Below, one piece after another: positions 1 to 64,000 of a stretch of DNA of 64,000 nt; within the stretch, counting starts at the first letter, position 1, and every line of letters starts with the position of its first letter. Below the pieces are notes generated by a model that saw only the letters and a list, made by a program, of their open reading frames with translations, had not been told where the DNA came from and ran no database searches. The position numbers were made by a program, and so were the translations under genes. Origin of the DNA: Candidatus Thorarchaeota archaeon (GTDB lineage Archaea; Asgardarchaeota; Thorarchaeia; Thorarchaeales; Thorarchaeaceae); contig DXJO01000018.1 of the NCBI GenBank assembly GCA_019057475.1, positions 1 to 64,000 on the forward strand. Direction: 5' to 3'.

Positions 1-244
1 GCGACTTGCCGAAGAAAGAACTGACGACTTGGAAGCAAGAATATCGAGCTTGGAGAATTTGATACGTGACGTGGCTAACGGCAAGGTGCCAGTCGATGAC
101 TGGTTGAAGGTTGAAGTCTACAAAGAACCACCGATGAAAGAACAAGAGCGAGTCCTGAGAGAACTGGAAGAACAGATTGAAGAGAAGGAGAAAGCCTTGA
201 GACCCAAAGGCAAGAAGAGGCGAAGGAAGAAGGAGGATAAGTAG
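1..244 (+). CDS. Hypothetical coiled-coil/basic protein, 5'-truncated by the window edge
   Basis: Frame is open from position 2; the stop abuts the ParB start (TAG ATG). Confidence 0.6.
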   Translation, partial: RLAEERTDDLEARISSLENLIRDVANGKVPVDDWLKVEVYKEPPMKEQERVLRELEEQIEEKEKALRPKGKKRRRKKEDK

Positions 245-1330
245 ATGACGAGAGTTGAGAACTGGTCTCTTGTTGACTTGACTGACACAGAACCAAATCG
301 AGATATGGGGGATTTGACGGCACTCAAGAACAGCATTGCGAAGGTGGGTCTGATATGCCCACTGGCAATAGATAATGATGGAAAACTATTAGCAGGACGG
401 AGACGATATCATGCACTTGTGGAGCTTGGATGGAAAGAGGCACCGTGCGTGGTCTTTCCTGCTGGGGATGAAGTGTTATCGCTCCGAGTTACGATAGATG
501 AGAACTTCAAGCAGAAACCTCTTTTGCACCCAGAGAGAGCCGCCTTTATCAAACAGTTCCACGATACGATGTGTAAACGTTATGGGCAACAACCAAGAGG
601 TAAACATCGCTCATCCTCAACAAACTTTGCCAATGATGGTTGGTCGCACGACATGACTGCAACGGAACTTGGTGTGTCACGGCGGTCAGTCGGTTATGCA
701 CTTAAAATCGCTGAATATGTCGAGAACAATCCCGAAGCGTTTGATTTCAAAGGTAGTGAAATTCTCAAGTCGATAGATAGAGAGAGAAGAGAGAGACAAG
801 ACGCTCAGGCTTGGAAGAGTCTTGTCAAGACTATTCTTGAGGAAGAGAAAGCAGACCAAGAGGAAAAGGATGCCATCAAGAAAGCTTCAGAACAGAGTTT
901 AGAGGATATTGAGAAGAGGCGCACTGAGCTTGAAGAGAGTTTAGAATGGACCAAGAGAGCACCTCTCATAGAAATCAGGAAACTCAACATTAAGGGGTTG
1001 AATGTTGCACTCTCCAATTTATTCACCCTCATAGAAGATGCACTGCAACGGACTCACATTCAGATTGCATCTTTTATGGTTCTCAGAATGGTCAGGCGGA
1101 ATCTTAAGAAACGCTCGCACTATCCCACGTCTGTGTCACTCAAGACACTCACCAAGACAGCATGCAAGATGATTCTCAAGGAGAACAAGAGTATTGTATT
1201 TGAAGAGGACAGCAATAGCGTCTACAGATTGGTCGAGGCTGCCCTGAAAGCACTGGCCGATGTCAGCATAGAGGATGAGACCGTGTTAATATCAGAGCGT
1301 ATATACAGAGTTGAGCGATTGAAGAAATGA
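245..1330 (+). CDS. ParB/Srx-domain protein with HTH and coiled-coil C-terminus
   Basis: LKNSIAKVGLICPL...LLAGRRRYHA...IDEN (ParB N-domain, GxRR motif), then HTH WSHDMTATELGVSRRSV. Confidence 0.85.
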   Translation: MTRVENWSLVDLTDTEPNRDMGDLTALKNSIAKVGLICPLAIDNDGKLLAGRRRYHALVELGWKEAPCVVFPAGDEVLSLRVTIDENFKQKPLLHPERAAFIKQFHDTMCKRYGQQPRGKHRSSSTNFANDGWSHDMTATELGVSRRSVGYALKIAEYVENNPEAFDFKGSEILKSIDRERRERQDAQAWKSLVKTILEEEKADQEEKDAIKKASEQSLEDIEKRRTELEESLEWTKRAPLIEIRKLNIKGLNVALSNLFTLIEDALQRTHIQIASFMVLRMVRRNLKKRSHYPTSVSLKTLTKTACKMILKENKSIVFEEDSNSVYRLVEAALKALADVSIEDETVLISERIYRVERLKK

Positions 1331-1440
1331 TCTGCATATACACGAATGATAATTCGGTAAAGTTTGCCAATGATGGACACAACTCTTATTCAGTAAGATC
1401 CATTAGACCTCAGTGAGTTGTGTCGCAAGACAAGACCTGA

Positions 1441-1625
1441 AAAACCGTTCAAATCTTGAACAGTTTTGGAAGCAGGAGAACGAATCGATTTAACCTTGGT
1501 AATTGTTACCGAGGTTCACCGCTCATCGCGCAAATCGCCCAATGATGGATGGCCGCAATCCAAAGAAAAACTCAGGCAATTTGCCTCAGTTATTGCCTGC
1601 ATATGCACCGGCCCCCGTGCATATG
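1441..1625. repeat. Cluster of inverted repeats downstream of parB
   Basis: AAAACcGTTCAA-atc-TTGAACaGTTTT (1441-1467); AACCTtGGTAA-ttg-TTACCgAGGTT (1492-1516); CAGGCAAT/ATTGCCTG (1573-1599); CATATGCAC/GTGCATATG (1600-1625). Confidence 0.8.
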
Positions 1626-1820
1626 AATTGGAGAGAGAAAAACACCAGCGCAAACTCTCATAAGGGTGGGGGACACAGTGTCATCATATCGAAGTAGACC
1701 TTCGACCTTTGTTTTGAGTTCTCTGAACTTGTTGTGTTTTTAGTAGGTCGCTCTCCTGAGTGGTCGAAGTCAGTGTTGTGGTAGAGGGCACTTTAGGTAT
1801 CAGGAGAAATTAGATGAACA

Positions 1821-2057
1821 GTGGAAAACAGAAGAAGCGATTTGAGAAAGAGAAAAATTAGACTTATTCTCTTTGCAACCAGTCTTGACATTATCAACAG
1901 GCAGATAGAGCTGTTGGTATCCAAGTGTTATCCGAGCGCAATGGTATCATTGCCGTATCCGTGTGACCGTGGTGAGTTTGAAAATGGATACCGAGTGTAC
2001 CTTGATGTTTTGATTGACGGTGACACAGACCGCGAAGAGGAGGACGCCGACCTTTGA
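1821..2057 (+). CDS. Small hypothetical protein
   Basis: GGAG upstream, acidic tail, co-oriented with the operon. Confidence 0.5.
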   Translation: MENRRSDLRKRKIRLILFATSLDIINRQIELLVSKCYPSAMVSLPYPCDRGEFENGYRVYLDVLIDGDTDREEEDADL

Positions 2058-2118
2058 CGTGTCCCATCTGTCAACGATTTCTGTGGGATAATACTAGATA
2101 TAGGTCTCAGAAGATATC

Positions 2119-5100
2119 GTGCCAGAACTGCGGCAGGGTTCCTTCCGACAAAGACAAGGAGGGAAAGGCAAAGTGAAACGGATGCGGATTCTTATAGATA
2201 TGGAAGATGATGCTTCCATTGGAGAGATCCTCAACCTTGGCGACGGACAAGCTAAGGAGATGTTTGCTAAAGGATGGGCAAGGTTCGCACGACCTGATGA
2301 GTTAGGTAAGACGAATCCAAAGAAGATAATGGAACTCTATGTCAACCGGAAGGAGAAATGCCTTGTCGAGACGGCAAGTGGTTGGAGATGGGAAGACAGA
2401 CCTATCACAGAGGAACTTATCGAAGAACACCTACGTGGTGATATCACCATTGGAGTGCCCGAACTCACAAAAGATGGACTCACCCGTTTCATTACGGTTG
2501 ACATTGACGGAGTGAATCATAACAAGAGAAGTGCAGAAACCGCTCTGGACAGACTACACGACATTGTGCAGTCGGCAAAGAAGTCTGATGCATTCAAAAA
2601 CGCCATCAGATTCATCTACACCGGCAACACCTATCATATGACATTCTACGTGGACAATCCAGTGCCACCCAGACTACTGAAGGAAGTATTCATCTACCCA
2701 CTCTTGCGATTGGCAGGTTTTGGGATTGATGGATACCATTGGGTATATGCCAAGGGTCAGAACAAAGGTAAGATACTAGGCGAAATTCTTCCACGGAAGA
2801 ACACCATTGACGCAGATGAGACGGGGTTCGCTGTGCGACTGCCCCTTGGTTGTTATGTGAGAGAAGGGAACCAACAGGGTAACTGGTCTCGGATATTATT
2901 TGACCAGACATTAGACGATGTGATACCCCTACGAATCGGCACGGAGTTGCTTAAGGCATTCAATGTTGCAGACATTGAAAGAGAGAAGCGAGAACACACA
3001 GCGAAACCGGATTGGATACAACCCAGCTCGAAAGTCCCACTTCCTGCCTGTGTCGAGACCCTGATACACCGCAAGAGTGTCCACGATGGAACTCACCAAA
3101 ACAACCTGGACTTAGTTCACGCGCTGATTGTGTGCGGTTACACAGAAGACGAGATATACAGTGTCTTCTCAGGAATGGCCGGATACGATTACGCGGTGAC
3201 AAAGTTTCAGCGGGCATACACTGTCAAACGAATCCGAAAGGGCGTCTTGCCTGCTAACTGTTACCAGTGCAAGACCTACTGTAACGACCTACACGGCCTT
3301 GAATGTGTTGACTCTGACTGCCCACATGCGCCAGTGCGATTTGAAAAAAGTATATCCCCCACGGGTAGGGACACGACTCACCCCCCTGAGAATATACGAG
3401 AAAATATCCCAGAAATAAGCTCTACGGCAAAAAATAGGTCAGCTAGTCCAGCGCACGATGGTCAGTATATAGTTTTAGGGGGCGAAGGTGTATCCCCACC
3501 CACAGGGGATATATATTTTGACGAGATGAATCTGGATGAAGTCTCTACGATTCTGGAAAAGACCATTGTTGAAGATGAGGTCAACAAACGGATTATCTTC
3601 TGTGCAGGCATTCTGAACTTCACCGAAGACGATCAGATGAATATAGGTCTGAGTTCAGGGAGTTCAACAGGAAAGACCTACATCTGTCTGGAGATTGCTA
3701 AACTCTTCCCACAAGAGAATGTGCATGATTTGAGTTATGCAAGTCCGAAGGCGTTCTATCATGCTATGGGGCAGTTGGTCATAGATGATGGAAAGACGAC
3801 TCCATTGCTTTCATTGAATGAGTATGTCCGTAAGGCCATTGATAGATGGGAGAAACTGAATCCCAAACCTGAGAAGGGGATTAACCCGTGGAAGGCGGAA
3901 CGGTCAAGGGAGCGTTCAATTCTGACAACGGAGTGGAACAGAATCCCGAAGGTCTGGTGTATTGACCTGCACCAGAAAATGATTATCTTCCTGGACCAAC
4001 CTGATGATGCACTGTTGCAGCGGTTGCGTCCGTTACTCAGTCACGATAAGAAACAACTACGTTACGAGATAACTGACAAGAGTTCAGGTGGGCAACTCAG
4101 GACTAAGAACGTCATTATAATTGGGTATCCTTCAGTCTGGTTTCTCACTACGCGATTCTCACCAGACGAACAGGAGAGAACCCGATTGTTGTTATTGAGT
4201 CCAGAGATTACCCAACCGAAGCTTGTAAAAAGTATTGATATGTTGGGCTTGCGACTCAGTGACCGAGGAAGGTTTGACCAAGAGATTGAGAAAGACCCTG
4301 CCCGTATACAACTCAAGAAGAGAATTGAGGCGATAAAGAAAGCAGACATCAAACAGATTCTCATTGACGAAAAACAGATGGCGAGTCTTATAGACACTTT
4401 CAAGGCGAAGCATGGAGACGGAGAGAAGTCCGTTCTTGCACCACGACATCAGCGTGACTTCCCGCGTCTTATTGCAATCATCAAGGCCAATGCTTTGTTG
4501 AACCTGTTTAACCGTAAGCGCAACAGCGATGATATCTGGGTCAATCAGTCTGATATTGATGCAGGACAAGAACTCTATGACAAGATAGCGGTCTCTAACG
4601 AGTTGGGTCTTCCCCCGATAATGTATGAGGTGTATACGGAGATTATTGAACCGTATTTTTACAGGAATGAAGGAATCCGTAAAGAAGAACTAACACGGCA
4701 ATACTACCAACGGTATAAGGAGCGCCTTGGTGGTAAGCGGCTAGATGAGATGTTGGACTTCCTGTATGATGTGGGTCTGACTCAGAAGATACCCGACACA
4801 TTGGACAGACGACGATGGATGTTATGGCCGCAGGACAAAGAACTACCACTGCCAGCGTCAGAGGGTGCGGAGGCAATTGCTGCAAAAGACACCGCTAAGA
4901 AGAAGAAGCTACACGACCCAGATACACCACCGCTCCCTGAACCAGAAGATGACCCTGAACCAGAGATAGACTTCACTCTCAAAAAACTGAAGACCCTCTT
5001 CCTTGAAGCTGGAGGATTGGATAGGGGTGTCAAACACACCGCGCAAAATGCAGACCTGTTAGCCAAGGGGTTTGATGCAGGTTATTGTTGGGAGAATCAA

Positions 5101-5412
5101 CAGGTTGGTATGTGGTGGTTGAAACCAAAGGCACTCAATGAGATAACAGAGGCCAAGAAGAAGACCGATTCACAGAAGAGAGAGGAAAAGAAACCAAAGA
5201 CTAAAACCTCTGATATAATACCTGACCTAATTCTTGCATTGCTTGGGAGACGAAGTTGGACTGAAAAGGAACTCAAGGAGCGGTTTCGTGAGGGTGGCAG
5301 TGACTTAGAAGGCTGGGAAGAGGCGTTTGCAAAGGCGATAAGTGACCCTAGAGTGAAACATAAGGATGGGTACTATGGATTCAGACTGAAGAAGAAAGGA
5401 GGTGCCGCCTAA
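2119..5412 (+). CDS. Replication protein: AEP/TOTE-like primase, Cys-rich domain, P-loop NTPase/helicase and winged-helix-like C-terminus (true start probably ~2182)
   Basis: EHLRGDITIGV...FITVDID (DxD), YHM, Cys cluster CYQCKTYC...C...CP, Walker A SGSSTGKT, IIFLDQ Walker B-like. Confidence 0.75.
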   Translation: MPELRQGSFRQRQGGKGKVKRMRILIDMEDDASIGEILNLGDGQAKEMFAKGWARFARPDELGKTNPKKIMELYVNRKEKCLVETASGWRWEDRPITEELIEEHLRGDITIGVPELTKDGLTRFITVDIDGVNHNKRSAETALDRLHDIVQSAKKSDAFKNAIRFIYTGNTYHMTFYVDNPVPPRLLKEVFIYPLLRLAGFGIDGYHWVYAKGQNKGKILGEILPRKNTIDADETGFAVRLPLGCYVREGNQQGNWSRILFDQTLDDVIPLRIGTELLKAFNVADIEREKREHTAKPDWIQPSSKVPLPACVETLIHRKSVHDGTHQNNLDLVHALIVCGYTEDEIYSVFSGMAGYDYAVTKFQRAYTVKRIRKGVLPANCYQCKTYCNDLHGLECVDSDCPHAPVRFEKSISPTGRDTTHPPENIRENIPEISSTAKNRSASPAHDGQYIVLGGEGVSPPTGDIYFDEMNLDEVSTILEKTIVEDEVNKRIIFCAGILNFTEDDQMNIGLSSGSSTGKTYICLEIAKLFPQENVHDLSYASPKAFYHAMGQLVIDDGKTTPLLSLNEYVRKAIDRWEKLNPKPEKGINPWKAERSRERSILTTEWNRIPKVWCIDLHQKMIIFLDQPDDALLQRLRPLLSHDKKQLRYEITDKSSGGQLRTKNVIIIGYPSVWFLTTRFSPDEQERTRLLLLSPEITQPKLVKSIDMLGLRLSDRGRFDQEIEKDPARIQLKKRIEAIKKADIKQILIDEKQMASLIDTFKAKHGDGEKSVLAPRHQRDFPRLIAIIKANALLNLFNRKRNSDDIWVNQSDIDAGQELYDKIAVSNELGLPPIMYEVYTEIIEPYFYRNEGIRKEELTRQYYQRYKERLGGKRLDEMLDFLYDVGLTQKIPDTLDRRRWMLWPQDKELPLPASEGAEAIAAKDTAKKKKLHDPDTPPLPEPEDDPEPEIDFTLKKLKTLFLEAGGLDRGVKHTAQNADLLAKGFDAGYCWENQQVGMWWLKPKALNEITEAKKKTDSQKREEKKPKTKTSDIIPDLILALLGRRSWTEKELKERFREGGSDLEGWEEAFAKAISDPRVKHKDGYYGFRLKKKGGAA

Positions 5413-5885
5413 TGCCGGTCAACGTCCAAGGCACCTCATACGGTTGCGTTGTCCACAGAAGAGTTTCGCGTGCACCTGACGGATATGTGAACTCAGGAAC
5501 TCAGTTACGATACACAGGACTATGGTATCGGACTCTGTGTAACCAGTGGTTGCCAAGCTGGTGCTATCCAGTGGTTGAGAACAAAGAGGTCACTTGTTGC
5601 AATTGCTCTAAGAAACTCAGACGTATTGCAGAGGCCAAGGCCGCAGTCGAGGCACACGTCGAAGGGATACCTATGAACCTCCTGAACAAAGTCTTTGATA
5701 CTGTGCATCGCGTTGTGCGACATTGGATATTCGCGAGTGACTTCACCTTTGAGACTACGTGCGGGAGATTTCTGAAACTCGGTGATGCGTGGAAGACACC
5801 TATCGTGACGGACAGATCCGTGACGTGTTATCATTGCCTGCGAGTTCTGGAAGCACGAAAACGAAAAGGAGTGAGTTCAAAGTGA
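5412..5885 (+). CDS. Protein with two H-C-CxxC Zn-finger-like repeats
   Basis: VHRR...TLCNQWL...VTCCNC and VHRV...TTCGRFL...VTCYHC; start overlaps the Rep stop. Confidence 0.7.
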   Translation: MPVNVQGTSYGCVVHRRVSRAPDGYVNSGTQLRYTGLWYRTLCNQWLPSWCYPVVENKEVTCCNCSKKLRRIAEAKAAVEAHVEGIPMNLLNKVFDTVHRVVRHWIFASDFTFETTCGRFLKLGDAWKTPIVTDRSVTCYHCLRVLEARKRKGVSSK

Positions 5886-6157
5886 TATCATTCTGTTTGC
5901 AGTTGACGGAAAAAGGTCATGCCTACTTACATTCTGTCAAACGGGAGTTTGGTCTTTCGATGGGCAGTCAGCTGAGACTGCTTCTCCGAAATGAAATGCT
6001 GGGAATCAATTCAGGTGGTTCGTCATTGTCGGGACCAATGGATACACGGAATAATAGAAGACCTGTGCGTGGTGGTCCGAGTTCTGCAGGACAGGCGGCA
6101 GTAGTCGCTGAGCTAAGTCGCGTCTTTGAGAAACGCCGCAGGAGGAAACTGAAATGA
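5882..6157 (+). CDS. Small ribbon-helix-helix-like protein with a basic helical tail
   Basis: GTG at 5882 overlaps the upstream stop; SFCLQLTEKGHAYLHSVKREFGLSMGSQLRLLL fits a beta-alpha-alpha pattern; paralogue of 10605-10922. Confidence 0.6.
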   Translation: MISFCLQLTEKGHAYLHSVKREFGLSMGSQLRLLLRNEMLGINSGGSSLSGPMDTRNNRRPVRGGPSSAGQAAVVAELSRVFEKRRRRKLK

Positions 6158-6426
6158 AAGCACTGATTGAAGAGCGGGATAGGCTGAGAGCGGAGTGGTT
6201 CGTGCACAGATTCACACCATCGGTTTTTGAAGATAGACCAAATGTAGTGTCAACGAGAAAGAAATCAAAAACGCACAGGGTCTTTGCATCTATGCTCTGG
6301 GTTGAGAGCAATAGAATATGGTTGACGGCGTGCGGCGTCTGGGTTCAGAAGAAGAACGGCTACGTGATCACTGAGGAACAGGTGTCGTGTCGAAAGTGCC
6401 TGAAGCGACTGGGGGTGAAAGTATGA
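6154..6426 (+). CDS. Single H-C-CxxC Zn-finger-like protein
   Basis: THRV...TACGVWV...VSCRKC; ATGA overlap with the previous gene. Confidence 0.7.
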   Translation: MKALIEERDRLRAEWFVHRFTPSVFEDRPNVVSTRKKSKTHRVFASMLWVESNRIWLTACGVWVQKKNGYVITEEQVSCRKCLKRLGVKV

Positions 6427-6461
6427 GTAAAAAGAGAGAGAGAAGATATGGAGGGTTCTAA

Positions 6462-7088
6462 ATGAGTTTACGACCTAGAAAAATCTCTAGCGAAAAAGTT
6501 CGAGGTGTCTTCAGTGCAGCCGCCGCTCGACTGAAGAAGAGAAAATGTCAAGCCGCAGAATTGAAGAAGAAAGTCCTTGAGGGTCAACTTGCGCAAGCCC
6601 TTTCCAAGGCTCAGAAAACCGCAGGTGGGATTTCGAGTAGTGGTGTCTCACTTCTGAAAACTCTGAGAGAGAGAGGACACGATGGAGGGAAGGGAGAAAC
6701 ACCAGAAGCACCATCTGGCGGCGACACCCCCACTCCAAAGAAACCACTCGGTAAGAAACCTGTTTCGCGGCATCCTGTGATTCACATGACGAAGAAAGAA
6801 GACATCGAGCCAAGGGGGAAGCGATTAACAGCGGCAGACAAACGTGCAAGAAATGCATTTCTCTTACACTTCCAAAGCGCAGAACGCAGGGAGTGGGGTC
6901 TCACCTATGAAGTTCTGCGGTTTCGCAGGGCACTCATAAAAATGTGGTTTGAGTTTCAACAGAAGTTGCAGTCAAAAGGAGAACTATCTCCAGCAGACAC
7001 TCTGTTATACGAAGTGGTGATGGAGCTGATGATATTTCATTATGGATCATATACTAAGATACCAACTAAGGAGGAGTTAACAAAATGA
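6462..7088 (+). CDS. Hypothetical basic protein
   Basis: 208 aa, GGAGG RBS, in operon. Confidence 0.65.
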   Translation: MSLRPRKISSEKVRGVFSAAAARLKKRKCQAAELKKKVLEGQLAQALSKAQKTAGGISSSGVSLLKTLRERGHDGGKGETPEAPSGGDTPTPKKPLGKKPVSRHPVIHMTKKEDIEPRGKRLTAADKRARNAFLLHFQSAERREWGLTYEVLRFRRALIKMWFEFQQKLQSKGELSPADTLLYEVVMELMIFHYGSYTKIPTKEELTK

Positions 7089-7270
7089 GTTTGACACCAG
7101 AGAGAAAGAAACACGTTGGCTTAAAAGACACAAGACAAGATACCAAACTGAGCAAGAAGAAAACGTTAGTGTCAACCGTTGCACGAAAGATAGCAATGGG
7201 GATACCCCTAAATGATCGCGAGAGGACAATGCTACAGGTCATGGCTACACTCAATGAGGAGGGCGAGTAG
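7085..7270 (+). CDS. Small hypothetical protein
   Basis: GGAGGAG RBS and ATGA overlap with the previous gene. Confidence 0.55.
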   Translation: MSLTPERKKHVGLKDTRQDTKLSKKKTLVSTVARKIAMGIPLNDRERTMLQVMATLNEEGE

Positions 7271-7367
7271 GATGGGCGCAGAGTCAATTCTAATATGGCA
7301 CTTACCCACGCCCCTTAACCATTCTTACACCCTTTATCACGCGATGATGATGCCCTTTAAGGGTCAT

Positions 7368-7408
7368 GCCCATACATTTGCCCAAACTAGCGCCCATTGT
7401 CACGCCCA
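7368..7408. repeat. GCCCA pentamer array with exact 12-bp period
   Basis: GCCCA starts at 7368, 7380, 7392 and 7404; inverted TGGGC at 7273 and 7446. Confidence 0.75.
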
Positions 7409-7654
7409 CACACATATGCACATACACACAAAATGGTTAGACGATTGGGCACGGCCTTTTCCTATGAGTTTGGGAGGCTCTCAGGACAACAGAACTAACA
7501 ATGTTAGTCTAAGGGGTAGCACAATACTAGAGGCATTGTCGAAGGCTTCTAGGATACCTTATGAATTTTACATCTCTATCGGTTCTTCTGGTGTAAAACT
7601 CTTACAGTCATTTTATGACAACGCTGTAAACATAGAGGAGGTGAAATAGTAAAC

Positions 7655-8437
7655 ATGGATGACTACAAAAAGCAACATGACCCAGATTGGCCCTACACAC
7701 GGCAGTTTGAGCGGAAGCAAATATTCCAGTTTCGTGGTATGAATCTGAAGGCTTTCAGAATGTGTCAGCGAGTTATCGAGGGTGGCCTTGATGCTTTGTT
7801 GATGCACGCAGAGAAGCATCTCGACTCGACCCCCGAGCGTCGCGGAATGAAATTTTTTGAGGCGTATTACAACGAGAGTCGGGACCAAACTGGTGCAGTG
7901 GAAGTATGCAATGATAGGCTCAGCCTAAATCTCAGTCGAAGAACTTGGCTGAGAAATCTGAAGCGGTTCAAAGAAAATATCATTGGCCTCGCGGCTGAAG
8001 ACCTTCTCTATGACGAACTCAAGTATGATGGCTACTGGAAAATCACAGGACGAGAAGTGCCAGACTTAGCTCTGGAATGTGGCGTGGACACACGAAAAAA
8101 GGATGTGTTTCAATATCCTCGAATTGTTGAGGTCAAGTGCCGCGACTTCGACGAAAAACACAGTGTCCAGTGGTGGCTCGAACATAAGATGCGTTACGCA
8201 CCTCCGTTTCTCTCGCGAGGAATTGAGCTTGTTTTAATCTTGGTGTTCTACACTCAGGGGTCTCTCATCAGGGAAGAATGGCTCATCTTGAACCCGTCAG
8301 CTCAACCAACGACAAGCGAAGGCTGGGCCTCAGCAGGTGAGTTGATAGAGCGGCTTCCCAAGTTCATCGAGAGAGAGGAAGGCAAGTGGGCGGTAGATGG
8401 ATTGTTCGGACTGGAAGCAAAAAAACACGAGTATTAG
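7655..8437 (+). CDS. Putative PD-(D/E)XK-fold nuclease
   Basis: GLAAED helix...VPDL...IVEVKC; strong RBS GGAGGTGA. Confidence 0.55.
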   Translation: MDDYKKQHDPDWPYTRQFERKQIFQFRGMNLKAFRMCQRVIEGGLDALLMHAEKHLDSTPERRGMKFFEAYYNESRDQTGAVEVCNDRLSLNLSRRTWLRNLKRFKENIIGLAAEDLLYDELKYDGYWKITGREVPDLALECGVDTRKKDVFQYPRIVEVKCRDFDEKHSVQWWLEHKMRYAPPFLSRGIELVLILVFYTQGSLIREEWLILNPSAQPTTSEGWASAGELIERLPKFIEREEGKWAVDGLFGLEAKKHEY

Positions 8438-8440
8438 TCA

Positions 8441-8472
8441 GGCCGGTTAGACTGGCCGCCTTCTTTTTTTTC
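8441..8472 (+). terminator. Hairpin plus T-tract terminator
   Basis: GGCCGGT-tag-ACTGGCC followed by TTCTTTTTTTT immediately after the stop at 8437. Confidence 0.65.
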
Positions 8473-8481
8473 ATTTCTCCC

Positions 8482-9138
8482 TCTGTAACTCTTTCTGTAA
8501 CTGTAACCTTTTCTGTGAACTCGTGTGAACTTGTTAGACCTCTCTGTGAAGAAGAGGAGTCAGAACCGCCTAACATGAGTGAATTGCCTAACATGAGTGA
8601 GTCTCTGTGAGTGTTGTTAATATTGTTAGTTGTGCACGTCAATTCTGTTAGTATTGTTAGTCTTAAGTATCCTTAGAAGTAATGCACCCTCATCTTAACT
8701 GCCGTCATCGTGAAATCCTCATGCCCTCAAACAAGGGTGCATTACTTCTCTGCACACATCAAGTAACAGAATATTCCTGTTACTCGGTTTCTCTAACACC
8801 CCCATTTCTCCGGCACTACAAAGCAAGACAGGGCATTTCATGTGAGTAACAGGATACTCAGGATACCTACTTTTCCTAGACCCTTCATTTCTCTAGGGGT
8901 GTTGGCTCCCATGTTATCTTTCGACCTCCCGTGATTTTCATGCCAGACAGTTGAGTGCCAACACCCACTCAAACCTAGAATTTCACATGGGGTGTTGAGA
9001 ACACTCCTTTTAGGGGTGTTCTGACACTTTTCTGAGAGGGACTCATACACTAGGGGTATCCACAGAGCCTTATCTATGCGATATGTGCCTAGACTTGTCT
9101 TTGATACCTGTGCATCTGTTAGTCTAGGATTTCACATG
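8482..9138. repeat. Non-coding tract dense in direct and inverted repeats (candidate origin/regulatory region)
   Basis: GCCTAACATGAGTGA x2 (8568, 8586); TGTTARTATTGTTAGT x2 (8615, 8646); perfect 16-bp IR 8675-8690/8734-8749; GGGGTGTT x3; CTAGRATTTCACATG x2 (8975, 9124). Confidence 0.85.
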
Positions 9139-9149
9139 TCTATGAGTCC

Positions 9150-9803
9150 GTGCCAGCTCTGAAGGCATGGCTTCATGTGCATCCCACGGGCAACGGCGCA
9201 GTGTGGACATCACTGATTCGTCCTTTTCATCTCATACGCACGAGACAACTCTATGAGGTCATGCAAATGGCTATTGAGAGAGTAGGTATAACGAGAAAGG
9301 TGAAGAGGATCGTCCACAATCTCCGGCACACAAGAATAACGGAGTTAGTAAGGCTTGGAATACGCGGCCAAGCATTGAGCAAGCTGGTTGGATGGACCAA
9401 GAGAAGCAACATGGAGGCTGTCTACGTTCACTTGTCAACAGAGGATGTCAAGAACGAATTACACGCTAAGGTCTTCGGTATTGCAACCAAAAGAGAAAAA
9501 CCCAGGCCACTCCTAGAGTCTATGACCTGCCCGCGATGTAAGACGCATAACGACCAAACTGCTAGGATCTGCTCAGACTGCAGTATGCCCCTCTCGAATG
9601 ACGCTATCGTAAAAGCACTTGAGAAACTAGAGAAGCAGAAGACGGCTGCAATTGATGTTATATTTGCAGACGTGCTTGGCGGCGCCTTTGATGACATGTT
9701 CTCTGGCTACATGGAAAAACATGGCGAGCGCATTGCAGACCTCTTACAACCTATCGTGCAAAGAATGCTAGCAGAGGAAAGGAAGAAACAGCCCAAGGCA
9801 TAG
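9150..9803 (+). pseudogene. C-terminal half of an archaeal tyrosine recombinase/integrase with Zn-ribbon tail
   Basis: HNLRH (HxxR), LVGW, YVHLS catalytic Tyr, CPRC...CSDC; the N-terminal binding domain and first catalytic Arg are absent. Confidence 0.85.
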
Positions 9804-9806
9804 TGC

Positions 9807-10016
9807 CTAGACTGCATGCACTGGCGATACCACTACTGCCGCTTCCATCTTCTGCTTTCGCTTCTCGATTACTGTTTTCAGTTCTTGCATCAAGCTGGCT
9901 TGGTTTTCTCGGGCCGAAACCTCGGGCATCGGCAAATGGTCAAACCCCTCTTTCGAGAGTGTGTCAAGAAACTCACCGACCTGACAAGGCCGATATACTA
10001 AAGCGTTCGCATTCAT
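9807..10016 (-). CDS. Small protein or remnant paralogous to the C-terminus of 10605-10922
   Basis: QASLMQELKTVIEKRKQKMEAAVVVSPV vs RAALMAELNAILAKRKEKMEQAIVASPV. Confidence 0.55.
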   Translation of the reverse strand: MNANALVYRPCQVGEFLDTLSKEGFDHLPMPEVSARENQASLMQELKTVIEKRKQKMEAAVVVSPVHAV

Positions 10017-10036
10017 ACACTAAATGAAGAAAATGG

Positions 10037-10384
10037 ATGCGAATATTTCCAGCTTCAGTATGCTGGGATGGGGAAGTCGCTGCGATGACCGAAGAAGAAC
10101 CATATGTTAGTGTAAGGATGAAGTCTGCGTTTGCAGGAATATTGACTTGTCTCACTGTAGTATTCGCTTTCTTTGTTTTTTCAGGCGCATATGACTACAA
10201 ATATCCCTTTGTCATGATATGGTTCTTGGGTGGTTATCTAGTTGTTTCTGTGTCCTTGTGGCTGGATGTTGCGGAGAAGAAAGAGAAGATCTGTAATCGA
10301 CGGGTAAGGTACAGTCAAGCAATACTACATATCGCTCATATTATATTTGGCTTTCTCGTTCTGCTAAACATCCTTTTGCCTTGA
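10037..10384 (+). CDS. Small membrane protein, 3 TM (start probably 10085)
   Basis: Three hydrophobic segments. Confidence 0.55.
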   Translation: MRIFPASVCWDGEVAAMTEEEPYVSVRMKSAFAGILTCLTVVFAFFVFSGAYDYKYPFVMIWFLGGYLVVSVSLWLDVAEKKEKICNRRVRYSQAILHIAHIIFGFLVLLNILLP

Positions 10385-10608
10385 CAATTGGCCATCTTCA
10401 TCGTTCCAGAAGACTAGTCATCACTGACAGGGGGCGACGTGTGGTGCAGAAGACCAGGGAGATTCAGGAGATCCTCGAGAATCCGCCAGAGGCATTCATG
10501 GATGAATACATAGCCACACATGGCGCGATTGTCGAGAAATTACTCCAGCCACTCGTGAATAAAATGGTGGCCGAAGCACTTGCGCGAGAAAGAAAGGCAG
10601 GTAATTAG
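10381..10608 (+). pseudogene. Fragment: winged-helix wing plus a tail paralogous to the integrase C-terminus
   Basis: ITDRGR wing-like motif; YIATHGAIVEKLLQPLVNKM resembles YMEKHGERIADLLQPIVQRM. Confidence 0.5.
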
Positions 10609-10922
10609 GCACGCACTGGCGATGCCACTATTGCCTGTTCCATCTTCTCTTTACGCTTTGCAAGAATTGCATTCAACTCAGCCATCAGCGCAGCCCGCTC
10701 AGGACTGACCGGTCCCCTGTGGATCACCACGCGGCGCCTGGTCGCTGTCGTGATTTCTCTCTGCTGTTCCTCGATGATTGCATATTCAGGAATTAACGCC
10801 CGCTCCATATCGATCTTCAGGAGAGTCCGGATGAAGGCACTCATGCTGATGCCATGCGTGGCTTTGATTGTTCTAAGGTGATCCAGCTGGCTCTCGCTAA
10901 GACCTATCGTGAGCAGTTTCAT
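10605..10922 (-). CDS. RHH-like protein with a basic helical tail
   Basis: MKLLTIGLSESQLDHLRTIKATHGISMSAFIRTLL is a typical RHH/CopG pattern; ATG at 10922. Confidence 0.7.
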   Translation of the reverse strand: MKLLTIGLSESQLDHLRTIKATHGISMSAFIRTLLKIDMERALIPEYAIIEEQQREITTATRRRVVIHRGPVSPERAALMAELNAILAKRKEKMEQAIVASPVRA

Positions 10923-11010
10923 GTGTGGCCAGCTCGCGTTCAGTCCTATTAGTGGCATGGTCGGAAATACACTTTGGTAGTGGTTTTGACGTCTGACCAC
11001 CGTGGTTAGA

Positions 11011-11394
11011 ATGTAGGACAACCGGAAGAAACCAACCAGGGCCGTTTTGCACGATCCTGCGACCCCGTTGAGTCTGACTCAATGGTTGAAACCGATATGC
11101 AATTTGGCCCTGAGATGTAGGCCAACTCGGGACGATTTGCATGCCACTGATAAAACATGCAATCATGATCATACGTTTTCAAACGACGTGCAATTTGTCC
11201 CAGAGATGTAGGACAACCCGTAGAAATGATGTCTTTACCAAATTTGGTGAGATCGTCTGTCAGGCCCTGTTTCAATCTCTGGGATCTGGGTTCATCTTCT
11301 GCAACGCCACAAGTAGACCTTAGTAATGTTACTAAGGTTTCATAATCATTCTCCTTCATCGCCATCAACACCAATCCTGAAGAGTTGGCCTACA
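11011..11394. repeat. TGTAGG(A/C)CAAC motif: three direct copies and one inverted copy
   Basis: Copies at 11012, 11116 and 11207 (the latter two within a 32-bp, 4-mismatch repeat); reverse complement GAGTTGGCCTACA at 11382-11394. Confidence 0.85.
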
Positions 11395-11486
11395 AATTAC
11401 ATTCACCAGTAGAATACAGGTGGCCATTCTCGGGAAATCCTAATTAAGTCGTCAACATCAGTGTCGACATAAGGTTGTGACTGCGA

Positions 11487-11765
11487 ATGGTGACCTGCGA
11501 ATACGGACGTGTTTCTGGGATGAGCGCGGGAATGTCCATCAGAAAAAAGGCTAAATTGAGCCTTATCAAAGCGGGAGTTAAGATCGTCATTCTCTGTGTC
11601 GTCTTCTTCTGGGCTTTCCCCTATTGGATTGCGCCTGACATCTTTGGCATCACGCCGCAGGTCTACGAAGAGAACCGTTTCCTCCTCGGGATTGTCGCAG
11701 GCGTCGCGGCTGCGCCCTTCATGTGGTTCAGCGACCGGATAATCGAGTACCAGATGGGCAGGTGA
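11487..11765 (+). CDS. Small 2-TM membrane protein
   Basis: Two hydrophobic helices, basic N-terminus. Confidence 0.6.
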   Translation: MVTCEYGRVSGMSAGMSIRKKAKLSLIKAGVKIVILCVVFFWAFPYWIAPDIFGITPQVYEENRFLLGIVAGVAAAPFMWFSDRIIEYQMGR

Positions 11766-11771
11766 TCCTTT

Positions 11772-12194
11772 TTGGGGAGAAGGCGCACTGTGGTCAGGCG
11801 AAGACTGTTCGGCAGAAGAAAGAGCGATAAGAAACACCACCTGGGAGCAACGACACAACTGGCAGGAACAGAAGCGGCATCATATGACGCAGTGATCGCA
11901 CGGATTCAGACAGTGACAGAAGCAGATGAGTTGATAGGACGCCTTGAGAATGAGTTACAGAAATCCAAGAGTCCTGCCCTGAGAAGGCGCCTGCAACTGG
12001 CTATCGAAGGCACTAATATACGGAAAGCACAACTGCTGACAACGACGGGCACAGAGAAGAAGGCCCGTCCTGCCAAGACGTTGCGAGAACTATTTACAGG
12101 CCGCAGGGACAAGATTGTGGATGATCGCGCCCCGATAATATCCTCCATAACGCCTGTGGAGCCATCTGATGGCGACGAGCCACAGAATGAATAA
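11772..12194 (+). CDS. Hypothetical basic helical protein
   Basis: 140 aa, 6 nt after the upstream gene. Confidence 0.55.
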   Translation: MGRRRTVVRRRLFGRRKSDKKHHLGATTQLAGTEAASYDAVIARIQTVTEADELIGRLENELQKSKSPALRRRLQLAIEGTNIRKAQLLTTTGTEKKARPAKTLRELFTGRRDKIVDDRAPIISSITPVEPSDGDEPQNE

Positions 12195-12386
12195 AAATCC
12201 CTATCTTGTTCAGAATACTCCATTTAGCGATCTTCTAAGGAAAAAGGGAGAGAAGAGAGTATCAGAACATTAGTGTATGAAATGAGGATATGCGACAGTG
12301 TGACTATGGTCGTTTCACTCGTCCCGTACAAGTTGCGCGCGTTCAGAGATCGTCAGTCCGACAGAGTCAGACAGTGAGAAGAGGAT

Positions 12387-12959
12387 TTGGATGGGGGGGC
12401 GGGCATAGTCGGAGAAGAGTGCCACAGTGGGGCCTCTAGGGGCGTTAGTGGTGGTAGTAGTATAGAACATAGTGCAGTAGTCATGGCGGCCCCGCCTGCC
12501 TTCCTGCCTGCATGCCGAGTAGACGATCCAGATTGCTATGAGCTTAATAGAGATGGCACGATGTGGAGTCACATGGCCTCACGTAATCGAGTGGAACTGA
12601 AATGGCGTAGACTACGCACCCCGTTTGCATTCTTTTTATGGCCCGACAGATTGCTAGGTCTACAGGACTCAGGTTTCATTGAAGGCAAAGCTCTGATTAG
12701 AGAAAAGGAATTCGTCGAGAACTCCCCGTTCCCAAAGAATAAGATCATGAGTATCGTCGCCAGACTACCTGCGAGCCTTCGGCGCGGTTTGGAGAAGACA
12801 CGAGGTTCCAACTGTGTGTGGATCAAATACTATGGCTACCGGCAGTGGAAAGGGCAAGGTCCTCTGCGGGCTCGTTTCTTTGTGCAGGGCGTGACCCCTA
12901 AGCGAGAAAAAGAAATCCTAGAGGATGAGTGCAAAATTCCTAGAAATCAGTGGCCATGA
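12387..12959 (+). CDS. Hypothetical protein (start uncertain)
   Basis: Globular-looking C-terminal ~130 aa. Confidence 0.45.
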   Translation: MDGGAGIVGEECHSGASRGVSGGSSIEHSAVVMAAPPAFLPACRVDDPDCYELNRDGTMWSHMASRNRVELKWRRLRTPFAFFLWPDRLLGLQDSGFIEGKALIREKEFVENSPFPKNKIMSIVARLPASLRRGLEKTRGSNCVWIKYYGYRQWKGQGPLRARFFVQGVTPKREKEILEDECKIPRNQWP

Positions 12960-13108
12960 CTGTATCCACCCTGAATATCTTGTGACGCCTCGTCGTATTG
13001 AAAGATTCCAGACCGTAAAGAAGACCACAGACCTAAGGGTTGAGTTGAGAAGGCTGACCGAGGAAGAGAGGGCGGCAAAAGCCCGGCTGAAAAAGGAGAG
13101 GGGCAAAC

Positions 13109-13687
13109 TTGACGAAACAACGGGTCTCCAGCCTAGAGGGGAGGGAGCAGGGGCTGAAAGGTAAGGTTGACGAGTTAGTCAGCATCTTTCGATGGTATAA
13201 GGACTGGTATCAAACCGAGGCACCAGAGCTGGAAGAGCATGAATCAGCCCTGCTTAGATCCGTCCGCCGTTTGGAGAAGACAAACTCCCAGCTTCAGAGG
13301 GGGAACCAAGAGCTAAAAGAGGAAAACAAACAATTGGAAGTCAAGATAGGGGGAAAGAAGAGGAATATTGAGCAGATAGAGGAGGCAAAGCAAGCATTAG
13401 AAACTGAAATCCAGGAGATGCAGAAGAAGGTAGAGGAGATCGAGGGGAGAAGAGATGAAGAAGAGGAGAAGCTGAGAAGAGCTACAAGGGAGAGAGAGAT
13501 GTTCGAGAGAAATCTAAGGACTATTGTACTAAAGCTAAGCTCAGGACGGGAGGAGCTCAAGGAAACCGAGATGAAGCTGAAGGAGCTAGAGGCGGACATA
13601 AAGTGGAGGGAGAGGAGGCGTAATGAGTTGACCCTACACCTTCCCAAGCTGCCACCTCTTCCACCACTTCCAAATGAGGACAATTAA
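13109..13687 (+). CDS. Long coiled-coil protein with a Pro-rich C-terminal tail
   Basis: E/K/R/Q heptads throughout; ends LPKLPPLPPLPNEDN. Confidence 0.75.
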   Translation: MTKQRVSSLEGREQGLKGKVDELVSIFRWYKDWYQTEAPELEEHESALLRSVRRLEKTNSQLQRGNQELKEENKQLEVKIGGKKRNIEQIEEAKQALETEIQEMQKKVEEIEGRRDEEEEKLRRATREREMFERNLRTIVLKLSSGREELKETEMKLKELEADIKWRERRRNELTLHLPKLPPLPPLPNEDN

Positions 13688-13766
13688 CCTTTAACGAGCT
13701 ACAGATTGAAAATGGGTATCTCAGGTTTTTTACTATGTTGGCTTCATCGAGGTCGACATGTTCTGA

Positions 13767-14129
13767 GGGCCCGAAACTGATATTCAGGAGAGCAAAGAGC
13801 CTTTCAAGACCTTCTTCAGCGAAGAGGCCACTGCTTCGATCCGCGAGTACATCATGAGGCACAGACGGGATGCTGGAGACAATGAACCAATATTCATTAA
13901 GCACCGTGATTATGACTACGAATACAACGGCAGTACAGTCGATGTGGGTGGCTATATGAACGCAGGAACTCTAAACAACAATTTTCGATTGGCTGCTGAG
14001 AAATTGGGACACACCGAGAGCGGCAAACAAAACCAGTTGGAACGAATCTCGACTCCATCATCAGTACCGAAAGCAACACTAGAGATGCTGTTCAATTCAG
14101 AAAATATCTCTCAATTACCAACAATCTAA
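13767..14129 (+). pseudogene. Internal fragment of a second tyrosine integrase
   Basis: The frame upstream of ORF 13854 reads SKEPFKTFFSEEATASIREYIMRHRR...EPIFI...NNFRLAAEKLG, the K...TFxSxEA...YL...EPLF segment of archaeal integrases; no HxxR or Tyr follows. Confidence 0.6.
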
Positions 14130-14139
14130 TACTTACTGA

Positions 14140-14820
14140 CTATCTGGAGTTCATGTTGTTCTCATCCTCTAGTCCACGGACGATAGTACTACTGCGCTCA
14201 GCGGTCTTCGCTTGTCCCTCATCTCTCTTGTTCTCTGCCCGTTTTGCCATCACACAACTAGCTGATGACACCAGTCCACCAGCAAGAGACACTACAGGGC
14301 CCACACCAATGCTAATTGTAGCGTCTGTTGCGTAGAGAATACATATGTCGATTGGAAGACTATCAATCTGGCCTCGGATCGTGAACACTGCAGGACTGTA
14401 GAAGGCAATGACTAGAACACAACCAAGAACACAAAGCATACAGCTGGCAGCGGCAATGGAAGGAACAATCCAATGCTTAGTGATTTTCTTGATCCTCCAT
14501 GCCAATACAAGATTCAGAAGACCCCCTGCAAGGGGGAGCAGTCCAAACCAGAAATCACTTGAGGCTGTAGCCCAGTATTCGCCAGACCATACTGTGACGC
14601 TTGCACCGGTCGAGTTGAGGGTCCCAAAGCCAAAGCCATAAACAACTCCAGAGACTCGGAAGGTATCCACACTCACGTGATGGACGTCACCTGAGAACAC
14701 GAGCCAGGGCTCAAAGACGCCCCAGATCATCAGGAGTGCACCTAGGAAACACAGCCCTCGTAATATCCTTGCCTTCATCTTTCCACCATCCTTGCTCTTG
14801 TTCTGGCTGTCGATTCTCAA
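14140..14820 (-). CDS. Membrane protein, ~4 TM
   Basis: Four hydrophobic segments; FEPW after TM1. Confidence 0.65.
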   Translation of the reverse strand: MRIDSQNKSKDGGKMKARILRGLCFLGALLMIWGVFEPWLVFSGDVHHVSVDTFRVSGVVYGFGFGTLNSTGASVTVWSGEYWATASSDFWFGLLPLAGGLLNLVLAWRIKKITKHWIVPSIAAASCMLCVLGCVLVIAFYSPAVFTIRGQIDSLPIDICILYATDATISIGVGPVVSLAGGLVSSASCVMAKRAENKRDEGQAKTAERSSTIVRGLEDENNMNSR

Positions 14821-15017
14821 TTAATTCTGATTCCTAGATTTCCTTTAAGTGCATCCCCAAAGCATAGTTTTCCTGATGTCTAGGCTATTCAGGCCTTTTG
14901 ACAAATGCGAGCACCAAGGCTTATCTTGGTTTCAACGGATTCTCTGACAGATGGTTCCATATGCTCTCCTTCACAGACTCAGAAGCTCCATGCAACTGCA
15001 TGTCATTGAAGAATCTA

Positions 15018-16199
15018 TCAGTATTTTGTTATTACGTTGTAGCCCTCGATTACGAATATGAATTCGGTGACCTGAAAGCCATGTGGGGCTAAGAAATGTA
15101 GATCAATGTATTCACTGATGCCGCCATTGTGGGTGGCTCCCAGAGTGTCTACCCTAATATCGTCACTGGCCTTCAGTTCTCGTTTGACATTACCATCGGC
15201 TGAGTGCCTAGCGCTAACAAGTGGTAGACTAACGATTTTCCCGCCCTCAAGTCTGACAAACAACTGAACGCAGTCAATGTGGGAAATGGTCAGTGGGTGT
15301 TCAGTTAGCATTAGGCGATACATGTTTTCGCAGACTGCGGGAATCGTATTCAGCCTAGCACCAACAGTGACATCATCACTAGCATGGATATTCAAGAGGC
15401 CCCCGTCGACGTATTGATCACCGTCATAGACAGAAAGAATCGGGCAACCACCACCGCCACCACCCGGGGCGTCATACGTGTAGCTCACATGTTCCGTTGT
15501 TGTCTTGTATGCAGATATAGGAACATACGGATTAAAGCATTGCCAGAAGTAAGTCTTGAACTCAAGGTAAATATCATAGGTCCCCTCTAGGGTTGGGTCA
15601 ACTGCCAATTGAAATCCGAAACGCATTCCTCGTTGGCTGTCCGACTCATCAAGCGACCCCAATGGATTATAGTATCTCGCCCGAGCATCGTACGTGTGAT
15701 ATTCAGTAGCCGCTCCCGAGACGTCGGCTGCGGCATCAAGGAGATGAGGTATGGCCATCATTCCCTCTGGAGCAATATCTCCTATAATGGCCCAGATAAC
15801 GCCTAATACCTGCAGCTCAGTGCCGCTATCATCGGGACTCACCATGACACTTAGGGATGTGAACCTGTCACCAGTTAATCTATTCCCGAGAGGGTCATAT
15901 CCCCAGACCTTTATCCACATATTTCTGGGTATGAAGTAATATGGGGTGGCATCTCCCCAATCAGCACCACTCACCATCGAGGCATAGAATTGTGGGTGAG
16001 TGTCAGAGTGTGATCCCCCTTGGGAGTAGCCATACTGCAACATACTGCCGTGCTTACCTACATTGTAGCTCCCCACCCATGCAGAGACTGTGTCCACTTC
16101 AGTTTCATACCATGCTGCTGCAGGAGCGATGCCAATAGACAGGGTTATCAATACAAGAAGCGGAACCACGACATAGAATCTAATTCTTCTTTTCCTCAT
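15018..16199 (-). CDS. Secreted/surface protein with a GGGGGCP-linked C-terminal domain
   Basis: Signal peptide MRKRRIRFYVVVPLLVLITLSIGIAPAAA from ATG 16199; PGGGGGGCPILSVYDG linker. Confidence 0.75.
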   Translation of the reverse strand: MRKRRIRFYVVVPLLVLITLSIGIAPAAAWYETEVDTVSAWVGSYNVGKHGSMLQYGYSQGGSHSDTHPQFYASMVSGADWGDATPYYFIPRNMWIKVWGYDPLGNRLTGDRFTSLSVMVSPDDSGTELQVLGVIWAIIGDIAPEGMMAIPHLLDAAADVSGAATEYHTYDARARYYNPLGSLDESDSQRGMRFGFQLAVDPTLEGTYDIYLEFKTYFWQCFNPYVPISAYKTTTEHVSYTYDAPGGGGGGCPILSVYDGDQYVDGGLLNIHASDDVTVGARLNTIPAVCENMYRLMLTEHPLTISHIDCVQLFVRLEGGKIVSLPLVSARHSADGNVKRELKASDDIRVDTLGATHNGGISEYIDLHFLAPHGFQVTEFIFVIEGYNVITKY

Positions 16200-16693
16200 T
16201 GCTTGGAATTCTCCAGCAAACCAATAGTAGTCGATATTGTATTGCAACAATCGCCATTTATAGTCTAGTTCAATTTCAATCACCGTCTGCCTAGCGTAGA
16301 CTGTATCTAGACGTCGTCCTGTTGCCTTTTTTCCAGGCCATGCAAGGACGATGAGAACGAACTGACCTGAACCCACTAAGTGCCTCCTAGACAGATGCAG
16401 TTAGCTCCGTGTATCTTAACAATTGGCCAACCTAATCTCGTGTATTCGGTTTTGAAAAGCAGACATGAACTCAAGCAAGCTGGCATTGGAAAGAGAGCTT
16501 TCAAGGATCTGGAAAGCAGTCATGGGAGACGAATACGAATTACGGAGTGCTCATACCGGAAACCCATAGGGGCCGGTCTTAAGTAGGATGTGGACTTGGG
16601 AACCGTCACAGAGATAGCAAGTTCTCGCGGCTGCACTATAGCTGCAGGGCGTCGTAGGTACAAAGAAAGAGAGGATGGCACGATCGCCTGCGC

Positions 16694-17005
16694 CTATTTG
16701 GCCATATGCGCCACTCGCTTCGCTCTTTCTAACGCCTCTGCAAAGTCTAGAAACTCATCCACTGTGTCAGGATCGTTGTCCAATATGGTGTCGATGTCAG
16801 TGAGCGACAGGCTCGTTTCGCCACAGTCCGCACAGGTGAAGTAGGACATTATTATCTCATCATCGCTCTTGGAGTCCAGTCCTACTTCCCACGCCTTGAG
16901 TCCTTCAGACCCTAGTGCTATCAAGAGATCCTCTCTGGGAAGGTTTCTCTGTCGCTCTCTCAATGCGCTGGCCAATTCTTCTCTCGTATTCATTGTTTCA
17001 ATCAC
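16694..17005 (-). CDS. Hypothetical acidic protein with CxxC
   Basis: GGAG RBS; FTCADCG. Confidence 0.55.
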   Translation of the reverse strand: MIETMNTREELASALRERQRNLPREDLLIALGSEGLKAWEVGLDSKSDDEIIMSYFTCADCGETSLSLTDIDTILDNDPDTVDEFLDFAEALERAKRVAHMAK

Positions 17006-17091
17006 TCTCCTTCTTTGTTATTCTCACTCAGTCAGGACTGGTTTCGAGGATCAGTCTCGACTATGATGTGCGGAACATGACGTCATAGACT

Positions 17092-17637
17092 CTATTGTTT
17101 CCACAACCCACCAAGAACATCGTCGGCGGTTGTGTCTTGACTGATGGGTTCTTTCGAAGGGCCTACCAGCTGCCATTCAAACTCGTTTCTCAATTCCCAC
17201 AACTTGAATGCATAGTCACTATGACTGGTGAACTCCTCCTCATCAGCTGAATTCACCTGACACCAATGCGCTACTAGCTCTGAGTAGTCGAGTTTGCCCT
17301 CACCGGCCTGAATGTTTGCTAAACCTAGGTGATTGCACATATGGCACAGATGACACAGGGCAAGCACCCCCACCAGACGTTGTGTTGAATGATCATAGTC
17401 GTATTCCCAGTCTTCGTGTCCGGACAGAGTCGTGTCGCTCATCCCGCAAATGGCACATTTATGTCCGTAATGGGCATATGCTGCTTTGCGTATTATATCC
17501 CACTCCCTCCGAGGGAGCAATCTATACAGACTAACAAACCAGCTGGAACGTGGGACCAAGTTTGCCCAAAGCCGATATTTGCGAAGCTGATGCTCGATTG
17601 TCTTGCAGGTGGCTATTATGTCAGACATTCTACTCAC
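17092..17637 (-). CDS. HNH-type (His-Me finger) endonuclease
   Basis: LVPRSSW...WDIIRK...CAICG...HEDWEY...LCHLCHMCNH. Confidence 0.8.
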   Translation of the reverse strand: MSRMSDIIATCKTIEHQLRKYRLWANLVPRSSWFVSLYRLLPRREWDIIRKAAYAHYGHKCAICGMSDTTLSGHEDWEYDYDHSTQRLVGVLALCHLCHMCNHLGLANIQAGEGKLDYSELVAHWCQVNSADEEEFTSHSDYAFKLWELRNEFEWQLVGPSKEPISQDTTADDVLGGLWKQ

Positions 17638-17966
17638 TTCTCATCAACTCCAAAGAAAGATACCAGGAGCATCTCGCGGTCCCATTGGCTGAGAGAACCA
17701 ACCTCTCTGGTCATGTAGCAGCACTCCTCTACGTTGTCCTCGTTATAGTCGAAGTACACATCGACATCATGTCCATTCGCGTCAGTATAACTAAACAGAT
17801 ACCTATAGAAGGGGAAGTCGCGATAGTGCTCGTCCTGTCGTGGTTCAAACCCCCTCGCGACAATCACCTTCTCTGCGACTTCGCGGACCTCGTCTGCGCC
17901 AAAGTGATCTTGAATCTTCCTCTTTACGTTTCGGTCACTCACTGGACTCAGCCTTCTCGAAGCCAA
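17634..17966 (-). CDS. Hypothetical acidic protein
   Basis: Stop overlaps the HNH start. Confidence 0.5.
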   Translation of the reverse strand: MASRRLSPVSDRNVKRKIQDHFGADEVREVAEKVIVARGFEPRQDEHYRDFPFYRYLFSYTDANGHDVDVYFDYNEDNVEECCYMTREVGSLSQWDREMLLVSFFGVDEK

Positions 17967-18333
17967 TGTCTTTCGATGGCTCTAGCTCTGTGCCGCAACT
18001 TGGGCAATACTCATCTCTGAACCGGCCAAGATAACCACAGGCCACACAATAGGGTTGTATTGTGATACGCACAAAATCGGCATCGAATGCACCGCGTATT
18101 ATCTTGTTGGCCTGTCTGGCTATTCTGATTGCCTCTTCTCTATCACCCGTCTTAAACGACTCCGGGATGGGAGCACCAAACAGGTGTTTCAGTTTTTTCT
18201 GTGTGTCATAATACAATCTGATGTTTTCCCCATCAGGATCTTCTGGAGGTTTATTCCAATTGCCTATTGACACCCAGTATCTTTCGTTATCGGTTTCATT
18301 ATTCATTCTACTCACTCTGCCTGCTTGGCCCAA
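17935..18333 (-). CDS. Hypothetical protein with C-terminal Zn ribbon (start ~18306)
   Basis: CVACG...CPSCG. Confidence 0.6.
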   Translation of the reverse strand: MGQAGRVSRMNNETDNERYWVSIGNWNKPPEDPDGENIRLYYDTQKKLKHLFGAPIPESFKTGDREEAIRIARQANKIIRGAFDADFVRITIQPYCVACGYLGRFRDEYCPSCGTELEPSKDIGFEKAESSE

Positions 18334-18511
18334 GCCAAGATCAGGTCACGCCAGGACCTCTTGCCTTTCACACGATGAAGCAAGTTCATCTCCTTTTCAG
18401 TGAAAGCAACGTGCAAGAATTTGATATCACTCATCTAAGTTCTTTTCCTTAGTTTTTTTTGGTATGCAAGACCACCGCACGTCAGTGAATACACTCTGTC
18501 GCAGGAATACA

Positions 18512-19062
18512 CTATTCCTGGGAGGCGTCCTCCACCGGATAGGGTATGATCCGCATTCCTAGAAGGCGAAGCCAATCACCATTTTTCGACTCCATGCCGC
18601 TTTCCGCAGAAATGTAGTCCAACATTCTCTGCTGCTGCGGCGAGAGCGTCTGCACATGCACTCTATTTGCAGAACGAGATTGCCAACCACACCATTCTCC
18701 ATCCCACAGGATTGCCACGACTTGGTGTTCCTTTCGCTCGATTATGAAGGGAAGTGCAATGTGATAAGTGAGGTCGCCACCATCAGAAGCGATTGTGACC
18801 AAAGCATCCTCGTGTACGATCCCCCCGTCTTCATCTCGCAGACGTCCTATGAAAGAATGAGCATAGGGTCTTCCCGCCATCTCAAGAAACCGTTTCGTGA
18901 CCCTGACCATATTCTCGCGGTCTTTGGGATCAGGATTCCCTGTGCAACAAAAAACAGCGCAGGCGGTTCGTGGATATTCTTCTTGCTCATGTATGTCTTG
19001 ACGAACTCATGTGCGTACTTGGCTATGACCTGCACTTCAGGGGGTCCTTCTAACTCGGTCAT
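18512..19062 (-). CDS. Hypothetical protein(s): overlapping ORFs 18847-19062 and 18512-18910, possibly one frameshifted gene
   Basis: The downstream frame is open through the overlap, near a T6 run. Confidence 0.45.
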
Positions 19063-19429
19063 GTGAATTCCTTACGTCAGGCGTCACGTAACAGTGTTAT
19101 AAACACACGGAATACACTACAGAGGCATCCTAAGACCGGTCTTGGTCAGTCGGGGTTTATCAGCGTCAGGAAGCCCCATGGGAGGAGTGTCATGGTCGCC
19201 TATCATTTCCTATCTGTTATGTATTTCATACTTGTTACAAATATGAATACATGAAGAGATGCCCCCATTCTTCTAGCATCGGGACTGCCTTCATCAAATC
19301 TTATCGACAACTGATTGAGTAACCCCTCTTGCCGATCGGCTCCATCATCCATGGAACTGGACGAGAAGAATGGGCCATCCTAAGAGTAAGACATCGGGGG
19401 GTGAGCCGTTTCTGGCTGAATCGTAGTGC

Positions 19430-20036
19430 GGATCTTTAGTAGTCAGAATTCCATCCTCATCAGGTGTGACAAAGAAGACCTTGATACTCGCGGTGTTCTT
19501 GTCAGCCGTGAGTTTGAGTTTCTAGTAGCCTGTCTGAGCGATTCTCTCTCTAGGGTGACCTTGCTTGAGATTACAGATATCACATCCCCCGATTTAGGAG
19601 GGTATATCACTAAGTCTACATCGGGAAGACGTAGCCCGAACACTCCATAGTTAGTAGCCAAGTTCCTCTTGACACGACTAGGAATACCTGAGAGCGCTTT
19701 GTTTCGTTCCAGCGTATTGCCATTCATAACCCTCAGTCCCATATCTGCGACTTCTCTGCTGATAATATGCATTATGAGTTTCTCTTGATTCCTGCTCTTG
19801 AAGGCACGCCAACTCTGTTCATGGTCTCCTCCAGTCGTTGACTTTTTTCCAATCTTGTCTATGGATCCCCTTGGCCTCATCCAACAGTTGTGAAATTCTC
19901 CTGCTCGTATTGTCCACGTTAACAACAGTATTATTAGTACCACTGAACCTGACCGCAACAAGTCGAGAACATCGTATTTTCGTAGAGCATCCCTGGTCTT
20001 GTTCACGGATTCATAGGTGGTCAGAAGGCCCGACAT
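19430..20036 (-). pseudogene. BsaWI-family type II restriction endonuclease pseudogene
   Basis: QSWRAFK...EKLI...LPDVDLVIY...SSKVTL, then a 1-nt frameshift; the shifted frame reads RERIAQTGY*KLKL...IKVFFVTPDEDG with a TAG at the usual Trp. Confidence 0.75.
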
Positions 20037-21150
20037 TCGATTGTCAGTTTGGTAGGGCAGCCTCGCACATCATGCATGATGTGGTCCTCTGGGAACCAGA
20101 TGGTCCTCCCGTAGGTGATGCATTGTCTACCATCACTGTTATGGACCGATTCCATTAGCTATCTTTCTATTGCGTGGACAAGAAACCTGTCCTTTTTCGT
20201 GTGTAGAACACTTATTCCAGAGTCCTTGTCGTGTAACCAGTTTCTTAGTAACTCAAAGGCCAGCTTGAGCTGCTCGTCGCCCTTTGCTTCTGCGTGAAGG
20301 GACTTCTCGCTCAGCGTGAGCTTTGACACCTTGACTGTTCGCCACTTCACCTCTTTTTTCATACAATCTCCTCATTCCTTGCCAATTCGCATTGGAAATT
20401 CATGCTAGCTCGCAAGTACATTGGCACCTCCGCGACATAATCATGAAGAATCTTTCTGTCGTCGAGTGTAAATCGCTTCATGGTGTACCACAGGGGGATG
20501 ACTACGCTGTAGGTGGAGAAGCCTTCAAGGAAGGTTGGTAGCAGGGATTTCCCTCTCTTCGACGGGTTGATTCTGGTCTTCAGTGATATCACCTAGGTGG
20601 TGGGCATGCAGGAAGAATATGCTGCCCCTTTTCTGAGAGTGCTGGTCATCGATGAAAGTCCAAGGGTTATGGGAACGCGCTTCATGAACGCTACTCCCGC
20701 ATGGACTTCCATCTCGAAGGGATGTCGTGATTCAGCCTTTTGTTCTCATATGGAGATCTTTTGTCAAGGCAGAATGCCCTCAGTTTCTTCTGTTAACGCG
20801 TGTGCAAGAAAGTATTATACACCACCACTGTTTCACCCATATCAGAGAGAACAGGGAATGTTGCGTCGAAGAAAGACAAAGCGGAACGACAGTGTAACAA
20901 GGACGCTCCGCAGGTTATGAGTATTGAGAAGACTTGGTCCACACCTAGCGACCCGCTCCTGCAATAGGGATACTGTTTCAGACATGGCATTTTCCAGATA
21001 GGCAGTCACGACTGTCATGTTTCATCAGCCTCCGACAGTTCAAGTGGGACCCTTTCGCCGCTCAGGCTTTGATATCATGATCCAGCAGCGGACCTAATTT
21101 GCTATGTCAATAGCAAAGCCCGTTACAAGGAGTTCTTTTTCATCCAGTCC

Positions 21151-24100
21151 TTGACCATGTTTCTCGCCTACCTTTTGGACTTCTCGGGCAGATCACCATA
21201 TTTCTTCAGCCAGCTCCTATTCGCCCCGGATGAACTGGGAAACGCGATACACGGCAACCCCATTACAGTTCCGAAAGGGTTTTCTGGCTTCAGTGATGAG
21301 TTACAGGGACGGGAGAGTGGGATTCTGTCTGTTCGCAACAGGATGATCAAGGCACTCAGAGAAGAGCTACTGGGCCCACGTGGAGGACCACACGAGAGAT
21401 TGAGAGCGCCGCAAGAAAGCCCGAAATCCGAATATATGACGGGAATACTTGAACCACAAGTCTACGACCGTGATCCGTCTCCGGAAACACTTGAAGCACC
21501 TGACACGAAACCGCTAGGTGTGGAAGAGGAAGATTTCGGAGAAGAAGATGAGGGGATTGAGGAGGAGCAGCTTTTCCCTGCCCCTCTCGGCTCAGCCTTG
21601 GACCCAAGGGCATTCGCAAAAAGCCTTGGAATATCATTCACTGTCAGGGGTGAAGATCCCAGTATCGACATCTGTGTCACGTATGGGACCTATGTCAGGG
21701 AGGGAAACTTCTATCTCAGGAAGCCTCATTCCATTATCTTGAGAAGAATAAAGGTTGACAAGGACTCGGAACTGCATCATGACGAGTGGACCACCCTGAG
21801 TTGTTTCTCGCGTAAGGGGACGGAGGGACAGCATGTATCTCTGTATTTGGTCAACAATAGGGCAATCGAGGCTCATATCGCCACTCTGCACGTTGAGGAC
21901 TTGGTCTTCCAGCCCCAGATCAGAGTGCTTCTCAATGAAGGAACAGAGAAGATTCCAGTACAAGGGAAAAGAGCCTTCGACAAGGATGAAGCACAGTTCG
22001 AGCTTCTCTTTCACGAAAAGTTGGCTTATGCCCGTGGGCATATGTGCGGTGCGACCTGGCGTGAGGAAGACCCCGAGCTTGATGCAGGGCAGATGGATCG
22101 CGTCGATGACCCCTTCACATGGATAGATGGGAAGGTCTTGGACGATGATACACGAATGCAATTCACTGCACCAGATTACAGGACAGAATACCTTCCAATT
22201 TACCTCATAGAGCAGGTAAGAATGCACCCTAAAGACGCCGACCAGTATCGACTGAGCGCGGGAAACCTGGCCGAAACATGGAGCTATAACTCCGTCTGCG
22301 AGAAGATCGAGCCCCTTTTGAATGATTATGAGCAGTGGATTGAGCAACAAGTTGCTGCCGTAGACCTACTCCCCGACGAATTGCAGACACACGCCAGGGC
22401 GGGTGTGGATTCATGTAAACGTGCAGCCGCGAGAATGCGAGAGGGACTTGCTTGTCTATCTGACGATGACGTGCGTTTGAGCTTTTGCTTCATGAACAAG
22501 GCCATTGACATTCAATTCAGGTGGAAGGATCAACAGAAGCACACCGGAAAAGAGTCCTCTGGACTCACATGGTACCCGTTTCAGCTTGCATTCATACTCT
22601 TGTGCATACCAACCATAGTGGATCGGTTACACCCGGACAGGAAGCTCTGCGACGTTTTGTGGTTTCCTACCGGTGGCGGCAAAACTGAGGCATACCTGGG
22701 CCTTGCACTCTTCTCTTTGGCGTATCGAAGAAGAAGAGGTGGTGAAGGTAATCAGCCAGGGTTGGGAACGGCTGTCCTATCACGCTATACTCTGCGACTT
22801 CTGACCGTTCAACAGTTCAGACGTGCATCAAGTGTCATCACTGCAGCAGAGCTTCTCCGTGTCAAGAACTGGAAACCATCAGAAGCACCCGAAACACCCG
22901 GAAAGCCACTGTGGGGCACGTTCAGATTTTCCGTAGGTTTGTGGGTCGGAGGCGGAGTGACTCCTAATAGAATTGCGAAGGATAGTGTGGAACCAAGCGC
23001 TATCACGGTACTGAGAGGCTTGAAGAAGGGGTCTGAACCTGCACAGATCCAGTTTTGCCCCGCGTGTGGGTCCATTCTTTCAATGACTGATTCTACGATC
23101 GATAAGGCCGGAACTACTCTCCATTTCTTGGTGCGTGCGCCATCAAGATTGCCTCAAAATCCCGTGTTTCCGGCAAGAAACATCAAAGTCAAGAAGTGCG
23201 TACACAAACACTTCCATGGTGACATACACTCTGTCCGCCTGCATATCACATCTGATAAGGCCAATGTACCAGCAGCGAATCTTGTAGAATGGTGGGAAGG
23301 AGTCGCACGACATGTTCTGAACGACTGTGAGCTGTGTTCAGTTTCTGCGAAAAGGCCTGGATACTTCATACGACAGGATGCGCTGGCCCCGAAAGGATAT
23401 GACTTCGAAATTCACTGTCCCAACGCTGATTGTGAACTCAACAGTACTTACTGGTACGAATTGGAGCCATGTGACTATGGATTGGAACCCAAGCGTCCCC
23501 TTGAACCCTTCAGGGTCAGTGAAGATGCCGCGATGCCTTATGAGATTGAGGGAGTCACTGAGATGGGTTTGCAGTTGGGAATACCCATTCCAGCCTATAC
23601 ATGCGATGACCAAGTGTATCACCGACTTCCTAGCCTAGTTATTGCTACGGTTGACAAGTTTGCCAGACTCCCCTACGAGCCGAGAGCTGCAGCGATATTT
23701 GGCAATATTAATCGCTTCGATGTGATATGGGGCTTTTTCAGAGAGGGGGTTCCACCCAAACGGAGTGTCAGTCCTATCTCGACCACTGTCAATGTGACTG
23801 GTGTAGACCCTCCCGACCTCATAATACAAGATGAATTACACCTCATTCAGGGTCCTCTCGGCACCATGGTGGGGCTATACGAAACCGCTGTGGGAGCTCT
23901 TACTACTAAGTACATAGAACTAGGTCCGATAATCCCCAAGTATATCGCGTCAAGTGCAACAGTAAGGCACTCGGAATCTCAGGTGCAAGCCGTGTTCAAC
24001 CGCACCGTCAGCTTGTTTCCACCTCAAGCTATGAATATCTCCGACAGCTTCTTCTCCCAAGAGATTAGAGCTCACCCTGTTCATAGCACAAGGCCAGGAC

Positions 24101-25164
24101 GGATCTATATGGGGGTCTGTGCACCAGGCAAAGGTGGCCATACACCAGCTGTCAGACTATGGGCCGCCGTTCTACAAAGAGCTTGGATTGAGAAGAGCGA
24201 AGGACTCGCACGACCCGAAGAAGTGGATCAATTCTGGACAGCTGTTGGCTACTTCAACGCTATAAGGGAGCTCGCAGGCGTTCGTAGTCTATACAGACAG
24301 GACATAGTTTCGCAGATTAAGAACTTGAGCAGAGGTACGACATGGGGGCCCAGGGAGATACCTCCCACTCGACTGATAGAGCTGTCCAGTAGAGTCGAGT
24401 CTGCGCAGATTCCAAGAGAACTGACACGTCTTGAGAAATACCCGGATAACCGTGTCGATGCTGTTTTGACCACGTCGATGTTTGGAACAGGGGTGGATGT
24501 TTCAAGACTGGGTCTGATGATAGTCCACGGTCAACCCAAAACGACCGCCAGCTACATCCAAGCAACAGGGAGAGTCGGTCGGAGGCAAGGAGGGCTTGTA
24601 GTCACTTTCCTGAGATCAACGAGACCTAGGGACTTGGACCATTATGAGTTCTTTGTGGGCTACCATCAGCAGTTGCTGAAGTATGTTGAGCCGATTACAG
24701 TTTATCCATACTCCGCCAGGGCCCTGGAGAGGGCTGCCGGCCCTGTGATGGTGGGCATTCTTCGAAACGCCGCGTCAGTAGGCCCAGCTGGTGTATCTCC
24801 ACACTGGGCAGAAGACGGTCAGCGCTATGCGGGTGCTCTGCGGATGGCCAGACACAGAAACGATGCGGAGATTGAGCAGGTCAAAATGGTGCTACTGGAT
24901 CGCAGCCAGAACCAACCAGAGGTGATCCAGCCGTTGAAACCTGAAGTAGAGCGTCTTGTTGCATCAGAAGTGGAGAAATGGTGGAGCTATGCTGCAAATG
25001 ACCAAGATGGACTCCTGTATGTCGAGTATGATGTTCCTTGGAGAGAGCTCCGACACTCGGTAGTTCTGGGCGATCCGGAACACGATGCAGCAGATCTGCC
25101 CACTGTGTACAAGAATGCTCCTCAATCATTGAGGGACGTTGAATCGACGACGAGGTTTGGGTGA
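21151..25164 (+). CDS. drmA: DISARM SF2 helicase DrmA (likely start ATG 21343)
   Basis: WYPFQLAF, WFPTGGGKTEAY, RYTLRLLT, TVDKFA, IIQDELH, SSAT, YIQATGRVGR, RPRDLDHYE. Confidence 0.9.
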   Translation: MTMFLAYLLDFSGRSPYFFSQLLFAPDELGNAIHGNPITVPKGFSGFSDELQGRESGILSVRNRMIKALREELLGPRGGPHERLRAPQESPKSEYMTGILEPQVYDRDPSPETLEAPDTKPLGVEEEDFGEEDEGIEEEQLFPAPLGSALDPRAFAKSLGISFTVRGEDPSIDICVTYGTYVREGNFYLRKPHSIILRRIKVDKDSELHHDEWTTLSCFSRKGTEGQHVSLYLVNNRAIEAHIATLHVEDLVFQPQIRVLLNEGTEKIPVQGKRAFDKDEAQFELLFHEKLAYARGHMCGATWREEDPELDAGQMDRVDDPFTWIDGKVLDDDTRMQFTAPDYRTEYLPIYLIEQVRMHPKDADQYRLSAGNLAETWSYNSVCEKIEPLLNDYEQWIEQQVAAVDLLPDELQTHARAGVDSCKRAAARMREGLACLSDDDVRLSFCFMNKAIDIQFRWKDQQKHTGKESSGLTWYPFQLAFILLCIPTIVDRLHPDRKLCDVLWFPTGGGKTEAYLGLALFSLAYRRRRGGEGNQPGLGTAVLSRYTLRLLTVQQFRRASSVITAAELLRVKNWKPSEAPETPGKPLWGTFRFSVGLWVGGGVTPNRIAKDSVEPSAITVLRGLKKGSEPAQIQFCPACGSILSMTDSTIDKAGTTLHFLVRAPSRLPQNPVFPARNIKVKKCVHKHFHGDIHSVRLHITSDKANVPAANLVEWWEGVARHVLNDCELCSVSAKRPGYFIRQDALAPKGYDFEIHCPNADCELNSTYWYELEPCDYGLEPKRPLEPFRVSEDAAMPYEIEGVTEMGLQLGIPIPAYTCDDQVYHRLPSLVIATVDKFARLPYEPRAAAIFGNINRFDVIWGFFREGVPPKRSVSPISTTVNVTGVDPPDLIIQDELHLIQGPLGTMVGLYETAVGALTTKYIELGPIIPKYIASSATVRHSESQVQAVFNRTVSLFPPQAMNISDSFFSQEIRAHPVHSTRPGRIYMGVCAPGKGGHTPAVRLWAAVLQRAWIEKSEGLARPEEVDQFWTAVGYFNAIRELAGVRSLYRQDIVSQIKNLSRGTTWGPREIPPTRLIELSSRVESAQIPRELTRLEKYPDNRVDAVLTTSMFGTGVDVSRLGLMIVHGQPKTTASYIQATGRVGRRQGGLVVTFLRSTRPRDLDHYEFFVGYHQQLLKYVEPITVYPYSARALERAAGPVMVGILRNAASVGPAGVSPHWAEDGQRYAGALRMARHRNDAEIEQVKMVLLDRSQNQPEVIQPLKPEVERLVASEVEKWWSYAANDQDGLLYVEYDVPWRELRHSVVLGDPEHDAADLPTVYKNAPQSLRDVESTTRFG

Positions 25165-26920
25165 AACAATGAAGGGACAGGAACTAAGACCATCTCAGTA
25201 TCTCTATTCATACGGTGTAGGGGCAATAGTCGAGGCCCCGGATGGTCCGAGGGTGATAAAATCCATCGACCAATGGGGCAACTTCTTCGATTCCCCTAAT
25301 CCGCTTGATGTTCTTAGAGAGTTCGAGATACATGACTGGCGGGCAAAATCTGTGCTCCGAGACGCACGTTTCTTCAGATTGCCCACAAATGCCGACTTGA
25401 AATACTCATCAAGTTACGTGCTCTTCAGTGCCAAGCCGTTTCCAAGGTGGGGCCTTTGCATGAAGCACTGGAAACTTGCGAGAATAAGAAGTGACGGGAA
25501 GACCGGATGTCCTGACTGCGATCCCAGCGAAAACGGAGGACCGACAGCCATCAGATTTGTTCTTGCGTGTCCAGATGGCCACCTAGCTGACATTAATTGG
25601 AACAGGGTCATACATGGAGGAAAACCATGCGGGAACGAAGTCTACGAGTGGAATGAAGAGGGGCACTCTTTGGATGAGATCCAATTGATCTGTACTGAAC
25701 CTAGCTGTCACGCCGAAACAAAGCTTGGTGCGATATACCGGACCTTTCTCCAGTGTCCAGGAATCATGCAGGAGAGTGGTGAGCAAGAGAACTGTGACAG
25801 AGATGCGCGAGTCGTGCTAAGACAAGCCAGCTACCTGAGAGTGCCGGAAGTGAGGGCTTTCCTCACAATACCACCCATCAGCACACAGCTCCATCTGGCC
25901 CTATCAGAGCCGGCTGTGAGAGCAGCCCTTCACATGCTGGATCGGCAAGACAAGCTCAGTACTGACATCATGAGAGAGGAACTGATCTCTCTGGCCAGAG
26001 AGCAGCATATGATCCGTGAAGGTGTCCTTCGTGAGATACTGAGAGCCTCTGACAGAGCGTTGCTCGAAGCGACCCGCAAGGTACTCAAGACAGGCTTCAG
26101 ACCAGAAACACTGATCGAGTCCGAGAAGCAGGAACTCGACGCCCTTAGGATCGCAGTGGAAGATGGTGCGCCCCCAGCACTGACAGCGAGTAGACCGACT
26201 CTGGAGATAGAGAAAGGCTCGTCGGAAACGTTTCCTATATCCGAGGAGATTAGTCTGAGAGTCACACCTGTGAAGCGACTAAGGACGATTTCTGTTCAGA
26301 TCGGCTATCGTCGGCTAGTGGCCAGGGATGAGATAGACCCGCGGCATGTTGAAACGGCGTACGTGAACAACGGAAAATGGTATGTGGCACTGGAGATGAT
26401 GGGTGAGGGCATCTTCATAGACCTGCCCCCGGACAATCCACTTGTCATGCCTGACTCCGAAACAGTTCGTGCGTGGCGTATGAGCTATGCTAGTGCCCCT
26501 CCAGAGGATGCATACAAGTATCATCCTGAATTTGTATGGTTGCATACCCTCTCTCACAGGGTCATAACAGCATTGGGTATAGACTCGGGCTACTCATCCG
26601 CCTCGATAAGAGAGAGAGTCTATTTCACACCAGAAAGGCAGCACATGATTGGTGGCATTCTGCTCTATGTGTCCCAAAGAGGAATGGACGGAACATTGGG
26701 AGGACTAATCGCACTGGTACGAAAGTTTGACAGGATCCTGAAAGGGGCACTCCACCAGATTGACTCATGCTCTAACGACCCCCTATGTCGGGGACGTGTG
26801 CATCATCTCGGAGCAAAGACAGGAGCAGCTTGCTATGGCTGTCTCTTGGTGTCCGAAACATCATGCGAACACAGAAATCTCTTCCTTGATAGAAATCTAC
26901 TGATGGAGACTCTAAGTTGA
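25139..26920 (+). CDS. drmB: DISARM DUF1998 protein DrmB (likely start ATG 25169)
   Basis: RPSQ..YGVGA, RFVLACPDGH, HTLSH, GYSSASIRER, GTLGGL, CSNDPLC, ACYGCLLVSETSCE. Confidence 0.9.
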   Translation: MNRRRGLGETMKGQELRPSQYLYSYGVGAIVEAPDGPRVIKSIDQWGNFFDSPNPLDVLREFEIHDWRAKSVLRDARFFRLPTNADLKYSSSYVLFSAKPFPRWGLCMKHWKLARIRSDGKTGCPDCDPSENGGPTAIRFVLACPDGHLADINWNRVIHGGKPCGNEVYEWNEEGHSLDEIQLICTEPSCHAETKLGAIYRTFLQCPGIMQESGEQENCDRDARVVLRQASYLRVPEVRAFLTIPPISTQLHLALSEPAVRAALHMLDRQDKLSTDIMREELISLAREQHMIREGVLREILRASDRALLEATRKVLKTGFRPETLIESEKQELDALRIAVEDGAPPALTASRPTLEIEKGSSETFPISEEISLRVTPVKRLRTISVQIGYRRLVARDEIDPRHVETAYVNNGKWYVALEMMGEGIFIDLPPDNPLVMPDSETVRAWRMSYASAPPEDAYKYHPEFVWLHTLSHRVITALGIDSGYSSASIRERVYFTPERQHMIGGILLYVSQRGMDGTLGGLIALVRKFDRILKGALHQIDSCSNDPLCRGRVHHLGAKTGAACYGCLLVSETSCEHRNLFLDRNLLMETLS

Positions 26921-27423
26921 CAGAACGAAAGGAACAGGTTTCAGTATTGGCAACGGGAATGGCTCTAGTGGGTGGTGGATTCAGGTCAGCGGATACCGTG
27001 GTCAGAGAACTGATTGCCGGGGCTTCGCGCGAGATTCAGATTGCCGCCTACACGATAACAGTCGGGGCAGAGGATATACTGGACCTGATTGAAGAGAAAA
27101 TGGATGAAGGAGTGAAGGTTAACATAGTAGTGAACCGTTTCGAAGAGCTGGAATCTAGAGTCAGAAACAGGTTGAATAAACTAGCACGTACGCATCCGGA
27201 ACTCTGGCTATCGGACTTCAGACCACGCGCGGGAGAAGGGGACATGCATGCCAAAGCCATGGTGTTCGACAGAGAGGTGGCTGTTGTCGGTTCCATGAAT
27301 CTATCTCATCGAGGTCTAGTGGCTGGTCATGAGATTTCAGTTGGAATACAGGGTTCTGGTGCGAGCTTGGTGGCGAAGGCTATAGACAAATTGATGCAAG
27401 ACTCAAGATCGAGAAGGCTTTAG
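26917..27423 (+). CDS. drmC: Phospholipase D-family nuclease, DrmC-like
   Basis: HAKAMVFD...GSMN (HxKxxxxD-x6-GSxN); 4-nt overlap with drmB. Confidence 0.85.
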   Translation: MTERKEQVSVLATGMALVGGGFRSADTVVRELIAGASREIQIAAYTITVGAEDILDLIEEKMDEGVKVNIVVNRFEELESRVRNRLNKLARTHPELWLSDFRPRAGEGDMHAKAMVFDREVAVVGSMNLSHRGLVAGHEISVGIQGSGASLVAKAIDKLMQDSRSRRL

Positions 27424-27424
27424 A

Positions 27425-28834
27425 ATGGGAGTCAAGAAAGAAGCTGAAATCCATATACTGAACAACCTGAGGAAGACTCATCGTGGCCTCTATGAGAGCT
27501 ACATCACTAGTTTTCGCGCAATGACATCAGAACTTAAATTAAAGAAACGAGCACTTCAATTGCAGGATATAAGAAACACCAAGCATGGAAACGTAATAGC
27601 TTTCAGGTTGGTCATGCCCAAGATGTATCATCTCTCGTTGGAGCATGCTGTGTCACGTTTCAGGCACGCGGATAAAATCCCTGCTGGCAAGCTTAGGATG
27701 AATGTCCCCGTTGGCTATATTCCAGGATACTGCCCGACTATGGACCTATTCACTGTCTTCAGGGTCCATGGCGAATTGAGCAAATTGGCACGCAGAAATG
27801 CCATGTTACCATCTGATGTCTGGCAGATAAAACAGAACGGGAAAAGAGCCTCAACATTCTCTAGTATTAACTCAATTCTGAGAGGGACAGCTCAAATAGG
27901 AAACGCAAGAGCGAAGGTTAGTGAGCTATTCAAGCAGTATCTGAACTACTTCTTCTGGTCTTTCCCTTCTAAGGGATATACTGGTTCACCCCACATGGTG
28001 CCGGGTTCTAATTTGACAAGAGCAGTATACAAGGTTACAAAGACTCTGTTCGGCTTCGAAGGAGCGACAGAAGTGACGTTGCGCACCCTGGGCCAAGATT
28101 TGGTCTTCCCGGCAGTCAAGCTCATTGGATTGATGGTACGGGGCAACACATACCAAGTTGGCAGGTGCACAGCCATTGCTACAACAGGCATACTCGAGAA
28201 ACTGAAAAAAATGAAAAGACACTATGTGATGAACGGTGCTGTGACAGAGTTTATCCGACCCAATGTGAAGCCATTCTATACATTGACACTAGTGACAGAG
28301 TTCGTTGATACCTGGCCCGAACTCCTGGCTAGTCTTTTCGGTATTGTAGCTCGCCAGAAGTTCTATTCCAGCCGGTCGCCCACGCATATTGGCGCCACAG
28401 AAAAGATATGGTCAACGGTAGATAAGATTGACCGCTATTTCGGGCAATACGTGGGATTGCCAAGAACAGTATCATTCGGGATCAAGACTGATGAAGAGCG
28501 CAAGGACTATGCTCTCCGTACACTAAGACCCATTTTTGCAGTGGAGAATGGTCAGACATATTGCCTTCCGCCAATGCTTGCCAGTAGTCTAGAATCCAGC
28601 CGGAACCTTGATGCTGTTTGCACCAACCAAGAGTCTCTTCTAAACTACCTTCGAATGACATCGAAACTACATGAAGAGATAGCGAAGCATGGTGAAAGAA
28701 ACTTGGATTTCGTCCGACTACCAGAGTTCAGTTACTTCGTAGAGCAAGGCGCCAATACTTGGGATATGGCCAAAGAAACTGTCAGTGCACTTCCGTATTT
28801 GAACTTGACTAAGACTGTGAGGAGGTTCTATTGA
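27425..28834 (+). CDS. Unknown 469-aa basic protein inside the DISARM operon
   Basis: Long ORF, 1 nt after drmC and overlapping the next gene; no motif recognised. Confidence 0.8.
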   Translation: MGVKKEAEIHILNNLRKTHRGLYESYITSFRAMTSELKLKKRALQLQDIRNTKHGNVIAFRLVMPKMYHLSLEHAVSRFRHADKIPAGKLRMNVPVGYIPGYCPTMDLFTVFRVHGELSKLARRNAMLPSDVWQIKQNGKRASTFSSINSILRGTAQIGNARAKVSELFKQYLNYFFWSFPSKGYTGSPHMVPGSNLTRAVYKVTKTLFGFEGATEVTLRTLGQDLVFPAVKLIGLMVRGNTYQVGRCTAIATTGILEKLKKMKRHYVMNGAVTEFIRPNVKPFYTLTLVTEFVDTWPELLASLFGIVARQKFYSSRSPTHIGATEKIWSTVDKIDRYFGQYVGLPRTVSFGIKTDEERKDYALRTLRPIFAVENGQTYCLPPMLASSLESSRNLDAVCTNQESLLNYLRMTSKLHEEIAKHGERNLDFVRLPEFSYFVEQGANTWDMAKETVSALPYLNLTKTVRRFY

Positions 28835-29565
28835 CATACCATATTCGGGGAACAGATTATGGCTCGCATAGTTCTTCTGGTGTTTCCAGTGTGTTCCCCA
28901 GGGAGGTGTCCATTCGCGAAGTATGTGCAGCACTTGCGAGGAAATGGAAGACCCCTGACTTGGGTAACAAAGACGACCCGCTGGACGAGATCGTCTACCT
29001 TGTTCTTGCAGGACGTACAAGAGAGCAGGCCTACCGAGATGGGTACACAAAGCTCAAGGCTAGATTCCCCAACTGGGGAATGGTTCTTGATGCAGGGCCG
29101 AAGGAATTGGAGGAGCTGATATCAGGGGGTGGCCTCGAGGAAATCAAAGCAGCCAAGATATGGGATCTGATGGCCTACTTGGCTGAAACGCCACAGGGGA
29201 TTGACCTGAGCCACCTGAAAGGAAAGAAACGCGATTTTGTGCTTGAATACCTGCTGAAGCTTCCGGGCGTTGGACTGAAGAATGCTCTATGTGTGATGAT
29301 CTACTCTCTGAACATGGATGCATTCCCTGCCGATGCCAATGTTATCCGCATCTGCAAGAGCATGGGGTGGATACCCACACAGTGGGGTCACAAGAAGTCG
29401 CAAAGAGTGTTGGCTGAACTGGTGCCTGATGAGATAGGCAGAATTCTCCATGTGAACATGGTCGTTCACGGTAGACTGATATGCAGGCCTGCGAATCCGC
29501 AATGTAGTCAATGTGTAATCAAAGGATACTGTGCATACGGAAGGAGGAGTATGGTAGGTGACTGA
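28831..29565 (+). CDS. HhH-GPD DNA glycosylase (endonuclease III-like) with [4Fe-4S] motif
   Basis: LLKLPGVGLKNA (HhH), FPADANV (catalytic Asp), HGRLICRPANPQCSQCVIKGYC (C-x6-C-x2-C-x5-C). Confidence 0.9.
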   Translation: MTYHIRGTDYGSHSSSGVSSVFPREVSIREVCAALARKWKTPDLGNKDDPLDEIVYLVLAGRTREQAYRDGYTKLKARFPNWGMVLDAGPKELEELISGGGLEEIKAAKIWDLMAYLAETPQGIDLSHLKGKKRDFVLEYLLKLPGVGLKNALCVMIYSLNMDAFPADANVIRICKSMGWIPTQWGHKKSQRVLAELVPDEIGRILHVNMVVHGRLICRPANPQCSQCVIKGYCAYGRRSMVGD

Positions 29566-30727
29566 TCCCGGAACCATGATTGACCTGTTCTGCGGTGCTG
29601 GAGGCATGTCGGCAGGCTTCTCAGAAGCCGGATTCAGTGTGGTGGCTGCAGTTGACAGTGATAAGGACTGTATTCTCACATTCAGGCAAAACCATCCTGA
29701 TGTTCAACATGCAATGGTACGTAGCCTTGAACGTGGTCAGTTCACTCCTCAGAAACTTCAGCAATGCATCGGGAGAGATGATATTGATCTAGTGATTGGT
29801 GGTCCACCGTGTCAGGGATTCTCGAAGGCCTCAATGAACCCTGAAGCAAAGGCGAACTTCGGGCCGGGAAGTAAGAACAGGTATGATAGACGGAACTCGT
29901 ACTACAGACGGTTCTTCCACTTTGTACGACACTTCAAGCCATCCGCTTTCGTCATGGAGAACGTCCCAACCCTTCTGAAGAAGACCAATGGGTTGTATGT
30001 GAAGAAGGCCAGGTCGCTTGGGCGCTCAATGGGATTCGAGGTTTCAGTATTGAAACTCAACGCTGCTGATTTCGGGATTCCTCAAACGAGAAGGCGTCTC
30101 TTCATAGTCGGCACCAGAAATCCAGGGTGTTTCGAGCTTCCTGAGAAATCGCACTTCCCTGATCGGGATGACCAATCAAGATACAGGTCGGTCGGAGATG
30201 CCATCATGGACCTTCCTGTGCTCAAGGCAGGTTCCGGTTCTCACACCATGGAATACGACGAAAAAGTGATTCGGAAATTCGAGAGAGATAAGCGCTTCTT
30301 GCACAAGTATGCGAGGTGGGCACGGGACGGGGAAGACACACTCCGACATCATATAAGCCGGTATCATTCAGAAAGGGACCTAGGCATTTTCAAGATGTTG
30401 AAACCGGGTGTTTCATCGGCCCAGCTGCCAGCGGAGCAACAGGAGCTGATTCCATATAGCATGACTTCATTCAAGGACAAGTATCGCAGACAGCCTATGG
30501 TTGCTCCATCGACAACAGTTACTGCACATATTGCCAAGGATGGTCTGTACTACATTCATCCTGTGCAAAATCGTAGCTTTACTCCGAGGGAAGCAGCGCG
30601 ACTGCAGTCATTTCGGGATTCGTACACATTCTCTGGCTGCAGAACCTCTGTGTATAGGCAGATAGGAAACGCTGTACCTCCGTTGCTAGCCAAGGCGATT
30701 GCTGAGAAGGTGATTGCCTGCAACTAA
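29558..30727 (+). CDS. DNA (cytosine-5) methyltransferase, DrmMII-like
   Basis: DLFCGAGG, GGPPCQGFS, ENV, PQTRRR, TPREAARLQSF, QIGNAVPP. Confidence 0.95.
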   Translation: MTDPGTMIDLFCGAGGMSAGFSEAGFSVVAAVDSDKDCILTFRQNHPDVQHAMVRSLERGQFTPQKLQQCIGRDDIDLVIGGPPCQGFSKASMNPEAKANFGPGSKNRYDRRNSYYRRFFHFVRHFKPSAFVMENVPTLLKKTNGLYVKKARSLGRSMGFEVSVLKLNAADFGIPQTRRRLFIVGTRNPGCFELPEKSHFPDRDDQSRYRSVGDAIMDLPVLKAGSGSHTMEYDEKVIRKFERDKRFLHKYARWARDGEDTLRHHISRYHSERDLGIFKMLKPGVSSAQLPAEQQELIPYSMTSFKDKYRRQPMVAPSTTVTAHIAKDGLYYIHPVQNRSFTPREAARLQSFRDSYTFSGCRTSVYRQIGNAVPPLLAKAIAEKVIACN

Positions 30728-31288
30728 CTGAAACCGACCCCTGGGAGCACAAATTCACCATCAACTACACTGCTAACGACAAGACAACTACAATGAGGAC
30801 ACGTACTGCATAGAACTATGAACAAGATGAAGTTTTTTCATGAAATGATTGTCGAAAGTTTTATGAGAATACACATTCTCTCGCATCTAGAGCAATCTCA
30901 AACGAGTAAACGATTTATCACAAGCTGGTCATAAATCTTCCAGATTGCAACAGGTAATACAGTTCTTGGTTGAATGAAAGTAACAGAGAAACTGCGCGCA
31001 GTTTAGGGACTTCAAAGGTTGAACAGACTTATTCTATAACTCTTACGAGTCTTCGAAACCTCTATCATTCAGGTGTAAAACATGAACTGTTTAAAACCGT
31101 TATACTGTTCATTGTAAGTTGTACTAAGTTGAGCACCGGAGTCTAGTACGTCCAGAAAACGGCACTGGACTACTCCGTGAGGGACCTTTACAGGTGTGTC
31201 ATATTCCTCAGAGATCAATGTCGCATTGGTCCATATAAGGCCCACAATAGAATTGCCCAAGTATGTCCAACCTTGCACCAGCTGTTTG

Positions 31289-32719
31289 CTACCCTGTTAC
31301 GGAGAAATCATCGAATAGAAGGCTGGGTGCCTGAGCTCCATAGGGGGTCAATGTGACATCACTGCCGATGTGCAGGAGGTTCTTGAATCCCTCATAGAAC
31401 TGCCCTGCAATCGAGACCGGTTCCAATGATCCCTTAATCTCACCGTTTTCAATCAGAAGAACAGAGTTGGCAACTACTGAGAACTCACCAGTGCTCACAT
31501 TCGTGTGGAATATTCCCAAAGGCATATCCATAATCATGACTCCTTTGCCATCCACTTCAGCAACTAGGTCATCGATGCCCTTCTTGCCTTGTTCAATCTC
31601 AAGCCATTTCGTGGAAACCGAGGGAGAAGACTCATAGGGAGTGGGACCGCCGAATGGCCCTCCACCTCTTGAACAGTTCCCGGTTGACTCTACATTGAAA
31701 GCCCGGCCATAGTATGAATCAAAGAGGAAAGACTTCAGAACGCCCTTATCAACAATAACATTCCTCTGTTGCGGATGACCCTCACCATCGACAGCATGAG
31801 TCCCTAGACCTTTCGGGTTCTGTCCATCATCCACGATGGTAAGGCCACTTGATGCAATCGTGTCACCTAGCATGTCGCATAGAGGGGATATGCCCTCCAC
31901 AACGGGCTGGCCTGTCACAGACTTCCCGATGCTTGATAGAACGTATGGTGCAGATGCTTTTGGTGTCCAGATTGTAGGCATCTTGGCTGTTGTGTCTATT
32001 TTCTTAGCACCCAGCAGACGAACTGCGTCCTTTGCAGCCCGCTCGCCCAATCCTGCGGTTTCGAACAGCCGCTCTCTGGAAACATCGAAGTCGAACGAAC
32101 TCTTGCGTTCTTCGCCATCCATGGCAATCACATAGACATAGCAGCTGTTCATTCCAGTTCTAGACGCAGCCTGTATCCCAAGTGTATTGCCGAGGGCGAT
32201 TCCACCCCAAGAGGCAGAACACCCGGCATTCACTATCTTGGCTTTAGGGTCTGTTTCTCGGGCCTCCTCCACCATCTGTAGGGAATGCTCAATCAGGTCA
32301 TCTGTTCCCAGCTCGAGTATCTCCTTAGTGAATACGCCTTCGCGTCCGGGCTTGCGCGGCTCACAGAAGCCCTTGAATCTATCATCCTCCACTGATATCG
32401 TATTGATAATGGAGAGAGCCTCTCTCGTGCTTAGTTTCACGCGATCTAGGTCGATTCCACTTGCACATGCAAAGCCCACTCGCTGACCTTTTGCTGCGCG
32501 TACTGCGTTACCTGCAACAACACCATCCTTAGCAGTGACAACGCCTTGATCGATTTCCGCCTCAGAAGAGCTCTCGTAGTGGATGAATATCTCAAATTCA
32601 GCCGAGCTATCTAGTGCCTTCGCGTATTTCAGACTAGTGTCAGTAACAGATAGAAGCTCATCATTTAGATTGTCATATTCCATCATAATCATCCTCCTAG
32701 CCATTAGCCTGACCTCCAA
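31289..32719 (-). CDS. pmbA: PmbA/TldE family protein
   Basis: DGEGHPQQRNVIVDKGVLKSFL, TGNC, TGEFSV; lacks HExxxH. Confidence 0.85.
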   Translation of the reverse strand: MEVRLMARRMIMMEYDNLNDELLSVTDTSLKYAKALDSSAEFEIFIHYESSSEAEIDQGVVTAKDGVVAGNAVRAAKGQRVGFACASGIDLDRVKLSTREALSIINTISVEDDRFKGFCEPRKPGREGVFTKEILELGTDDLIEHSLQMVEEARETDPKAKIVNAGCSASWGGIALGNTLGIQAASRTGMNSCYVYVIAMDGEERKSSFDFDVSRERLFETAGLGERAAKDAVRLLGAKKIDTTAKMPTIWTPKASAPYVLSSIGKSVTGQPVVEGISPLCDMLGDTIASSGLTIVDDGQNPKGLGTHAVDGEGHPQQRNVIVDKGVLKSFLFDSYYGRAFNVESTGNCSRGGGPFGGPTPYESSPSVSTKWLEIEQGKKGIDDLVAEVDGKGVMIMDMPLGIFHTNVSTGEFSVVANSVLLIENGEIKGSLEPVSIAGQFYEGFKNLLHIGSDVTLTPYGAQAPSLLFDDFSVTG

Positions 32720-34130
32720 AGGTTACATCGCCCACCAGCAGTTTGGGTCCTCCGAAACCTACCGGCAATGGGGATTGCCCGCCTTTTCCGCACCCTCCGA
32801 AGTATCCCGAATACAGTCTAAGTTCCTTCGTTGCGCCTTCTATCTTACCGAGGAAGTCGAGAATATTCCCTGAAAGGGCTACCTCCCTTAGCGGATGCTT
32901 GATCTCGCCTCTCTCCACCCAGTATCCGCGAATCGCCTTGAACAAGAAACTACCATCAGCATCGACCTGACCGCCAGATGTCTGTATGGCATAGACCCCA
33001 GTTCCGAGCTGCTCTAGCGCCTCCTCTTCCGTGAGAGTGCCTAGCGTGAAATACGTGTTCGTCATTCGGGGGATGGGTGGGAACACGAAGCTAACCGCAC
33101 GGCTATTGCCAGTTGGCTCTTGCCCAAGCTTTTTGGCTGTACCTCGATTGTGAAGGTAGTGCACAAGCACACCCTTGTCGAGTACAACTGTTTGGCCACC
33201 AGCGATGCCTTGGTCGTCAAAAGGAAACCACAGGCCACCGGTCTTCTTGATGTCGGGATATCCTCCATCGATTATTGTGGCATGTTCTGTACCGAGGCGT
33301 TCTCCTATCTTTCCTGCCAAAGGAGAGCCTCCAGTGACAATGAAGTCCGCTTCGCTAAGATGTCCAAAGGACTCGTGGGCAAGCACGCCAACAAGACGGT
33401 TCTCGATTAAGCTACGGAATTGCCCAGCTGGACACGCCTTAGCTTTGAGCTGCTCTTTAGCTTTCGCGCCTGCACTCTCACCAACCTCTTCAGGAGTGGT
33501 GCCCTTAGACTCAAAGAAATCAAGTCCGATGGTCCCTCCGTGTCCTTCCACGGCGAAGACGAGAGCGCCAGAATCCGTCTTCGACGTCACATAGCAACGG
33601 AGTCCAGTGACCAGAAACTCCCAATCAATCTCTGACGCATCGCTATTCGTGAACATTTTCTTGCCGTAAAGCTCACCGTAGAGCCCTCGTATGTTTCTAA
33701 TGTTCGCTCCGTGTTCGCGTGCAGATTCCACTACGCGGTTCACCATGTCCGTCTTGTGACCTAGGTCCTTGTCCCGAGGGTGGACCTTGACTGGCAAGGT
33801 GTCTGACTTCTTGCTCTTCACTGGAGACCCACGCTCAAAGGGGAGTTTCAGAGTAGCTGCCTTTGAAGACGCTTTTGCCATTTTGAACGCCTTCTCAGCC
33901 GCCATCTTAACATCCTTTGAAGCGGAACTTGCAGTGAAGGAGAAGCCAGAAACTCCGTCAACATAGCACGTGATGCCAAAGCCCATTCTTGACTTCACCT
34001 GTATGTCCTTCCAAATATCATCTGTGCGCTGCAGAGTTCTAAGTGTGAGATCATCATAACGAGCCTCTACAAAGTCAGCTCCGAGGTCCTCTCCAACTCG
34101 CACGCACTTTTGAAGCAAATCAAACATCAA
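32697..34130 (-). CDS. tldD: TldD family metalloprotease
   Basis: AHESFGHLSEAD, DDQG, PRMTNTY, GCGKGGQ. Confidence 0.9.
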   Translation of the reverse strand: MMFDLLQKCVRVGEDLGADFVEARYDDLTLRTLQRTDDIWKDIQVKSRMGFGITCYVDGVSGFSFTASSASKDVKMAAEKAFKMAKASSKAATLKLPFERGSPVKSKKSDTLPVKVHPRDKDLGHKTDMVNRVVESAREHGANIRNIRGLYGELYGKKMFTNSDASEIDWEFLVTGLRCYVTSKTDSGALVFAVEGHGGTIGLDFFESKGTTPEEVGESAGAKAKEQLKAKACPAGQFRSLIENRLVGVLAHESFGHLSEADFIVTGGSPLAGKIGERLGTEHATIIDGGYPDIKKTGGLWFPFDDQGIAGGQTVVLDKGVLVHYLHNRGTAKKLGQEPTGNSRAVSFVFPPIPRMTNTYFTLGTLTEEEALEQLGTGVYAIQTSGGQVDADGSFLFKAIRGYWVERGEIKHPLREVALSGNILDFLGKIEGATKELRLYSGYFGGCGKGGQSPLPVGFGGPKLLVGDVTFGGQANG

Positions 34131-34258
34131 TCATCAGCCCTTCACACCCGCCATGAAACCGTACATCATAGAGTGTGCTATCAATTCGATGAGTTCATAC
34201 CAACCGGGGAAAGCAGCTTAAGAGCATTGGGATTAGCGTAGGCTGCAGCAATCAGAAA

Positions 34259-34855
34259 CTAACGTGGGGGATGTCTGCCATACAGCTCTTTCGCTATTCG
34301 CGTGAATACATCTTGCACGTTTTCACCTGTCTTTGCACTGGCTTCGAAAAAGGGCCAACCCAACGAGTCAGCATGAACTCTTCCCTCAGCAGAACTTACC
34401 TGCCGGGATTCCTCGCGGTCTGATTTGTTACCAACGAGGGCTCCTGGGAGCTGCTTACCTGTTTCACCATCCAAGGCAACAAGGAGTCCCCGATACCACT
34501 CAGGTAGGGCTTCGAAGGAATCTCTATCGCTGACGTCGTAAACCAATGTCACAAAGTGTGCGCCCTTGTAGTATTGTGATCTCAAGGCAGTGAAGTCTTC
34601 TTGTCCACCAAGATCTATCACTGTGAGAATTACTGGGGTGAAAGCATCCACATTGACAGCGATTGCACTCAAGTCGACTCCAACCGTTGCGCAGTAACTC
34701 TCATCGAATTCATCCAGAATCAGCCGACGAATCAACGAGGATTTACCTGTGTTTGCGTTGCCAATCAGGAGGACCTTGTAGACTGGAACTGACAAAAGAA
34801 TCGCCTTTTCCAACTTATCACGGGCACGTTCGTCTTTCCCAGGGTCTAATCTCAA
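34259..34855 (-). CDS. Rab-like small GTPase (eukaryotic signature protein)
   Basis: GNANTGKS, ATVG, DLGGQ, YYKGA, GNKSD, EASAK; no C-terminal Cys. Confidence 0.9.
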   Translation of the reverse strand: MRLDPGKDERARDKLEKAILLSVPVYKVLLIGNANTGKSSLIRRLILDEFDESYCATVGVDLSAIAVNVDAFTPVILTVIDLGGQEDFTALRSQYYKGAHFVTLVYDVSDRDSFEALPEWYRGLLVALDGETGKQLPGALVGNKSDREESRQVSSAEGRVHADSLGWPFFEASAKTGENVQDVFTRIAKELYGRHPPR

Positions 34856-34936
34856 GCTGAGGCTTTTAAGCTAATGCAATATTCACGGGCCGTATTGGTC
34901 AGAGTTATCAATATGCTCGGGCCCTCCCTACTATAG

Positions 34937-35830
34937 TTGTTGAGCACCATGTTGAGGTACGAAGGGTCGATTTGGAGACCACCAAGCGAAGCAAGAAGCC
35001 TAATCCTTCAAGCGACTATAGGTTGCTCACACAACGCCTGCACATTCTGTATTTCATACAAGGACAGAGAATACAGAGTTAGAGGTGCGAGAGAAATCGC
35101 CAATGACTTGGCTGAACTCCCTCGAACGTACAAACAGAGGGTCAGGCGAGTATTCCTTGCTGATGGTAATGCACTGGCCATGGATACGACCCAGCTTAAA
35201 GACACGCTGGACGTTCTGAGAGGAGATCTCCCCAATCTCGACAGGGTGGGGGTGTACGGCTATGCCAAGGATGTTAGAAACAAGAGCGTCGAGGAGCTCC
35301 GTGAACTCAATGAGGCGGGCCTCGGAATTGTGTATCTTGGGCTCGAAACGGGAGATGATAAGCTTCTGAGATGGGCTCGAAAAGGTGTAACAACTGAAGA
35401 GAACATCGCTGCAAGCAAGAAGATTCGCGACGCAGGGATTCCTCTCTCACTTACCATCATCCTGGGTCTCGGCGGCGAAGAGCACTCAGAACGACACGCA
35501 GTTTCTACTGCCAAGACATTGAATGAGATTGATCCAGAGTATGTAGGGGCACTTACCCTGATGATTCCAGGCGGGACTCCCCTCCATAAGATGGTTGATC
35601 AGGGAGAGTTCACGCCCATGAAGCCGTTAGCGATTGTCAGTGAGCTAAAGACACTTGTCGTTAACCTTGACCTGACGAAATGCATTTTTCGGACAAATCA
35701 CGCGTCAAACTACTTGCCAATTGGTGGAACTCTCAACAGGGACAAGCAAGCGATTCTTGATGTAATAGAGGGCGCAATAGCATCAGGCGATGAGAGCAAG
35801 CTTAGGCCCGGCTACTTGAGGGGTCTCTAG
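34937..35830 (+). CDS. Radical SAM protein
   Basis: RPPSEA, CSHNACTFC (CxxxCxxC), FLADG, YLGLETG, NHASNYL. Confidence 0.9.
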   Translation: MLSTMLRYEGSIWRPPSEARSLILQATIGCSHNACTFCISYKDREYRVRGAREIANDLAELPRTYKQRVRRVFLADGNALAMDTTQLKDTLDVLRGDLPNLDRVGVYGYAKDVRNKSVEELRELNEAGLGIVYLGLETGDDKLLRWARKGVTTEENIAASKKIRDAGIPLSLTIILGLGGEEHSERHAVSTAKTLNEIDPEYVGALTLMIPGGTPLHKMVDQGEFTPMKPLAIVSELKTLVVNLDLTKCIFRTNHASNYLPIGGTLNRDKQAILDVIEGAIASGDESKLRPGYLRGL

Positions 35831-36453
35831 TCAGACGAGCTGTTTTGCCTGAGCTTCGGAAAAAGGCGACCAGTCCGTTTGATGTACTCCCTGTATTGGT
35901 CGCCGAACTGCTCAATCAGCATCTCCTCCTCTTTGGACAGCCTCCAATAGGTGTATGGCATGGCTATGATTAGAAACAGAAGAAGTATCCAGTTAACAGA
36001 AACGAGAACCATGCCTGCATTAAACAATGTATGTGCGCTGTAGAGAGGATGTCTTACTCTAGTATAGGGTCCAGCTGTGACCAACTGGTGATCTTTGTAG
36101 ACCTCAAGCGTTGCCGAGTAACTACTAGCGAGAGTTCGATGAACCCAAAGTACGCAAAGAACCGACACAACGCCTAGGATTACACCCAGCACACGAATCT
36201 CTAGTGGCAGAAGGAAATACGACCATGATATCAGTTGCACATCGAGTACATAGAACAAGGCAACAATCATCTGGATCCAAAACATTCCAAGGAGCAATAT
36301 GGCGCTCGGTAGTCCTTCTCGCCTGATATCCTCGAAGCGCTCTTTTCTCGACTTCCTAGCGAATGATGTCTTCTTGGTGTAGTACCCCCGAATGGCAATG
36401 AATATGATGTAGAACGCCAAGAAAGATACACGAAAGGCAAGTTCTGGCTCCAT
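35827..36453 (-). CDS. ICMT/PEMT-family membrane methyltransferase
   Basis: Multiple TM; GPYTRVRHPLY, EEEML..FG..Y..Y. Confidence 0.85.
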   Translation of the reverse strand: MEPELAFRVSFLAFYIIFIAIRGYYTKKTSFARKSRKERFEDIRREGLPSAILLLGMFWIQMIVALFYVLDVQLISWSYFLLPLEIRVLGVILGVVSVLCVLWVHRTLASSYSATLEVYKDHQLVTAGPYTRVRHPLYSAHTLFNAGMVLVSVNWILLLFLIIAMPYTYWRLSKEEEMLIEQFGDQYREYIKRTGRLFPKLRQNSSSD

Positions 36454-36606
36454 GATTCAATCCACACTGTTAGTCAACTGCAAGATATCATAGAAACCTA
36501 CCGCTGCACAAAATACTCGAAGAGGAGCCTTTGACTACGTGATGATAAAAAGAAGCAGGAGGGAGCCCGAACCTGAAAAAATCGGCTCAAGCTCCAACCA
36601 TCGAGA

Positions 36607-39549
36607 TTAAGGGGCTGCTTGGCTCTTTCCTCGTTTTTTCATGACTATGACGAGGATGATTATCACAACCACTGCCACACCTGCAATAATCAATAGGAAT
36701 GTAAGGTCGCCAGAGTCTATGACCGTAAGGTCGTCAGAGTCTGTGACCGTAAGGTCGCCAGAGGCTATGACCGTAAACTCCTCGAACTCGCTAGTAGTGA
36801 CCTGCGATAGGTCGTCAGTGGCTTCGATAACCCATTGGACAGTCGTTCCAGCTGGAAAGGCACCTATGTCGCATTCGTATGTTTTTCCTGAAACCACTGC
36901 CATGGCCGCATTATTCCAAGTTGAGCCGTTGTTTATGCTGTAACTGCAGATAACAGACTGGATATCACTTACATCCGACACGTCAGCCGATATTGTCACG
37001 TTCGTGCCCTCGAGTGCCAAGCTGTGTGCAAGGTTCTCAATTTCGGGTCCATGGTTATCCACAATGAAGACTGCATCTGAAGTATCGACTCCAGCAAGTG
37101 CGTAGTCTTCAGCAACCACCCGAATGAGGAACTCTGCGCTGTCGTCAAGACCGGTCGTATCCCAAGTGTAGGATGTTTCCGTGAGGCCTGATGCCAGCAC
37201 GTGCCATGTAGAACCACCGTCGTCACTGTAGGAAACAGTAGAAATCGTTGAGTCCAAGTTGGGCTCTGTGATAGTCCAATGGATGACATGGGAACCTGTG
37301 ACAGTTTCTCCACCATCAGGATTGGTCACATGGACAGCCGGAGCTCTGTTCTCGGCAAGCCATCCAAAGGCATTCGTGATGAAGATGTCATTGTCGGAAT
37401 CAAAGAGAGTGGGTACGCCATCGCCATCTGGATCGCCCATCTCCATGAAATTGACGTCCGTTATGCACACTACACGTCCATGTCCCTGCTCAGCTGCAGC
37501 AAATACAGTCAACCCATCTGCAGGAGAACCATCAGAGGTCCAAGTGCACGTACCATCGTCATCGGTGATGACCAAGGCAGTACCAGTACCGATGGTGTCG
37601 TACGCTGTGCTACCGTCGACTTCAATCCGTGATATGCCGTCCATTATGGTATGGTTGCCTATGCTTTCGTTGTCATAGATTATGTACGAAGGGAAGATCG
37701 GACCATCGTCAGAGTCATCCAGGTAGCTTGTGCCATTTCGCTCGAATCCAAATGCGCTGCTGATCAAATCTGTTTCATTGCCGAAATGTCCCCAGTCAGC
37801 AGCAAGGAAAAGGCCGCCTCCTCTCTCAACAAATGACACCACGGAGTCAACTTCATCCTGAGTATAGTTTATGCCCCCGTTGCATATGAACAGGACATGG
37901 GTTTCATCGAGCAGATTCTCATGGAAATCCGTCATCCACTTCACGGTGTAACCGAGCTCTGTGAGGTAGTTACCGAATCCAAGATACGCAGCGTTTACCT
38001 GGTATAAAGCGGTATGCGATTCGTCAAAGAGCACTATTCGCTCCTTCACGCCAGCTCCAAAGAGCCAGCGGATATTGTTAACTAGGAAGACATCATTGTC
38101 ACTGTCGAAGTAGTTGTTTGTACCATCACTGTCCGAATCAAGCGTGCTAGTCAACGCATCTGTATCTCCAAAAATCGCAACTCTCCCATCCCCTTCAGTA
38201 AATGCTACTGACACCGCTGTTCCGTTGGCAATCAATCCACCACCAAACGTAGCAGTTCCATCAGTATCGGTTATTATAAGGGATTGAGCGTTTGCTGGCA
38301 TCTCGATGAAGCCGGAGCCGATATAGAACTCAACTCGGTTCACATCCAAGGTAATGGAGTGGTTATTAAGATTGGTGGGCTTCTCGAAGATGATCTGTGT
38401 ATCGGAGGTCAAATGGTCATCGGAGTCGGCCAATCCGTGGGTTCTATTGCGAACAACGCGGAATTGCTCGATTACTAGGTCAAGCGAATCGCCATGTGAC
38501 CCTACATCAGTCGTGATGAAGAGGCCTCCTCCATCGTTCACGAAATCATCAATAGCATCGACATCTTGGGTGGTGTAATTCACTAGCCCATGCGTTAGTA
38601 CAAGAATATCGCATGCTGCTAACAACTCAGGATCGAATGTCTGCATGGTCGTTACAGCGTATCCTTCTGCCATTAGGTCAGCGGCAAAGCCAGCCAACTC
38701 ATCTGTGACCTCAAAGGATTGACCGTGAGAATCATCAAACACGACGTGCCGATGGAGCCTAATAGCATTGGCAAGTAGGGCGTCAGAGTTCACGTTACGC
38801 TTAAACATATCGAAACCAAGCACTACGACATGTCCACGGCCCATGATCTTATGCAAAACAACAGTGTTAGTTCCATCATCAACAACTGTAGCATTATCAT
38901 TTGTTTCGAATGCCATGGCACCGGTTGGGGCAGCCCATGAACTTGCCACACCTCTCGCCAGTGCATCACTCGCGTTGACAAGGTTGATAGTGGTTCCTGA
39001 GAAAGCGCCTACAGATCCCACCTGCACCAAATTTGATCCATTATAGATGCGTATGGTAGGTGCATCAACGTTATAGGTTGTGCCTTGGTAATCCATTAGG
39101 ATAACAATTCCGCCGTCATTGACGAACTCAGTAAGAGTGCTCGCCCATGCGATACCCACCTCTGTCATGTTGTCTGGGTGCGCTCTCTCCTGCTCAGGAA
39201 TTAAAAGAATGTCATGACCAGGCAACATCGCGGTGAGATTCGTGTAATCAGTCAAATCGCCATAGGTGTAGTTGTACCCAAAGGTATCATCTATCGACTT
39301 CATGGTGTTCTTAAGTTCACCATGTGGTCCCATGTTATTGTCAACATACTCCGTATAGACAAGGATGCTCACGGGGAGTTGCTTATTATCGCTAAATGAC
39401 GCGGCTGCAGTTGCAGTTTCGCCTGTTAAGCTAGGACTCATTTCTGCATACGGTGTATCAGTGAGGAGTGTCCTCCCAACCGGGATAACCGTTATCAGAA
39501 GCAGAGCGACCAGCGCCAAGCATAAGCCTCCTGTTGTTTTCTTAATCAT
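36607..39549 (-). CDS. Large membrane-anchored surface protein with repeated GATase-like (DUF4350/GIFT-like) domains and Ig-like domains
   Basis: Signal peptide; duplicated VVFDDSH/VLFDESH...GGGLF...GRV...DSDND units; C-terminal TM followed by KKR. Confidence 0.8.
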   Translation of the reverse strand: MIKKTTGGLCLALVALLLITVIPVGRTLLTDTPYAEMSPSLTGETATAAASFSDNKQLPVSILVYTEYVDNNMGPHGELKNTMKSIDDTFGYNYTYGDLTDYTNLTAMLPGHDILLIPEQERAHPDNMTEVGIAWASTLTEFVNDGGIVILMDYQGTTYNVDAPTIRIYNGSNLVQVGSVGAFSGTTINLVNASDALARGVASSWAAPTGAMAFETNDNATVVDDGTNTVVLHKIMGRGHVVVLGFDMFKRNVNSDALLANAIRLHRHVVFDDSHGQSFEVTDELAGFAADLMAEGYAVTTMQTFDPELLAACDILVLTHGLVNYTTQDVDAIDDFVNDGGGLFITTDVGSHGDSLDLVIEQFRVVRNRTHGLADSDDHLTSDTQIIFEKPTNLNNHSITLDVNRVEFYIGSGFIEMPANAQSLIITDTDGTATFGGGLIANGTAVSVAFTEGDGRVAIFGDTDALTSTLDSDSDGTNNYFDSDNDVFLVNNIRWLFGAGVKERIVLFDESHTALYQVNAAYLGFGNYLTELGYTVKWMTDFHENLLDETHVLFICNGGINYTQDEVDSVVSFVERGGGLFLAADWGHFGNETDLISSAFGFERNGTSYLDDSDDGPIFPSYIIYDNESIGNHTIMDGISRIEVDGSTAYDTIGTGTALVITDDDGTCTWTSDGSPADGLTVFAAAEQGHGRVVCITDVNFMEMGDPDGDGVPTLFDSDNDIFITNAFGWLAENRAPAVHVTNPDGGETVTGSHVIHWTITEPNLDSTISTVSYSDDGGSTWHVLASGLTETSYTWDTTGLDDSAEFLIRVVAEDYALAGVDTSDAVFIVDNHGPEIENLAHSLALEGTNVTISADVSDVSDIQSVICSYSINNGSTWNNAAMAVVSGKTYECDIGAFPAGTTVQWVIEATDDLSQVTTSEFEEFTVIASGDLTVTDSDDLTVIDSGDLTFLLIIAGVAVVVIIILVIVMKKRGKSQAAP
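36701..36776. repeat. 3x 24-bp tandem repeat in the surface-protein stalk
   Basis: GTAAGGTCG(C/T)CAGAG(T/G)CT(A/G)TGACC at 36701, 36725 and 36749. Confidence 0.9.
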
Positions 39550-39858
39550 AATTCATTCCTTCATTGGTGGCTGTGCGGCGTGGAAAAGCCATTTCTAACA
39601 TTACTCCATCTCTAATGTAGCTGGAGCTGTGCTACAGTGCGGCACAAATCCATCCTATCACTATTCCAGTCAATCCTTTTTAAGCTTCGCAGTAATTTGC
39701 TTCGCCTAAATCTGGTAATCAAGGCTATTCCTAGAGATACCGTGTATGGGGCTTCTAGACTTGACACTTTGGGAAAGAGCGACTCCTATTTGCAATTACT
39801 TAATAGCCGTGAGCATACAACCATGTTCCACCGACCAATATGGAAAAGATAACACTCG

Positions 39859-40275
39859 GTGATGCAAATGACTGATAAGATATACGTAATCAGCTGTAGT
39901 CAAGATTTGGCGAGTATGGGCATTGACCGAATGCGTACTTCTGTTGAGGGGTTGGAAGAGGTCGAACTATCATTTGATTGGTCAGCAGTACGGCTTGTTC
40001 CAGTCATCGCTGACGAAAAGGTCAAGTTTCAGATAGGCGAAACGCTCATAGTCAGTATAAAACCAATAGAGATTCCTGCATATGCTGCAGTCATCCAGAG
40101 TTTCTATGGTACGAACGGAATGGGTCACATGTTCTGCATAGGTTGCCTCACATTCAAGACTTATGCCGACGACCGAGTTGCGGACAAGGCAATGTTCCAG
40201 TCTAGAGTGAAGGCGCCCGTTATGAAGGGAGACCTTCTTGGACAGGTTCTAATTGTACCTGGAAAGAAGAAGTGA
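39859..40275 (+). CDS. Archaeal DUF22-like protein
   Basis: PVIADE...GE...IKPIEIP...GH...KGDLLG. Confidence 0.6.
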   Translation: MMQMTDKIYVISCSQDLASMGIDRMRTSVEGLEEVELSFDWSAVRLVPVIADEKVKFQIGETLIVSIKPIEIPAYAAVIQSFYGTNGMGHMFCIGCLTFKTYADDRVADKAMFQSRVKAPVMKGDLLGQVLIVPGKKK

Positions 40276-40425
40276 AAGCACCCAGAATAGAAATTAAACC
40301 CAAAGATATCAACTACCTTAGACGGTTGCATTGATCTATCCAACTTTCTAATTCATCGGGACCCCTAACTCATTAGAATCACGTATAGGCACACAGTTTT
40401 ATCACATAAGAATTCCCAGCAGTTT

Positions 40426-41358
40426 GTGGTTCTGATGACCTACAGACTGCGAGATTTTCGTTTCGACGAGGACTTCGATTTAGCACGAAGATTTCTTGGT
40501 GATACGTTCGAACTAACTGGAGAGCACTACACATGGGTACCATCAAGATTAGAAAATGAAAAGCATGGACAATGCGGTTCAGAGCATTCACCAGAAGATG
40601 ACAAATGGATCAAGATATGGGAACACGTGGATGATGAAAGTCCGACCATTGTAGCAGTAACCATCTTGAAATCTAATGGGTACTTCTGGATAAACGTCCA
40701 TCCTGATCATAGAGCACTTGTGAAAGAGATTGTTCCAGCCATAGAAGCGCAAAGGAAACAAATGAGTAAAGCAGAGGAAGAAGAACTCAAGATTGGCACA
40801 CCAGTTCCAATAAGTTTCAAGTCACGAATTGCACATCTCAAAGAATTGGGGTATGAGGAGGGAGGTGTATGTGAACACAATCGAATTAGACCACTCAATC
40901 TTCCTCCTCCTGAGTTTCAACCACCTGAGGGTTATACTGTCAGACATGTTGCGTTATCTGAGGACTTCGAAGAATACCGTAAGGTCCTCAGTGCGGTCTT
41001 TCCTCATTGTACAAGCATGACAGAGAATCTGGTAAGAATCTACACTGAAGCGGAGTTCTATAATGATGATCTTGATCTTGTGGTGGAAGCGCTTGATGGG
41101 AGCTTTGCAGCTTTCGTCACAGTGAGGATTGACCCAATCAGCAGGATGGCTGAGCTGGAACCAGTAGGGACACATCCAGACCACAGGGGTTTAGGACTTG
41201 GAAAGGCAATCTGTGCTGAAGGTATTCGACGTGTTCAGAAATACAATCCAAGCTGCATCGTTATTCTAGGAGCTGCATCAACTGAAAGCGCCGTCAGGCT
41301 TTACGATTCACTTGGTTTTTCAAAGGAAGATGTTCATCTCTGGAAGAAGATTATCTAG
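40426..41358 (+). CDS. GNAT acetyltransferase
   Basis: EPVGTHPDHRGLGLGKA, LYDSLGF. Confidence 0.85.
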   Translation: MVLMTYRLRDFRFDEDFDLARRFLGDTFELTGEHYTWVPSRLENEKHGQCGSEHSPEDDKWIKIWEHVDDESPTIVAVTILKSNGYFWINVHPDHRALVKEIVPAIEAQRKQMSKAEEEELKIGTPVPISFKSRIAHLKELGYEEGGVCEHNRIRPLNLPPPEFQPPEGYTVRHVALSEDFEEYRKVLSAVFPHCTSMTENLVRIYTEAEFYNDDLDLVVEALDGSFAAFVTVRIDPISRMAELEPVGTHPDHRGLGLGKAICAEGIRRVQKYNPSCIVILGAASTESAVRLYDSLGFSKEDVHLWKKII

Positions 41359-41594
41359 GCGCTTCGCTTTATGAACCAGATTATTTTGTCGCCCTCTTCA
41401 CGCATTTCAAGGATCTCATTTCCTGTGCGCTTGGCCCAGGTTGGAAAATCCTTCTTAGTGCCAACATCTGTGACAGTAACTTGGAGAATCTCTCCCACCG
41501 CGATCTCCTTGATTTCCTTCTTCGTCTTCAGCACGGGCATCGGACATCTCAGCCCGCTCGCGTCAAACACTCTAGCGACTTCATGATCAGTCAT
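41355..41594 (-). CDS. tusA: TusA-family sulfur carrier
   Basis: DASGLRCPMPV (CPxP), D...KDFPTW. Confidence 0.9.
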   Translation of the reverse strand: MTDHEVARVFDASGLRCPMPVLKTKKEIKEIAVGEILQVTVTDVGTKKDFPTWAKRTGNEILEMREEGDKIIWFIKRSA

Positions 41595-41813
41595 AGGTCA
41601 TCAACTAGGCTGCAAAAGCGATTTATTCCCGTTTTATGCGTTACCATATGCCCAAACAGCCATATGCAGCTAAACGTTCATTCTGAAATCGCGCGGTTAC
41701 AGTCCGTAATCCTACGCAGTACATTTGCACGGTAACAGACCATTTTTTGTTCCTTTTCCATCACCCTTAATAACACGCGAAATCAACCATTTAGCAATTG
41801 CGGGTGAATTACA

Positions 41814-42209
41814 ATGGCCCTATTCGAATTGATTCTGTTCGTCCTATTCGGTGTTGCCATGAGCACGATGTTTAGCGGGTTTATGCTAGCGAGAAGGATG
41901 GGCTTCTATCTGATGAAGCAAGTCATGACTCTTATGGGAGCGATGATAGTCGCACTGGGAGCACTGATCGTGGGACTTTTCCTCCCGCCAGCGATTCCAG
42001 CTATGTATGACATGCTTCATATAATATTAATGATCAACTTCATCCTAGTCCTAGTGGCTACTCTAATGGAGTTCGGTCAGGTGCTACCAATACTCATGAA
42101 GGCAATGCAGGGTGGTCCGATCCACAGTTCGCACATCACGAACTTGTTGATCTCCTTCTTCCTGGCATTGGGCTTGGTTCTCTTCTATGAGGGCCTAGCA
42201 ATACTGTAG
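41814..42209 (+). CDS. 4-TM membrane protein
   Basis: Almost entirely hydrophobic. Confidence 0.7.
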   Translation: MALFELILFVLFGVAMSTMFSGFMLARRMGFYLMKQVMTLMGAMIVALGALIVGLFLPPAIPAMYDMLHIILMINFILVLVATLMEFGQVLPILMKAMQGGPIHSSHITNLLISFFLALGLVLFYEGLAIL

Positions 42210-42225
42210 AGGAGATGATTCAAAG

Positions 42226-42588
42226 ATGGCTAGTCTATACATCGTAGGATCGTGGGGTCCGGAAGCCGCAGAGCGATGCTTTGCTCCCTTTGTGACCGGC
42301 ACGACCGCTCAGGCACAGGACGTAAAGGCGAAGGTATTCCTCATGATGGACGCAGTGTACCTCATGAAGAAGGGAATCGCAGAGAAGGTTAAGGCGCCTG
42401 GTTTTCCGCCACTTCCAGAGCTCATCGATGCATTCCTAGAGGAAGGTGGAAAAATCGAGCTCTGTTCAAACTCAGCAGAGTTCAGAGGCGTAAAGAAAGA
42501 GCATCTACGCGACGATCGCATCACTATTGCTGGCGCCGCCACAATGATTGATGATGCCCTTACGTTTGACAGTACAATGTACTTCTAA
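42226..42588 (+). CDS. DsrE/F-like protein
   Basis: VFLMMDAV, GGKIELCSNS...RG. Confidence 0.8.
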   Translation: MASLYIVGSWGPEAAERCFAPFVTGTTAQAQDVKAKVFLMMDAVYLMKKGIAEKVKAPGFPPLPELIDAFLEEGGKIELCSNSAEFRGVKKEHLRDDRITIAGAATMIDDALTFDSTMYF

Positions 42589-42593
42589 GTGTC

Positions 42594-42629
42594 GGCGGGA
42601 ATCTATTCCCCGCCCTCTCTTTTATTTTT
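42594..42629 (+). terminator. Hairpin plus T-tract between convergent genes
   Basis: GGCGGGAAT-ct-ATTCCCCGCC followed by T-rich sequence. Confidence 0.6.
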
Positions 42630-42641
42630 CTGGAATGTCAC

Positions 42642-42941
42642 TCAAAGAGAGATGACCTTGTCGTATTCGTCCATCATCAAATCGACGATTCGGGAGTAGT
42701 CAACAAGATCCACATCCACGACAAGGCGATCACCCAGTCCGCGTTCCTCCACGTGTTTCTTGGACGCATACACCTTGACTTTCAACGTCTTGAGTTCATC
42801 AGAGTGTGGACAGCCTTTGTCAGCCATGAAAACTCCATCCTGAACCAGCAAAATGGCCGCCTCTTGGCCTTTGCTTTTCAAAGCTTGAATAATCTCTTCC
42901 AGACTTGAGCAGTCAGACGATAGCCAAATCAATGCCTTCAA
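42642..42941 (-). CDS. DsrH/TusB-like protein
   Basis: LLVQDGV, ERGL, VDY..IVDLM. Confidence 0.8.
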   Translation of the reverse strand: MKALIWLSSDCSSLEEIIQALKSKGQEAAILLVQDGVFMADKGCPHSDELKTLKVKVYASKKHVEERGLGDRLVVDVDLVDYSRIVDLMMDEYDKVISL

Positions 42942-42956
42942 CTTCGCATCACACTC

Positions 42957-43307
42957 CTAAAATGTTAGAACTATTTCGTTCTCTACGAACGCCTTCCCTA
43001 CCCCAGCCTCGTCGAGTACTTCCACGCCTTCAATCAATTCACCGGGGCTTATGTTGTGCGCCTCCAACGACTTCTTGCTCACACAGATGCGACCATCGAA
43101 ACTCTGGAAGGTCATCTTGAACATCCTGATTGGCAGGTCGTTCATACCCTTCAGAATTGAGAGAACGCCGTCCCCCATGAATAGCATCATCGGTTCATGA
43201 TCCATGCCAAACATACCAACACTTGCACGCCAGCCCTCAAAGTTAAAGATGGAACCAAAAGGCTTGGATCTGATCAATAGCAGTACACTCCGTTCCGTGA
43301 ATTCCAC
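42957..43307 (-). CDS. DsrF/TusC-like protein
   Basis: SKPFGS...EGWR, FMGDGV, SL. Confidence 0.75.
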   Translation of the reverse strand: MEFTERSVLLLIRSKPFGSIFNFEGWRASVGMFGMDHEPMMLFMGDGVLSILKGMNDLPIRMFKMTFQSFDGRICVSKKSLEAHNISPGELIEGVEVLDEAGVGKAFVENEIVLTF

Positions 43308-43318
43308 TGTGATTCCTC

Positions 43319-43684
43319 CTATGGTACAAACGTTAGAAACCTGTCACACTCACCTACAATCTCTGCAAGCTCGGTGAGACCTGTGACCTCGACCCCCGGA
43401 GTGTAGTCAGTACCTTCCTGGTCAAATCCTCTGGCAGTTGTGCAGAGGCCACATGCTTGGAAAACAGCCCCAGCATCAGCCAGCTCTTGGAACCTTTCAT
43501 TCATTGGGCGTTCAGGATCAGGTTCCTGGTTGAGCTTGGCATTGTTCACTCCGTCCACAAAAAGGAAGGCTTTCACTTCGTGACCCTTCTCGAGAGCGGC
43601 CTTAGCAATCTCATAGAAGGTTTCGCTATTCTGGTATGTATAAGGGCCGGTGAGCAATAGCATGCCCAGAGTCTTCTTGTTCAA
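43319..43684 (-). CDS. DsrE/TusD-like sulfur transferase
   Basis: TGPY, FLFVDGV, ACGLCTTARG, GLTEL. Confidence 0.85.
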   Translation of the reverse strand: MNKKTLGMLLLTGPYTYQNSETFYEIAKAALEKGHEVKAFLFVDGVNNAKLNQEPDPERPMNERFQELADAGAVFQACGLCTTARGFDQEGTDYTPGVEVTGLTELAEIVGECDRFLTFVP

Positions 43685-43775
43685 TCCAAATCAACTCCTA
43701 GAGCTGTCCATTCAATTCCTGAGTGGTTAAAAAATGTAACAGTACGACAGTGAAGGTGCCCATGATGCTCGACAT

Positions 43776-44834
43776 TCAGTTGGCTGCATCAGACACTTGC
43801 GCCTTGAAGCACGCAACTTCACGCCCGTCGCTCATCTTCAAGAGTTCAGGCTCCTTCTGACTGCACTCGTCACCCACAAACGGACATCTTGTATGGAACC
43901 TACAGCCGGATGGAATGCTGATTGGGTTGGGGGTCTCTCCTGTCAAGAGTATCCTGTTGCGTTCTACACCTATTTCAGGGACGGGAACAACGGAAACCAG
44001 TGCCTTTGTGTACTTGTGCATTGGCGAATCAATAATCTGCTTGGTTTCGCCTCTCTCAACTATCTTGCCTAGGTACGCTATCGCGATTCGGTCTGCGAGC
44101 TGTTTCGCTACCGCAAGGTTGTGCGTGATTATAATGATGGATATGTTCTTCTTCGCCCTAAGCTCCAAGAGCAAAGTAAGAATCTGACCGCGCATTGAAA
44201 CGTCCAGCATAGAAACCGGCTCGTCTGCTATTAGCAGATCTGGGTTTAGAACTAATGCGGCCGCGACCGCAACCCGCTGTCTTTGCCCTCCGCTTAGTTC
44301 GTGCGGCAATCGACCGACGAACTCATCTGGAGAATTTAGGCCTACATCCTCAAGAGCTGACCTCACTCGCTCGTCGACTTCGCATTCATCACGGCATATA
44401 TTGTGAATTCTAAGCGGCTCGGCGATAATGTCTTCAACAGTCATGTTATTGCTGAGAGAACCATAGGGATCTTGGAAAATCATTTGCATCCTCGTTCGGT
44501 ACTTCTTGAATTCTGATTCACTCATATCTGAAATCTTGTCACCGTCAAACCAAAGCTCCCCCTCTGTCAACGTTTCCAGTCGCATTATGAGCCTAGCGAT
44601 CGTGGTCTTGCCGCAGCCCGATTCGCCTGCAATGCAGAAGATCTCACCTCTCTTAACTTTCAAGTCTATGCCATCTACAGCACGGATGTATGTGGGCTCA
44701 GTTCTTTTGAAGATAGTTGAGAATAGTCCGCTTCTAACAGTGAACCACTTCTTGATGCCTCGTGCCTCCAATATTATATCTGACATCAGAACTCGTGCCT
44801 CCTCCAGCAAGCAACGCAGTGGCCATTCTCGCAT
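43776..44834 (-). CDS. Peptide ABC transporter ATPase, OppF/DppF-like (start probably 44786)
   Basis: [29 protein letters not shown]. Confidence 0.92.
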   Translation of the reverse strand: MREWPLRCLLEEARVLMSDIILEARGIKKWFTVRSGLFSTIFKRTEPTYIRAVDGIDLKVKRGEIFCIAGESGCGKTTIARLIMRLETLTEGELWFDGDKISDMSESEFKKYRTRMQMIFQDPYGSLSNNMTVEDIIAEPLRIHNICRDECEVDERVRSALEDVGLNSPDEFVGRLPHELSGGQRQRVAVAAALVLNPDLLIADEPVSMLDVSMRGQILTLLLELRAKKNISIIIITHNLAVAKQLADRIAIAYLGKIVERGETKQIIDSPMHKYTKALVSVVPVPEIGVERNRILLTGETPNPISIPSGCRFHTRCPFVGDECSQKEPELLKMSDGREVACFKAQVSDAAN

Positions 44835-45757
44835 TCAAGAGGTGGTACTTCCTGTCTACACCTGTCAACAGCGAAATCACACCTGGGATTGAATCTGCAA
44901 CCGCTTGGCGGATTAATGAGGTCCGGTGGATTTCCAGGAATGAAGTCTATCTCCTTATCGACTAGAATACTCGGAAATGATGAGATGAGTTTCTTCGTAT
45001 ACGGATGCTCAGGCATTGTGAAGATAGTATCAGTGCGGCCAGTTTCTACAATACGCCCTGCATACATTATGATGATTCTGTCACAAGTTTCAGCCAGAAC
45101 AGACAGGTCATGAGTAATCAGGAGGACTGATAGATTGGTCCTATCCCTCAACTGGTTAAAAAGGTCGAGAATCTGCGCTTGGACCATAACATCTAAAGCT
45201 GTCGTTGGCTCGTCCGCGATTATGATGGACGGATGGCAGACCAAAGCCAAAGCAATCATCAGGCGTTGCTTCATTCCACCGCTCAATTCATGGGGATATG
45301 AAGTGGCACGTGCAGGGTCGATTCCAACTGATTTGATCAACTCAAGCGAGCGCTCTTTCGCCTCCTGTTCTGTCACATCCTCGTGAATACGCAATGCAGT
45401 GATCATTTGGTCTATAGCCTTGTGGACTGGATTCAGAGCATTCATCGCTCCTTGGAATACCATGGAAATATCACGCCAACGAAGTGCTTCGACCTTTTTT
45501 GTATCATAGTCAAGTATGTTCTCGCCCTTGAATAGGATGACCCCTTCTTCCACCTTGCCCTCTTTGGGCAGCAAATGCATCAATGACAGCGCTGTAGTTG
45601 TCTTCCCGCAACCTGACTCGCCGCTCAGCCCTATGAACTCACCACGATGAATCCTGAAGCTAACATTCTCAGCTGCCTTCACTTTGCCCTGCTTGGTTTC
45701 GTAGGTGATTCGCAGGTTTTTCACCTCGAGGAAAACTTCGCGTTTTGTGTCAGCCAT
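44786..45757 (-). CDS. Peptide ABC transporter ATPase, OppD/DppD-like
   Basis: [32 protein letters not shown]. Confidence 0.92.
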
Positions 45758-45766
45758 GTCCTCGCA

Positions 45767-48523
45767 TCACCGCCTCCTCAATCGGGGGTTGGCAATCTCG
45801 TCCATGGCATATCCAAGCATGGAAACCCCCATCAACAGTAGAACCACCATGATTCCAGGTGGAAAGACCCACCACCAAAGATTCCCAGTCATTGCACCCG
45901 AGCCAAAGGCTTGGTATAACATTGTGCCCCAACTGACCATAGTTGGATCACCCAACCCAAAGAAATCAAGCACGACTTCAGAGAGAATCGCATAGGCTGT
46001 CACAAGAACTGTGTTGGCAACGATGAGCGGCGCTACTGCGGGGAGAATATGCTTAAACATGATGTAGGATTTGCTACCTCCGACCGCTCTTGCTCTCTCG
46101 ATGTAATCCCGCTCCTTAATTGTTAAAACCTGACCCCTTACTATGCGCGCAGTGGAAGGCCAAGAGAATATGCCTATGATAATAATCAACGAATAGACCG
46201 AAGGAGGAAGAATCGCACCAAGAATAATCATAATCACAAGACCAGGTATCACAAAGAAGATGTCGGTGAAACGCATCAAAAGCGAATCAGCAATGCCTCC
46301 ATAGTACCCCGCAAGCAGACCAATCATTCCTCCAATGAACATCGTAATCATTGTTGCGACTAGTCCGATGATGAGTGTGATGCGAACGCCGATGACAAGC
46401 TGACTGAATACATCTCGTCCAAGCTGGTCGGTACCCAAGAGATGGAACCCGGGAAAAGAGGTGGGATTGCCTGTAATTATCCACAATGAGGTCGTCATCA
46501 GAAGAGCAAGGCCCAAAGTCAGCATAGTCAAGCCGATAAGACGCTCCAAGGAGGGTCTCAACGCTGATTTTGTGATTTCTCTCAGTGCAGACCGCAAGTT
46601 GGGTAGTGCTAGAGCAAGACCTATCCCACCAAGCAAGAATGCACCTGCAGTGGCAAGAGAGCTTGCTCTAGCTAGCGAATGCGGAAGAAGGAGGATTGCA
46701 ACGTAAGCAAGAAAGGCTCCAATGAAAGCCCATTGAATTGAAGCAGAAATGTTTGGCCTATTACGATAGCTTGCGTACACCCACACCACGGCGCCTATCA
46801 CAAGGATAGCTAGACTGACATCTAGAAGAGCGGCTTGATCTAATGGTAGGGGTGTTGGGGGCTGTCGTGGTGTCCCTGTCAAATGGGCTGTGGGATCGTA
46901 TGGAGCAAGTATGTCTCCAAATATCGCGAGAGCAGCAAATGCGGAAACTGTTACTGCTCCAACAATGCCCATTTTGTTCCCTAGAATCTGCCTTACCATA
47001 GCGATTGTCTGCACCTGTCGATTCAGGAAGTAGCCATAAAGCCAGCCGGCCAATGATGTTATTGTAAGAAGAGGATGAGCGATGATGGAAGCTGACAACA
47101 TCAGGACATGTAACCAGCCCTCCAGCGATGACACGGGCGGAAACACGCTTGCGCCCACAAAGGTCGTGGCCCAAGATAGTACCCATTCCAGCCCATATGC
47201 GTTGGGCATCGCAAGTGCCACAATCATTACAATTGTGACAAACAGCACATTCAACGTTAGGACTAATTGCGATAGTCGAATAAGCAGCTGCGGCCGATGA
47301 TTCGTCCAGAGGTACGTCAGGTTCCCAGGTGAATAAAGCTTGGCTCTATTCCAAATGAACCTGAGGATATCTTGCCTTCGCACGAATACGAGGATGGCAA
47401 GTGTGCTAATCAGAAATAGTGCAGCATAAGAAGGTGCGAGGAGCAGAATAACAATGTCCAGGCACAGCAGCACTGTGGTTAAGTACGTGAAAGGGCGCAG
47501 AAACCACCCGAAAAACCCTCCCTTCTTCTCATCTGTGAGGGTGAACTCAGTTCCCACTCTGATTCGTGGGTCAAGCCAGTAGTACAGGAAATCAGCAGCA
47601 AGGTTGGCAAAGATCATAACCACAGTGATCACAAAGAATGTTCCCTGCAAAACGGGGTAATCCCTCCAAAGAATGCCGTCCCAGAGCAAACGTCCGATTC
47701 CGGGATATGAGAAAATGACCTCCACTTGAAGTGCACCAGCTACCGTGGCTCCGAGGTTCAGAGCTATGATAGTGGTTACAGGAATCATTGCATTTGGCAC
47801 GGCCTCTTTGTCCAGCTGATCCTTCTCAGTACGTCCTTTCGCTTTCGCTGTAATCATGTAGTCCTCACTAAGCACATCAAGCAGTGCATTTCTCATTATG
47901 AGCGCAAACACGCCAATCAAAGCTATTGTCAGTACACCCCAAGGTAAAATGAGTCGTCTGACGATTTCATAGGTAAAAAGTAAGGGATTACTAACGAAAT
48001 CTATGTTTGGGATAATTGCTGTTATCGGGAACCATCCAAGATTGACTGCGAACAGCATGATGAAGAACATAGAGAGGAAAAACGACGGAATGGAATAGGT
48101 CAGCAATGAGATGATTAGTCCAACGGCATCAGCACGCTCACCCCGTTTCCATGCAGAATGCTTTCCAATGTAGATGCCGATTGCTATGGAGGCAATGGTC
48201 GCAGGTAGAATGAGTAGCAGTGTATTGAGCAAACGGTGAAGTATCAATATTCCAACATCTGTCTGATATCGAAATGAGATACCGAAGTTACCTGTCAGGA
48301 AGTTGACAATGAATAGAAAAAACTGCTCAGGAAGCGGCTTGTCCAAGCCAAACGCTATGATGATTTGCTCCTGCGCAGCTTCAGGGATATTCGGGTTTCT
48401 GGCTAGGAATGTGGCAGGATCTCCCGGAAGCATATGGAAGAAGATGAAGTCGATAGCCAGTGCAATGAATATAGTAACAATGGCTTGTACGACTCTTTTC
48501 GCCAGTGTTCCTCTTAGACCCAA
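45767..48523 (-). CDS. Fused OppB-OppC ABC permease with extra TM segments
   Basis: OppB half (LPGDP, FGLDKP, AKAKG, RDYPVLQG, LDPRI) and OppC half (LGTDQLGRD, ARAVG, SWG, NPRLR) in one ORF. Confidence 0.9.
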   Translation of the reverse strand: MGLRGTLAKRVVQAIVTIFIALAIDFIFFHMLPGDPATFLARNPNIPEAAQEQIIIAFGLDKPLPEQFFLFIVNFLTGNFGISFRYQTDVGILILHRLLNTLLLILPATIASIAIGIYIGKHSAWKRGERADAVGLIISLLTYSIPSFFLSMFFIMLFAVNLGWFPITAIIPNIDFVSNPLLFTYEIVRRLILPWGVLTIALIGVFALIMRNALLDVLSEDYMITAKAKGRTEKDQLDKEAVPNAMIPVTTIIALNLGATVAGALQVEVIFSYPGIGRLLWDGILWRDYPVLQGTFFVITVVMIFANLAADFLYYWLDPRIRVGTEFTLTDEKKGGFFGWFLRPFTYLTTVLLCLDIVILLLAPSYAALFLISTLAILVFVRRQDILRFIWNRAKLYSPGNLTYLWTNHRPQLLIRLSQLVLTLNVLFVTIVMIVALAMPNAYGLEWVLSWATTFVGASVFPPVSSLEGWLHVLMLSASIIAHPLLTITSLAGWLYGYFLNRQVQTIAMVRQILGNKMGIVGAVTVSAFAALAIFGDILAPYDPTAHLTGTPRQPPTPLPLDQAALLDVSLAILVIGAVVWVYASYRNRPNISASIQWAFIGAFLAYVAILLLPHSLARASSLATAGAFLLGGIGLALALPNLRSALREITKSALRPSLERLIGLTMLTLGLALLMTTSLWIITGNPTSFPGFHLLGTDQLGRDVFSQLVIGVRITLIIGLVATMITMFIGGMIGLLAGYYGGIADSLLMRFTDIFFVIPGLVIMIILGAILPPSVYSLIIIIGIFSWPSTARIVRGQVLTIKERDYIERARAVGGSKSYIMFKHILPAVAPLIVANTVLVTAYAILSEVVLDFFGLGDPTMVSWGTMLYQAFGSGAMTGNLWWWVFPPGIMVVLLLMGVSMLGYAMDEIANPRLRRR

Positions 48524-48624
48524 AAAACCTCACCTTAAGTCCTGTGTACTACCAGTCTGCTAAAAAGATTGGAAGGAACAGACAGATATTATGCCTGTTC
48601 CATCCATTTTCTTGCTTTTTGATA

Positions 48625-50607
48625 TCAGCCTCTCCGTTTCATGTATACGATGCCTATGATCACGATTACAACCACAGCTATTCCAACGAGGGCAATCATC
48701 TCTATCGGGAACGCGGATGGCAAAAGGACATACACGTCAGCCTCAAGCCAAGACATCCAGTTCCAAATGGAAAAGATTCCTGATTCCCAGTCTGTATGAG
48801 CGAACTCCCATCTGTCGCTTCGATAGATTTCTAGGTCATTGAACTCCACAAGGATACAGACGCTGGCCTCATCATAGACAAGCTGCTGCATCTCATCGAT
48901 CAGGTCCTCACGTTCACTATCGTCAGCGAGCTTTTGCTCTGCATAGATTTCGTCTACGCGTGCAATGGAGAGTCCAGTCGGGTTAATCCAGCTCGGGGTT
49001 GTCATATACTGAGCGATGCTGTTGGGATCTGCTATCTGGGAATAGAACGTGACTGCCAGGTCGAAGTTTCGGCTACCCGCTGCGGTGTCAGTCACGAAGG
49101 TTGTTGTGTCAACTGCCTGAAGGGTTATGCCAAAGCCAGCAGCCTCAAGATCCGCCTCTATCAGTTGAACCATGCTCAGGTCAACCGGCGCGCCTGAAAC
49201 ATACTTCAAAGTAAACTCAAGAGCCTTGGTTGATCCATTGAGATCCTTTTCGTAGACCCCTCCGGTATTCTTAACCCAACCGTCCGCCTCAAGAGTTGCC
49301 ATCGCTTCAGCTGTACCAGCATCAAAGGTCACTAGTGCATTGTTGAACCATTTGAGTGTACTATGAACAACAGAGTCTGCAGGCTGAGCATGGTCCAGAT
49401 AGGCAATTTGAGCAATCTTTGTCTTGTTGATTGCCTGATTGATTGCCTTCTTGACCGAAAACTCACGCAACGCGAATTTGTCAGTCGTATTGCAGTAGTA
49501 CCAATCCTGGTCTATGAGTAGAGCTTCCCATCCAAGGAACGGGTTCTCATTGAGAGTAACTCCCTCAGTAGTTCCTAGAGACTCCAAGAATGGAGCTTCA
49601 GTTTCGCAGAAGTCGATTTCACCAGCCGCAAGAGCTTGTGTCATTGTTTCGATAGAGCTGTAGAACAGCACAGTAATGTTGTCGATGTTAGGGCGTCCCC
49701 ATTGATAGTCCTCATTTGCTTCAAGGAATGCGTACTCTCCGATTACGTACTCGGAAAGCTTGAACATGCCAGTGCCGACTTCTGGTGTGTCAAAGGTCGG
49801 TACAATAATGTTCCATGAGATTCCATCCCAGTTCAGGTAGTCCCAGTAGCCCCACGGGTCATAGCCGGTACCATTCAAACCCCACACGGGGTCGTTCCAT
49901 GTGATGGGGTCCCAGAGGTGCATCGGAAGTATTGGAACGTACGTAAGACCTGTAAGTAAGTACTCCTGGTTGACCTCGACAGGCGTACTATCGTATCGCT
50001 CATTCCAGTAATAGAAAGGAGCGCCAGCCATCCACGAATAGATGCTTGCGTACCCATTCTGCACGAAGTTAAGCACAACAGTATAGTCGTCAGGGCACTT
50101 GATGTTATAGTGATCGATGTGACCTGTTTGAGCTACCCACCAGCCCAACCATGTCCAAGTGAAGAGTGTCCAATTGACATCCGCTGACGTAAATGGAGTT
50201 CCGTCGTGCCATGTGGCATTCTGAACCAAATGCAAAGTCAGTTGAGTACCATTTTCAGCCCATTCCCAGGATTCTGCAAGGCCTCCCGTCACTCCCCAAT
50301 CATCATCCCAGCGCGTTAGCGGGTCATAGATCCAGTTGAAAAATTCCCATGAGGCTATGCTTCCCGCAAGAATTGGGTTCAGGTAGTCGGGCTCACCAAA
50401 CATACCCAGTTTGAATGGCTTTCCTGTTTCTTCTTCTTGCGCAACCACTTGCATCGGCGTATTGGCTAATACGGGTAGAACCATGGCCAGAACAAGAAGT
50501 AACGCGAGAATGTATTTTCGTCTTTTCACAAATATCACATCCAGTGAAGGACTGGGCTGAAATACACGGTGTACAATGATTAAAATCCACCGAACAACAG
50601 TGAACAA
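48625..50607 (-). CDS. Family 5 solute-binding protein with C-terminal membrane anchor (likely start GTG 50529)
   Basis: LNP, LAESWE, WHDGTPFTSADV, GTG.F; signal peptide and C-terminal TM. Confidence 0.9.
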   Translation of the reverse strand: MFTVVRWILIIVHRVFQPSPSLDVIFVKRRKYILALLLVLAMVLPVLANTPMQVVAQEEETGKPFKLGMFGEPDYLNPILAGSIASWEFFNWIYDPLTRWDDDWGVTGGLAESWEWAENGTQLTLHLVQNATWHDGTPFTSADVNWTLFTWTWLGWWVAQTGHIDHYNIKCPDDYTVVLNFVQNGYASIYSWMAGAPFYYWNERYDSTPVEVNQEYLLTGLTYVPILPMHLWDPITWNDPVWGLNGTGYDPWGYWDYLNWDGISWNIIVPTFDTPEVGTGMFKLSEYVIGEYAFLEANEDYQWGRPNIDNITVLFYSSIETMTQALAAGEIDFCETEAPFLESLGTTEGVTLNENPFLGWEALLIDQDWYYCNTTDKFALREFSVKKAINQAINKTKIAQIAYLDHAQPADSVVHSTLKWFNNALVTFDAGTAEAMATLEADGWVKNTGGVYEKDLNGSTKALEFTLKYVSGAPVDLSMVQLIEADLEAAGFGITLQAVDTTTFVTDTAAGSRNFDLAVTFYSQIADPNSIAQYMTTPSWINPTGLSIARVDEIYAEQKLADDSEREDLIDEMQQLVYDEASVCILVEFNDLEIYRSDRWEFAHTDWESGIFSIWNWMSWLEADVYVLLPSAFPIEMIALVGIAVVVIVIIGIVYMKRRG

Positions 50608-50616
50608 CCATGAACA
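50592..50616 (-). promoter_or_regulatory. TGTTCA-motif array upstream of the SBP gene
   Basis: (c)GAACA 50592, TGAACA 50601 and 50611: 10-bp period, adjacent to a TTTTAAT TATA-like box on the - strand. Confidence 0.6.
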
Positions 50617-50626
50617 TGGCTAGGCA

Positions 50627-51601
50627 TCATCGCTTCTTTACGCGGTACACAGCTAATGCCACGATGACAAGCAATGTAGCCGCAATGGCAACTGACTGTT
50701 CAAATGACAATCCCAACGTTGGAGGTGGAGTGGTTGATGATTCGAAACCCTCCACTAGCCACAGGGAGACCTTCATCATCATATCCCATTCGGAGCCCTG
50801 GTCATCAAACTCATTCTCCCAAATGCTGTTATCTCTCTGAGAGTCCTCCTCCCACTCTGGGTGAGGTCCAGAAAGGAACACGCGGCCAGAGTCGTATTCA
50901 AATGCGACCATTGCAGACTGGTTATTGACCGAGAATGTCGCCAGCGTGTGAATCCCATTTTGGCTCTCGCTTTCGAAGTAGGGTCCACCGTAGTACATGA
51001 CTGAATGCGTGGAGGGCTCTCCAGAGAAGTCGATGATATCCGAACTATGATTCACACTTATCTCGCACATATCGTAGTTTGGCCAGCTAGCAATCTCCTC
51101 GATTGAACCCACTCCCGTACCATCGAAGAGGTCAAGTGAATAATCATGGGTTGTTCCTTCCCAGGTGATCTTATCACAGGCAAAGTAAGCTCCAGCACAC
51201 ACACCAAAGAATGCGCCTCCCTCCCTCACAAACCGTCTAATCTCCGCAATTCCAATAGAGCCCAATTCATTGTTGTAGGTGACCGCCCAACCGCCCGGGA
51301 TGACTACCATGTCGTAGTTCGACAGTTTTCCGTCAATGATGTCTGAGGCATAGAGCAGGTCTGTACTTGCATTCATCCACTGAAACATGAATGTCAACGC
51401 GTTTCTACTACTCTGACTTGATGATTGGTCACCAAAGTAGACAGCCACGCTTACCCCTGAAAGGTCGATCCGATTAGCTGGTGTTTGGGCTTGAGTATTA
51501 GTGGCTAGAGTAAGAATGAACATTACTACAACTGCAAGTGCGACAAATGAGCGATAAGTTCTTGTGATGGCTTCAAGCTTCATTGAGAACCGACCGGACA
51601 T
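50627..51601 (-). CDS. Secreted, membrane-anchored BPL-N/class I GATase-like hydrolase
   Basis: IPGG, GVCAGAY (nucleophile Cys), YYGGP, SGPHPE (H-x-E); signal peptide and C-terminal TM. Confidence 0.8.
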   Translation of the reverse strand: MSGRFSMKLEAITRTYRSFVALAVVVMFILTLATNTQAQTPANRIDLSGVSVAVYFGDQSSSQSSRNALTFMFQWMNASTDLLYASDIIDGKLSNYDMVVIPGGWAVTYNNELGSIGIAEIRRFVREGGAFFGVCAGAYFACDKITWEGTTHDYSLDLFDGTGVGSIEEIASWPNYDMCEISVNHSSDIIDFSGEPSTHSVMYYGGPYFESESQNGIHTLATFSVNNQSAMVAFEYDSGRVFLSGPHPEWEEDSQRDNSIWENEFDDQGSEWDMMMKVSLWLVEGFESSTTPPPTLGLSFEQSVAIAATLLVIVALAVYRVKKR

Positions 51602-51656
51602 ATTGATTGCAGTCGCGTACTAATCTAGCCTTATTGCTCTTTAGCAATGCGCAGCA

Positions 51657-51725
51657 CTCTTGTTCAATCGTGAACACGGATGTTAGCACTCTTCATATCA
51701 TTGTTCATATCAAATACAGTACAGC
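51657..51725 (+). promoter_or_regulatory. Conserved 69-bp upstream element, copy 1
   Basis: Matches the reverse complement of 59031-59098 (47/53 identical over the first 53 nt); contains TGTTCA-N4-TGAACA. Confidence 0.8.
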
Positions 51726-51788
51726 CTGATATCAGTACTTCTTCAAACGGGTCTGGATGAAAAGAACCCCTATAGGAGTTGTCAAAGA

Positions 51789-53084
51789 ATGGTTGACGCC
51801 AAGGAAATCATGAAGAAAGACAAAGAGTACCTAGCAGCAGTCTATTCTCGTAAGCCAATCGTTGTATACGAAGGAAAGGGCGCAATTGTCAAGGATCTTG
51901 AAGGGCGAGAATATATCGATTGTTTGAGCGGCATCTCAGTTGTAAATGCCGGACATACGCCTGAACGCTTAGTGAGAGCAGGAACTGAGCAAATGAGAAG
52001 ACTCTGGCATTGCTCTGGCCTGTATTACAGCGTTCCTCAGACACTGCTTGCGGAAAAATTGGCCAGCATTGCACCGGGCGCACTCAGGAAATCTTTCTTC
52101 TGCAACAGTGGTGCTGAGGCGGTTGAGGGGGCTGTCAAGCTAGCAAAGAAGTTCGCGATATCTGAAGGTCGTACTGGAGCAGGTGTCATTGCCCTTGAGG
52201 GCTCATTCCACGGCAGACTTGCCTTATCTCTGACTTTGACCGGTCAAGCCAAGTACAAGAAAGGATTCGGGACATTCGCCAACCACCCGGGAGTTGTACA
52301 TGCTCCAGCACCCTATTGCTATCGATGTCCTCTGTCATATCCTGATTGTGGCGTTGAGTGTGCACGGAAGGTCGAGGACATCATCAAATACCACACAACT
52401 GGCGATGTAGCGGCGATGATAGTGGAACCAGTGATGGGTGAGGGAGGGATCATTGTACCGCCTGATGGATATCATGCAGAATTGCAGAAGATATGTCACG
52501 ACCATGAAATCCTCTTCATTGCGGATGAAGTGCAGACTGGCTTTGGCAGAACTGGCAAGATGTTTGCAAGTGACTTTTGGGACATCAAGCCCGATATTAT
52601 GACAATGGCGAAGGGGCTGGGGGCTGGCCTACCCATAGGCGCTGTGATGTATACTGATGAGATTGTGAGATGTTTGGTGTCAGGGGACCACTTCTCGACA
52701 TTTGGCGGAAATCCTGTTTGCTGTGCTGTTGCGCTGGAAAACATAGCATATTTGCAGGAAGAAGGGCTCTTGACCAATTCCAAGCATATTGGGAAGCTGC
52801 TCATGGAAGAGCTGCTATCCTTACAGCAGAAAAACGACATGATTGGAGATATCCGAGGAAAGGGGCTCATGATTGGCGTAGAGCTCGTGAAAGATAAGAC
52901 TTCCAAGAAACCCGCTGTTGAGCAGACAAAGAAGGTTGCAAAGGAAATGTTCAACAACAACATCCTGATAGGCACAGGTGGGGTCCACAGCAATGTCCTA
53001 CGCATACAGCCTCCGCTTTGCCTTTCAGACGAACAGGCCAAGAAAGTGTTGGACCTCCTAAAGGAGCAGCTGGGGGATCTCTAG
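51789..53084 (+). CDS. Class III PLP aminotransferase
   Basis: NSGAEAVE, SFHGR, EPVMGEGG, ADEVQTGFGRTG, MAKG, STFGGNP. Confidence 0.93.
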   Translation: MVDAKEIMKKDKEYLAAVYSRKPIVVYEGKGAIVKDLEGREYIDCLSGISVVNAGHTPERLVRAGTEQMRRLWHCSGLYYSVPQTLLAEKLASIAPGALRKSFFCNSGAEAVEGAVKLAKKFAISEGRTGAGVIALEGSFHGRLALSLTLTGQAKYKKGFGTFANHPGVVHAPAPYCYRCPLSYPDCGVECARKVEDIIKYHTTGDVAAMIVEPVMGEGGIIVPPDGYHAELQKICHDHEILFIADEVQTGFGRTGKMFASDFWDIKPDIMTMAKGLGAGLPIGAVMYTDEIVRCLVSGDHFSTFGGNPVCCAVALENIAYLQEEGLLTNSKHIGKLLMEELLSLQQKNDMIGDIRGKGLMIGVELVKDKTSKKPAVEQTKKVAKEMFNNNILIGTGGVHSNVLRIQPPLCLSDEQAKKVLDLLKEQLGDL

Positions 53085-53111
53085 GGATCACCAAGACTTG
53101 GAGGCTTTGAG

Positions 53112-54884
53112 GTGGAAAAGACTTCGATTAACCGCATCGAGGATACAATCAGGGGGCTTTGTCAGTTCGAGAATAGGATAGCCGGGTCCAAGAATGAAGC
53201 GCGTGCTGCGGAGTTCCTCATCAAACGTCTTCAAAGTTGTGGCATTCAGGATGTCAAAGAAAGCTCATTCTCTGTAATCAGCTGGAAACCCGTGAACTGC
53301 CAAGTCATGATTATTGAACCGCTTCGGCGAAAGATTGAGGCTGCACTCTTCCCTTGCTCTCCAAGCGCAGAAAGCAATGGCAATCTGATGGCAATCGATC
53401 AAACGTCCAATGAAACACTGAACAACGGGAGCCAGATAGGCCTTTCGCCTTGGGGTAAGCTGCTGTATCAATCAGTCACGACCGCCTATCATCAGGCTGT
53501 GAAACTCGGGCTTGAAGCAGTCCTGATTTCCGCACCCGATGATGGCGACCTGAGGAAGGTTGTAATCGTTGATTCTGGAGGGTCTTTGAAAATACCAGTG
53601 ATCAGCATCTCAAAGGAAGACGCGTCTTTTCTTTCAGACCTGATGGGGAGCTCGAAAGTTGTTCTTGAAGTAAGAACTGAAGTCGATGTGGACCCTGAGG
53701 CCCAGTCCAAGAATCTGGAAGTCGTAATCGAAGGAAACAAAGAATCTGAGCACGAGATTTGCATAGGGGCGCACTATGATGCTTGGTTCAAGGGCGCGGC
53801 TGACAACGCTGCACCAGTAGCTGTTGTCCTCGAACTCGCCCACCTTCTGAATGAATATGTCGTTAATGGAGGATCCCTGCTCAGAACTGTTAGGTTTCTA
53901 TTCTTTGGGGCTGAAGAGAGCGGATCAACGTCCTTCTATTACTGGATCAATGGCTCCAAAGCCTATGTAGCAGCCAACAAGGATACTGTGATCAAGACCG
54001 CGGCAATGCTCAGTTTGGATTCAATCGGATTCCCCCCTCCTGCTCCAAACAGTATCGGAGCTACTGGGGGTCTTCTTGCATTCGCTAAGAGCATTCAAGC
54101 TGGCCATGGAAATGCTTCCAATGTCACGTTCTTTGGTCCACCCGGATACGGAAGCGATCACTGGTTCTTCGAGATATCCGGCGTTCCAACAATTTACGGT
54201 CTAGCTTTTCCAAGCAAATTCTACCATACACAGAAAGACGACCCTGACAATTTGGACTACGACGGTGTGCATTTTCACGCGGAGTTCATGCGGAGCGCGC
54301 TATTCACCTTGGCAAATGCGCCTTTGTTGCCTCTCGACATGTTTGGTTCCTTGACGGAAATCGAGCGGATACTCACGCATTACAATGAGATGAAGGATTG
54401 TCCTTTTGATACAGCAAGTGTGGTGGCTAAAATTAAGCAGATTTGGGGCAAGAAGAAAGCCTTTGAGAAGGCTGCAAAATCCGCAATCGCCGCCAATAAC
54501 ACGAAGCTACTGGAAAAGATGAACCGGTTCCATGTGTTGACTGCTCGTACATGCAACCGTACAATAGGACGGACTCTGCGAAGCTCATCTTCTTCCGGTG
54601 TTAGCTATTTGGCAAGATTGGAATTGATTGCAGATTATATGGAAATCCGCGCAGCCGTCAACAGGTTAAAACAGATGCCAATCGCAAATCTAGCAAATGA
54701 AACAATCAAGAGACTTGAATCACAAGAAGACAACCCATTCAGCTGGGTTTCGATTCATGAACCGTTGGGAACCCTTGAGAAAGAAGCAGCTCGGATATCA
54801 CGTGTGGTGGAAAACGAGCTCACTAACCTGTTAGAAGCAATCGATGCTATTTGGCAAGATATGGAAGAACTAGTATCAGAATAG
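53112..54884 (+). CDS. M28-family metallo-hydrolase with PA-like insert
   Basis: GAHYD, GAADN, AEESG, GSDH, YHT. Confidence 0.85.
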   Translation: MEKTSINRIEDTIRGLCQFENRIAGSKNEARAAEFLIKRLQSCGIQDVKESSFSVISWKPVNCQVMIIEPLRRKIEAALFPCSPSAESNGNLMAIDQTSNETLNNGSQIGLSPWGKLLYQSVTTAYHQAVKLGLEAVLISAPDDGDLRKVVIVDSGGSLKIPVISISKEDASFLSDLMGSSKVVLEVRTEVDVDPEAQSKNLEVVIEGNKESEHEICIGAHYDAWFKGAADNAAPVAVVLELAHLLNEYVVNGGSLLRTVRFLFFGAEESGSTSFYYWINGSKAYVAANKDTVIKTAAMLSLDSIGFPPPAPNSIGATGGLLAFAKSIQAGHGNASNVTFFGPPGYGSDHWFFEISGVPTIYGLAFPSKFYHTQKDDPDNLDYDGVHFHAEFMRSALFTLANAPLLPLDMFGSLTEIERILTHYNEMKDCPFDTASVVAKIKQIWGKKKAFEKAAKSAIAANNTKLLEKMNRFHVLTARTCNRTIGRTLRSSSSSGVSYLARLELIADYMEIRAAVNRLKQMPIANLANETIKRLESQEDNPFSWVSIHEPLGTLEKEAARISRVVENELTNLLEAIDAIWQDMEELVSE

Positions 54885-54902
54885 GAAAATGGAGGAATCA
54901 GA

Positions 54903-55793
54903 GTGGCAAGAAAACTGGGTGTGGCTGGTCTTCAGTTGAAGAAAGACTTTAGCGACGCAGAGTCCAATATCATCAAATTCGAAACTATGACACGAACAGC
55001 AAAGGCGTCATATCCATGGGTGGATCTAATTTTCACTGGTGAACTATACCTTCAACAGTATGGAACCAAAGATTGGAAGGATTTCGCTGAGCCCATCCCA
55101 AATACTTTGACTGATCGACTATCGCGTCTTGCTAAGAGAACTCATTGCTGGTTGGTTCCTGGCTCCTTTCTCGAGCGAGACGGTTCGCGAATCTTCAATA
55201 CCTCGATTGCGTTCAATCCAGACGGGGAGATAGTAGTGAAGTACAGGAAGATTTTCCCATGGGCTCCACACGAAGATACGGATCAAGGTACCGAGTTCAT
55301 CACATTCGACATCCCCGGAATAGCAAGAGTAGGCATGACCATTTGCTACGATTTATGGTTCCCAGAGTTGTTCAGGACACTTGCATGGATGGGATCTGAA
55401 GTCATTCTGCAGCCGTCTGCGACATACACCCCTGATAGGGACGCCGAGTTGATTCTAACGCCAGCTCAGGCCATCATGCACCAATGCTATATTCTCAATG
55501 TGAACACAATCAGTCCTCACGGAGGAGGACGGTCGATGTTTGCAGATCCAGAAGGGTATGTTATCCAGAAGACTGGCACTCACGAGGAAATGATGATTGA
55601 GGTCATTGATATAGACAAGGTTGCATGGATCCGACAACATGGTTCCTTCGCACTCAACCCGGTTTGGAAGAGCTTCAGGGACTCGCCCTTGAACGGGAAA
55701 TTCCCGCCGTATGAGAATCTACAAGACGGCGAGATACTCAAGACACTCGGGGAAATGAAGCTTCAGAAGAGTATCAGAGATTGGGACGTTTAG
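54903..55793 (+). CDS. Nitrilase-superfamily C-N hydrolase
   Basis: E-K-C triad: TGEL, YRKIFP, ICYD. Confidence 0.9.
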   Translation: MARKLGVAGLQLKKDFSDAESNIIKFETMTRTAKASYPWVDLIFTGELYLQQYGTKDWKDFAEPIPNTLTDRLSRLAKRTHCWLVPGSFLERDGSRIFNTSIAFNPDGEIVVKYRKIFPWAPHEDTDQGTEFITFDIPGIARVGMTICYDLWFPELFRTLAWMGSEVILQPSATYTPDRDAELILTPAQAIMHQCYILNVNTISPHGGGRSMFADPEGYVIQKTGTHEEMMIEVIDIDKVAWIRQHGSFALNPVWKSFRDSPLNGKFPPYENLQDGEILKTLGEMKLQKSIRDWDV

Positions 55794-55811
55794 ACCCGGG
55801 AGACAGCTAAC

Positions 55812-57101
55812 ATGTCAGATAAGGGTGAAGTAGTTAAGGAGTGGATACGAGAGCATAGCGACTCGCTAATCACTCTGACTCAAGAACTAGTTCGCATCCC
55901 CAGCATCACCGGACACGAGTTTAATGTTCAGGAATACATCCTGAAGCGCTTAGATCGCCTAGGTCTCGAGCCATGGATGGTTCTGCCAGATGTCGATGTT
56001 TTAAGAAAGGACGCCGACTTCTTTGAAACATCGTCTTTCGTCAAGTATGGATACGAGAACCGACCCAACGTTGCCGGCATCCTTAAGGGGTCCGGCAATG
56101 GCCGGTCGATATGTCTTAGCGGGCACGTTGACGTTGTATCCCCAGAGCCCGTTGGCCAGTGGTCCTATGACCCTTGGTCTGGTGAAGTTGACGACGGGAT
56201 GATCTATGGTCGAGGGGCAGGCGATATGAAGGCAGGTATCGCCGCCATGATTATCGCATTGGAGGCAATCAGGAGGGCCGACGTCAAGCTAAAGGGCGAT
56301 GTTCATGTGGAAACGACAATTGAAGAAGAGGATGGTGGAGTAGGCGGCAATCTCTACATGAGACTGACGCAACCACGAACGGATGGTGCGATAAACCCCG
56401 AACCAACCAGCCTACAGATTGGCATGGCTAGTGCAGGAGTCATGTACTTTAGGGTAATTTCCTTCGGCGTCCCAGCCCATGCTGCCACTGCGCACTTTGG
56501 AGTCAACGCAATACACAAGATGCTTCCCCTCATTGAGGCGCTTCGAACTCTAAATGAAAGGAGACAACAGAGAATCTCCTATGCTTATGCCGAAGCTATG
56601 AGTCCTAGGATGAAAGGGCGAGTGACCACAATCAACATAGGAGTTGTTAGGGCGGGCGATTGGCCCTCAACAGTTCCAGGGACATGTGAGATAGAATGCA
56701 GAATAGGCTGGCCGCCCGGGGAAACCCGGGAGGAAGTGATGAGTGAAGTTGAAGAGTGCATAACAAACGCATATCAGAATGACTCATGGCTCCGCGACCA
56801 TCCTCCCAAGGTGGAGTGGTTCGGATGGCGGGCAAGGCCCCACGAGCAAGACGTCCAAGATCCGTTTGTCCTTTGCATAAGAAACCAAATTGCAAAGGCG
56901 ACTAAGAAAAGCCCAGTCCTGTACGGAGGTTCAGCAGGCCTTGATACGCGATTTTTCGTGAACCATGGCACTCCGGCTGTGACATTCGGACCTGCCGCGC
57001 AAAGAATTCATTCGTTTGATGAATGCGTGAGCATTGAGTCAATTGTGACGACAGCTGAAGTGATAGCTGCAACGATAATGGACTGGTGTGGTGTGGCCTA
57101 A
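55812..57101 (+). CDS. ArgE/DapE (M20) family deacylase
   Basis: GHVDVV, GRGAGDMKAG, EEE, EPT, HAA, H..DE. Confidence 0.9.
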   Translation: MSDKGEVVKEWIREHSDSLITLTQELVRIPSITGHEFNVQEYILKRLDRLGLEPWMVLPDVDVLRKDADFFETSSFVKYGYENRPNVAGILKGSGNGRSICLSGHVDVVSPEPVGQWSYDPWSGEVDDGMIYGRGAGDMKAGIAAMIIALEAIRRADVKLKGDVHVETTIEEEDGGVGGNLYMRLTQPRTDGAINPEPTSLQIGMASAGVMYFRVISFGVPAHAATAHFGVNAIHKMLPLIEALRTLNERRQQRISYAYAEAMSPRMKGRVTTINIGVVRAGDWPSTVPGTCEIECRIGWPPGETREEVMSEVEECITNAYQNDSWLRDHPPKVEWFGWRARPHEQDVQDPFVLCIRNQIAKATKKSPVLYGGSAGLDTRFFVNHGTPAVTFGPAAQRIHSFDECVSIESIVTTAEVIAATIMDWCGVA

Positions 57102-57152
57102 TTTCGCTAATCGCAGAAACACCTGTTCCTGGAAACTGCAGACTTTTCGCTC

Positions 57153-58994
57153 TTACATTCCAACTATCTTCGACATGCCTTTGGAGATTCCACTGAGGAG
57201 GTCCGAAAGGTTGGATAGTTCCTTCTCTATCTGTTGGAACACTCTGGATCTTTCTTGTTCCAGCTTCGCAAGGGGCTCATGAATCCTAATCCAGTTGTAG
57301 GGATTCTCCTTCTGCACTTCAAGTTTGGCGACAGAGTGATGCCCTATGTTCGCAATTGGCATGCCACGCAGAGCGCTAATTGCTCGGCTTAGGTCAACAT
57401 AATCGGCAATCATTTCCAAGCGAGAAAGATAGTCTACATCGTCAGGAGCCTTTTGCCGCCAGATCCAACCGATTGTTCTGTTAAGCGAGTTTGCAGTGGA
57501 AAGCAGGAACTCATTGATTGCCGCAATTCCGTTTGAGTCACTTTTCTCACTCACATCCTTTAGGGATTTCAAGAACTTCTGTTTCATTCCCGCAATCCGG
57601 TCCAGCTTCTTTAGGAGTGGTGCTAAGTCAAATGGACTATCCGTTCTTCTGCTATGTTCAAACAGAATTCCACGGAATCGCTCCAGAAGCGGGAAGATGT
57701 CAATTGGCAGCAAATCTGCGTTTGCTAGGCTGAGCAATGCCTTCCTAATGAACTCAGCAAAGAAGTGGACTGCTTGATAGTCCAAGTTCTCAGGACTGTC
57801 CTCTTGCGTGTGATACAACGGACTCGGGAATGACACACCGTACACTGAAGGGACACCGGAGATTTCAAAGAACCAGTGGTCACTACCATACGCTGGGGGA
57901 TCGTAGTAGTCTACTCGCGAAGCAATCTTTGAGCCGACTTTCAGATTCCTAACAAAATCAAGGAGTCCAGTCGTAGCAGCAATGTAGTTCTTAGCAGGAG
58001 TTGGATAGCCCACTGAATCCAACGATAAGAAGGAAGCGGCTTTCTTAACTATATCTTGGTTTTCCCTGACGAATGCTTTTGACCCGTTGCACCAGTAGTA
58101 GAAGTCCATAGAGCCGCTCTCCTCAGCCCCAAAGAATAGGAACCTAACCGTTCTCTTGAGCTCTCCTTCGTTTTGCCTATACTCATGAAGGAGCCTTGCG
58201 GTTTCGAGAACTATCGCCGCAGAAGCTGAATTGTCAGCGGCTCCTTGGAACCATGCGTCATAGTGGGCACCAATCAGAATCTCGTGGTCTGATGAGCCGT
58301 TGCCCGCCACTGTGACCATAAGATTGCGCGACCGTGCTTTCGCGGACCAGTCAACCTCTGTACGCAACTCAACGACAACATCATCCGACTCCAAAAGGTC
58401 GAAGAGAAACTCGCCATCTTCCTTGGATATGTTAATCATTGGTATCTTCAGAAGACTGCCTGAAGATATGACAACAACCTTGTGCAGATTGCCGTCATCA
58501 GGAGAGGAAACAATCAAGCCTTTGGCATCCTGATCTAAGGCATGGAAGTAGGCTCTCATCGGTCCAAGGTAAAGCTCTGTTCCCCACCTAACTAGACCAA
58601 TCGTGTCGCTATCTTTCTCTAGGATTCCGGAGTTGATTTGGTGAAAGGGCGCAAGTCGTCCCTTTATTTCTGCACCTTGTGAGTGGGGGAACACAACTGC
58701 CTTGATGTCCTTGCGAACCGGCTTGATGACCTTGAGTTGGCAATGTGTAGGTTGCCACCGATGAACCTCGAACTTACTCTCCTTGATTTTGGTGATTCCG
58801 AAGCTGGCAAGTCGGCTTTTGATGTATTCCGCAGCCTTCGCTTCACTCTCGGTCCCTGCAATCTTGTTTCCTATGGCACTAAGACCTTCAACGGTTTTCC
58901 TAATTTCGTCGATAGACGTCGGTTCCAAAGGTTCTCCTCCTCGCTCGTGGCGAGTCCAACTAGTGATGCGAGCTCTTCCAAAGCTAAACAGCAT
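57153..58994 (-). CDS. M28-family hydrolase, paralogue of 53112-54884 (likely start TTG 58928)
   Basis: GAHYDAWF.GAADN, FGAEESGS..FYYW.NGSKA and YGSDHWFFEISGVP shared with the paralogue; GGAGGAG RBS. Confidence 0.85.
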   Translation of the reverse strand: MLFSFGRARITSWTRHERGGEPLEPTSIDEIRKTVEGLSAIGNKIAGTESEAKAAEYIKSRLASFGITKIKESKFEVHRWQPTHCQLKVIKPVRKDIKAVVFPHSQGAEIKGRLAPFHQINSGILEKDSDTIGLVRWGTELYLGPMRAYFHALDQDAKGLIVSSPDDGNLHKVVVISSGSLLKIPMINISKEDGEFLFDLLESDDVVVELRTEVDWSAKARSRNLMVTVAGNGSSDHEILIGAHYDAWFQGAADNSASAAIVLETARLLHEYRQNEGELKRTVRFLFFGAEESGSMDFYYWCNGSKAFVRENQDIVKKAASFLSLDSVGYPTPAKNYIAATTGLLDFVRNLKVGSKIASRVDYYDPPAYGSDHWFFEISGVPSVYGVSFPSPLYHTQEDSPENLDYQAVHFFAEFIRKALLSLANADLLPIDIFPLLERFRGILFEHSRRTDSPFDLAPLLKKLDRIAGMKQKFLKSLKDVSEKSDSNGIAAINEFLLSTANSLNRTIGWIWRQKAPDDVDYLSRLEMIADYVDLSRAISALRGMPIANIGHHSVAKLEVQKENPYNWIRIHEPLAKLEQERSRVFQQIEKELSNLSDLLSGISKGMSKIVGM

Positions 58995-59030
58995 GGGATC
59001 TCACATGACACTTCACGATTAGCGCACTAT

Positions 59031-59098
59031 GCTGTACTACATGCTTATGAACAACGATATGAAATATGCTAACATCCGTGTTCATGATTGTACAAGAG
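59031..59098 (-). promoter_or_regulatory. Conserved upstream element, copy 2 (inverted)
   Basis: Reverse complement of 51657-51725; 18-bp identical core TGAACACGGATGTTAGCA. Confidence 0.8.
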
Positions 59099-59200
59099 CG
59101 TACGCTTCAAGTTGTTCAAGTCTGTTCAAGAGTGTTAGGTTTCTTTTTCTACATGTTCACATCATCGTGACCATTGATGCGATTCTGTGAGTAGACACGT

Positions 59201-59848
59201 ATGAATGACTCCGTCAATAAGCTAAAGGAAGCTGTTATCAAAGGTGACTACAAAAACACCCCTGACCTCGCCAGAGAAGCTCTCGAGGCAGGTGTATCCC
59301 CTATTGAGGTTCTTAAGAAAGGGATTACAGACGCGGCTACGATTGTAGGGGATCAGTTTGAGCGGATGGAGATATACCTCCCGGAGCTGATGATGTCAGG
59401 AAAAGCAATGATGGCAGGCATTGATGTCATTCTACCCAGGATTTCGTCTAGCGATGATGTAATCAAGGGCAGGGTCGTTGTTGGAACTGCGCTAGGAGAT
59501 GTACACGAGATTGGCAAGAACATTCTCAAGGTTCTGCTAATCGCTAGTGGTTTCGAGGTAAGCGACCTGGGAGTGAATGTTCCCACTTCCAAGTTTATTC
59601 AGGAAGCAGAGAGAATCAACGCAGACATAATTGCAATATCTGCCCTGATGACTTCCACACTGGGAGGACAGAAAGATGTCATCGATTATCTGCGAGAAAC
59701 AGGGAAACGTGACAAATACATCATAATGGTGGGTGGAGGTCCGACCAACAAGCAGTGGGCAGACACGATAGGTGCCGATGGCTTTGCAGAATCAGCTCCT
59801 GATGCAGTCAGGGAGGCAATTAGGTTGATCGAAGAACGGAGGGGATAG
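59201..59848 (+). CDS. Methyltransferase corrinoid protein (MtmC/MtaC-like)
   Basis: YLPELM cap, GDVHEIGK (DxHxxG), DLG..VP, SALMT, VGGGP. Confidence 0.92.
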   Translation: MNDSVNKLKEAVIKGDYKNTPDLAREALEAGVSPIEVLKKGITDAATIVGDQFERMEIYLPELMMSGKAMMAGIDVILPRISSSDDVIKGRVVVGTALGDVHEIGKNILKVLLIASGFEVSDLGVNVPTSKFIQEAERINADIIAISALMTSTLGGQKDVIDYLRETGKRDKYIIMVGGGPTNKQWADTIGADGFAESAPDAVREAIRLIEERRG

Positions 59849-59850
59849 AT

Positions 59851-61230
59851 ATGCTGCCTGTCATAGAGATAACAAAGCGGTGTCTTGAAGGAACACCATG
59901 CCTTGAGAGTGACTTTGACCTAGAGATTTTCGCACCTAGAGTCAGAGAGCTTGTCAAGGAATATGGCATAGCATATGACACTGATGTCATTGTGCCCTCA
60001 GACAACGGATTGGCGGACTCGGTGTTCAAGGCTGCCGTGGAATTGGTTGTTGATGTGGGGATGTTCTGCAAGGATACAGAGCGGATTGTCAAGTTTGAAG
60101 AGCAGGAGGTCCGGAAAGCAATCAAGACCGCTCAACGAGAAACCACCTTCGGTGAAGGCGAGGAACGGAGAACACTGCGCTCACGAACTCCAGAATCCAA
60201 GGACCACCCGTGGATATTCGCGGGAGCAGGAGGGGTGACAGTATCAAATGAAAACATCTTCATGCGACTTGTTGAAAACTATGCCAGAATGATACCGAAA
60301 GCCAATGCCATCACAACACCCTGTCTGCTTGAGGTGGATGGAATGAGCATTCGGGCGCGTTCGCCTCTTGAGATTGTGGGTTCAATTCGAACTGTGATGC
60401 TTGGCCGCGAAGCATTGCGAAGGGCGGAACGGCCAGGACTTCCCATTATGAATGGAATAAGCACTGCTGAATCGGCAGTTGCTCTTATCTCCGGATTGCA
60501 TCCTGATTTTGGGCTCAGAAAGTCAGACGGGTATATGATCTCCCTGTTAGCTGAGCTGAAGACAGACTTTGACCTGCTTAATCGTGCTGCACTGCTTCAA
60601 TCCATTGATGTCCCAATAGCCGGGATCTACGGGCCCATATTCGGTGGTTTCGCAGGTGGGGCTGAAGGGACTGCAATAGCATCGGTCGCGTTTCACATCC
60701 TAGCCATGCTCGCATATCGTGCTTCTTGGACCCTTTGTTTCCCCATCCATATCAAACACATTTCAAGCTCATCTCCTGAACTCATCTGGACCGCTAGTGT
60801 GTACTCACAAGCGGTTTCCAGAAACACTGAACTACCTGCGTTGTACTACCCCTACACCGCCGCAGGACCATGCACGGACATGGTTCTTCGGGAATTTGCC
60901 GCCCAGTTCATTGCGGCCATATCTTCAGGAGTTTCAATAGAAACAGGAGGCGTGGCGAAAGGAAAGTATTTCGACTATCTCACGCCGATTGAACCAATGT
61001 TCGGTTCAGAGGTTGCGTACGCAGCAGCAGGTCTAAAACGATCTGATGCAGATGATATGGTCAAAGAGCTACTATCCAGGTTCATAGAAAAAATCCCGAA
61101 CCCGCCGAAAGGGAGCAGGTTTCAAGAGTGCTGTGACCAGACAACAGGTAAGCCTTCAAAGAAGTGTTTCAGCATATACAAGAAGGTGAGGGATGAGGTC
61201 TCGGACCTCGGAATCGAGTTCTCCAGCTAG
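59851..61230 (+). CDS. MtmB-family methyltransferase lacking pyrrolysine
   Basis: 459 aa; KEYGI, VPSD..LAD..F.AA, RIVKF, SPLE, RPG, ELK.D, GGFAGG.EG, AGPCT; uninterrupted ORF. Confidence 0.85.
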   Translation: MLPVIEITKRCLEGTPCLESDFDLEIFAPRVRELVKEYGIAYDTDVIVPSDNGLADSVFKAAVELVVDVGMFCKDTERIVKFEEQEVRKAIKTAQRETTFGEGEERRTLRSRTPESKDHPWIFAGAGGVTVSNENIFMRLVENYARMIPKANAITTPCLLEVDGMSIRARSPLEIVGSIRTVMLGREALRRAERPGLPIMNGISTAESAVALISGLHPDFGLRKSDGYMISLLAELKTDFDLLNRAALLQSIDVPIAGIYGPIFGGFAGGAEGTAIASVAFHILAMLAYRASWTLCFPIHIKHISSSSPELIWTASVYSQAVSRNTELPALYYPYTAAGPCTDMVLREFAAQFIAAISSGVSIETGGVAKGKYFDYLTPIEPMFGSEVAYAAAGLKRSDADDMVKELLSRFIEKIPNPPKGSRFQECCDQTTGKPSKKCFSIYKKVRDEVSDLGIEFSS

Positions 61231-61270
61231 CTACTATGAATTTCTTGACATGCACCGTGTAGACAGAGAT

Positions 61271-62470
61271 TTAATGAGAATGGCCTCGACCCGCTCCGTG
61301 CTGCTCACCGAAGTACAGAACAGCTGTGGCTTCGCCTTCTTCTCGGCTCATCTCCTCTATTCCGTCAAGACTTAGGAGACTCCGTATTAGCTTAATCGCG
61401 AGATCCTTTGTGACTGGGGTTCTAGATCTCACCTGAACCCGAACAAGGTCTCCATCCGCCGTGACATTGCATTTCTCAAGCAGCCCCGAAGATGTGACGT
61501 TCAGAGCTGACCTCCTGACCCGATCCAGAATAGTCATAGATACATCAGAACCAACCACATCTGGCTGAGGGCCAAAGTCCTTTATGCTAACTAGAGTTCT
61601 CTCTCCGATGGCATCATTGATTGTGTGAGTGGCCAACCACTCCAAGAGCGGCGGACAGAGAGTGGCACGTCCACTCTGACCGGCTTGCATGAGGAACCTC
61701 TCACGTCGGCTTTTCCAGGCTTCGAAGATTCTCCTGTCGCGGTTTCCTTTTAGAAACCGAAACTCGCGATCATCGACCCACCTTAAACTAACCTTATTCT
61801 CAGCAATAACTTCAACATCGACGGTATAGCCTGCTTCATCCCAACTTGCTAGGAGCAGGAGTAGAAGGGTTTCAGGCTGATTTCGCATCATCTTGATGGT
61901 AGCCATAACCGTTCTGCGATCCGAATAATCTTCAACAGACCTGAGAACTCCCATCGTTTCTAGCAACTGCACGTGGAGTACAAATGCCTCGTATGTATTT
62001 TCCCAAATTTCCTGAGGGACAGTGCCGAGTCTGCGCAGTAGCTTTGTCTGTTGAGTGCCAAGCTTGTCAATTCGATCCTTAAATTCGCTGGCTGAGAACC
62101 TTGTCTGTCCGAAATCTGACAGTGCATCAAAGAATGCCGACGCAGCAAGGCCCATGTCCGCAGCATCAACTAAGGAGGCCAAGAGCTTTGAGATAGCCTT
62201 GAATTCACAATCATCACAATCTGGTTGGTTTCGTCGAATGCTGTAATAGCCGATTGCTTCCTCAATGACTTCGTTAATGCGCCCAGTTTCGCCGCTTAGG
62301 GATTTTAGCAGATCTCTAGTTTGCGCTGACACAGTTGTATGGATGTGAACGCGAGGACCACCTTTCACATAACCACGAGGTGCTTCGTCCTGTGTGTTTG
62401 AAGTTTTTTTCATGAACACACTCACCGATTCATGTTCAAGATGGCTCCTCTTAATGTGGCATGTGAACAT
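61271..62470 (-). CDS. Putative transcription regulator: N-terminal RHH-like domain, CxxC and repeated ligand-binding-like domains (likely start 62413)
   Basis: VHIHTTVSAQTRDLLKSL...INEVIEEAI, CDDC; TGTTCA motifs surround its start. Confidence 0.55.
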   Translation of the reverse strand: MFTCHIKRSHLEHESVSVFMKKTSNTQDEAPRGYVKGGPRVHIHTTVSAQTRDLLKSLSGETGRINEVIEEAIGYYSIRRNQPDCDDCEFKAISKLLASLVDAADMGLAASAFFDALSDFGQTRFSASEFKDRIDKLGTQQTKLLRRLGTVPQEIWENTYEAFVLHVQLLETMGVLRSVEDYSDRRTVMATIKMMRNQPETLLLLLLASWDEAGYTVDVEVIAENKVSLRWVDDREFRFLKGNRDRRIFEAWKSRRERFLMQAGQSGRATLCPPLLEWLATHTINDAIGERTLVSIKDFGPQPDVVGSDVSMTILDRVRRSALNVTSSGLLEKCNVTADGDLVRVQVRSRTPVTKDLAIKLIRSLLSLDGIEEMSREEGEATAVLYFGEQHGAGRGHSH

Positions 62471-62547
62471 AAGAGTTCCGTAGAAGTGCCAAGACTGACT
62501 AGAAACGCCAAACGCCAGAGAATAATGCCAAATTCATATCATTCCCA

Positions 62548-63303
62548 TCAATGGGAAGTAAAGCCTCCATCTACTACGACCACGGCTCCGGTCATAAATG
62601 TCGATTCATCGCAAGCCAAGAAAAGCGCTGCTTGAGCAACTTCTTCAGGTGTTCCAAATCGTCCCATAGGATATGATTTCGTTCGCTCGTCGCGGACTAG
62701 CTCTGCATTGCCCTGCTTCTCCAGTACCCTGCGTAGCATTGGAGTTTCTATTGCTCCAGGACAGATGCAGTTTACACGGATATTGTCTGTAGCCAGTTCG
62801 ACAGCCAAGGTCTTTGTCATCGCAATGACTCCGCCTTTTGAAGCCGAGTAGGCGGGAGAGAAAGAACCCACTAAACCCGCGACGGAGGCATTGTTAATGA
62901 TGACCCCACCGCCATTCTTGATCATCTCTGGAATAGTATACTTGCAGCAGAGAAACACAGATTTGAGATTGACATTGATTGATCTATCCCATTCCTCCTC
63001 TGTTGTATCTTTCAGATTCTTGACAACTTCAACACCTGCATTGTTGAACAGCACATCGATTCTGCCAAATGCTAGTGCCTTTTCGACTAGTTTCTTGACT
63101 TCACTCTTTTCAGATACGTCAGTCTTAACAAAGACCGCCTCTCTTCCTGTTTGTCTAATCGCTTCAATAACCTCAAGCCCCTTTTCTTGATCAATGTCAG
63201 CTCCCACAATCCTTGCACCCTCTTGAGCAAAGAGCAATGCTGCGGCCCTTCCGATGCCAGAACTGATTCCAGTTATCAAAGCCACTTTCTCTTCTAGCTT
63301 CAT
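62548..63303 (-). CDS. Classical short-chain dehydrogenase/reductase
   Basis: TGISSGIG, NNAG, YSASK, CPG, DGG; ATG at 63303. Confidence 0.93.
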   Translation of the reverse strand: MKLEEKVALITGISSGIGRAAALLFAQEGARIVGADIDQEKGLEVIEAIRQTGREAVFVKTDVSEKSEVKKLVEKALAFGRIDVLFNNAGVEVVKNLKDTTEEEWDRSINVNLKSVFLCCKYTIPEMIKNGGGVIINNASVAGLVGSFSPAYSASKGGVIAMTKTLAVELATDNIRVNCICPGAIETPMLRRVLEKQGNAELVRDERTKSYPMGRFGTPEEVAQAALFLACDESTFMTGAVVVVDGGFTSH

Positions 63304-63308
63304 CGTAT

Positions 63309-64000
63309 TCAGCCCATCCTCTTCTTCCAAAACTGACAAATCTCCAGAGGGGTTGCGAACCACACATCTTCTCGCGATTTCATGAGCTGGATTAGCTTCT
63401 CCAGCATCTTAGTTCTCGAAGGAATGCCGATTATTTGGGGATGCATTGCAAGCATAAAGTACAGCCCTTCGTCGTAAACCGCTTCGAATTCATCCGACCA
63501 TATTTCAAGGACCTTCCTGTGACTACTGATGCCGCTTTGGTATTCAAGAGGTGGGAAGTAGTTGAATCCAAAGTAAACCCAATCATCCAGTATCCAGCGA
63601 ATGGGAAGCTCTATAATCTTCTTATTTTCCGTCGCAATGGCGTACGGAACATCATCGCCCATCATGCTGCTATCGTAGATTAAGCCGTGCTTGGATAGCA
63701 GGTTAAGGGTGTTAGCACTCATGTCGGCTGCCGGCGCTCTGTATCCCATTGGCTTTTTGCCTGTAATCTCTTCCAGAACTTCAGTACCCTTCTCAAGTTC
63801 TTCCTTCTCCTCTAGAAGACTGCAGCTTGCAGGGTTTCTGTGGGAATATCCATGGTGTCCGACTTCATGTCCGTCCCCACTGATTTCCATCACGGTTTCC
63901 GGATATCTCTCGGCCACCTCTCCAGGGATGAAAAAGCCTGCCTTCAAATTGTGTGTCTTCAACAATCGCAGAATGCGGGGAACGCCTGCTTTGGGGCCGT
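63309..64000 (-). CDS. Polysaccharide deacetylase (CE4, PuuE-like), 5' end beyond the window
   Basis: G.PRIL, FFIPG, HEVGHHGYSH, GYRAP, YDSS, MHP. Confidence 0.88.
   Translation of the reverse strand, partial: GPKAGVPRILRLLKTHNLKAGFFIPGEVAERYPETVMEISGDGHEVGHHGYSHRNPASCSLLEEKEELEKGTEVLEEITGKKPMGYRAPAADMSANTLNLLSKHGLIYDSSMMGDDVPYAIATENKKIIELPIRWILDDWVYFGFNYFPPLEYQSGISSHRKVLEIWSDEFEAVYDEGLYFMLAMHPQIIGIPSRTKMLEKLIQLMKSREDVWFATPLEICQFWKKRMG

What the first reader, a model, noticed from the sequence alone, without database searches (positions are those of the whole stretch)
21151..30727. Non-canonical DISARM operon: drmABC, unknown gene, DNA glycosylase and 5mC MTase
Seen: six genes with overlaps or gaps of only a few nt, forming one operon. 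Known: class I DISARM adds drmD and drmMI to the drmABC core; class II adds drmE and the 5mC MTase drmMII. Here no SNF2 drmD or recognisable drmE is present. Two other genes, a 469-aa unknown and an HhH-GPD/[4Fe-4S] glycosylase, sit between drmC and the MTase. Inference: a new DISARM subtype in a probable Asgard archaeon, coupling base excision to the DrmAB sensor. DrmA also appears to carry a ~110-aa insert between its FCPACG and HCPNADC Cys pairs.
Basis: partly seen in the sequence, partly recalled or inferred. Interest (0 to 1): 0.85.

Follow-up and report, generated by a model that had tools for sequence, protein, structure and literature searches.

The report
DISARM variant with OB-fold partner
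This six-gene operon is a real, recurrent variant of the class 2 DISARM anti-virus system: the usual DrmE protein is replaced by an uncatalogued, predicted DNA-binding protein, and the DNA glycosylase looks like the methylase's repair companion, not a new weapon.

Summary
Six tightly packed same-strand ORFs encode DrmA, DrmB, a short DrmC, a 469-aa protein (X), an HhH-GPD/[4Fe-4S] glycosylase and a C5-cytosine methylase. All catalytic motifs are intact.

- **X is a family, not an orphan.** An exhaustive HMMER search found 47 cluster representatives. X lies beside drmABC in all 11 loci with enough flank.
- **X-bearing loci form one clade.** They are monophyletic in a DrmB tree (98/96), inside a class-2-like clade that also holds a canonical DrmE locus.
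- **X is not a detectable DrmE.** It has no Pfam, PADLOC or NCBIfam hit, and hhalign against DrmE gives 1% probability. The X model (pLDDT 89) shows two OB folds, a winged helix and a helical tail (RPA/SSB/HIN-like). The low-confidence DrmE model looks like an SF2 helicase.
- **The glycosylase tracks the methylase, not DrmABC.** Related loci carry a Mig-like glycosylase, Vsr or nothing in that place. Homologues of the window's Lys-type enzyme sit beside 5mC methylases in non-DISARM contexts. It is most likely a Vsr analogue.
- **The ~110-aa DrmA insert is real but clade-wide.**

Verdict: a new variant of class 2 DISARM.

The parts
21151..25164 (+). drmA: YprA-like SF2 helicase with a clade-specific ~110-aa insert between two CxxC pairs in RecA1. 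The true start is possibly the ATG at 21343 or 21157.
   Evidence: PADLOC PDLC02571 E=0, colinear. Helicase_C hit. Motifs GGGKT, DELH and QxxGRxGR are present. Insert compared across 16 DrmA proteins. N-terminal alignment.
25139..26920 (+). drmB: DUF1998/MZB zinc-binding partner of DrmA.
   Evidence: NF038324, 411 bits against a cut-off of 240. PADLOC DrmB 1e-162. PF09369. 41-44% identical to the DrmB of L003, L005 and L008.
26917..27423 (+). drmC: short single-HKD PLD nuclease. It lacks the N-terminal part found in canonical DrmC.
   Evidence: PF13091 4e-18. PADLOC PDLC02614 1e-40 over its full length. It matches only positions 73-234 of NF038319, 69 bits against a cut-off of 133. The HxK..D..GSxN motif is conserved.
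27425..28834 (+). Protein X (469 aa, pI 9.9): an uncatalogued family predicted to have N-terminal helices, two OB folds, a winged helix and a C-terminal helical domain. It occupies the DrmE slot.
   Evidence: No family hit. 47 cluster representatives by exhaustive HMMER. AF2 model pLDDT 89, pTM 0.91. SSB/RPA/HIN matches. Beside drmABC in 11/11 loci. pI.
28831..29565 (+). HhH-GPD/[4Fe-4S] DNA glycosylase of the Nth/DrEndoIII-1,3/ROS1-like type, with the HhH lysine and the catalytic aspartate. Gene callers may start it about 20 codons downstream.
   Evidence: PF00730. PDB matches: 4uob 7e-26, ROS1 2e-17, Mig 1kea 1.6e-7. GVGLK, PAD and the Cys cluster are present. Homologues lie beside 5mC methylases. 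The database copy is 224 aa.
29558..30727 (+). C5-cytosine DNA methyltransferase (the DrmMII role).
   Evidence: PF00145 1e-62. PADLOC MTase_II 1e-100 and DrmMII 1e-84. Motifs FxGxG, PCQ, ENV, QxRxR and GN are present.

Best explanation
This is a class-2-type DISARM defence operon of a distinct sub-lineage, carried on a horizontally acquired island.

Inferred from the families and from published work on DISARM:
- The C5 methylase marks host DNA.
- DrmA (helicase) and DrmB (zinc module) load onto and translocate along invading DNA.
- The short single-HKD DrmC is the nuclease, presumably as a dimer.

Inferred from synteny, co-phylogeny and fold: helicase-like DrmE is replaced by protein X. X is a basic protein with two predicted OB folds and a winged helix. 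It most likely binds the DNA that DrmAB engages or unwinds, single- or double-stranded, and so helps recognise the target or activate the complex.

Inferred from gene-slot equivalence: the HhH-GPD glycosylase is not part of the attack. It is the methylase's companion and removes T from the T:G mismatches that form when 5-methylcytosine deaminates, as Vsr and Mig.MthI do.

Nothing here is shown biochemically.
For: - **Core.** All three core genes and the methylase match their families at full length with intact motifs.
- **X family and synteny.** 47 cluster representatives. Every locus with enough flank has drmA-drmB-drmC next to X: window, L003, L005/6, L007/8, L010, L011, L014, L099, L100, L101 and L103.
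- **Phylogeny.** In a DrmB maximum-likelihood tree the nine X-bearing loci form one clade (98/96). It lies within a 100/100 clade that also holds L015, which carries a true DrmE (PF24957 4e-22) in the same post-drmC slot.
- **X fold.** Confident model. Foldseek top hits are D. radiodurans SSB (2e-5), RPA70 and HIN domains. Atlas hits are archaeal Ssb/RPA clusters. VIA gives Z 6.9 to RPA70 DBD-B (103 aligned, rmsd 3.0) and Z 5.8 to cullin winged-helix domains. The pI is 9.9.
- **DrmE differs.** hhalign of X against DrmE gives 1% probability. The DrmE model matches RIG-I/SNF2 helicases at 1e-8.
- **Glycosylase.** It always adjoins the methylase, in any order or orientation. The slot holds a Mig-like enzyme in L003, L005, L011, L012, L018 and L103 (PDLC03398 1e-30 to 1e-48), Vsr in L010 and L099, and nothing in L014, L015 and L016. 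Homologues of the window's enzyme, 37-42% identical, were looked up in four clusters. They lie next to or one gene from 5mC methylases outside DISARM in three of them.
- **Precedent.** Mig.MthI counteracts 5mC deamination (PMC2714593).
- **Island.** X occurs in 2/400 genomes of the phylum, 0/6 of the genus and 0/85 of the family. Primase, ParB and integrase-remnant genes lie upstream.
Against: - The window's glycosylase is not Mig-like. It has the HhH lysine of bifunctional Nth/ROS1-type enzymes. Its nearest solved relatives are DrEndoIII-3/-1 and ROS1, and none of these results shows activity on T:G mismatches.
- The OB assignment for X rests on middling structural scores (Z below 8, TM below 0.5), which the tool itself warns may reflect only a common arrangement.
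- The DrmE model is of low confidence (pLDDT 67), so the 'different fold' argument is not airtight.
- There is no evidence of physical contact between X and DrmA, DrmB or DrmC. The complex predictor was unavailable.
- No anti-virus activity has been tested for this sub-lineage.
Confidence: 0.68

Rival explanations
1. One reading: the glycosylase is an offensive component. It would be a bifunctional glycosylase/AP-lyase that DrmAB directs onto invader DNA, excising unmethylated or hypermodified bases and nicking the strand. It would complement or replace the dispensable DrmC nuclease.
For: - The HhH lysine and catalytic aspartate of bifunctional enzymes are kept across its subfamily.
- It overlaps both neighbouring genes.
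- Its homologues occur in restriction-like Z1/DUF4420/AIPR/HATPase clusters.
- Base-excision restriction enzymes exist (PMC10273834).
- It gives a weak hit to a PADLOC model titled 'Type II nicking endonuclease'.
Against: - In sister loci the same slot holds Vsr or a Mig-like T:G glycosylase, or is empty.
- The gene tracks the methylase rather than drmABC in order and orientation.
- In the Z1/AIPR clusters it overlaps the methylase gene by 4 nt, where I recall Vsr usually lies in such clusters (not checked here).
Confidence: 0.17
2. X is a highly diverged or truncated DrmE. The operon would then be an ordinary class 2 DISARM whose DrmE has drifted beyond sequence recognition.
For: - X sits in the same post-drmC slot as DrmE in L015, within the same DrmA/DrmB clade.
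- The DrmE model has a small beta-barrel followed by a helical C-terminus.
- The DrmE model is of low confidence.
Against: - None of 31 X-family members hits any PADLOC DrmE model, and the window's own protein X does not hit PF24957 DrmE_C.
- Profile-profile probability is 1%.
- X is 469 aa against about 780 aa for DrmE.
- X is beta-rich and OB-like, while DrmE is alpha/beta and matches SF2 helicases over about 700 columns.
Confidence: 0.07
3. X, the glycosylase and the methylase form a separate restriction-modification-like module that merely sits beside drmABC. X would be its DNA-recognition or restriction subunit rather than a DISARM subunit.
For: - In L010, X lies with Vsr and the methylase upstream of drmA rather than after drmC.
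- The methylase scores slightly better against generic Type II models than against DrmMII.
- In L094 an unrelated 508-aa protein lies between a P0002-like glycosylase and a methylase.
Against: - X was never seen without drmABC: 11/11 loci, including L007/L008, where an integrase rather than a methylase follows X.
- X co-diverges with DrmB.
- X has no recognisable nuclease motif.
- The L094 protein is unrelated to X.
Confidence: 0.08

Closest known systems
Class 2 DISARM (Bacillus paralicheniformis type: drmE-drmA-drmB-drmC-drmMII; Ofir et al. 2018, as summarised in bioRxiv 10.1101/2021.12.28.474362 and PMC9142583)
   Same: The helicase and DUF1998 protein are split into DrmA and DrmB. There is a PLD nuclease DrmC and a C5-cytosine methylase in one operon. 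The DrmA/DrmB lineage is the same as that of a locus with a true DrmE (L015).
   Different: DrmE was essential in the tested system. Here it is absent, and an unrelated tandem-OB/winged-helix protein takes its place. DrmC is short: it lacks the N-terminal part, which Bell et al. describe as a 4-helix bundle in most DrmC. A mismatch-repair-type gene accompanies the methylase. The hosts are mostly archaea.
Mig.MthI with M.MthTI, and Vsr with Dcm (repair enzymes partnered with 5mC methylases)
   Same: A small DNA-repair enzyme is encoded directly beside a C5 methylase. Sister loci carry true Mig-like (HhH tyrosine) enzymes or Vsr in the same slot.
   Different: The window's enzyme has the HhH lysine and is closest to D. 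radiodurans EndoIII-3/-1 and plant ROS1. It hits Mig only weakly (1.6e-7). Its substrate is unknown.
RPA70 DNA-binding domains, bacterial and archaeal SSB, and HIN-200 domains (tandem OB-fold DNA binders)
   Same: X is predicted to have two consecutive OB-like barrels and is strongly basic. RPA32 also combines an OB fold with a winged helix.
   Different: There is no sequence similarity to any OB family. Structural scores are middling (Z<=6.9). X has extra N- and C-terminal helical domains. It lies in a defence operon, not a replication context.
Asgard (Freyarchaeia) DISARM reported in PMC11529989
   Same: A DISARM system with a C5 methylase in an Asgard archaeon, inferred to be laterally acquired.
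   Different: That system is described as having both DrmE and a DrmD helicase. This one has neither and carries X instead.

Membership tests
DISARM (core) | YprA-like SF2 helicase DrmA with intact ATPase motifs | tested here: met
   PADLOC DrmA PDLC02571 E=0. GGGKT, DELH and QxxGRxGR are present.
DISARM (core) | DUF1998/MZB protein DrmB encoded as a separate gene next to DrmA | tested here: met
   NF038324, 411 bits against a cut-off of 240. PF09369. The genes overlap.
DISARM (core) | PLD-family nuclease DrmC | tested here: met
   PF13091 4e-18 and PADLOC DrmC 1e-40. The HKD motif is conserved. It falls below the NF038319 equivalog cut-off (69 against 133 bits) because the N-terminal third is missing.
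DISARM class 2 | C5-cytosine methylase DrmMII in the operon | tested here: met
   PF00145 1e-62. PADLOC DrmMII 1e-84, though generic MTase_II scores 1e-100. All methylase motifs are present.
DISARM class 2 | DrmE (Pfam DrmE_C PF24957; PADLOC DrmE models). describes it as present 'on occasion'. | tested here: not met
   None of the six proteins hits DrmE. None of 31 X-family members hits PADLOC DrmE. PDLC02636 finds nothing in the genome at E<=10. hhalign of X against DrmE gives 1% probability.
DISARM class 2 | Protection against viruses that depends on drmA, drmB and the accessory gene; the methylase marks self DNA | not testable with these tools
   This needs heterologous expression, virus challenge and methylome sequencing.
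DISARM class 1 | SNF2 helicase DrmD and N6-adenine methylase DrmMI next to drmABC | tested here: not met
   The operon has no DrmD or DrmMI hit. PDLC02632 finds nothing in the genome. The only DrmMI-like hit is on another contig.
Mig-type T:G mismatch glycosylase (PADLOC PDLC03398; Mig.MthI) | HhH-GPD fold with a [4Fe-4S] cluster | tested here: met
   PF00730. The Cys cluster is present.
Mig-type T:G mismatch glycosylase (PADLOC PDLC03398; Mig.MthI) | Tyrosine in the HhH motif (Mig.MthI Y126) and a full-length match to the family model | tested here: not met
   The window has GVGLK (lysine). PDLC03398 matches only the C-terminal part at 2.5e-8, against 1e-30 to 1e-48 for the enzymes of sister loci.
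Mig-type T:G mismatch glycosylase (PADLOC PDLC03398; Mig.MthI) | Excision of T (or U) opposite G | not testable with these tools
   This needs a glycosylase assay.
Endonuclease III (Nth) | Equivalog-level match to TIGR01083, plus the catalytic Lys and Asp | tested here: inconclusive
   The Lys and Asp are present. TIGR01083 scores 60.5 bits against a cut-off of 211.7. The best model, NF053634 (DR2438-type), scores 95 against 400.
OB-fold ssDNA-binding proteins (RPA/SSB) | OB-fold barrels recognisable by structure | tested here: inconclusive
   Foldseek 2e-5 with probability 0.99 to SSB and RPA70. VIA Z 6.9, below the tool's confidence line of 8. Atlas TM 0.34-0.46.
OB-fold ssDNA-binding proteins (RPA/SSB) | Sequence membership in a known OB family (for example PF00436, PF01336, PF21473) | tested here: not met
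   No Pfam hit at E<=0.01.

The most novel reading that the evidence does not exclude
The X-bearing loci would be a mechanistically separate DISARM class. A HIN/RPA-like tandem-OB protein, rather than a helicase-like DrmE, would be the subunit that recognises invader DNA. In the window, the lysine-type glycosylase/AP-lyase would have been recruited as a base-excision effector acting on foreign DNA.
Probability: 0.12. Interest if true: 0.8.

Novelty: new variant of a known kind. Interest (0 to 1): 0.5.

Why it matters
- **Class 2 DISARM mechanism.** DrmE was essential in the tested class 2 system, yet its function is unknown. A natural sub-lineage keeps the same DrmA/DrmB/DrmC/methylase chassis but swaps DrmE for a compact, confidently modelled and apparently DNA-binding protein. 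That gives a tractable handle on what the accessory subunit does.
- **Detection tools.** X has no Pfam, PADLOC or NCBIfam model. From my memory of their rules (not tested here), PADLOC and DefenseFinder would report this subtype as incomplete or 'other' DISARM.
- **Annotation.** The Vsr / Mig-like / Nth-like alternation beside the methylase is a clean case of non-orthologous displacement. It argues against reading every defence-island glycosylase as an effector.
- **Substrate question.** A lysine-type HhH-GPD subfamily repeatedly linked to 5mC methylases would be worth a substrate test.

Tried and rejected
- The word-index homologue search for X found only X itself. The Atlas feature search found nothing usable. 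The exhaustive HMMER search was needed.
- PDB sequence search for X: nothing.
- The search for related loci failed with the X alignments A1 and A2 because no stretch was conserved enough. With a single DrmB it confirmed no relative. It worked with a four-sequence DrmB alignment.
- DrmE hypotheses:
  - PADLOC DrmE against 31 X-family members: no hit.
  - DrmE model against the own genome and against 400 genomes of the phylum: no hit.
  - hhalign of X against one DrmE and against a DrmE alignment: 0.3% and 1%.
- The proteins that follow drmC in L016 (1042 aa) and L013 (756 aa) are neither DrmE nor X. The 508-aa protein in L094 is not X.
- The sigma-70 promoter and terminator scan was no better than shuffled sequence, and it is not suited to archaea.
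- Profilin and Vps28 Pfam models found nothing in the genome, and nothing in the controls either, so this is uninformative for the Asgard question.
- Kinship of the Bathyarchaeia genomes to the window's genome is not disclosed by the tools.
- Ofir et al. 2018 (PMC5739279) is not held. Its content is cited only through later papers.
Full report
**Observation**

The window holds six same-strand ORFs at exactly the coordinates given. The junctions are overlaps of 26 (or 8), 4, 4 and 8 nt and one 1-nt gap. Family scans give the following.
- **DrmA:** PADLOC PDLC02571, E=0, colinear.
- **DrmB:** NF038324, 411 bits against a cut-off of 240.
- **DrmC:** a short protein (PF13091; PADLOC DrmC 1e-40). 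It matches only positions 73-234 of the canonical DrmC model.
- **469-aa protein (X):** no hit in Pfam, PADLOC or NCBIfam.
- **Glycosylase:** HhH-GPD.
- **Methylase:** C5-cytosine type.

Helicase, HKD and methylase motifs are all intact. No DrmD or DrmE is detectable in the operon. The two models tried against the whole genome also found nothing. The conserved part of DrmA starts near residue 60, so its start codon may be the ATG at 21343.

**Protein X is a family tied to DISARM**

The word-index search found nothing. An exhaustive HMMER pass found 47 cluster representatives, mostly 460-530 aa and 19-34% identical.

In every locus with enough flank, X lies beside drmA-drmB-drmC. These loci are L003, L005/L006, L007/L008, L010, L011, L014, L099, L100, L101 and L103. 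In L101 the three core genes are broken into fragments.

A maximum-likelihood DrmB tree puts the nine X-bearing loci in one clade (98/96), with the window branching deepest. That clade lies inside a 100/100 class-2-like clade. The larger clade also contains a proteobacterial locus (L015) with a genuine DrmE (PF24957 4e-22; PADLOC DrmE 4.5e-13) directly after drmC. Other members of the larger clade carry different genes in that slot: REase-ARP, PrimPol, a TPR protein and unknown proteins of 756 and 1042 aa. The post-drmC slot is therefore variable, and X is one stable solution.

Named hosts of X-bearing loci are two Bathyarchaeia MAGs and an unclassified archaeon. In the window's own phylum, X occurs in 2 of 400 genomes, in none of 6 congeners and in none of 85 genomes of the same family. 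The operon is flanked upstream by ParB-like, AEP-TOTE primase and integrase-remnant genes. This pattern fits a horizontally acquired island.

**Is X a diverged DrmE?**
- No X-family member hits any PADLOC DrmE model, and the window's own X does not hit Pfam DrmE_C.
- Profile-profile comparison with a five-sequence DrmE alignment gives 1% probability.
- AlphaFold2 with the family alignment gives a confident X model (pLDDT 89, pTM 0.91). It has N-terminal helices, two beta-barrels (about 60-177 and 178-295), a winged helix (about 295-382) and a helical tail.
- Foldseek against the PDB returns D. radiodurans SSB (2e-5), RPA70 and HIN-200 domains.
- The ESM Atlas returns archaeal Ssb-like and RPA clusters. 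BFVD returns LEF-3 and phage SSBs.
- VIA-align gives Z 6.9 to RPA70 DBD-B and AIM2/p204 HIN, and Z 5.8 to cullin winged-helix and Z 5.7 to ORC winged-helix domains.

These structural scores are consistent in kind but middling in strength. I treat 'tandem OB plus winged helix' as probable, not proven. X is strongly basic (pI 9.9; first barrel 10.7).

The DrmE model is of low confidence (pLDDT 67). It is alpha/beta and matches RIG-I/MDA5/SNF2 helicases over about 700 columns at 1e-8. On present evidence X is a non-homologous replacement for DrmE.

**The glycosylase**

The window's enzyme keeps the HhH lysine, the catalytic aspartate and the four-cysteine cluster. It is closest to D. radiodurans EndoIII-3/-1 (7e-26) and ROS1 (2e-17), and only distantly similar to Mig.MthI (1.6e-7).

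Comparative context is the informative part.
- A repair-type gene lies next to the methylase wherever the methylase is, in any order or orientation relative to drmABC.
- That gene is a Mig-like glycosylase (PDLC03398 1e-30 to 1e-48, HhH tyrosine) in L003, L005, L011, L012, L018 and L103.
- It is Vsr in L010 and L099.
- Nothing is there in L014, L015 and L016.
- Homologues of the window's own subfamily (37-42% identical) were looked up in four clusters. In two the gene overlaps a 5mC methylase gene by 4 nt next to AIPR/DUF4420/Z1/HATPase_c_3 genes. In L094 it flanks an unknown gene and a methylase. In L104 it sits beside Z1/DUF4420 genes with no methylase on record.

Mig.MthI is described as counteracting 5mC deamination (PMC2714593). 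The simplest reading is non-orthologous displacement of a Vsr-like function. The lysine-type chemistry and the unknown substrate leave room for the offensive rival, to which I give about 0.17.

**The DrmA insert**

The two Cys pairs are 107 aa apart in the window and 107-116 aa apart in all 13 near relatives, including the DrmE-bearing L015. They are 15-20 aa apart in three distant DrmA proteins. Bell et al. describe two zinc-binding motifs embedded in RecA1 of DISARM helicases (bioRxiv 10.1101/2025.09.15.676423). The insert is real but is a clade trait.

**Comparison with what is known**

One published wording describes class 2 DISARM as the core triplet plus drmMII 'and, on occasion' drmE. 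By that wording the locus is class 2. In the tested class 2 system drmE was essential and drmC dispensable.

Bell et al. note 'many uncharacterized DISARM-like' classes without describing this one. An Asgard DISARM with DrmE and DrmD has been reported (PMC11529989). I found no paper describing X or this architecture. The scan's own notebook holds an unchecked note on another genome (e1-1302451) whose description matches this architecture.

The organism is consistent with an Asgard archaeon: a Ras-family GTPase in the window and an ESCRT-II EAP30 hit above cut-off elsewhere in the genome.

**Verdict**

This is a new variant of class 2 DISARM, defined by the tandem-OB protein X. The glycosylase is most likely an ordinary methylase companion. 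Interest is moderate (0.5).

Noticed in passing
window 245-5412 and 9150-9803: Upstream of the operon lie a ParB_N protein (245-1330), a 1097-aa protein with an AEP-TOTE primase domain (2119-5412) and a C-terminal fragment of a tyrosine integrase (9150-9803). The DISARM operon appears to sit in or beside an integrated mobile element or defence island.
   Followed up: partly
window 19443-20036 (-): A 197-aa ORF 1.1 kb upstream of drmA gives a sub-threshold partial hit to the BsaWI restriction endonuclease family (24.2 bits against a cut-off of 26.2). It may be a small Type II nuclease remnant near the methylase.
   Followed up: no
window 26917-27423 and the DrmC of L003, L005, L008, L099 and L100: DrmC throughout this clade is only about 168-173 aa and lacks the N-terminal third of the canonical DrmC model. 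Bell et al. report that most DISARM DrmC proteins have a Cas11-like four-helix bundle there.
   Followed up: partly
L003 9250-9558: A small stand-alone Ssb-like OB-fold gene (102 aa, PF21473 2e-9) lies between the methylase and the Mig-like glycosylase of an X-type DISARM locus. This is a second OB protein in the same system.
   Followed up: no
L101 3770-13414: This X-type DISARM locus has drmA, drmB and drmC broken into many frame fragments and the methylase into two, while X is intact. It is either long-read indel error or a decaying locus.
   Followed up: no
L090 4559-12786; L092 2277-10507; L104 1257-6681: Lysine-type HhH-GPD glycosylases related to the window's enzyme recur beside AIPR/DUF4420/Z1/HATPase_c_3 gene clusters. 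In L090 and L092 they pair with a 5mC methylase; in L104 none is on record. L090 also carries a Bub-like ubiquitin-type module nearby (Multi_ubiq, Prok-E2, ThiF/JAB).
   Followed up: partly
L018 12345-13355; L019 11724-13562; L017 7815-8981; L016 12215-15340; L013 7965-10232: In X-less relatives of the same DrmA/DrmB clade, the gene after drmC (or after drmB in L017 and L019, where no drmC was detected) is variable. It is REase-ARP/PD-(D/E)XK in L018, PrimPol in L019, a TPR protein in L017, and unknown proteins of 1042 and 756 aa in L016 and L013.
   Followed up: partly
window 31289-34855 (-): Directly downstream lie a PmbA/TldD peptidase pair and a Ras-family small GTPase (PF00071 1e-42). Elsewhere in the genome there is an ESCRT-II EAP30 match above cut-off (G000:C26:23466-23879). 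Both are consistent with an Asgard host.
   Followed up: partly
G000:C32:11924-12613 (L009): A 1354-aa ORF on another contig weakly matches the DrmMI N6-adenine methylase model (1.6e-9). It is not linked to this operon.
   Followed up: no

Follow-up and report, generated by a model that had tools for sequence, protein, structure and literature searches.

A conserved gene island of a Thorarchaeota-type Asgard archaeon, with a promoter design of its own and an orphan candidate regulator, probably serves the import and breakdown of an amide-rich compound

Methyltransferases of the MtmB superfamily are typified by the MtmB1/MtmC pair of Methanosarcina barkeri (1L2Q, 1NTH), in which a UAG codon specifies pyrrolysine (Pyl) at position 202. 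Among Pyl-free MtmBs, MtqB alone has been characterised; this methyltransferase, described in 2026, acts on tetramethylammonium and choline and, in Methanococcoides methylutens Q3c, is found beside its cognate corrinoid protein MtqC; Asgard archaea also have Pyl-free MtmBs, the function of which is not known (PMC13044021). The Pyl-free MttB systems (MtgB for glycine betaine, MtpB, MtcB and MtyB) belong to a different superfamily, PF06253. There, the Pyl-free homologue and a corrinoid protein pass the methyl group to a pterin carrier, and the genes are clustered with a regulator and a dedicated transporter of the BCCT or ProU type. Catabolic islands of bacteria and archaea, for instance those for opines and peptides, place an Opp/Dpp importer, hydrolases and a transaminase under one local repressor that regulates its own gene and binds repeated operators flanking the core promoter. 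To our knowledge, few transcription-factor circuits have been defined in Asgard archaea.

The window, i.e. the whole stretch of DNA that was analysed (64,000 nucleotides), contains at positions 43776-64000 an island of 15 genes, organised as five or six transcription units. The island is real, ordinary in kind and undescribed. We conclude that this conserved stretch of about 20 kb probably imports and dismantles one amide-rich compound, which is probably N-methylated. The genes that an earlier note on this DNA had listed were all recovered by Pfam and NCBIfam searches where that note had placed them, including the CE4 deacetylase gene, the end of which (64133) falls outside the window.

The importer, encoded on the minus strand, is of the Opp/Dpp type: it combines a family-5 solute-binding protein (SBP) with two permease domains and a pair of ATPases that carry oligo_HPY tails. 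The OppF-like (43776..44834) and OppD-like (44786..45757) ATPases both match ABC_tran and oligo_HPY and are 69-73% and 66-76% identical to the relatives' copies, respectively. They are followed by a fused OppB-OppC permease of 918 aa (45767..48523; two BPD_transp_1 stretches, BPD_transp_1_N and OppC_N) and the SBP (48625..50607; SBP_bac_5 at 3.8e-52). The true start of the SBP probably lies close to 50529 and not at 50607, judging by the homology to relatives, which begins at residue 23-24. Among solved chains, NikA, AppA and DppE come closest to it, at only 1e-21 to 1e-11, and the naming of a ligand from NikA, AppA, DppE or AccA was dropped because these structures are too distant. As SBPs of family 5 also carry nickel chelates, opines and sugars, a "peptide-like" substrate is not established.

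Next to the SBP lies the gene of a BPL_N-like protein (50627..51601, minus strand; BPL_N at 9e-26) with an N-terminal signal or anchor and a C-terminal transmembrane helix, which would place it outside the cell, bound to the membrane. Secretion tails are frequent among its relatives, and residues C135, H247 and E249 are conserved across 50 homologues. Its AF2 model (pLDDT 89) matches PdxT, HisH, GuaA-type and ThuA-like chains in Foldseek (E 4.5e-9, TM ≤0.80). With a GATase1 fold and a Cys-His-Glu triad, the protein is a class I glutamine-amidotransferase-like hydrolase.

The cytoplasmic enzymes begin with a plus-strand operon of a class III (omega-) aminotransferase, AT3 (51789..53084; Aminotran_3 at 2e-119), M28 peptidase a (53112..54884; Peptidase_M28), a carbon-nitrogen hydrolase of the amidase type (54903..55793; CN_hydrolase at 2.7e-31) and an M20 deacylase of the ArgE/DapE family (55812..57101; Peptidase_M20 and M20_dimer; TIGR01910 at 296 bits, above the cut-off). 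The top NCBIfam matches of the aminotransferase are acetylornithine and GABA aminotransferase families, every one of them below its cut-off. M28 peptidase b (57153..58994, minus strand; Peptidase_M28) is a solo gene, the product of which is 50% identical to M28a and has PA-domain aminopeptidases (2EK8, YwaD) as its closest solved chains. At the far end, again on the minus strand, are a short-chain dehydrogenase/reductase (SDR, 62548..63363; adh_short_C2 at 6e-69) and the CE4 deacetylase (63309..64000 in the window; Polysacc_deac_1 at 5e-24), the complete ORF of which has 274 aa at locus L080. Identity to relatives is 68-73% for the aminotransferase, 63-71% for the CN-hydrolase and 61-70% for the SDR. 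The earlier note's count of five cytoplasmic enzymes for amide hydrolysis, drawn from four families (M28a, M28b, CN-hydrolase, M20 and CE4), holds. No signal-like start was found in the N-termini of M28a, M28b, the CN-hydrolase and M20, the CE4 N-terminus lying past the window.

The sole MtmB homologue of the genome (59851..61230, plus strand) scores 321.2 bits against PF05369 (cut-off 25) and covers profile positions 3-450 of 450. It is homologous to M. barkeri MtmB over its full length (E 1.7e-65, residues 10-457), and the gene pair has the same order with a B12-binding partner. However, the reading frame contains no UAG or other stop, Met200-Asn201 occupies the position of Pyl202 in 1L2Q, and Ser, Met and Ile stand in place of Glu205, Glu229 and Glu259 of the M. 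barkeri enzyme. N201 is invariant across 18 homologues, the P-I-M-N signature at the Pyl site is also present in most Pyl-free homologues retrieved, and PylS was not found in the genome. The adjacent cognate corrinoid protein is MtmC/MtgC-like (59201..59848, plus strand; B12-binding and B12-binding_2; TIGR02370 at 203 bits), and its gene ends 2 nt before mtmB; the pair recurs in 56 of 75 loci. Like MtqB, which we compared by its published description, the island enzyme is Pyl-free, adjoins its corrinoid protein and has an active site remodelled towards sulfur-containing or hydrophobic residues. Unlike MtqB, it belongs to an Asgard host that is no methanogen, and its gene is part of a probable regulon of peptide-type import and amide hydrolysis instead of a methylamine pathway. 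The MttB clusters differ not only in superfamily but also in having no such hydrolase set.

Potential methyl-transfer partners are encoded elsewhere in the genome, namely by two genes of the RamA-like kind, three for MtrH and four for URO-D. No CODH/ACS subunit was found. The feeding of C1 metabolism proposed in the earlier note could thus mean the methyl branch only. The presence of this MtmB contradicts an earlier genomic claim that Thorarchaeota are without methyltransferases for methylated compounds (bioRxiv 10.1101/2020.10.14.339440). In other lineages, the neighbours of Pyl-free MtmB genes are MttB homologues, class III aminotransferases, saccharopine-dehydrogenase-like enzymes and aldehyde:ferredoxin oxidoreductases.

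The island appears to be run by a private promoter design and an orphan candidate regulator. Four promoters have one architecture, in which TGTWCA boxes stand at offsets 0, 10 and 41 and a degenerate TGTTRG at 20, with a T/A-rich, TATA-like stretch between TGTTRG and the box at offset 41. These are P_SBP (50571..50616, minus strand; TGTTCA-N4-TGTTCA ... ATTTTAAT ... TGTACA), P_AT3 (51661..51707, plus), P_M28b (59048..59094, minus), the ortholog of which precedes the solo M28 gene in relatives, and P_mtmC (59113..59159, plus), which is kept before mtmC in all nine relatives read. The earlier note had reported one motif common to four upstream regions, which understates the case: the three-box module is identical in all four, and the orphan-gene promoter (62413..62469, minus) is a fifth with three boxes, in a different geometry (62464, 62433 and 62413; offsets 0/31/51). 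The last of these boxes overlaps the ATG, and the geometry is kept in five relatives (L001, L003, L006, L008 and L031). In this genome, the module is absent upstream of CE4-SDR, and the CE4 gene is not preceded by any box.

The 3.34-Mb genome holds four copies of the three-box module, all of them within the island, against an expectation of about 0.01-0.03 (about 0.013 per strand). Strict box-N4-box pairs number five in the genome, and three of them also fall in the island. Boxes are 28-fold enriched in the intergenic DNA of the island (12 in 558 nt vs 50 in 63.4 kb, Fisher p = 2.5e-13) and 21-fold in the orthologous spacers of nine relatives (48 in 2.85 kb vs 0.80 per kb, p = 3e-42). The BPLN-SBP spacer of relatives carries the P_SBP module as well. 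Other sites with at least three boxes are mostly parts of coding ORFs or of tandem repeats at the ends of contigs and were taken as chance; two sites, C51:73261-73317 and C24:12136, were not classed in this way. P_AT3 is contained in a 53-nt element (51657-51709), and a second copy at 59046-59098 is 89% identical. A riboswitch or small RNA was considered for this repeat and rejected: it has no Rfam match at E 0.1, and its folding z-scores (-1.2 to +0.9) resemble those of shuffled sequences. Hence, the element works at the DNA level.

The candidate regulator is an orphan protein of 380 aa (61271..62413, minus strand) with an RHH-like N-terminus, a CxxC motif and two alpha/beta domains. Its ORF was called with 399 aa, and the family alignment moves the start to Met20 at 62413. 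The protein has no match in Pfam, NCBIfam or PDB sequences, and no DNA-binding family was detected for it by Pfam, PDB sequence or fold searches. The N-terminal 66 aa found nothing in Pfam, and a search for RHH domains in Pfam and the PDB was empty even at E 10. This region has a conserved RVHLHTTIS-helix-helix pattern, and a monomer model of low confidence places two helices, 49-58 and 65-79, behind the RVHLHTT stretch. The best Foldseek matches in the PDB are designed proteins with TM <0.3, and a protein-atlas lead to CopG-like proteins reached a score of no more than 0.76. The middle domain (104-240) resembles BcsD, H-NOX and Bet3/TRAPPC3 with VIA-align Z of 5.6-7.2, values that chance arrangements also reach. 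Within one GTDB family, the protein was found in 16 of 76 genomes, and in the rest of the phylum in none of 224. It accompanies the MtmB orthologue in 14 out of 14 genomes and adjoins it in 12 of them; in G236 the two are 2.7 kb apart, and in G254 they are on separate contigs, the MtmB there being a contig-end fragment.

Lack of conservation of the cluster in relatives was among the outcomes that, according to the earlier note, would refute the regulon. A synteny search showed instead that every gene family of the island recurs, with 45-76% identity and behind the same promoter modules, in relatives of the same GTDB family. Synteny of the importer with mtmCB and the orphan gene is kept in nine loci, and that of AT3, M28, CN-hydrolase, M20, CE4 and SDR in four genomes (G248, G167, G087 and G120). 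The full island was found in one Asgard family only, in about 14-18 of the roughly 80 genomes searched, and was seen in none of the 4-6 other genomes of the window's own genus that were searched. In Bathyarchaeia loci, inspected with flanks of up to 10 kb, the mtmCB pair was seen alone, without the rest of the island.

Since the genes are conserved as a unit and have a promoter and operator design exclusive to the island, they are best read as a dedicated regulon; the operator is common to several promoters, is retained by relatives and is rare in the rest of the genome. We consider it likely that this regulon is self-contained and catabolic, with the orphan protein as its regulator and with hydrolysis followed by optional demethylation. 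The orphan protein would be a one-component regulator that binds DNA by its RHH-like N-terminus, senses a ligand by its C-terminal domains and occupies the boxes flanking the TATA element and the transcription start, thereby controlling its own gene and all the other units; the substrate or a breakdown product would be the signal. The surface-anchored Cys hydrolase may trim the compound outside the cell, the transporter would take up the trimmed product, and the M28, M20, CN-hydrolase and CE4 enzymes would cut its amide bonds in the cytoplasm. The omega-aminotransferase and the SDR would then handle the freed amine or alcohol. If this yields an N-methyl amine or a quaternary one, MtmB could move the methyl group to the corrinoid protein, from which MtrH-type or URO-D-type methyltransferases might accept it. 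Such a system would resemble the islands under local repressors in its gene content and in its predicted autoregulation and operators flanking the core promoter. It differs from them in a candidate regulator outside described families, in an operator design defined here for an Asgard archaeon, and in that it also encodes a surface hydrolase of the GATase1 fold and a module for corrinoid methyl transfer.

Demethylation is the part of the one-regulon proposal that does not stand as a fixed step. G120 retains the importer, the hydrolases, the orphan protein and everything else without mtmCB, leaving 36 nt between the orphan gene and abcF, and this shows that the methyl step is not obligatory. In G242, mtmCB and the orphan gene are 1.38 Mb away from the importer island. 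Together, these two genomes mean that the methyl step may serve another substrate, and mtmCB is an accessory module of the regulon. Taken further, they would fit two functions under one regulator, where the core serves to scavenge an amide-rich compound that is not methylated (for instance peptides, peptide fragments of cell walls or an acylated dipeptide osmolyte) and mtmCB, as a later addition, demethylates another compound, a small amine that is quaternary or methylated. The separate promoter module before mtmC, present even where mtmC directly follows abcF, agrees with this, as do the free quaternary amines used by the only characterised Pyl-free MtmB (PMC13044021). Nevertheless, we regard it as fairly unlikely: the module at mtmC is the same as that of the other units, which implies the same switching signal, and mtmCB directly follows abcF in the eight relatives with a whole abcF (the ninth, L003, has only a fragment of it). 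Furthermore, the island has no transporter of the betaine/choline type, and SBP_bac_5 genes and M24 peptidases also adjoin Pyl-free MtmB genes in unrelated bacteria, suggesting a real link between peptide-type import and this enzyme family.

Copying of a promoter by gene duplication or conversion, with no dedicated regulator and another role for the orphan protein, would agree, if the copying was recent, with the 53-nt copies being so much more alike than the adjacent M28 paralogues, and the searches that gave no support to a DNA-binding domain are in its favor. It is nevertheless highly improbable, because the box positions are conserved while the spacers are not, across four non-homologous promoters and relatives with 50-75% protein identity, and because the orphan gene start is covered by its own conserved box set and its product is strictly co-inherited with the island. 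There is barely any probability that MtmB and the corrinoid protein run in reverse or on a non-amine such as a methyl thiol or ether, thus modifying the imported compound. The replacement of the acidic residues around Pyl, as seen in the HMMER alignment, would suit such a reaction, and the substrate of this MtmB clade is not known; yet all the characterised MtmB, MttB and MtbB members, with or without Pyl, demethylate amines, and the neighbours in other lineages are amine-catabolic.

Under the favored reading of one regulon with optional demethylation, the substrate would be amide-rich and is a candidate peptide-like compound; methyl-lysine peptides, gamma-glutamyl amides, acylated dipeptide osmolytes, muropeptides and creatine-like compounds were considered as candidates. 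One orphan protein, five promoters and exact box positions make up a complete candidate pair of regulator and operator in Asgard archaea that is tractable by experiment. The Pyl-free MtmBs, a large clade with a single characterised member, gain a metabolic context that narrows the search for substrates to the products of peptide-type import and amide hydrolysis. The findings suggest that Asgard archaea in sediments could obtain methyl groups from necromass-derived compounds by such a route. We are distinctly doubtful of a more specific version, in which Pyl-free MtmB harvests methyl groups from the N-methylated residues of imported peptide-like material under a new Asgard-specific family of one-component regulators with an operator code readable from the genome. 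Methyl-lysine-type side chains freed by the M28 and M20 peptidases are one candidate source of such methyl groups, and lysine-type downstream enzymes recur beside Pyl-free MtmBs in other lineages.

Six-frame ORF calling and Pfam/NCBIfam scans recovered every gene that the earlier note had listed for this region. The block of importer and surface-hydrolase genes lies on the minus strand at 43776-51601 and encodes two ABC ATPases with oligo_HPY tails, a fused OppB-OppC permease of 918 aa, a family-5 solute-binding protein (SBP) and a BPL_N/GATase1-like protein of 324 aa. The mechanical ORF of the SBP gene, 48625-50607, begins too far upstream; the probable start is near 50529, so that a promoter module falls in a spacer of 97 nt. 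A tightly packed operon on the plus strand (51789-57101, spacers of 18-27 nt) encodes, in order, a class III aminotransferase, M28 peptidase a, a carbon-nitrogen (CN) hydrolase and an M20 deacylase of the ArgE/DapE family. Convergent with it, on the minus strand at 57153-58994, is the gene of M28 peptidase b, which is 50% identical to M28 peptidase a and has the PA-domain aminopeptidases 2EK8 and YwaD as its closest solved structures. The genes of a corrinoid protein and an MtmB homologue (mtmCB) occupy 59201-61230 on the plus strand and are followed on the minus strand by an ORF without a family match (the orphan gene, 61271-62470 as a mechanical ORF) and by SDR and CE4 deacetylase genes, the latter ending at 64133, past the window end. 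The orphan ORF also begins too far upstream, as the family alignment puts its start at Met20, position 62413. We place the limits of this 15-gene island at 43776 and 64133 from the flanking genes: four small, unrelated DsrE/DsrF/DsrH-like (TusBCD-type sulfur-relay) genes at 42226-43684 on the left and genes for an LRR protein, a thioredoxin-like protein and a PAS histidine kinase on the right.

Four promoters of the island share a common design: P_SBP (50616, minus strand), P_AT3 of the aminotransferase operon (51661, plus strand), P_M28b (59094, minus strand) and P_mtmC (59113, plus strand). In promoter orientation, TGTWCA/TGWACA boxes occupy offsets 0, 10 and 41; between the second and the last of them come a degenerate TGTTRG (offset 20) and then a T/A-rich stretch (for instance, ATTTTAAT upstream of the SBP gene). 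A search of the 3.34-Mb genome, both strands included, with the regular expression box-N4-box-N24-27-box matched exactly these four sites, with about 0.013 matches expected per strand, and of the five strict box-N4-box pairs in the genome three are within the island. In the window, the 558 nt of module spacers contain 12 boxes and the remaining 63.4 kb contain 50 (p = 2.5e-13). The orphan-gene promoter has a different geometry, with boxes at 0, 31 (inverted) and 51 in gene orientation, and its final TGTTCA box overlaps the start codon at 62413 (TGTTC-ATG). We regard the island as genuine and conserved, and it appears to be controlled via a private promoter/operator design; the regulon proposed in the earlier note is supported. 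An RNA nature of the conserved element was considered and rejected: no Rfam family matched it and the folding of its transcript was no better than that of shuffles, from which we conclude that it acts at the DNA level.

Some boxes are found elsewhere. Three intergenic TGTTCA boxes with non-canonical spacing, about 9 kb past the window end (contig C51 73261-73317, or 10261-10317 of the fetched locus L080), precede a pyridine-nucleotide-disulphide oxidoreductase gene and are possibly a stray regulon member, or chance. Outside the island, one strict pair alone, TGAACA-N4-TGAACA, does not clearly fall within a long gene; it is at an ORF start near position 12136 of contig C24. Tandem repeats at contig ends (C4, 7353-7520, and the start of C27) contain many TGTTCA copies that have nothing to do with the operator; the repeats are the probable cause of the assembly breaks.

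Both the order of the island and its modules are conserved in relatives, as a synteny check on nine loci and on longer stretches from four genomes demonstrated. The loci came from an alignment-based scan for MtmB homologues with one genome per species, which gave 79 loci. In nine of them, from MAGs labelled Thorarchaeota, 'Promethearchaeota' and Hermodarchaeota, MtmB is 73-74% identical, and the gene order is conserved as far as the contigs reach: the surface-hydrolase gene comes first, then those of the SBP, permease and ATPases, then mtmC and mtmB, to which the orphan gene is convergent. The spacers upstream of the mtmC, SBP, M28 and orphan genes of the relatives carry equal boxes at equal offsets. 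Across the nine loci, 2.85 kb of such spacers contain 48 boxes, compared to 0.80 per kb elsewhere (p = 3e-42, a generous value since the spacer limits were drawn from gene boundaries once the pattern was known). In the four genomes with longer stretches, the aminotransferase is 68-73% and the CN hydrolase 63-71% identical, and the second M28 is also present. There, the aminotransferase, M28, CN-hydrolase, M20 and/or CE4-SDR genes form one operon that adjoins the solo M28 and surface-hydrolase genes, with a module upstream of each unit.

Given this recurrence of the hydrolase set, all fifteen genes constitute a recurrent set that has been rearranged in the window. There, the importer block still diverges from the aminotransferase operon, the ancestral layout also seen in the relative G120, and the solo M28 gene with its promoter has come to adjoin the mtmC promoter. 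Most relatives carry the two M28 genes in tandem; the pair is an old one. The longest repeat of the region, a 53-nt inverted 'duplicate' with 89% identity (51657-51709 and 59046-59098), is accordingly the promoter pair P_AT3 and P_M28. In another relative, G087, the modules upstream of the solo M28 gene and the aminotransferase operon (1488 and 3387 of locus L083) match at 45 of 47 nt. The two modules are near-identical within one genome (G087 and the window) and different between genomes, a pattern suggesting that P_M28 and P_AT3 may undergo concerted evolution.

The distribution of the island was analyzed in 300 genomes of the phylum, 76 of them in the window's GTDB family. The orphan protein is present in 16 of these 76 and in none of the 224 others. 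An MtmB orthologue (70-75%) is found in 14 family genomes, all 14 of which have the orphan protein; the genes of the two proteins sit side by side in 12 genomes and 2.7 kb apart in G236, and in G254 MtmB is seen only as a contig-end fragment, with the orphan gene present in the same genome. About 18-19 of 80 genomes have orthologues of the surface hydrolase and of the M28. Other genomes of the window's own genus gave no island (0 of the 4-6 searched per query), G301 having only a 38% M28 homologue. These patchy counts and the absence from the searched congeners indicate that the island is patchy and accessory.

Within the island, the demethylase is itself an accessory part. G120 (locus L084, C12:24000-42000) has the complete importer, aminotransferase, M28, CN-hydrolase, M20, CE4 and SDR set and the orphan gene, the latter separated by 36 nt from abcF, the gene of an OppF-like ABC ATPase. 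The mtmCB pair is absent, and no MtmB was found anywhere in this genome (85% complete). On the closed chromosome of G242, mtmCB and the orphan gene adjoin a truncated abcF remnant and are 1.38 Mb from the importer island. Hence, mtmCB is a usual but dispensable module. At 8514-9233 of locus L003 (CP070658.1), an abcF remnant upstream of mtmC comprises the C-terminal two thirds only, the intact importer island being 1.38 Mb away on the same chromosome; the remnant resembles what a translocation of the mtmCB-orphan module would have left behind.

The orphan protein is a candidate for the island's regulator, as suggested by its strict co-inheritance with the island, its retention in G120, the boxes lying across the start of its gene and the lack of any other conserved regulator gene found in the island. 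Its 36 relatives are all unnamed and devoid of Pfam domains. Their alignment contains an invariant RVH-H-TT, T-R, G-R-N, E-A stretch, then P-x-C-x-x-C. In the AlphaFold model (pLDDT 68), the invariant stretch is followed by helices 49-58 and 65-79 and then by two confident alpha/beta domains. The N-terminus of this model would fit a ribbon-helix-helix (RHH) topology in which the strand requires a dimer partner. No match to an RHH model, a PDB sequence or a fold supports this topology; the protein atlas gave a weak lead to CopG-like proteins, and the similarity of residues 104-240 to BcsD, H-NOX and Bet3-like folds (Z of 5.6-7.2) is within the range of chance arrangements.

The surface hydrolase has a signal/anchor at its N-terminus, a membrane helix at its C-terminus and a Ser/Thr/Pro linker. 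Cys135, His247 and Glu249 are kept in a 50-sequence alignment, the model (pLDDT 89) matches glutaminase subunits (PdxT, HisH, GuaA-type) and ThuA-like proteins, and homologues frequently carry type IX secretion tails or dockerins. The conserved triad, the model matches and these tails together predict an extracellular enzyme with glutaminase-type chemistry.

The MtmB ORF has no internal stop, and its product matches M. barkeri MtmB (1L2Q) with an E of 1.7e-65. The segment RPGLPIMNGIST pairs with RPGMGV-Pyl-GPETS of 1L2Q, so that the pyrrolysine position corresponds to Met200-Asn201. Asn201 is invariant in 18 homologues with identity down to 45%, and P-I/V/L-M-N type motifs are the commonest signature among about 95 archaeal and bacterial homologues. 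Glu205, Glu229 and Glu259 of 1L2Q, reported in the 2002 structure paper to line the methylamine site, are replaced by Ser, Met and Ile.

Within 6 kb of Pyl-free MtmB homologues of other lineages, a corrinoid protein was found at 56 of 75 loci. Other neighbours were MttB homologues (13 loci), saccharopine-dehydrogenase-like proteins (8), class III aminotransferases (7), SBP_bac_5 proteins outside the Thorarchaeota group (6), aldehyde:ferredoxin oxidoreductases (5), MFS transporters (5) and M24 creatinase/prolidase-like peptidases (4). These neighbours point to amine catabolism and to peptide-type import having arisen more than once. MtqB of Methanococcoides methylutens, a Pyl-free MtmB homologue described in 2026, demethylates tetramethylammonium and choline; it was called the first function for a Pyl-free MtmB, and unexplored homologues were noted in Asgard archaea (PMC13044021). 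A Pyl-free MtmB without a known role was also detected by proteomics in 2022 (PMC9768040). In the Asgard literature, MtmB is mentioned for Sifarchaeia (PMC9723677), and Thorarchaeota are said in a preprint to be without such methyltransferases (10.1101/2020.10.14.339440). Our literature search found no description of the island, its operator or the orphan protein.

The window genome (96% complete) contains no other MtmB homologue, and no PylS, CdhC or CdhD was found in it. Elsewhere it encodes one MttB homologue, two RamA-like activases, four URO-D-family and three MtrH-family methyltransferases. The chemistry proposed for the island appears plausible. The RamA-like (RACo_C_ter) matches at C40:105584-106345 and C47:95062-95823 are each interrupted by a single in-frame stop (TGA in the first, TAG in the second), which could represent selenocysteine, split genes or errors.

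Follow-up and report, generated by a model that had tools for sequence, protein, structure and literature searches.

A pyrrolysine-free MtmB-family methyltransferase and its corrinoid protein in a Thorarchaeota gene island with a common operator

Described relatives and the gene pair in the window

Homologues of MtmB that lack pyrrolysine (Pyl) form a large described family, reported across Asgard archaea (PMC13044021). The one characterised member, MtqB, described in 2026, acts on tetramethylammonium and choline; it is encoded next to an MtbC-like corrinoid gene, mtqC, in Methanococcoides methylutens Q3c, a methanogen in which the methyl group passes to coenzyme M (PMC13044021). The quaternary-amine methyltransferases of the MttB superfamily (MtgB, MtpB, MtcB, MtyB) have the same architecture of MT1, corrinoid protein, pterin methyltransferase and RamA as the system considered here, and in both the loss of pyrrolysine would go with a change of substrate, although their MT1 (MttB) is unrelated in sequence to the MtmB family. 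Furthermore, modules of MtrH-linked 'non-methanogenic methylotrophy' have been predicted in Asgard archaea, Brockarchaeia and Culexarchaeia (PMC11291895).

We analyzed a 64,000-nt stretch (the window) of a Candidatus Thorarchaeota genome (Table 1). A sequence-only reading had described positions 59201-61230 as one continuous ORF without an in-frame TAG, encoding an MtmB homologue free of pyrrolysine together with its cognate corrinoid protein. There are two ORFs in this span rather than one, mtxC and the mtmB homologue, the latter starting 2 nt after mtxC ends; the mtmB homologue contains no internal stop codon of any type, and both genes terminate in TAG. The assignment of the pair was borne out, and the genome lacks the Pyl machinery (see below). 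The product of the second gene (MT1) matched Pfam PF05369 MtmB with 321 bits (cut-off 25) over profile positions 3-450 of 450 and is the only PF05369 protein of this genome, whereas the mtxC product carries the DxHxxG motif (DVHEIG, residues 100-105) and scored 203 bits against TIGR02370, slightly below the cut-off, with MtgC/MtbC-type models ranking next. In every Thorarchaeota-type locus, as in 17 of the 23 metagenomic lineages, mtxC lies ahead of the mtmB homologue. The pair, a full-length MtmB-family protein without an amber codon and an adjacent corrinoid gene, would make up the half of a corrinoid methyl-transfer system that determines the substrate. It is not new in kind, being part of an already recognised enzyme branch of which hardly any member has been assayed.

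Table 1. Coordinates of the features in the window
Feature	Position	Strand	Basis or remark
Import operon	43776..51601	-	Pfam, NCBIfam; signal and anchor segments
ATPases	44786-45757, 43776-44834	-	Import operon
Fused permease	45767-48523	-	Import operon
Opp/Dpp-type substrate-binding protein	48625-50607	-	Import operon
Composite operator of opp importer	50616	-	
Secreted GATase1/BPL_N-like protein	50627-51601	-	Import operon
Operator/promoter of aminotransferase operon	51657..51709	+	Composite pattern; arm of 53-nt inverted repeat
Class-III aminotransferase	51789-53084	+	Pfam, NCBIfam; first gene of operon 51789..57101
M28a	53112-54884	+	Pfam, NCBIfam; aminotransferase operon
C-N hydrolase/amidase	54903-55793	+	Pfam, NCBIfam; aminotransferase operon
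M20 ArgE/DapE-type deacylase	55812-57101	+	Pfam, NCBIfam; aminotransferase operon
M28b, cytoplasmic M28-family metallopeptidase-like protein, 613 aa	57153..58994	-	PF04389; divergent from mtxC
Operator/promoter of M28b gene	59046..59098	-	Composite pattern at 59094, minus strand; arm of 53-nt inverted repeat
Operator/promoter upstream of mtxC	59113..59159	+	TGTTCA boxes at 59113, 59123, 59154; TGTT at 59133; composite pattern match at 59113
mtxC, cognate corrinoid (B12-binding) protein, 215 aa	59201..59848	+	Pfam PF02310, PF02607
Pyrrolysine-free MtmB-family methyltransferase (MT1), 459 aa	59851..61230	+	PF05369
Codons Met200-Asn201 at the pyrrolysine site	60448..60453	+	Alignments to MtmB; codon 200 is the ATG at 60448
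Candidate regulator, RHH-like N-terminus, AF_0136-like C-terminus	61271..62470	-	Convergent with the mtmB homologue
Three TGTTCA boxes in candidate regulator gene	62413-62469		Same place in relatives

The pyrrolysine site and the Met-Asn clade

MT1 shares with MtmB1 of Methanosarcina barkeri its Pfam family, TIM-barrel fold and length at 32% identity, and the two systems have in common the GRPG motif ahead of the catalytic strand and the pairing with a DxHxxG corrinoid protein. The M. barkeri enzyme was aligned with MT1 by single-sequence phmmer (1L2Q, E 2e-65) and with a profile of 32 homologues (1L2Q/1NTH, E 4.5e-104). Instead of a UAG-encoded pyrrolysine, MT1 has Met200 followed by Asn201 (AAT), with a one-residue insertion. 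In the profile alignment Met200 lies opposite Pyl202 and Asn201 is the inserted residue, in agreement with an earlier by-eye alignment that put methionine at the Pyl position, whereas in the single-sequence alignment the gap falls one position earlier and Asn201 faces Pyl; neither places a lysine or a TAG at the site. The AlphaFold model of MT1 (pLDDT 93.3) has the TIM barrel of M. barkeri MtmB (Foldseek against 1NTH: TM 0.95, rmsd 1.4 A, 457 columns, E 1e-43). Because the strand in the model ends at Ile199-Met200, the model favours Met200 as the positional equivalent of Pyl202, a tentative assignment based on alignments and model strand boundaries. Among the 32 homologues Asn201 is invariant and Met200 at least 90% conserved, and 82 of 84 metagenomic homologues have MN at the site.

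At 50% identity the non-Pyl MtmB homologues fall into hundreds of clusters, with 961 representatives. In the tree, an Asgard subclade (support 1.0) is nested within a 162-tip Met-Asn clade (support 0.996) that includes both archaea and bacteria and has the signature residues W121, R180, M200, N201, T205, G227, L295, F297 and Y335. Tandem mtmB copies at two loci (L073, L074) were 99-100% identical and overlapping, and were discarded as artefacts of assembly or ORF calling; true tandem paralogues occur at four loci (L064, L101, L111, L118).

The placement of MtqB relative to this clade bears on the question whether MT1 is its functional orthologue, i.e. a tetramethylammonium/choline:corrinoid methyltransferase whose peptide and amide neighbours are unrelated to the substrate. 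The MtqB clade is described as lying close to the Pyl enzymes, with members from Methanococcoides, Methanosarcina and certain bacteria (PMC13044021), whereas MT1 sits in a separate-looking Met-Asn clade and has other neighbours, a comparison in which MtqB is placed by the description in that paper. The Methanohalobium homologue P0355 falls outside the Met-Asn clade; it is the sole Methanosarcinales non-Pyl homologue in the tree, and MtqB itself (ACT9XH_RS04775) is not among the tips. A homologue search from P0213, the most MtmB-like loop variant, reached Methanomassiliicoccales and one Methanohalobium protein, and no Methanococcoides names were found among the clusters of candidate representatives. 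On the side of orthology, the sole characterised non-Pyl MtmB uses quaternary amines, non-Pyl MtmBs occur across Asgard archaea, and the active-site face of MT1 is rich in Met and aromatic residues, like the described MtqB pocket (PMC13044021). However, the genes around mtmB homologues are amino-acid and peptide transporters and aminotransferases rather than choline-type genes, and a common operator joins the gene to hydrolase and importer genes (see below), so that we regard orthology with MtqB as quite unlikely. Like MtqB, however, MT1 would be a non-Pyl enzyme that acts on a substrate other than a methylamine.

Unlike the host of MtmB1, this genome has no pyl genes and shows no evidence of methanogenesis. 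PylS, PylB, PylC and PylD all scored far below their curated cut-offs in the 96.4%-complete assembly; a tRNA with a CUA anticodon was not found among the 25 tRNAs recovered, a weak point given this small number. TAG is the commonest stop codon, ending 43% of the ORFs of at least 300 codons. A PF05369 match was present in 48 of 301 sampled Asgard genomes, and none of the matches contained an in-frame TAG. Since MT1 is a pyrrolysine-free protein in a genome without the Pyl machinery, monomethylamine use via the Pyl mechanism is excluded.

MT1 might still use monomethylamine or another simple methylamine by a pyrrolysine-independent mechanism, as the retained fold and the retention of most family-wide conserved residues would allow and the low activity of MtqB with monomethylamine (see below) would suggest. 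However, Glu205, Glu229 and Glu259 of MtmB, which we take to line the methylamine site (glutamates lining it were reportedly described by Hao et al. in 2002), correspond in the single-sequence alignment to Ser204, Met229 and Ile259. With the Pyl machinery absent, and with an Opp-type importer and hydrolases in the regulon that free methylamine would not need, we consider simple methylamines very improbable substrates. The sequence-only reading had proposed a different N-methyl substrate and had counted monomethylamine use as its refutation; such use would weigh less than stated, because MtqB itself has a low monomethylamine activity (11 nmol/min/mg; PMC13044021).

A common operator in the gene island

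A composite TGTTCA operator was found at 4 sites in the 3.34-Mb genome (~0.01 expected), all of them at promoters in the island: those of the opp importer, the aminotransferase-M28-amidase-M20 operon, the second M28 gene and mtxC-mtmB. The plain hexamer is hardly enriched across the whole window (62 versus 48.8 expected), TGTTCA being significant solely in clustered or composite form. The columns of the mtxC operator are invariant in 15 genomes (alignment A2), and the operators of the M28b gene and the aminotransferase operon form a 53-nt inverted repeat with 89% complementary arms. The operator and the Opp/M28/M20 neighbourhood are kept in 16 relatives, with the composite operator upstream of mtxC in 16/16 and also at the M28 and oppA promoters. 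Motif statistics and conservation thus show the four units to be one small predicted regulon with a common operator. Since this operator has exactly four sites, all at island promoters, the link between the neighbouring genes goes beyond mere adjacency.

The regulon is probably controlled by the RHH-like protein encoded next to the mtmB homologue. This candidate regulator, the true start of which is possibly Met20, had no Pfam or NCBIfam match, and an atlas lead pointed to PF27313 clusters (score 0.92). Its gene adjoins the mtmB homologue in 14 of 15 loci (in L019 the DNA stops short), as well as in L039 and L043.

In the relatives, the Opp/Dpp import operon continues directly into mtxC-mtmB on the same strand, and an M28 gene lies at the island edge. 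M28b, in which no signal peptide was seen, is 50% identical to M28a. The island aminotransferase has GabT as its best PDB match and is 48-49% identical to mtmB-linked aminotransferases in two other loci (L100, L047), compared with at most 39% to its own paralogues. Because aminotransferase and amidase are absent from the fetched neighbourhoods of the Thorarchaeota relatives, the segment of the island that holds them may be confined to the present genome. The earlier proposal that the neighbouring hydrolases supply the substrate of MT1 gains from the common operator and the conserved neighbourhood insofar as these tie the genes together; the hydrolases are putative suppliers of the methyl donor, with the order of the steps, the substrate and the product inferred.

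Candidate substrates and the route of the methyl group

In a complete Thorarchaeota relative (G236), mtxC-mtmB-mtrH-ramA-regulator are tightly packed on one strand behind the same operator, so that MT1, corrinoid protein, MT2 and reductive activase are linked in a single operon. The genome of the window carries an MtrH-RamA-corrinoid cluster on contig C40, with 62% and 58% identity to the G236 proteins, and an MSDH / aminotransferase / C-N hydrolase cluster on contig C46. Thus, the mtrH-ramA genes and MSDH are on other contigs here, and the composite operator is absent from them. This genome further contains a gene for methenyl-H4MPT cyclohydrolase and an MTHFR-like gene next to two additional mtrH copies. 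A search of it for CdhC (acetyl-CoA synthase) gave no match, so that acetyl-CoA synthase was discarded as the destination of the methyl group in this genome.

With moderate confidence, and judging from family membership, synteny and gene neighbourhoods, we favour an N-methylated beta/omega-amino acid, or its peptide or amide conjugate, as the compound demethylated by MT1, with transfer of the methyl group to H4MPT. The predicted regulon would bring together an Opp/Dpp-type importer, two M28 hydrolases, an amidase, an M20 deacylase, a class-III aminotransferase and the methyltransferase pair. The likeliest methyl donor would resemble beta-alanine betaine or a methylated aminobutyrate; it may enter the cell as a conjugate (peptide or amide) that the hydrolases then open. 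MT1, a TIM barrel with the invariant Met-Asn, would demethylate a nitrogen compound that is not monomethylamine and, as membership of the family suggests, pass the methyl group to the Co(I) corrinoid of the mtxC product. Synteny suggests that an MtrH-type methyltransferase would then move the methyl group from the corrinoid to tetrahydromethanopterin, and that a RamA-type activase would restore oxidised cofactor. The likely acceptor route thus differs from that of MtmB1/MtmC, in which MtbA delivers the methyl group to coenzyme M. Gene neighbourhoods in many lineages are consistent with subsequent transamination and oxidation of the freed amine. Several points speak against this reading: mtrH-ramA and MSDH lie on other contigs and lack the operator, the aminotransferase and amidase are missing from the fetched neighbourhoods of the Thorarchaeota relatives, activation of a secondary or tertiary amine without pyrrolysine has no clear mechanism, and the characterised relative uses quaternary amines, a single demethylation of which yields no transaminable amine.

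The metagenomic neighbourhoods comprised 23 dereplicated lineages, each with 4 kb or more of flanking DNA, on contigs chosen by similarity to the query, and genes within 6 kb of the mtmB homologue were counted. A non-Pyl MttB gene was present in 9/23 lineages, a class-III aminotransferase in 8, a saccharopine/carboxyspermidine-dehydrogenase-like gene in 5, an aldehyde dehydrogenase in 4 and an aldehyde:ferredoxin oxidoreductase in 3; the transporters were of the Liv-type ABC (5/23) and APC amino-acid (3/23) kinds. Both aldehyde dehydrogenases tested are (methyl)malonate-semialdehyde dehydrogenases.

These neighbourhoods also bear on an alternative donor, a methylated residue freed from imported peptides rather than a free beta/omega-amino-acid betaine; N-epsilon-methyl-lysines, N-terminal N-methyl amino acids and methyl-histidine from anserine-type dipeptides are examples. 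Such a donor would suit the Thorarchaeota-type arrangement, in which the pair directly follows the Opp/Dpp operon, M28/M20 hydrolases flank it under one operator and the M20 protein is an ArgE/DapE-type deacylase, and the recurring saccharopine-dehydrogenase-like and class-III aminotransferase families occur in lysine catabolism as well. Outside the Thorarchaeota clade, however, peptidases are absent and the genes nearby encode amino-acid permeases and Liv-type transporters, and the recurring (methyl)malonate-semialdehyde-type dehydrogenase suits a C3/C4 beta-amino acid better than lysine. Peptide-derived residues therefore appear to us an unlikely source of the methyl group.

A broader possibility, doubtful but worth stating, is that the Met-Asn clade MtmB, with or without the non-Pyl MttB often encoded next to it, supplies the enzymes still missing for the anaerobic removal of all methyl groups from a beta/omega-amino-acid betaine, with beta-alanine betaine as the leading candidate. 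The free amino acid would then be converted to acetyl-CoA by the class-III aminotransferase and (methyl)malonate-semialdehyde dehydrogenase, and MtrH would channel the methyl groups into the H4MPT pathway in Asgard archaea. If so, tertiary and secondary N-methyl amines would be activatable without pyrrolysine.

Whichever compound is used, assigning a substrate to the Met-Asn clade would identify a widespread route by which a methylated nitrogen compound is consumed anaerobically in sediments, and would clarify the competition of Asgard archaea, Bathyarchaeia, Chloroflexota and others with methylotrophic methanogens for methyl groups. Handles for such work are present in the island: a two-gene enzyme pair that should be expressible in the way MtqB was, a dedicated binding protein and a candidate regulator with a sharply defined operator. 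In addition, the recurring partner enzymes narrow the candidate substrates. Operons such as mtxC-mtmB-MSDH-aminotransferase-mttB exist, and a non-Pyl MttB homologue is also encoded in the genome of the window.

The gene pair and the pyrrolysine site

The segment 59201-61230 had been read from the sequence alone as one continuous ORF for a pyrrolysine-free MtmB homologue with a cognate corrinoid protein. The span in fact comprises two genes of the same direction, 2 nt apart (see table), the second of which lacks internal stops. The assignment itself was confirmed. In the mtxC product, DVHEIG at residue 100 supplies the motif for the His ligand; the protein's score against the model for methyltransferase-cognate corrinoid proteins fell slightly short of the cut-off, the next-ranking models being of the MtgC/MtbC type. 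The MtmB homologue aligned with Methanosarcina barkeri MtmB at E-values of 2e-65 (single sequence) and 4.5e-104 (32-sequence profile), and its AlphaFold model (pLDDT 93.3) was superposed on the MtmB structure 1NTH with a TM-score of 0.95 and an rmsd of 1.4 Å.

Coordinates of the gene pair and associated features in the window
Feature	Position	Strand	Description
Importer operon	43776-51601	-	inverted relative to relatives
Corrinoid protein gene mtxC	59201-59848	+	215 aa; both B12-binding domains present
MtmB-family gene	59851-61230	+	459 aa; Pfam MtmB matched across entire profile, 321 bits
Inverted repeat arms, 53 nt	51657-51709 and 59046-59098		89% complementary, 7336 nt apart; operator boxes of aminotransferase operon and M28b
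Composite operator site	50616	-	oppA
Composite operator site	51661	+	aminotransferase operon
Composite operator site	59094	-	M28b
Composite operator site	59113	+	mtxC

The pyrrolysine-site loop, RPGMGV-Pyl-GPETS in MtmB, reads RPGLPI-M-N-GIST in the window protein and is longer by one residue. The profile alignment places Met200 (ATG at 60448) opposite Pyl202, as the sequence-only reading had proposed, whereas the single-sequence alignment puts Asn201 there. Because a strand in the AlphaFold model terminates at Ile199-Met200, the model favours Met200 as the positional equivalent of Pyl202. Asn201 shows no variation among the 32 homologues or among 84 metagenomic ones, and Met200 almost none. 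Furthermore, Glu205, Glu229 and Glu259 of MtmB, which we take to be the residues lining the methylamine site, are aligned to Ser204, Met229 and Ile259 in the single-sequence alignment.

A profile search of the 96.4%-complete genome yielded no match near the model cut-offs for PylS, PylC, PylD or PylB, and no tRNA-CUA was present in the recovered, incomplete tRNA set. TAG is the most frequent stop of long ORFs in this genome (43%) and terminates both mtxC and the mtmB homologue. Matches to PF05369 occurred in 48 of the 301 sampled genomes of the phylum, and none of these matches contains an in-frame TAG. Separately, a tRNA-Sec (anticodon TCA) is present in the window's genome, so that the organism probably decodes selenocysteine.

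Position within the MtmB family

Non-Pyl MtmB homologues are an already known kind of protein. MtqB of Methanococcoides methylutens is one such homologue and was shown to use tetramethylammonium and choline, and to a small extent monomethylamine, as methyl donors for cob(I)alamin; the other non-Pyl MtmBs in the 1,061-sequence tree of the same study have no assigned function, and their occurrence across Asgard archaea is remarked upon there (Kashyap et al. 2026, PMC13044021). A non-Pyl MtmB-superfamily protein was recorded earlier in a dichloromethane fermenter (PMC9768040), MtmB is listed for Sifarchaeia, where the sole in-frame UAG lies in MtbB (PMC9723677), and several Asgard lineages have been suggested to perform a non-methanogenic, MtrH-linked methylotrophy that employs non-Pyl MttB (PMC11291895). 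Thus, the window protein joins a known, nearly uncharacterised family, and what gives the gene pair its value is that it makes a well-defined test case, not that it is unexpected.

The closest proteins, all of 459 aa and 73-75% identical, come from Thorarchaeota, Hermodarchaeota, Sifarchaeia and Promethearchaeota MAGs. The MtmB family comprises 961 cluster representatives at 50% identity, across which the Pyl-site loop is highly variable. In a FastTree phylogeny of 347 full-length members, with sampling skewed towards the two query proteins, the window protein fell into an Asgard subclade (support 1.0) nested in a 162-tip Met-Asn clade (0.996) that also includes Bathyarchaeia, Thermoplasmata, Nitrososphaeria, Chloroflexota, Spirochaetota and Deltaproteobacteria. 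This clade is in turn nested in an x-Asn clade (1.0), to which a His-Asn group of further Asgard paralogues also belongs. Residues W121, R180, M200, N201, T205, G227, L295, F297 and Y335 are signatures of the Met-Asn clade and rare outside it.

Gene order and a shared operator

In 15 loci from genome collections, an M28 hydrolase gene (-) is followed by genes for a secreted GATase1-like protein, an Opp/Dpp substrate-binding protein, a fused permease and two ATPases and then by mtxC and the mtmB homologue (all +); beyond these lie a gene for a 360-400-aa protein without known family (-) and an M20 deacylase, or a deacetylase and an SDR. The window departs from this order in the inverted importer operon and in the genes between that operon and mtxC, namely a class-III aminotransferase, M28a, a C-N hydrolase, an M20 hydrolase and M28b; this aminotransferase/amidase block is not seen next to the mtmB homologue in close relatives. 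The block is bracketed by the promoter-containing inverted repeat, and M28a and M28b are paralogues (50% identity). Together with the inverted importer operon, these features suggest that, compared with other Thorarchaeota, the gene order here arose by a duplication and an inversion through the copies of the promoter. In the complete relative G236, mtxC, the mtmB homologue, mtrH, ramA and a gene for an uncharacterised protein are tightly packed on a single strand.

Between the genes of the island, TGTTCA/TGAACA boxes occur in clusters. The composite TGT[TA]CA-N4-TG[TA][TA]CA-N4-TGTT has four sites in the 3.34-Mb genome against ~0.01 expected, precedes mtxC in each of the 16 relatives that were examined, among them G236, whose operon also contains mtrH and ramA, and recurs at the M28 and oppA promoters of relatives. 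When 15 upstream regions of mtxC were aligned, the columns of the boxes did not vary, whereas the flanks were scrambled. Co-regulation of mtxC-mtmB with the island neighbours is thus well supported. Box triplets also occur, in the window and relatives alike, at the 5' end of the gene for a 399-aa protein with an RHH-like N-terminus and a likeness to the AF_0136 family by language-model features only; it is the obvious candidate for the island regulator. At the ends of contigs (C4:7353-7520 and C27:2-87), TGTTCA-containing repeats form regular arrays spaced by 11 and 41 nt; they have no relation to this operator and resemble a tandem or CRISPR-like repeat divided over two contigs.

Proposed substrate class and methyl-transfer partners

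We grouped 80 metagenome loci (42-74% identity) into 30 lineages at 80% identity, 23 of which have flanks of 4 kb or more. In these 23, the genes found no more than 6 kb from the mtmB homologue encode a corrinoid protein (17), non-Pyl MttB (9), class-III aminotransferase (8), saccharopine/carboxyspermidine-dehydrogenase-like protein (5), Liv-type ABC transporter (5), aldehyde dehydrogenase (4), MtrH (4), APC permease (3), aldehyde:ferredoxin oxidoreductase (3) and RamA (2). Both aldehyde dehydrogenases tested are (methyl)malonate-semialdehyde dehydrogenases (MSDH; 469 and 411 bits to 1T90), and six of the seven members of that group share mutual identities of 48-56%. Operons of the type mtxC-mtmB-MSDH-aminotransferase-mttB were found among these loci, and the GabT-like window aminotransferase is 48-49% identical to the mtmB-operon members versus at most 39% to its own paralogues. 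A cluster on another contig (C46:29794-34854) encodes MSDH together with paralogues of the window's class-III aminotransferase and amidase (C-N hydrolase) and looks like a beta-alanine/pyrimidine-type degradation module.

The combination of an aminotransferase with MSDH is well known as the pathway for beta-alanine or 3-aminoisobutyrate, and we therefore propose, from gene content, that the methyl donor may be an N-methylated beta/omega-amino acid. To our knowledge, there is no precedent for a non-quaternary amine being activated without pyrrolysine. Together with the cytoplasmic M28, M20 and amidase products of the island, the Opp importer suggests, for the Thorarchaeota clade, that the methyl compound would be imported as a peptide or amide conjugate. 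The earlier proposal that the neighbouring hydrolases feed the enzyme is partly supported: the shared operator strongly backs the regulatory link, and substrate supply by the hydrolases is plausible. In four of the metagenome loci (L064, L101, L111 and L118), a single corrinoid gene is followed by Met-Asn-type mtmB homologues that are true tandem paralogues, 53-70% identical to each other, and in several lineages one or two genes for non-Pyl MttB adjoin them; such arrangements may point to a set of related substrates or to demethylation in successive steps.

Elsewhere, the window's genome encodes an MtrH-RamA-corrinoid cluster (contig C40), non-Pyl MttB, methenyl-H4MPT cyclohydrolase and an MTHFR-like protein whose gene adjoins two mtrH copies; CdhC was not found in it. 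A third MtxC-type corrinoid gene immediately precedes an MtaA/MtbA-type (URO-D family) methyltransferase gene at C29:115498-117133 (L007), followed on the opposite strand by a gene for a 413-aa protein without Pfam match; the two form a second module for methyl transfer, with no obvious MT1. RACo/RamA-type matches at C40:105584-106345 (L010) and C47:95062-95823 (L011) each contain one stop in the read-through frame, TGA and TAG, respectively. Since the C40 gene is an intact 537-aa ORF, its TGA probably falls outside the gene.
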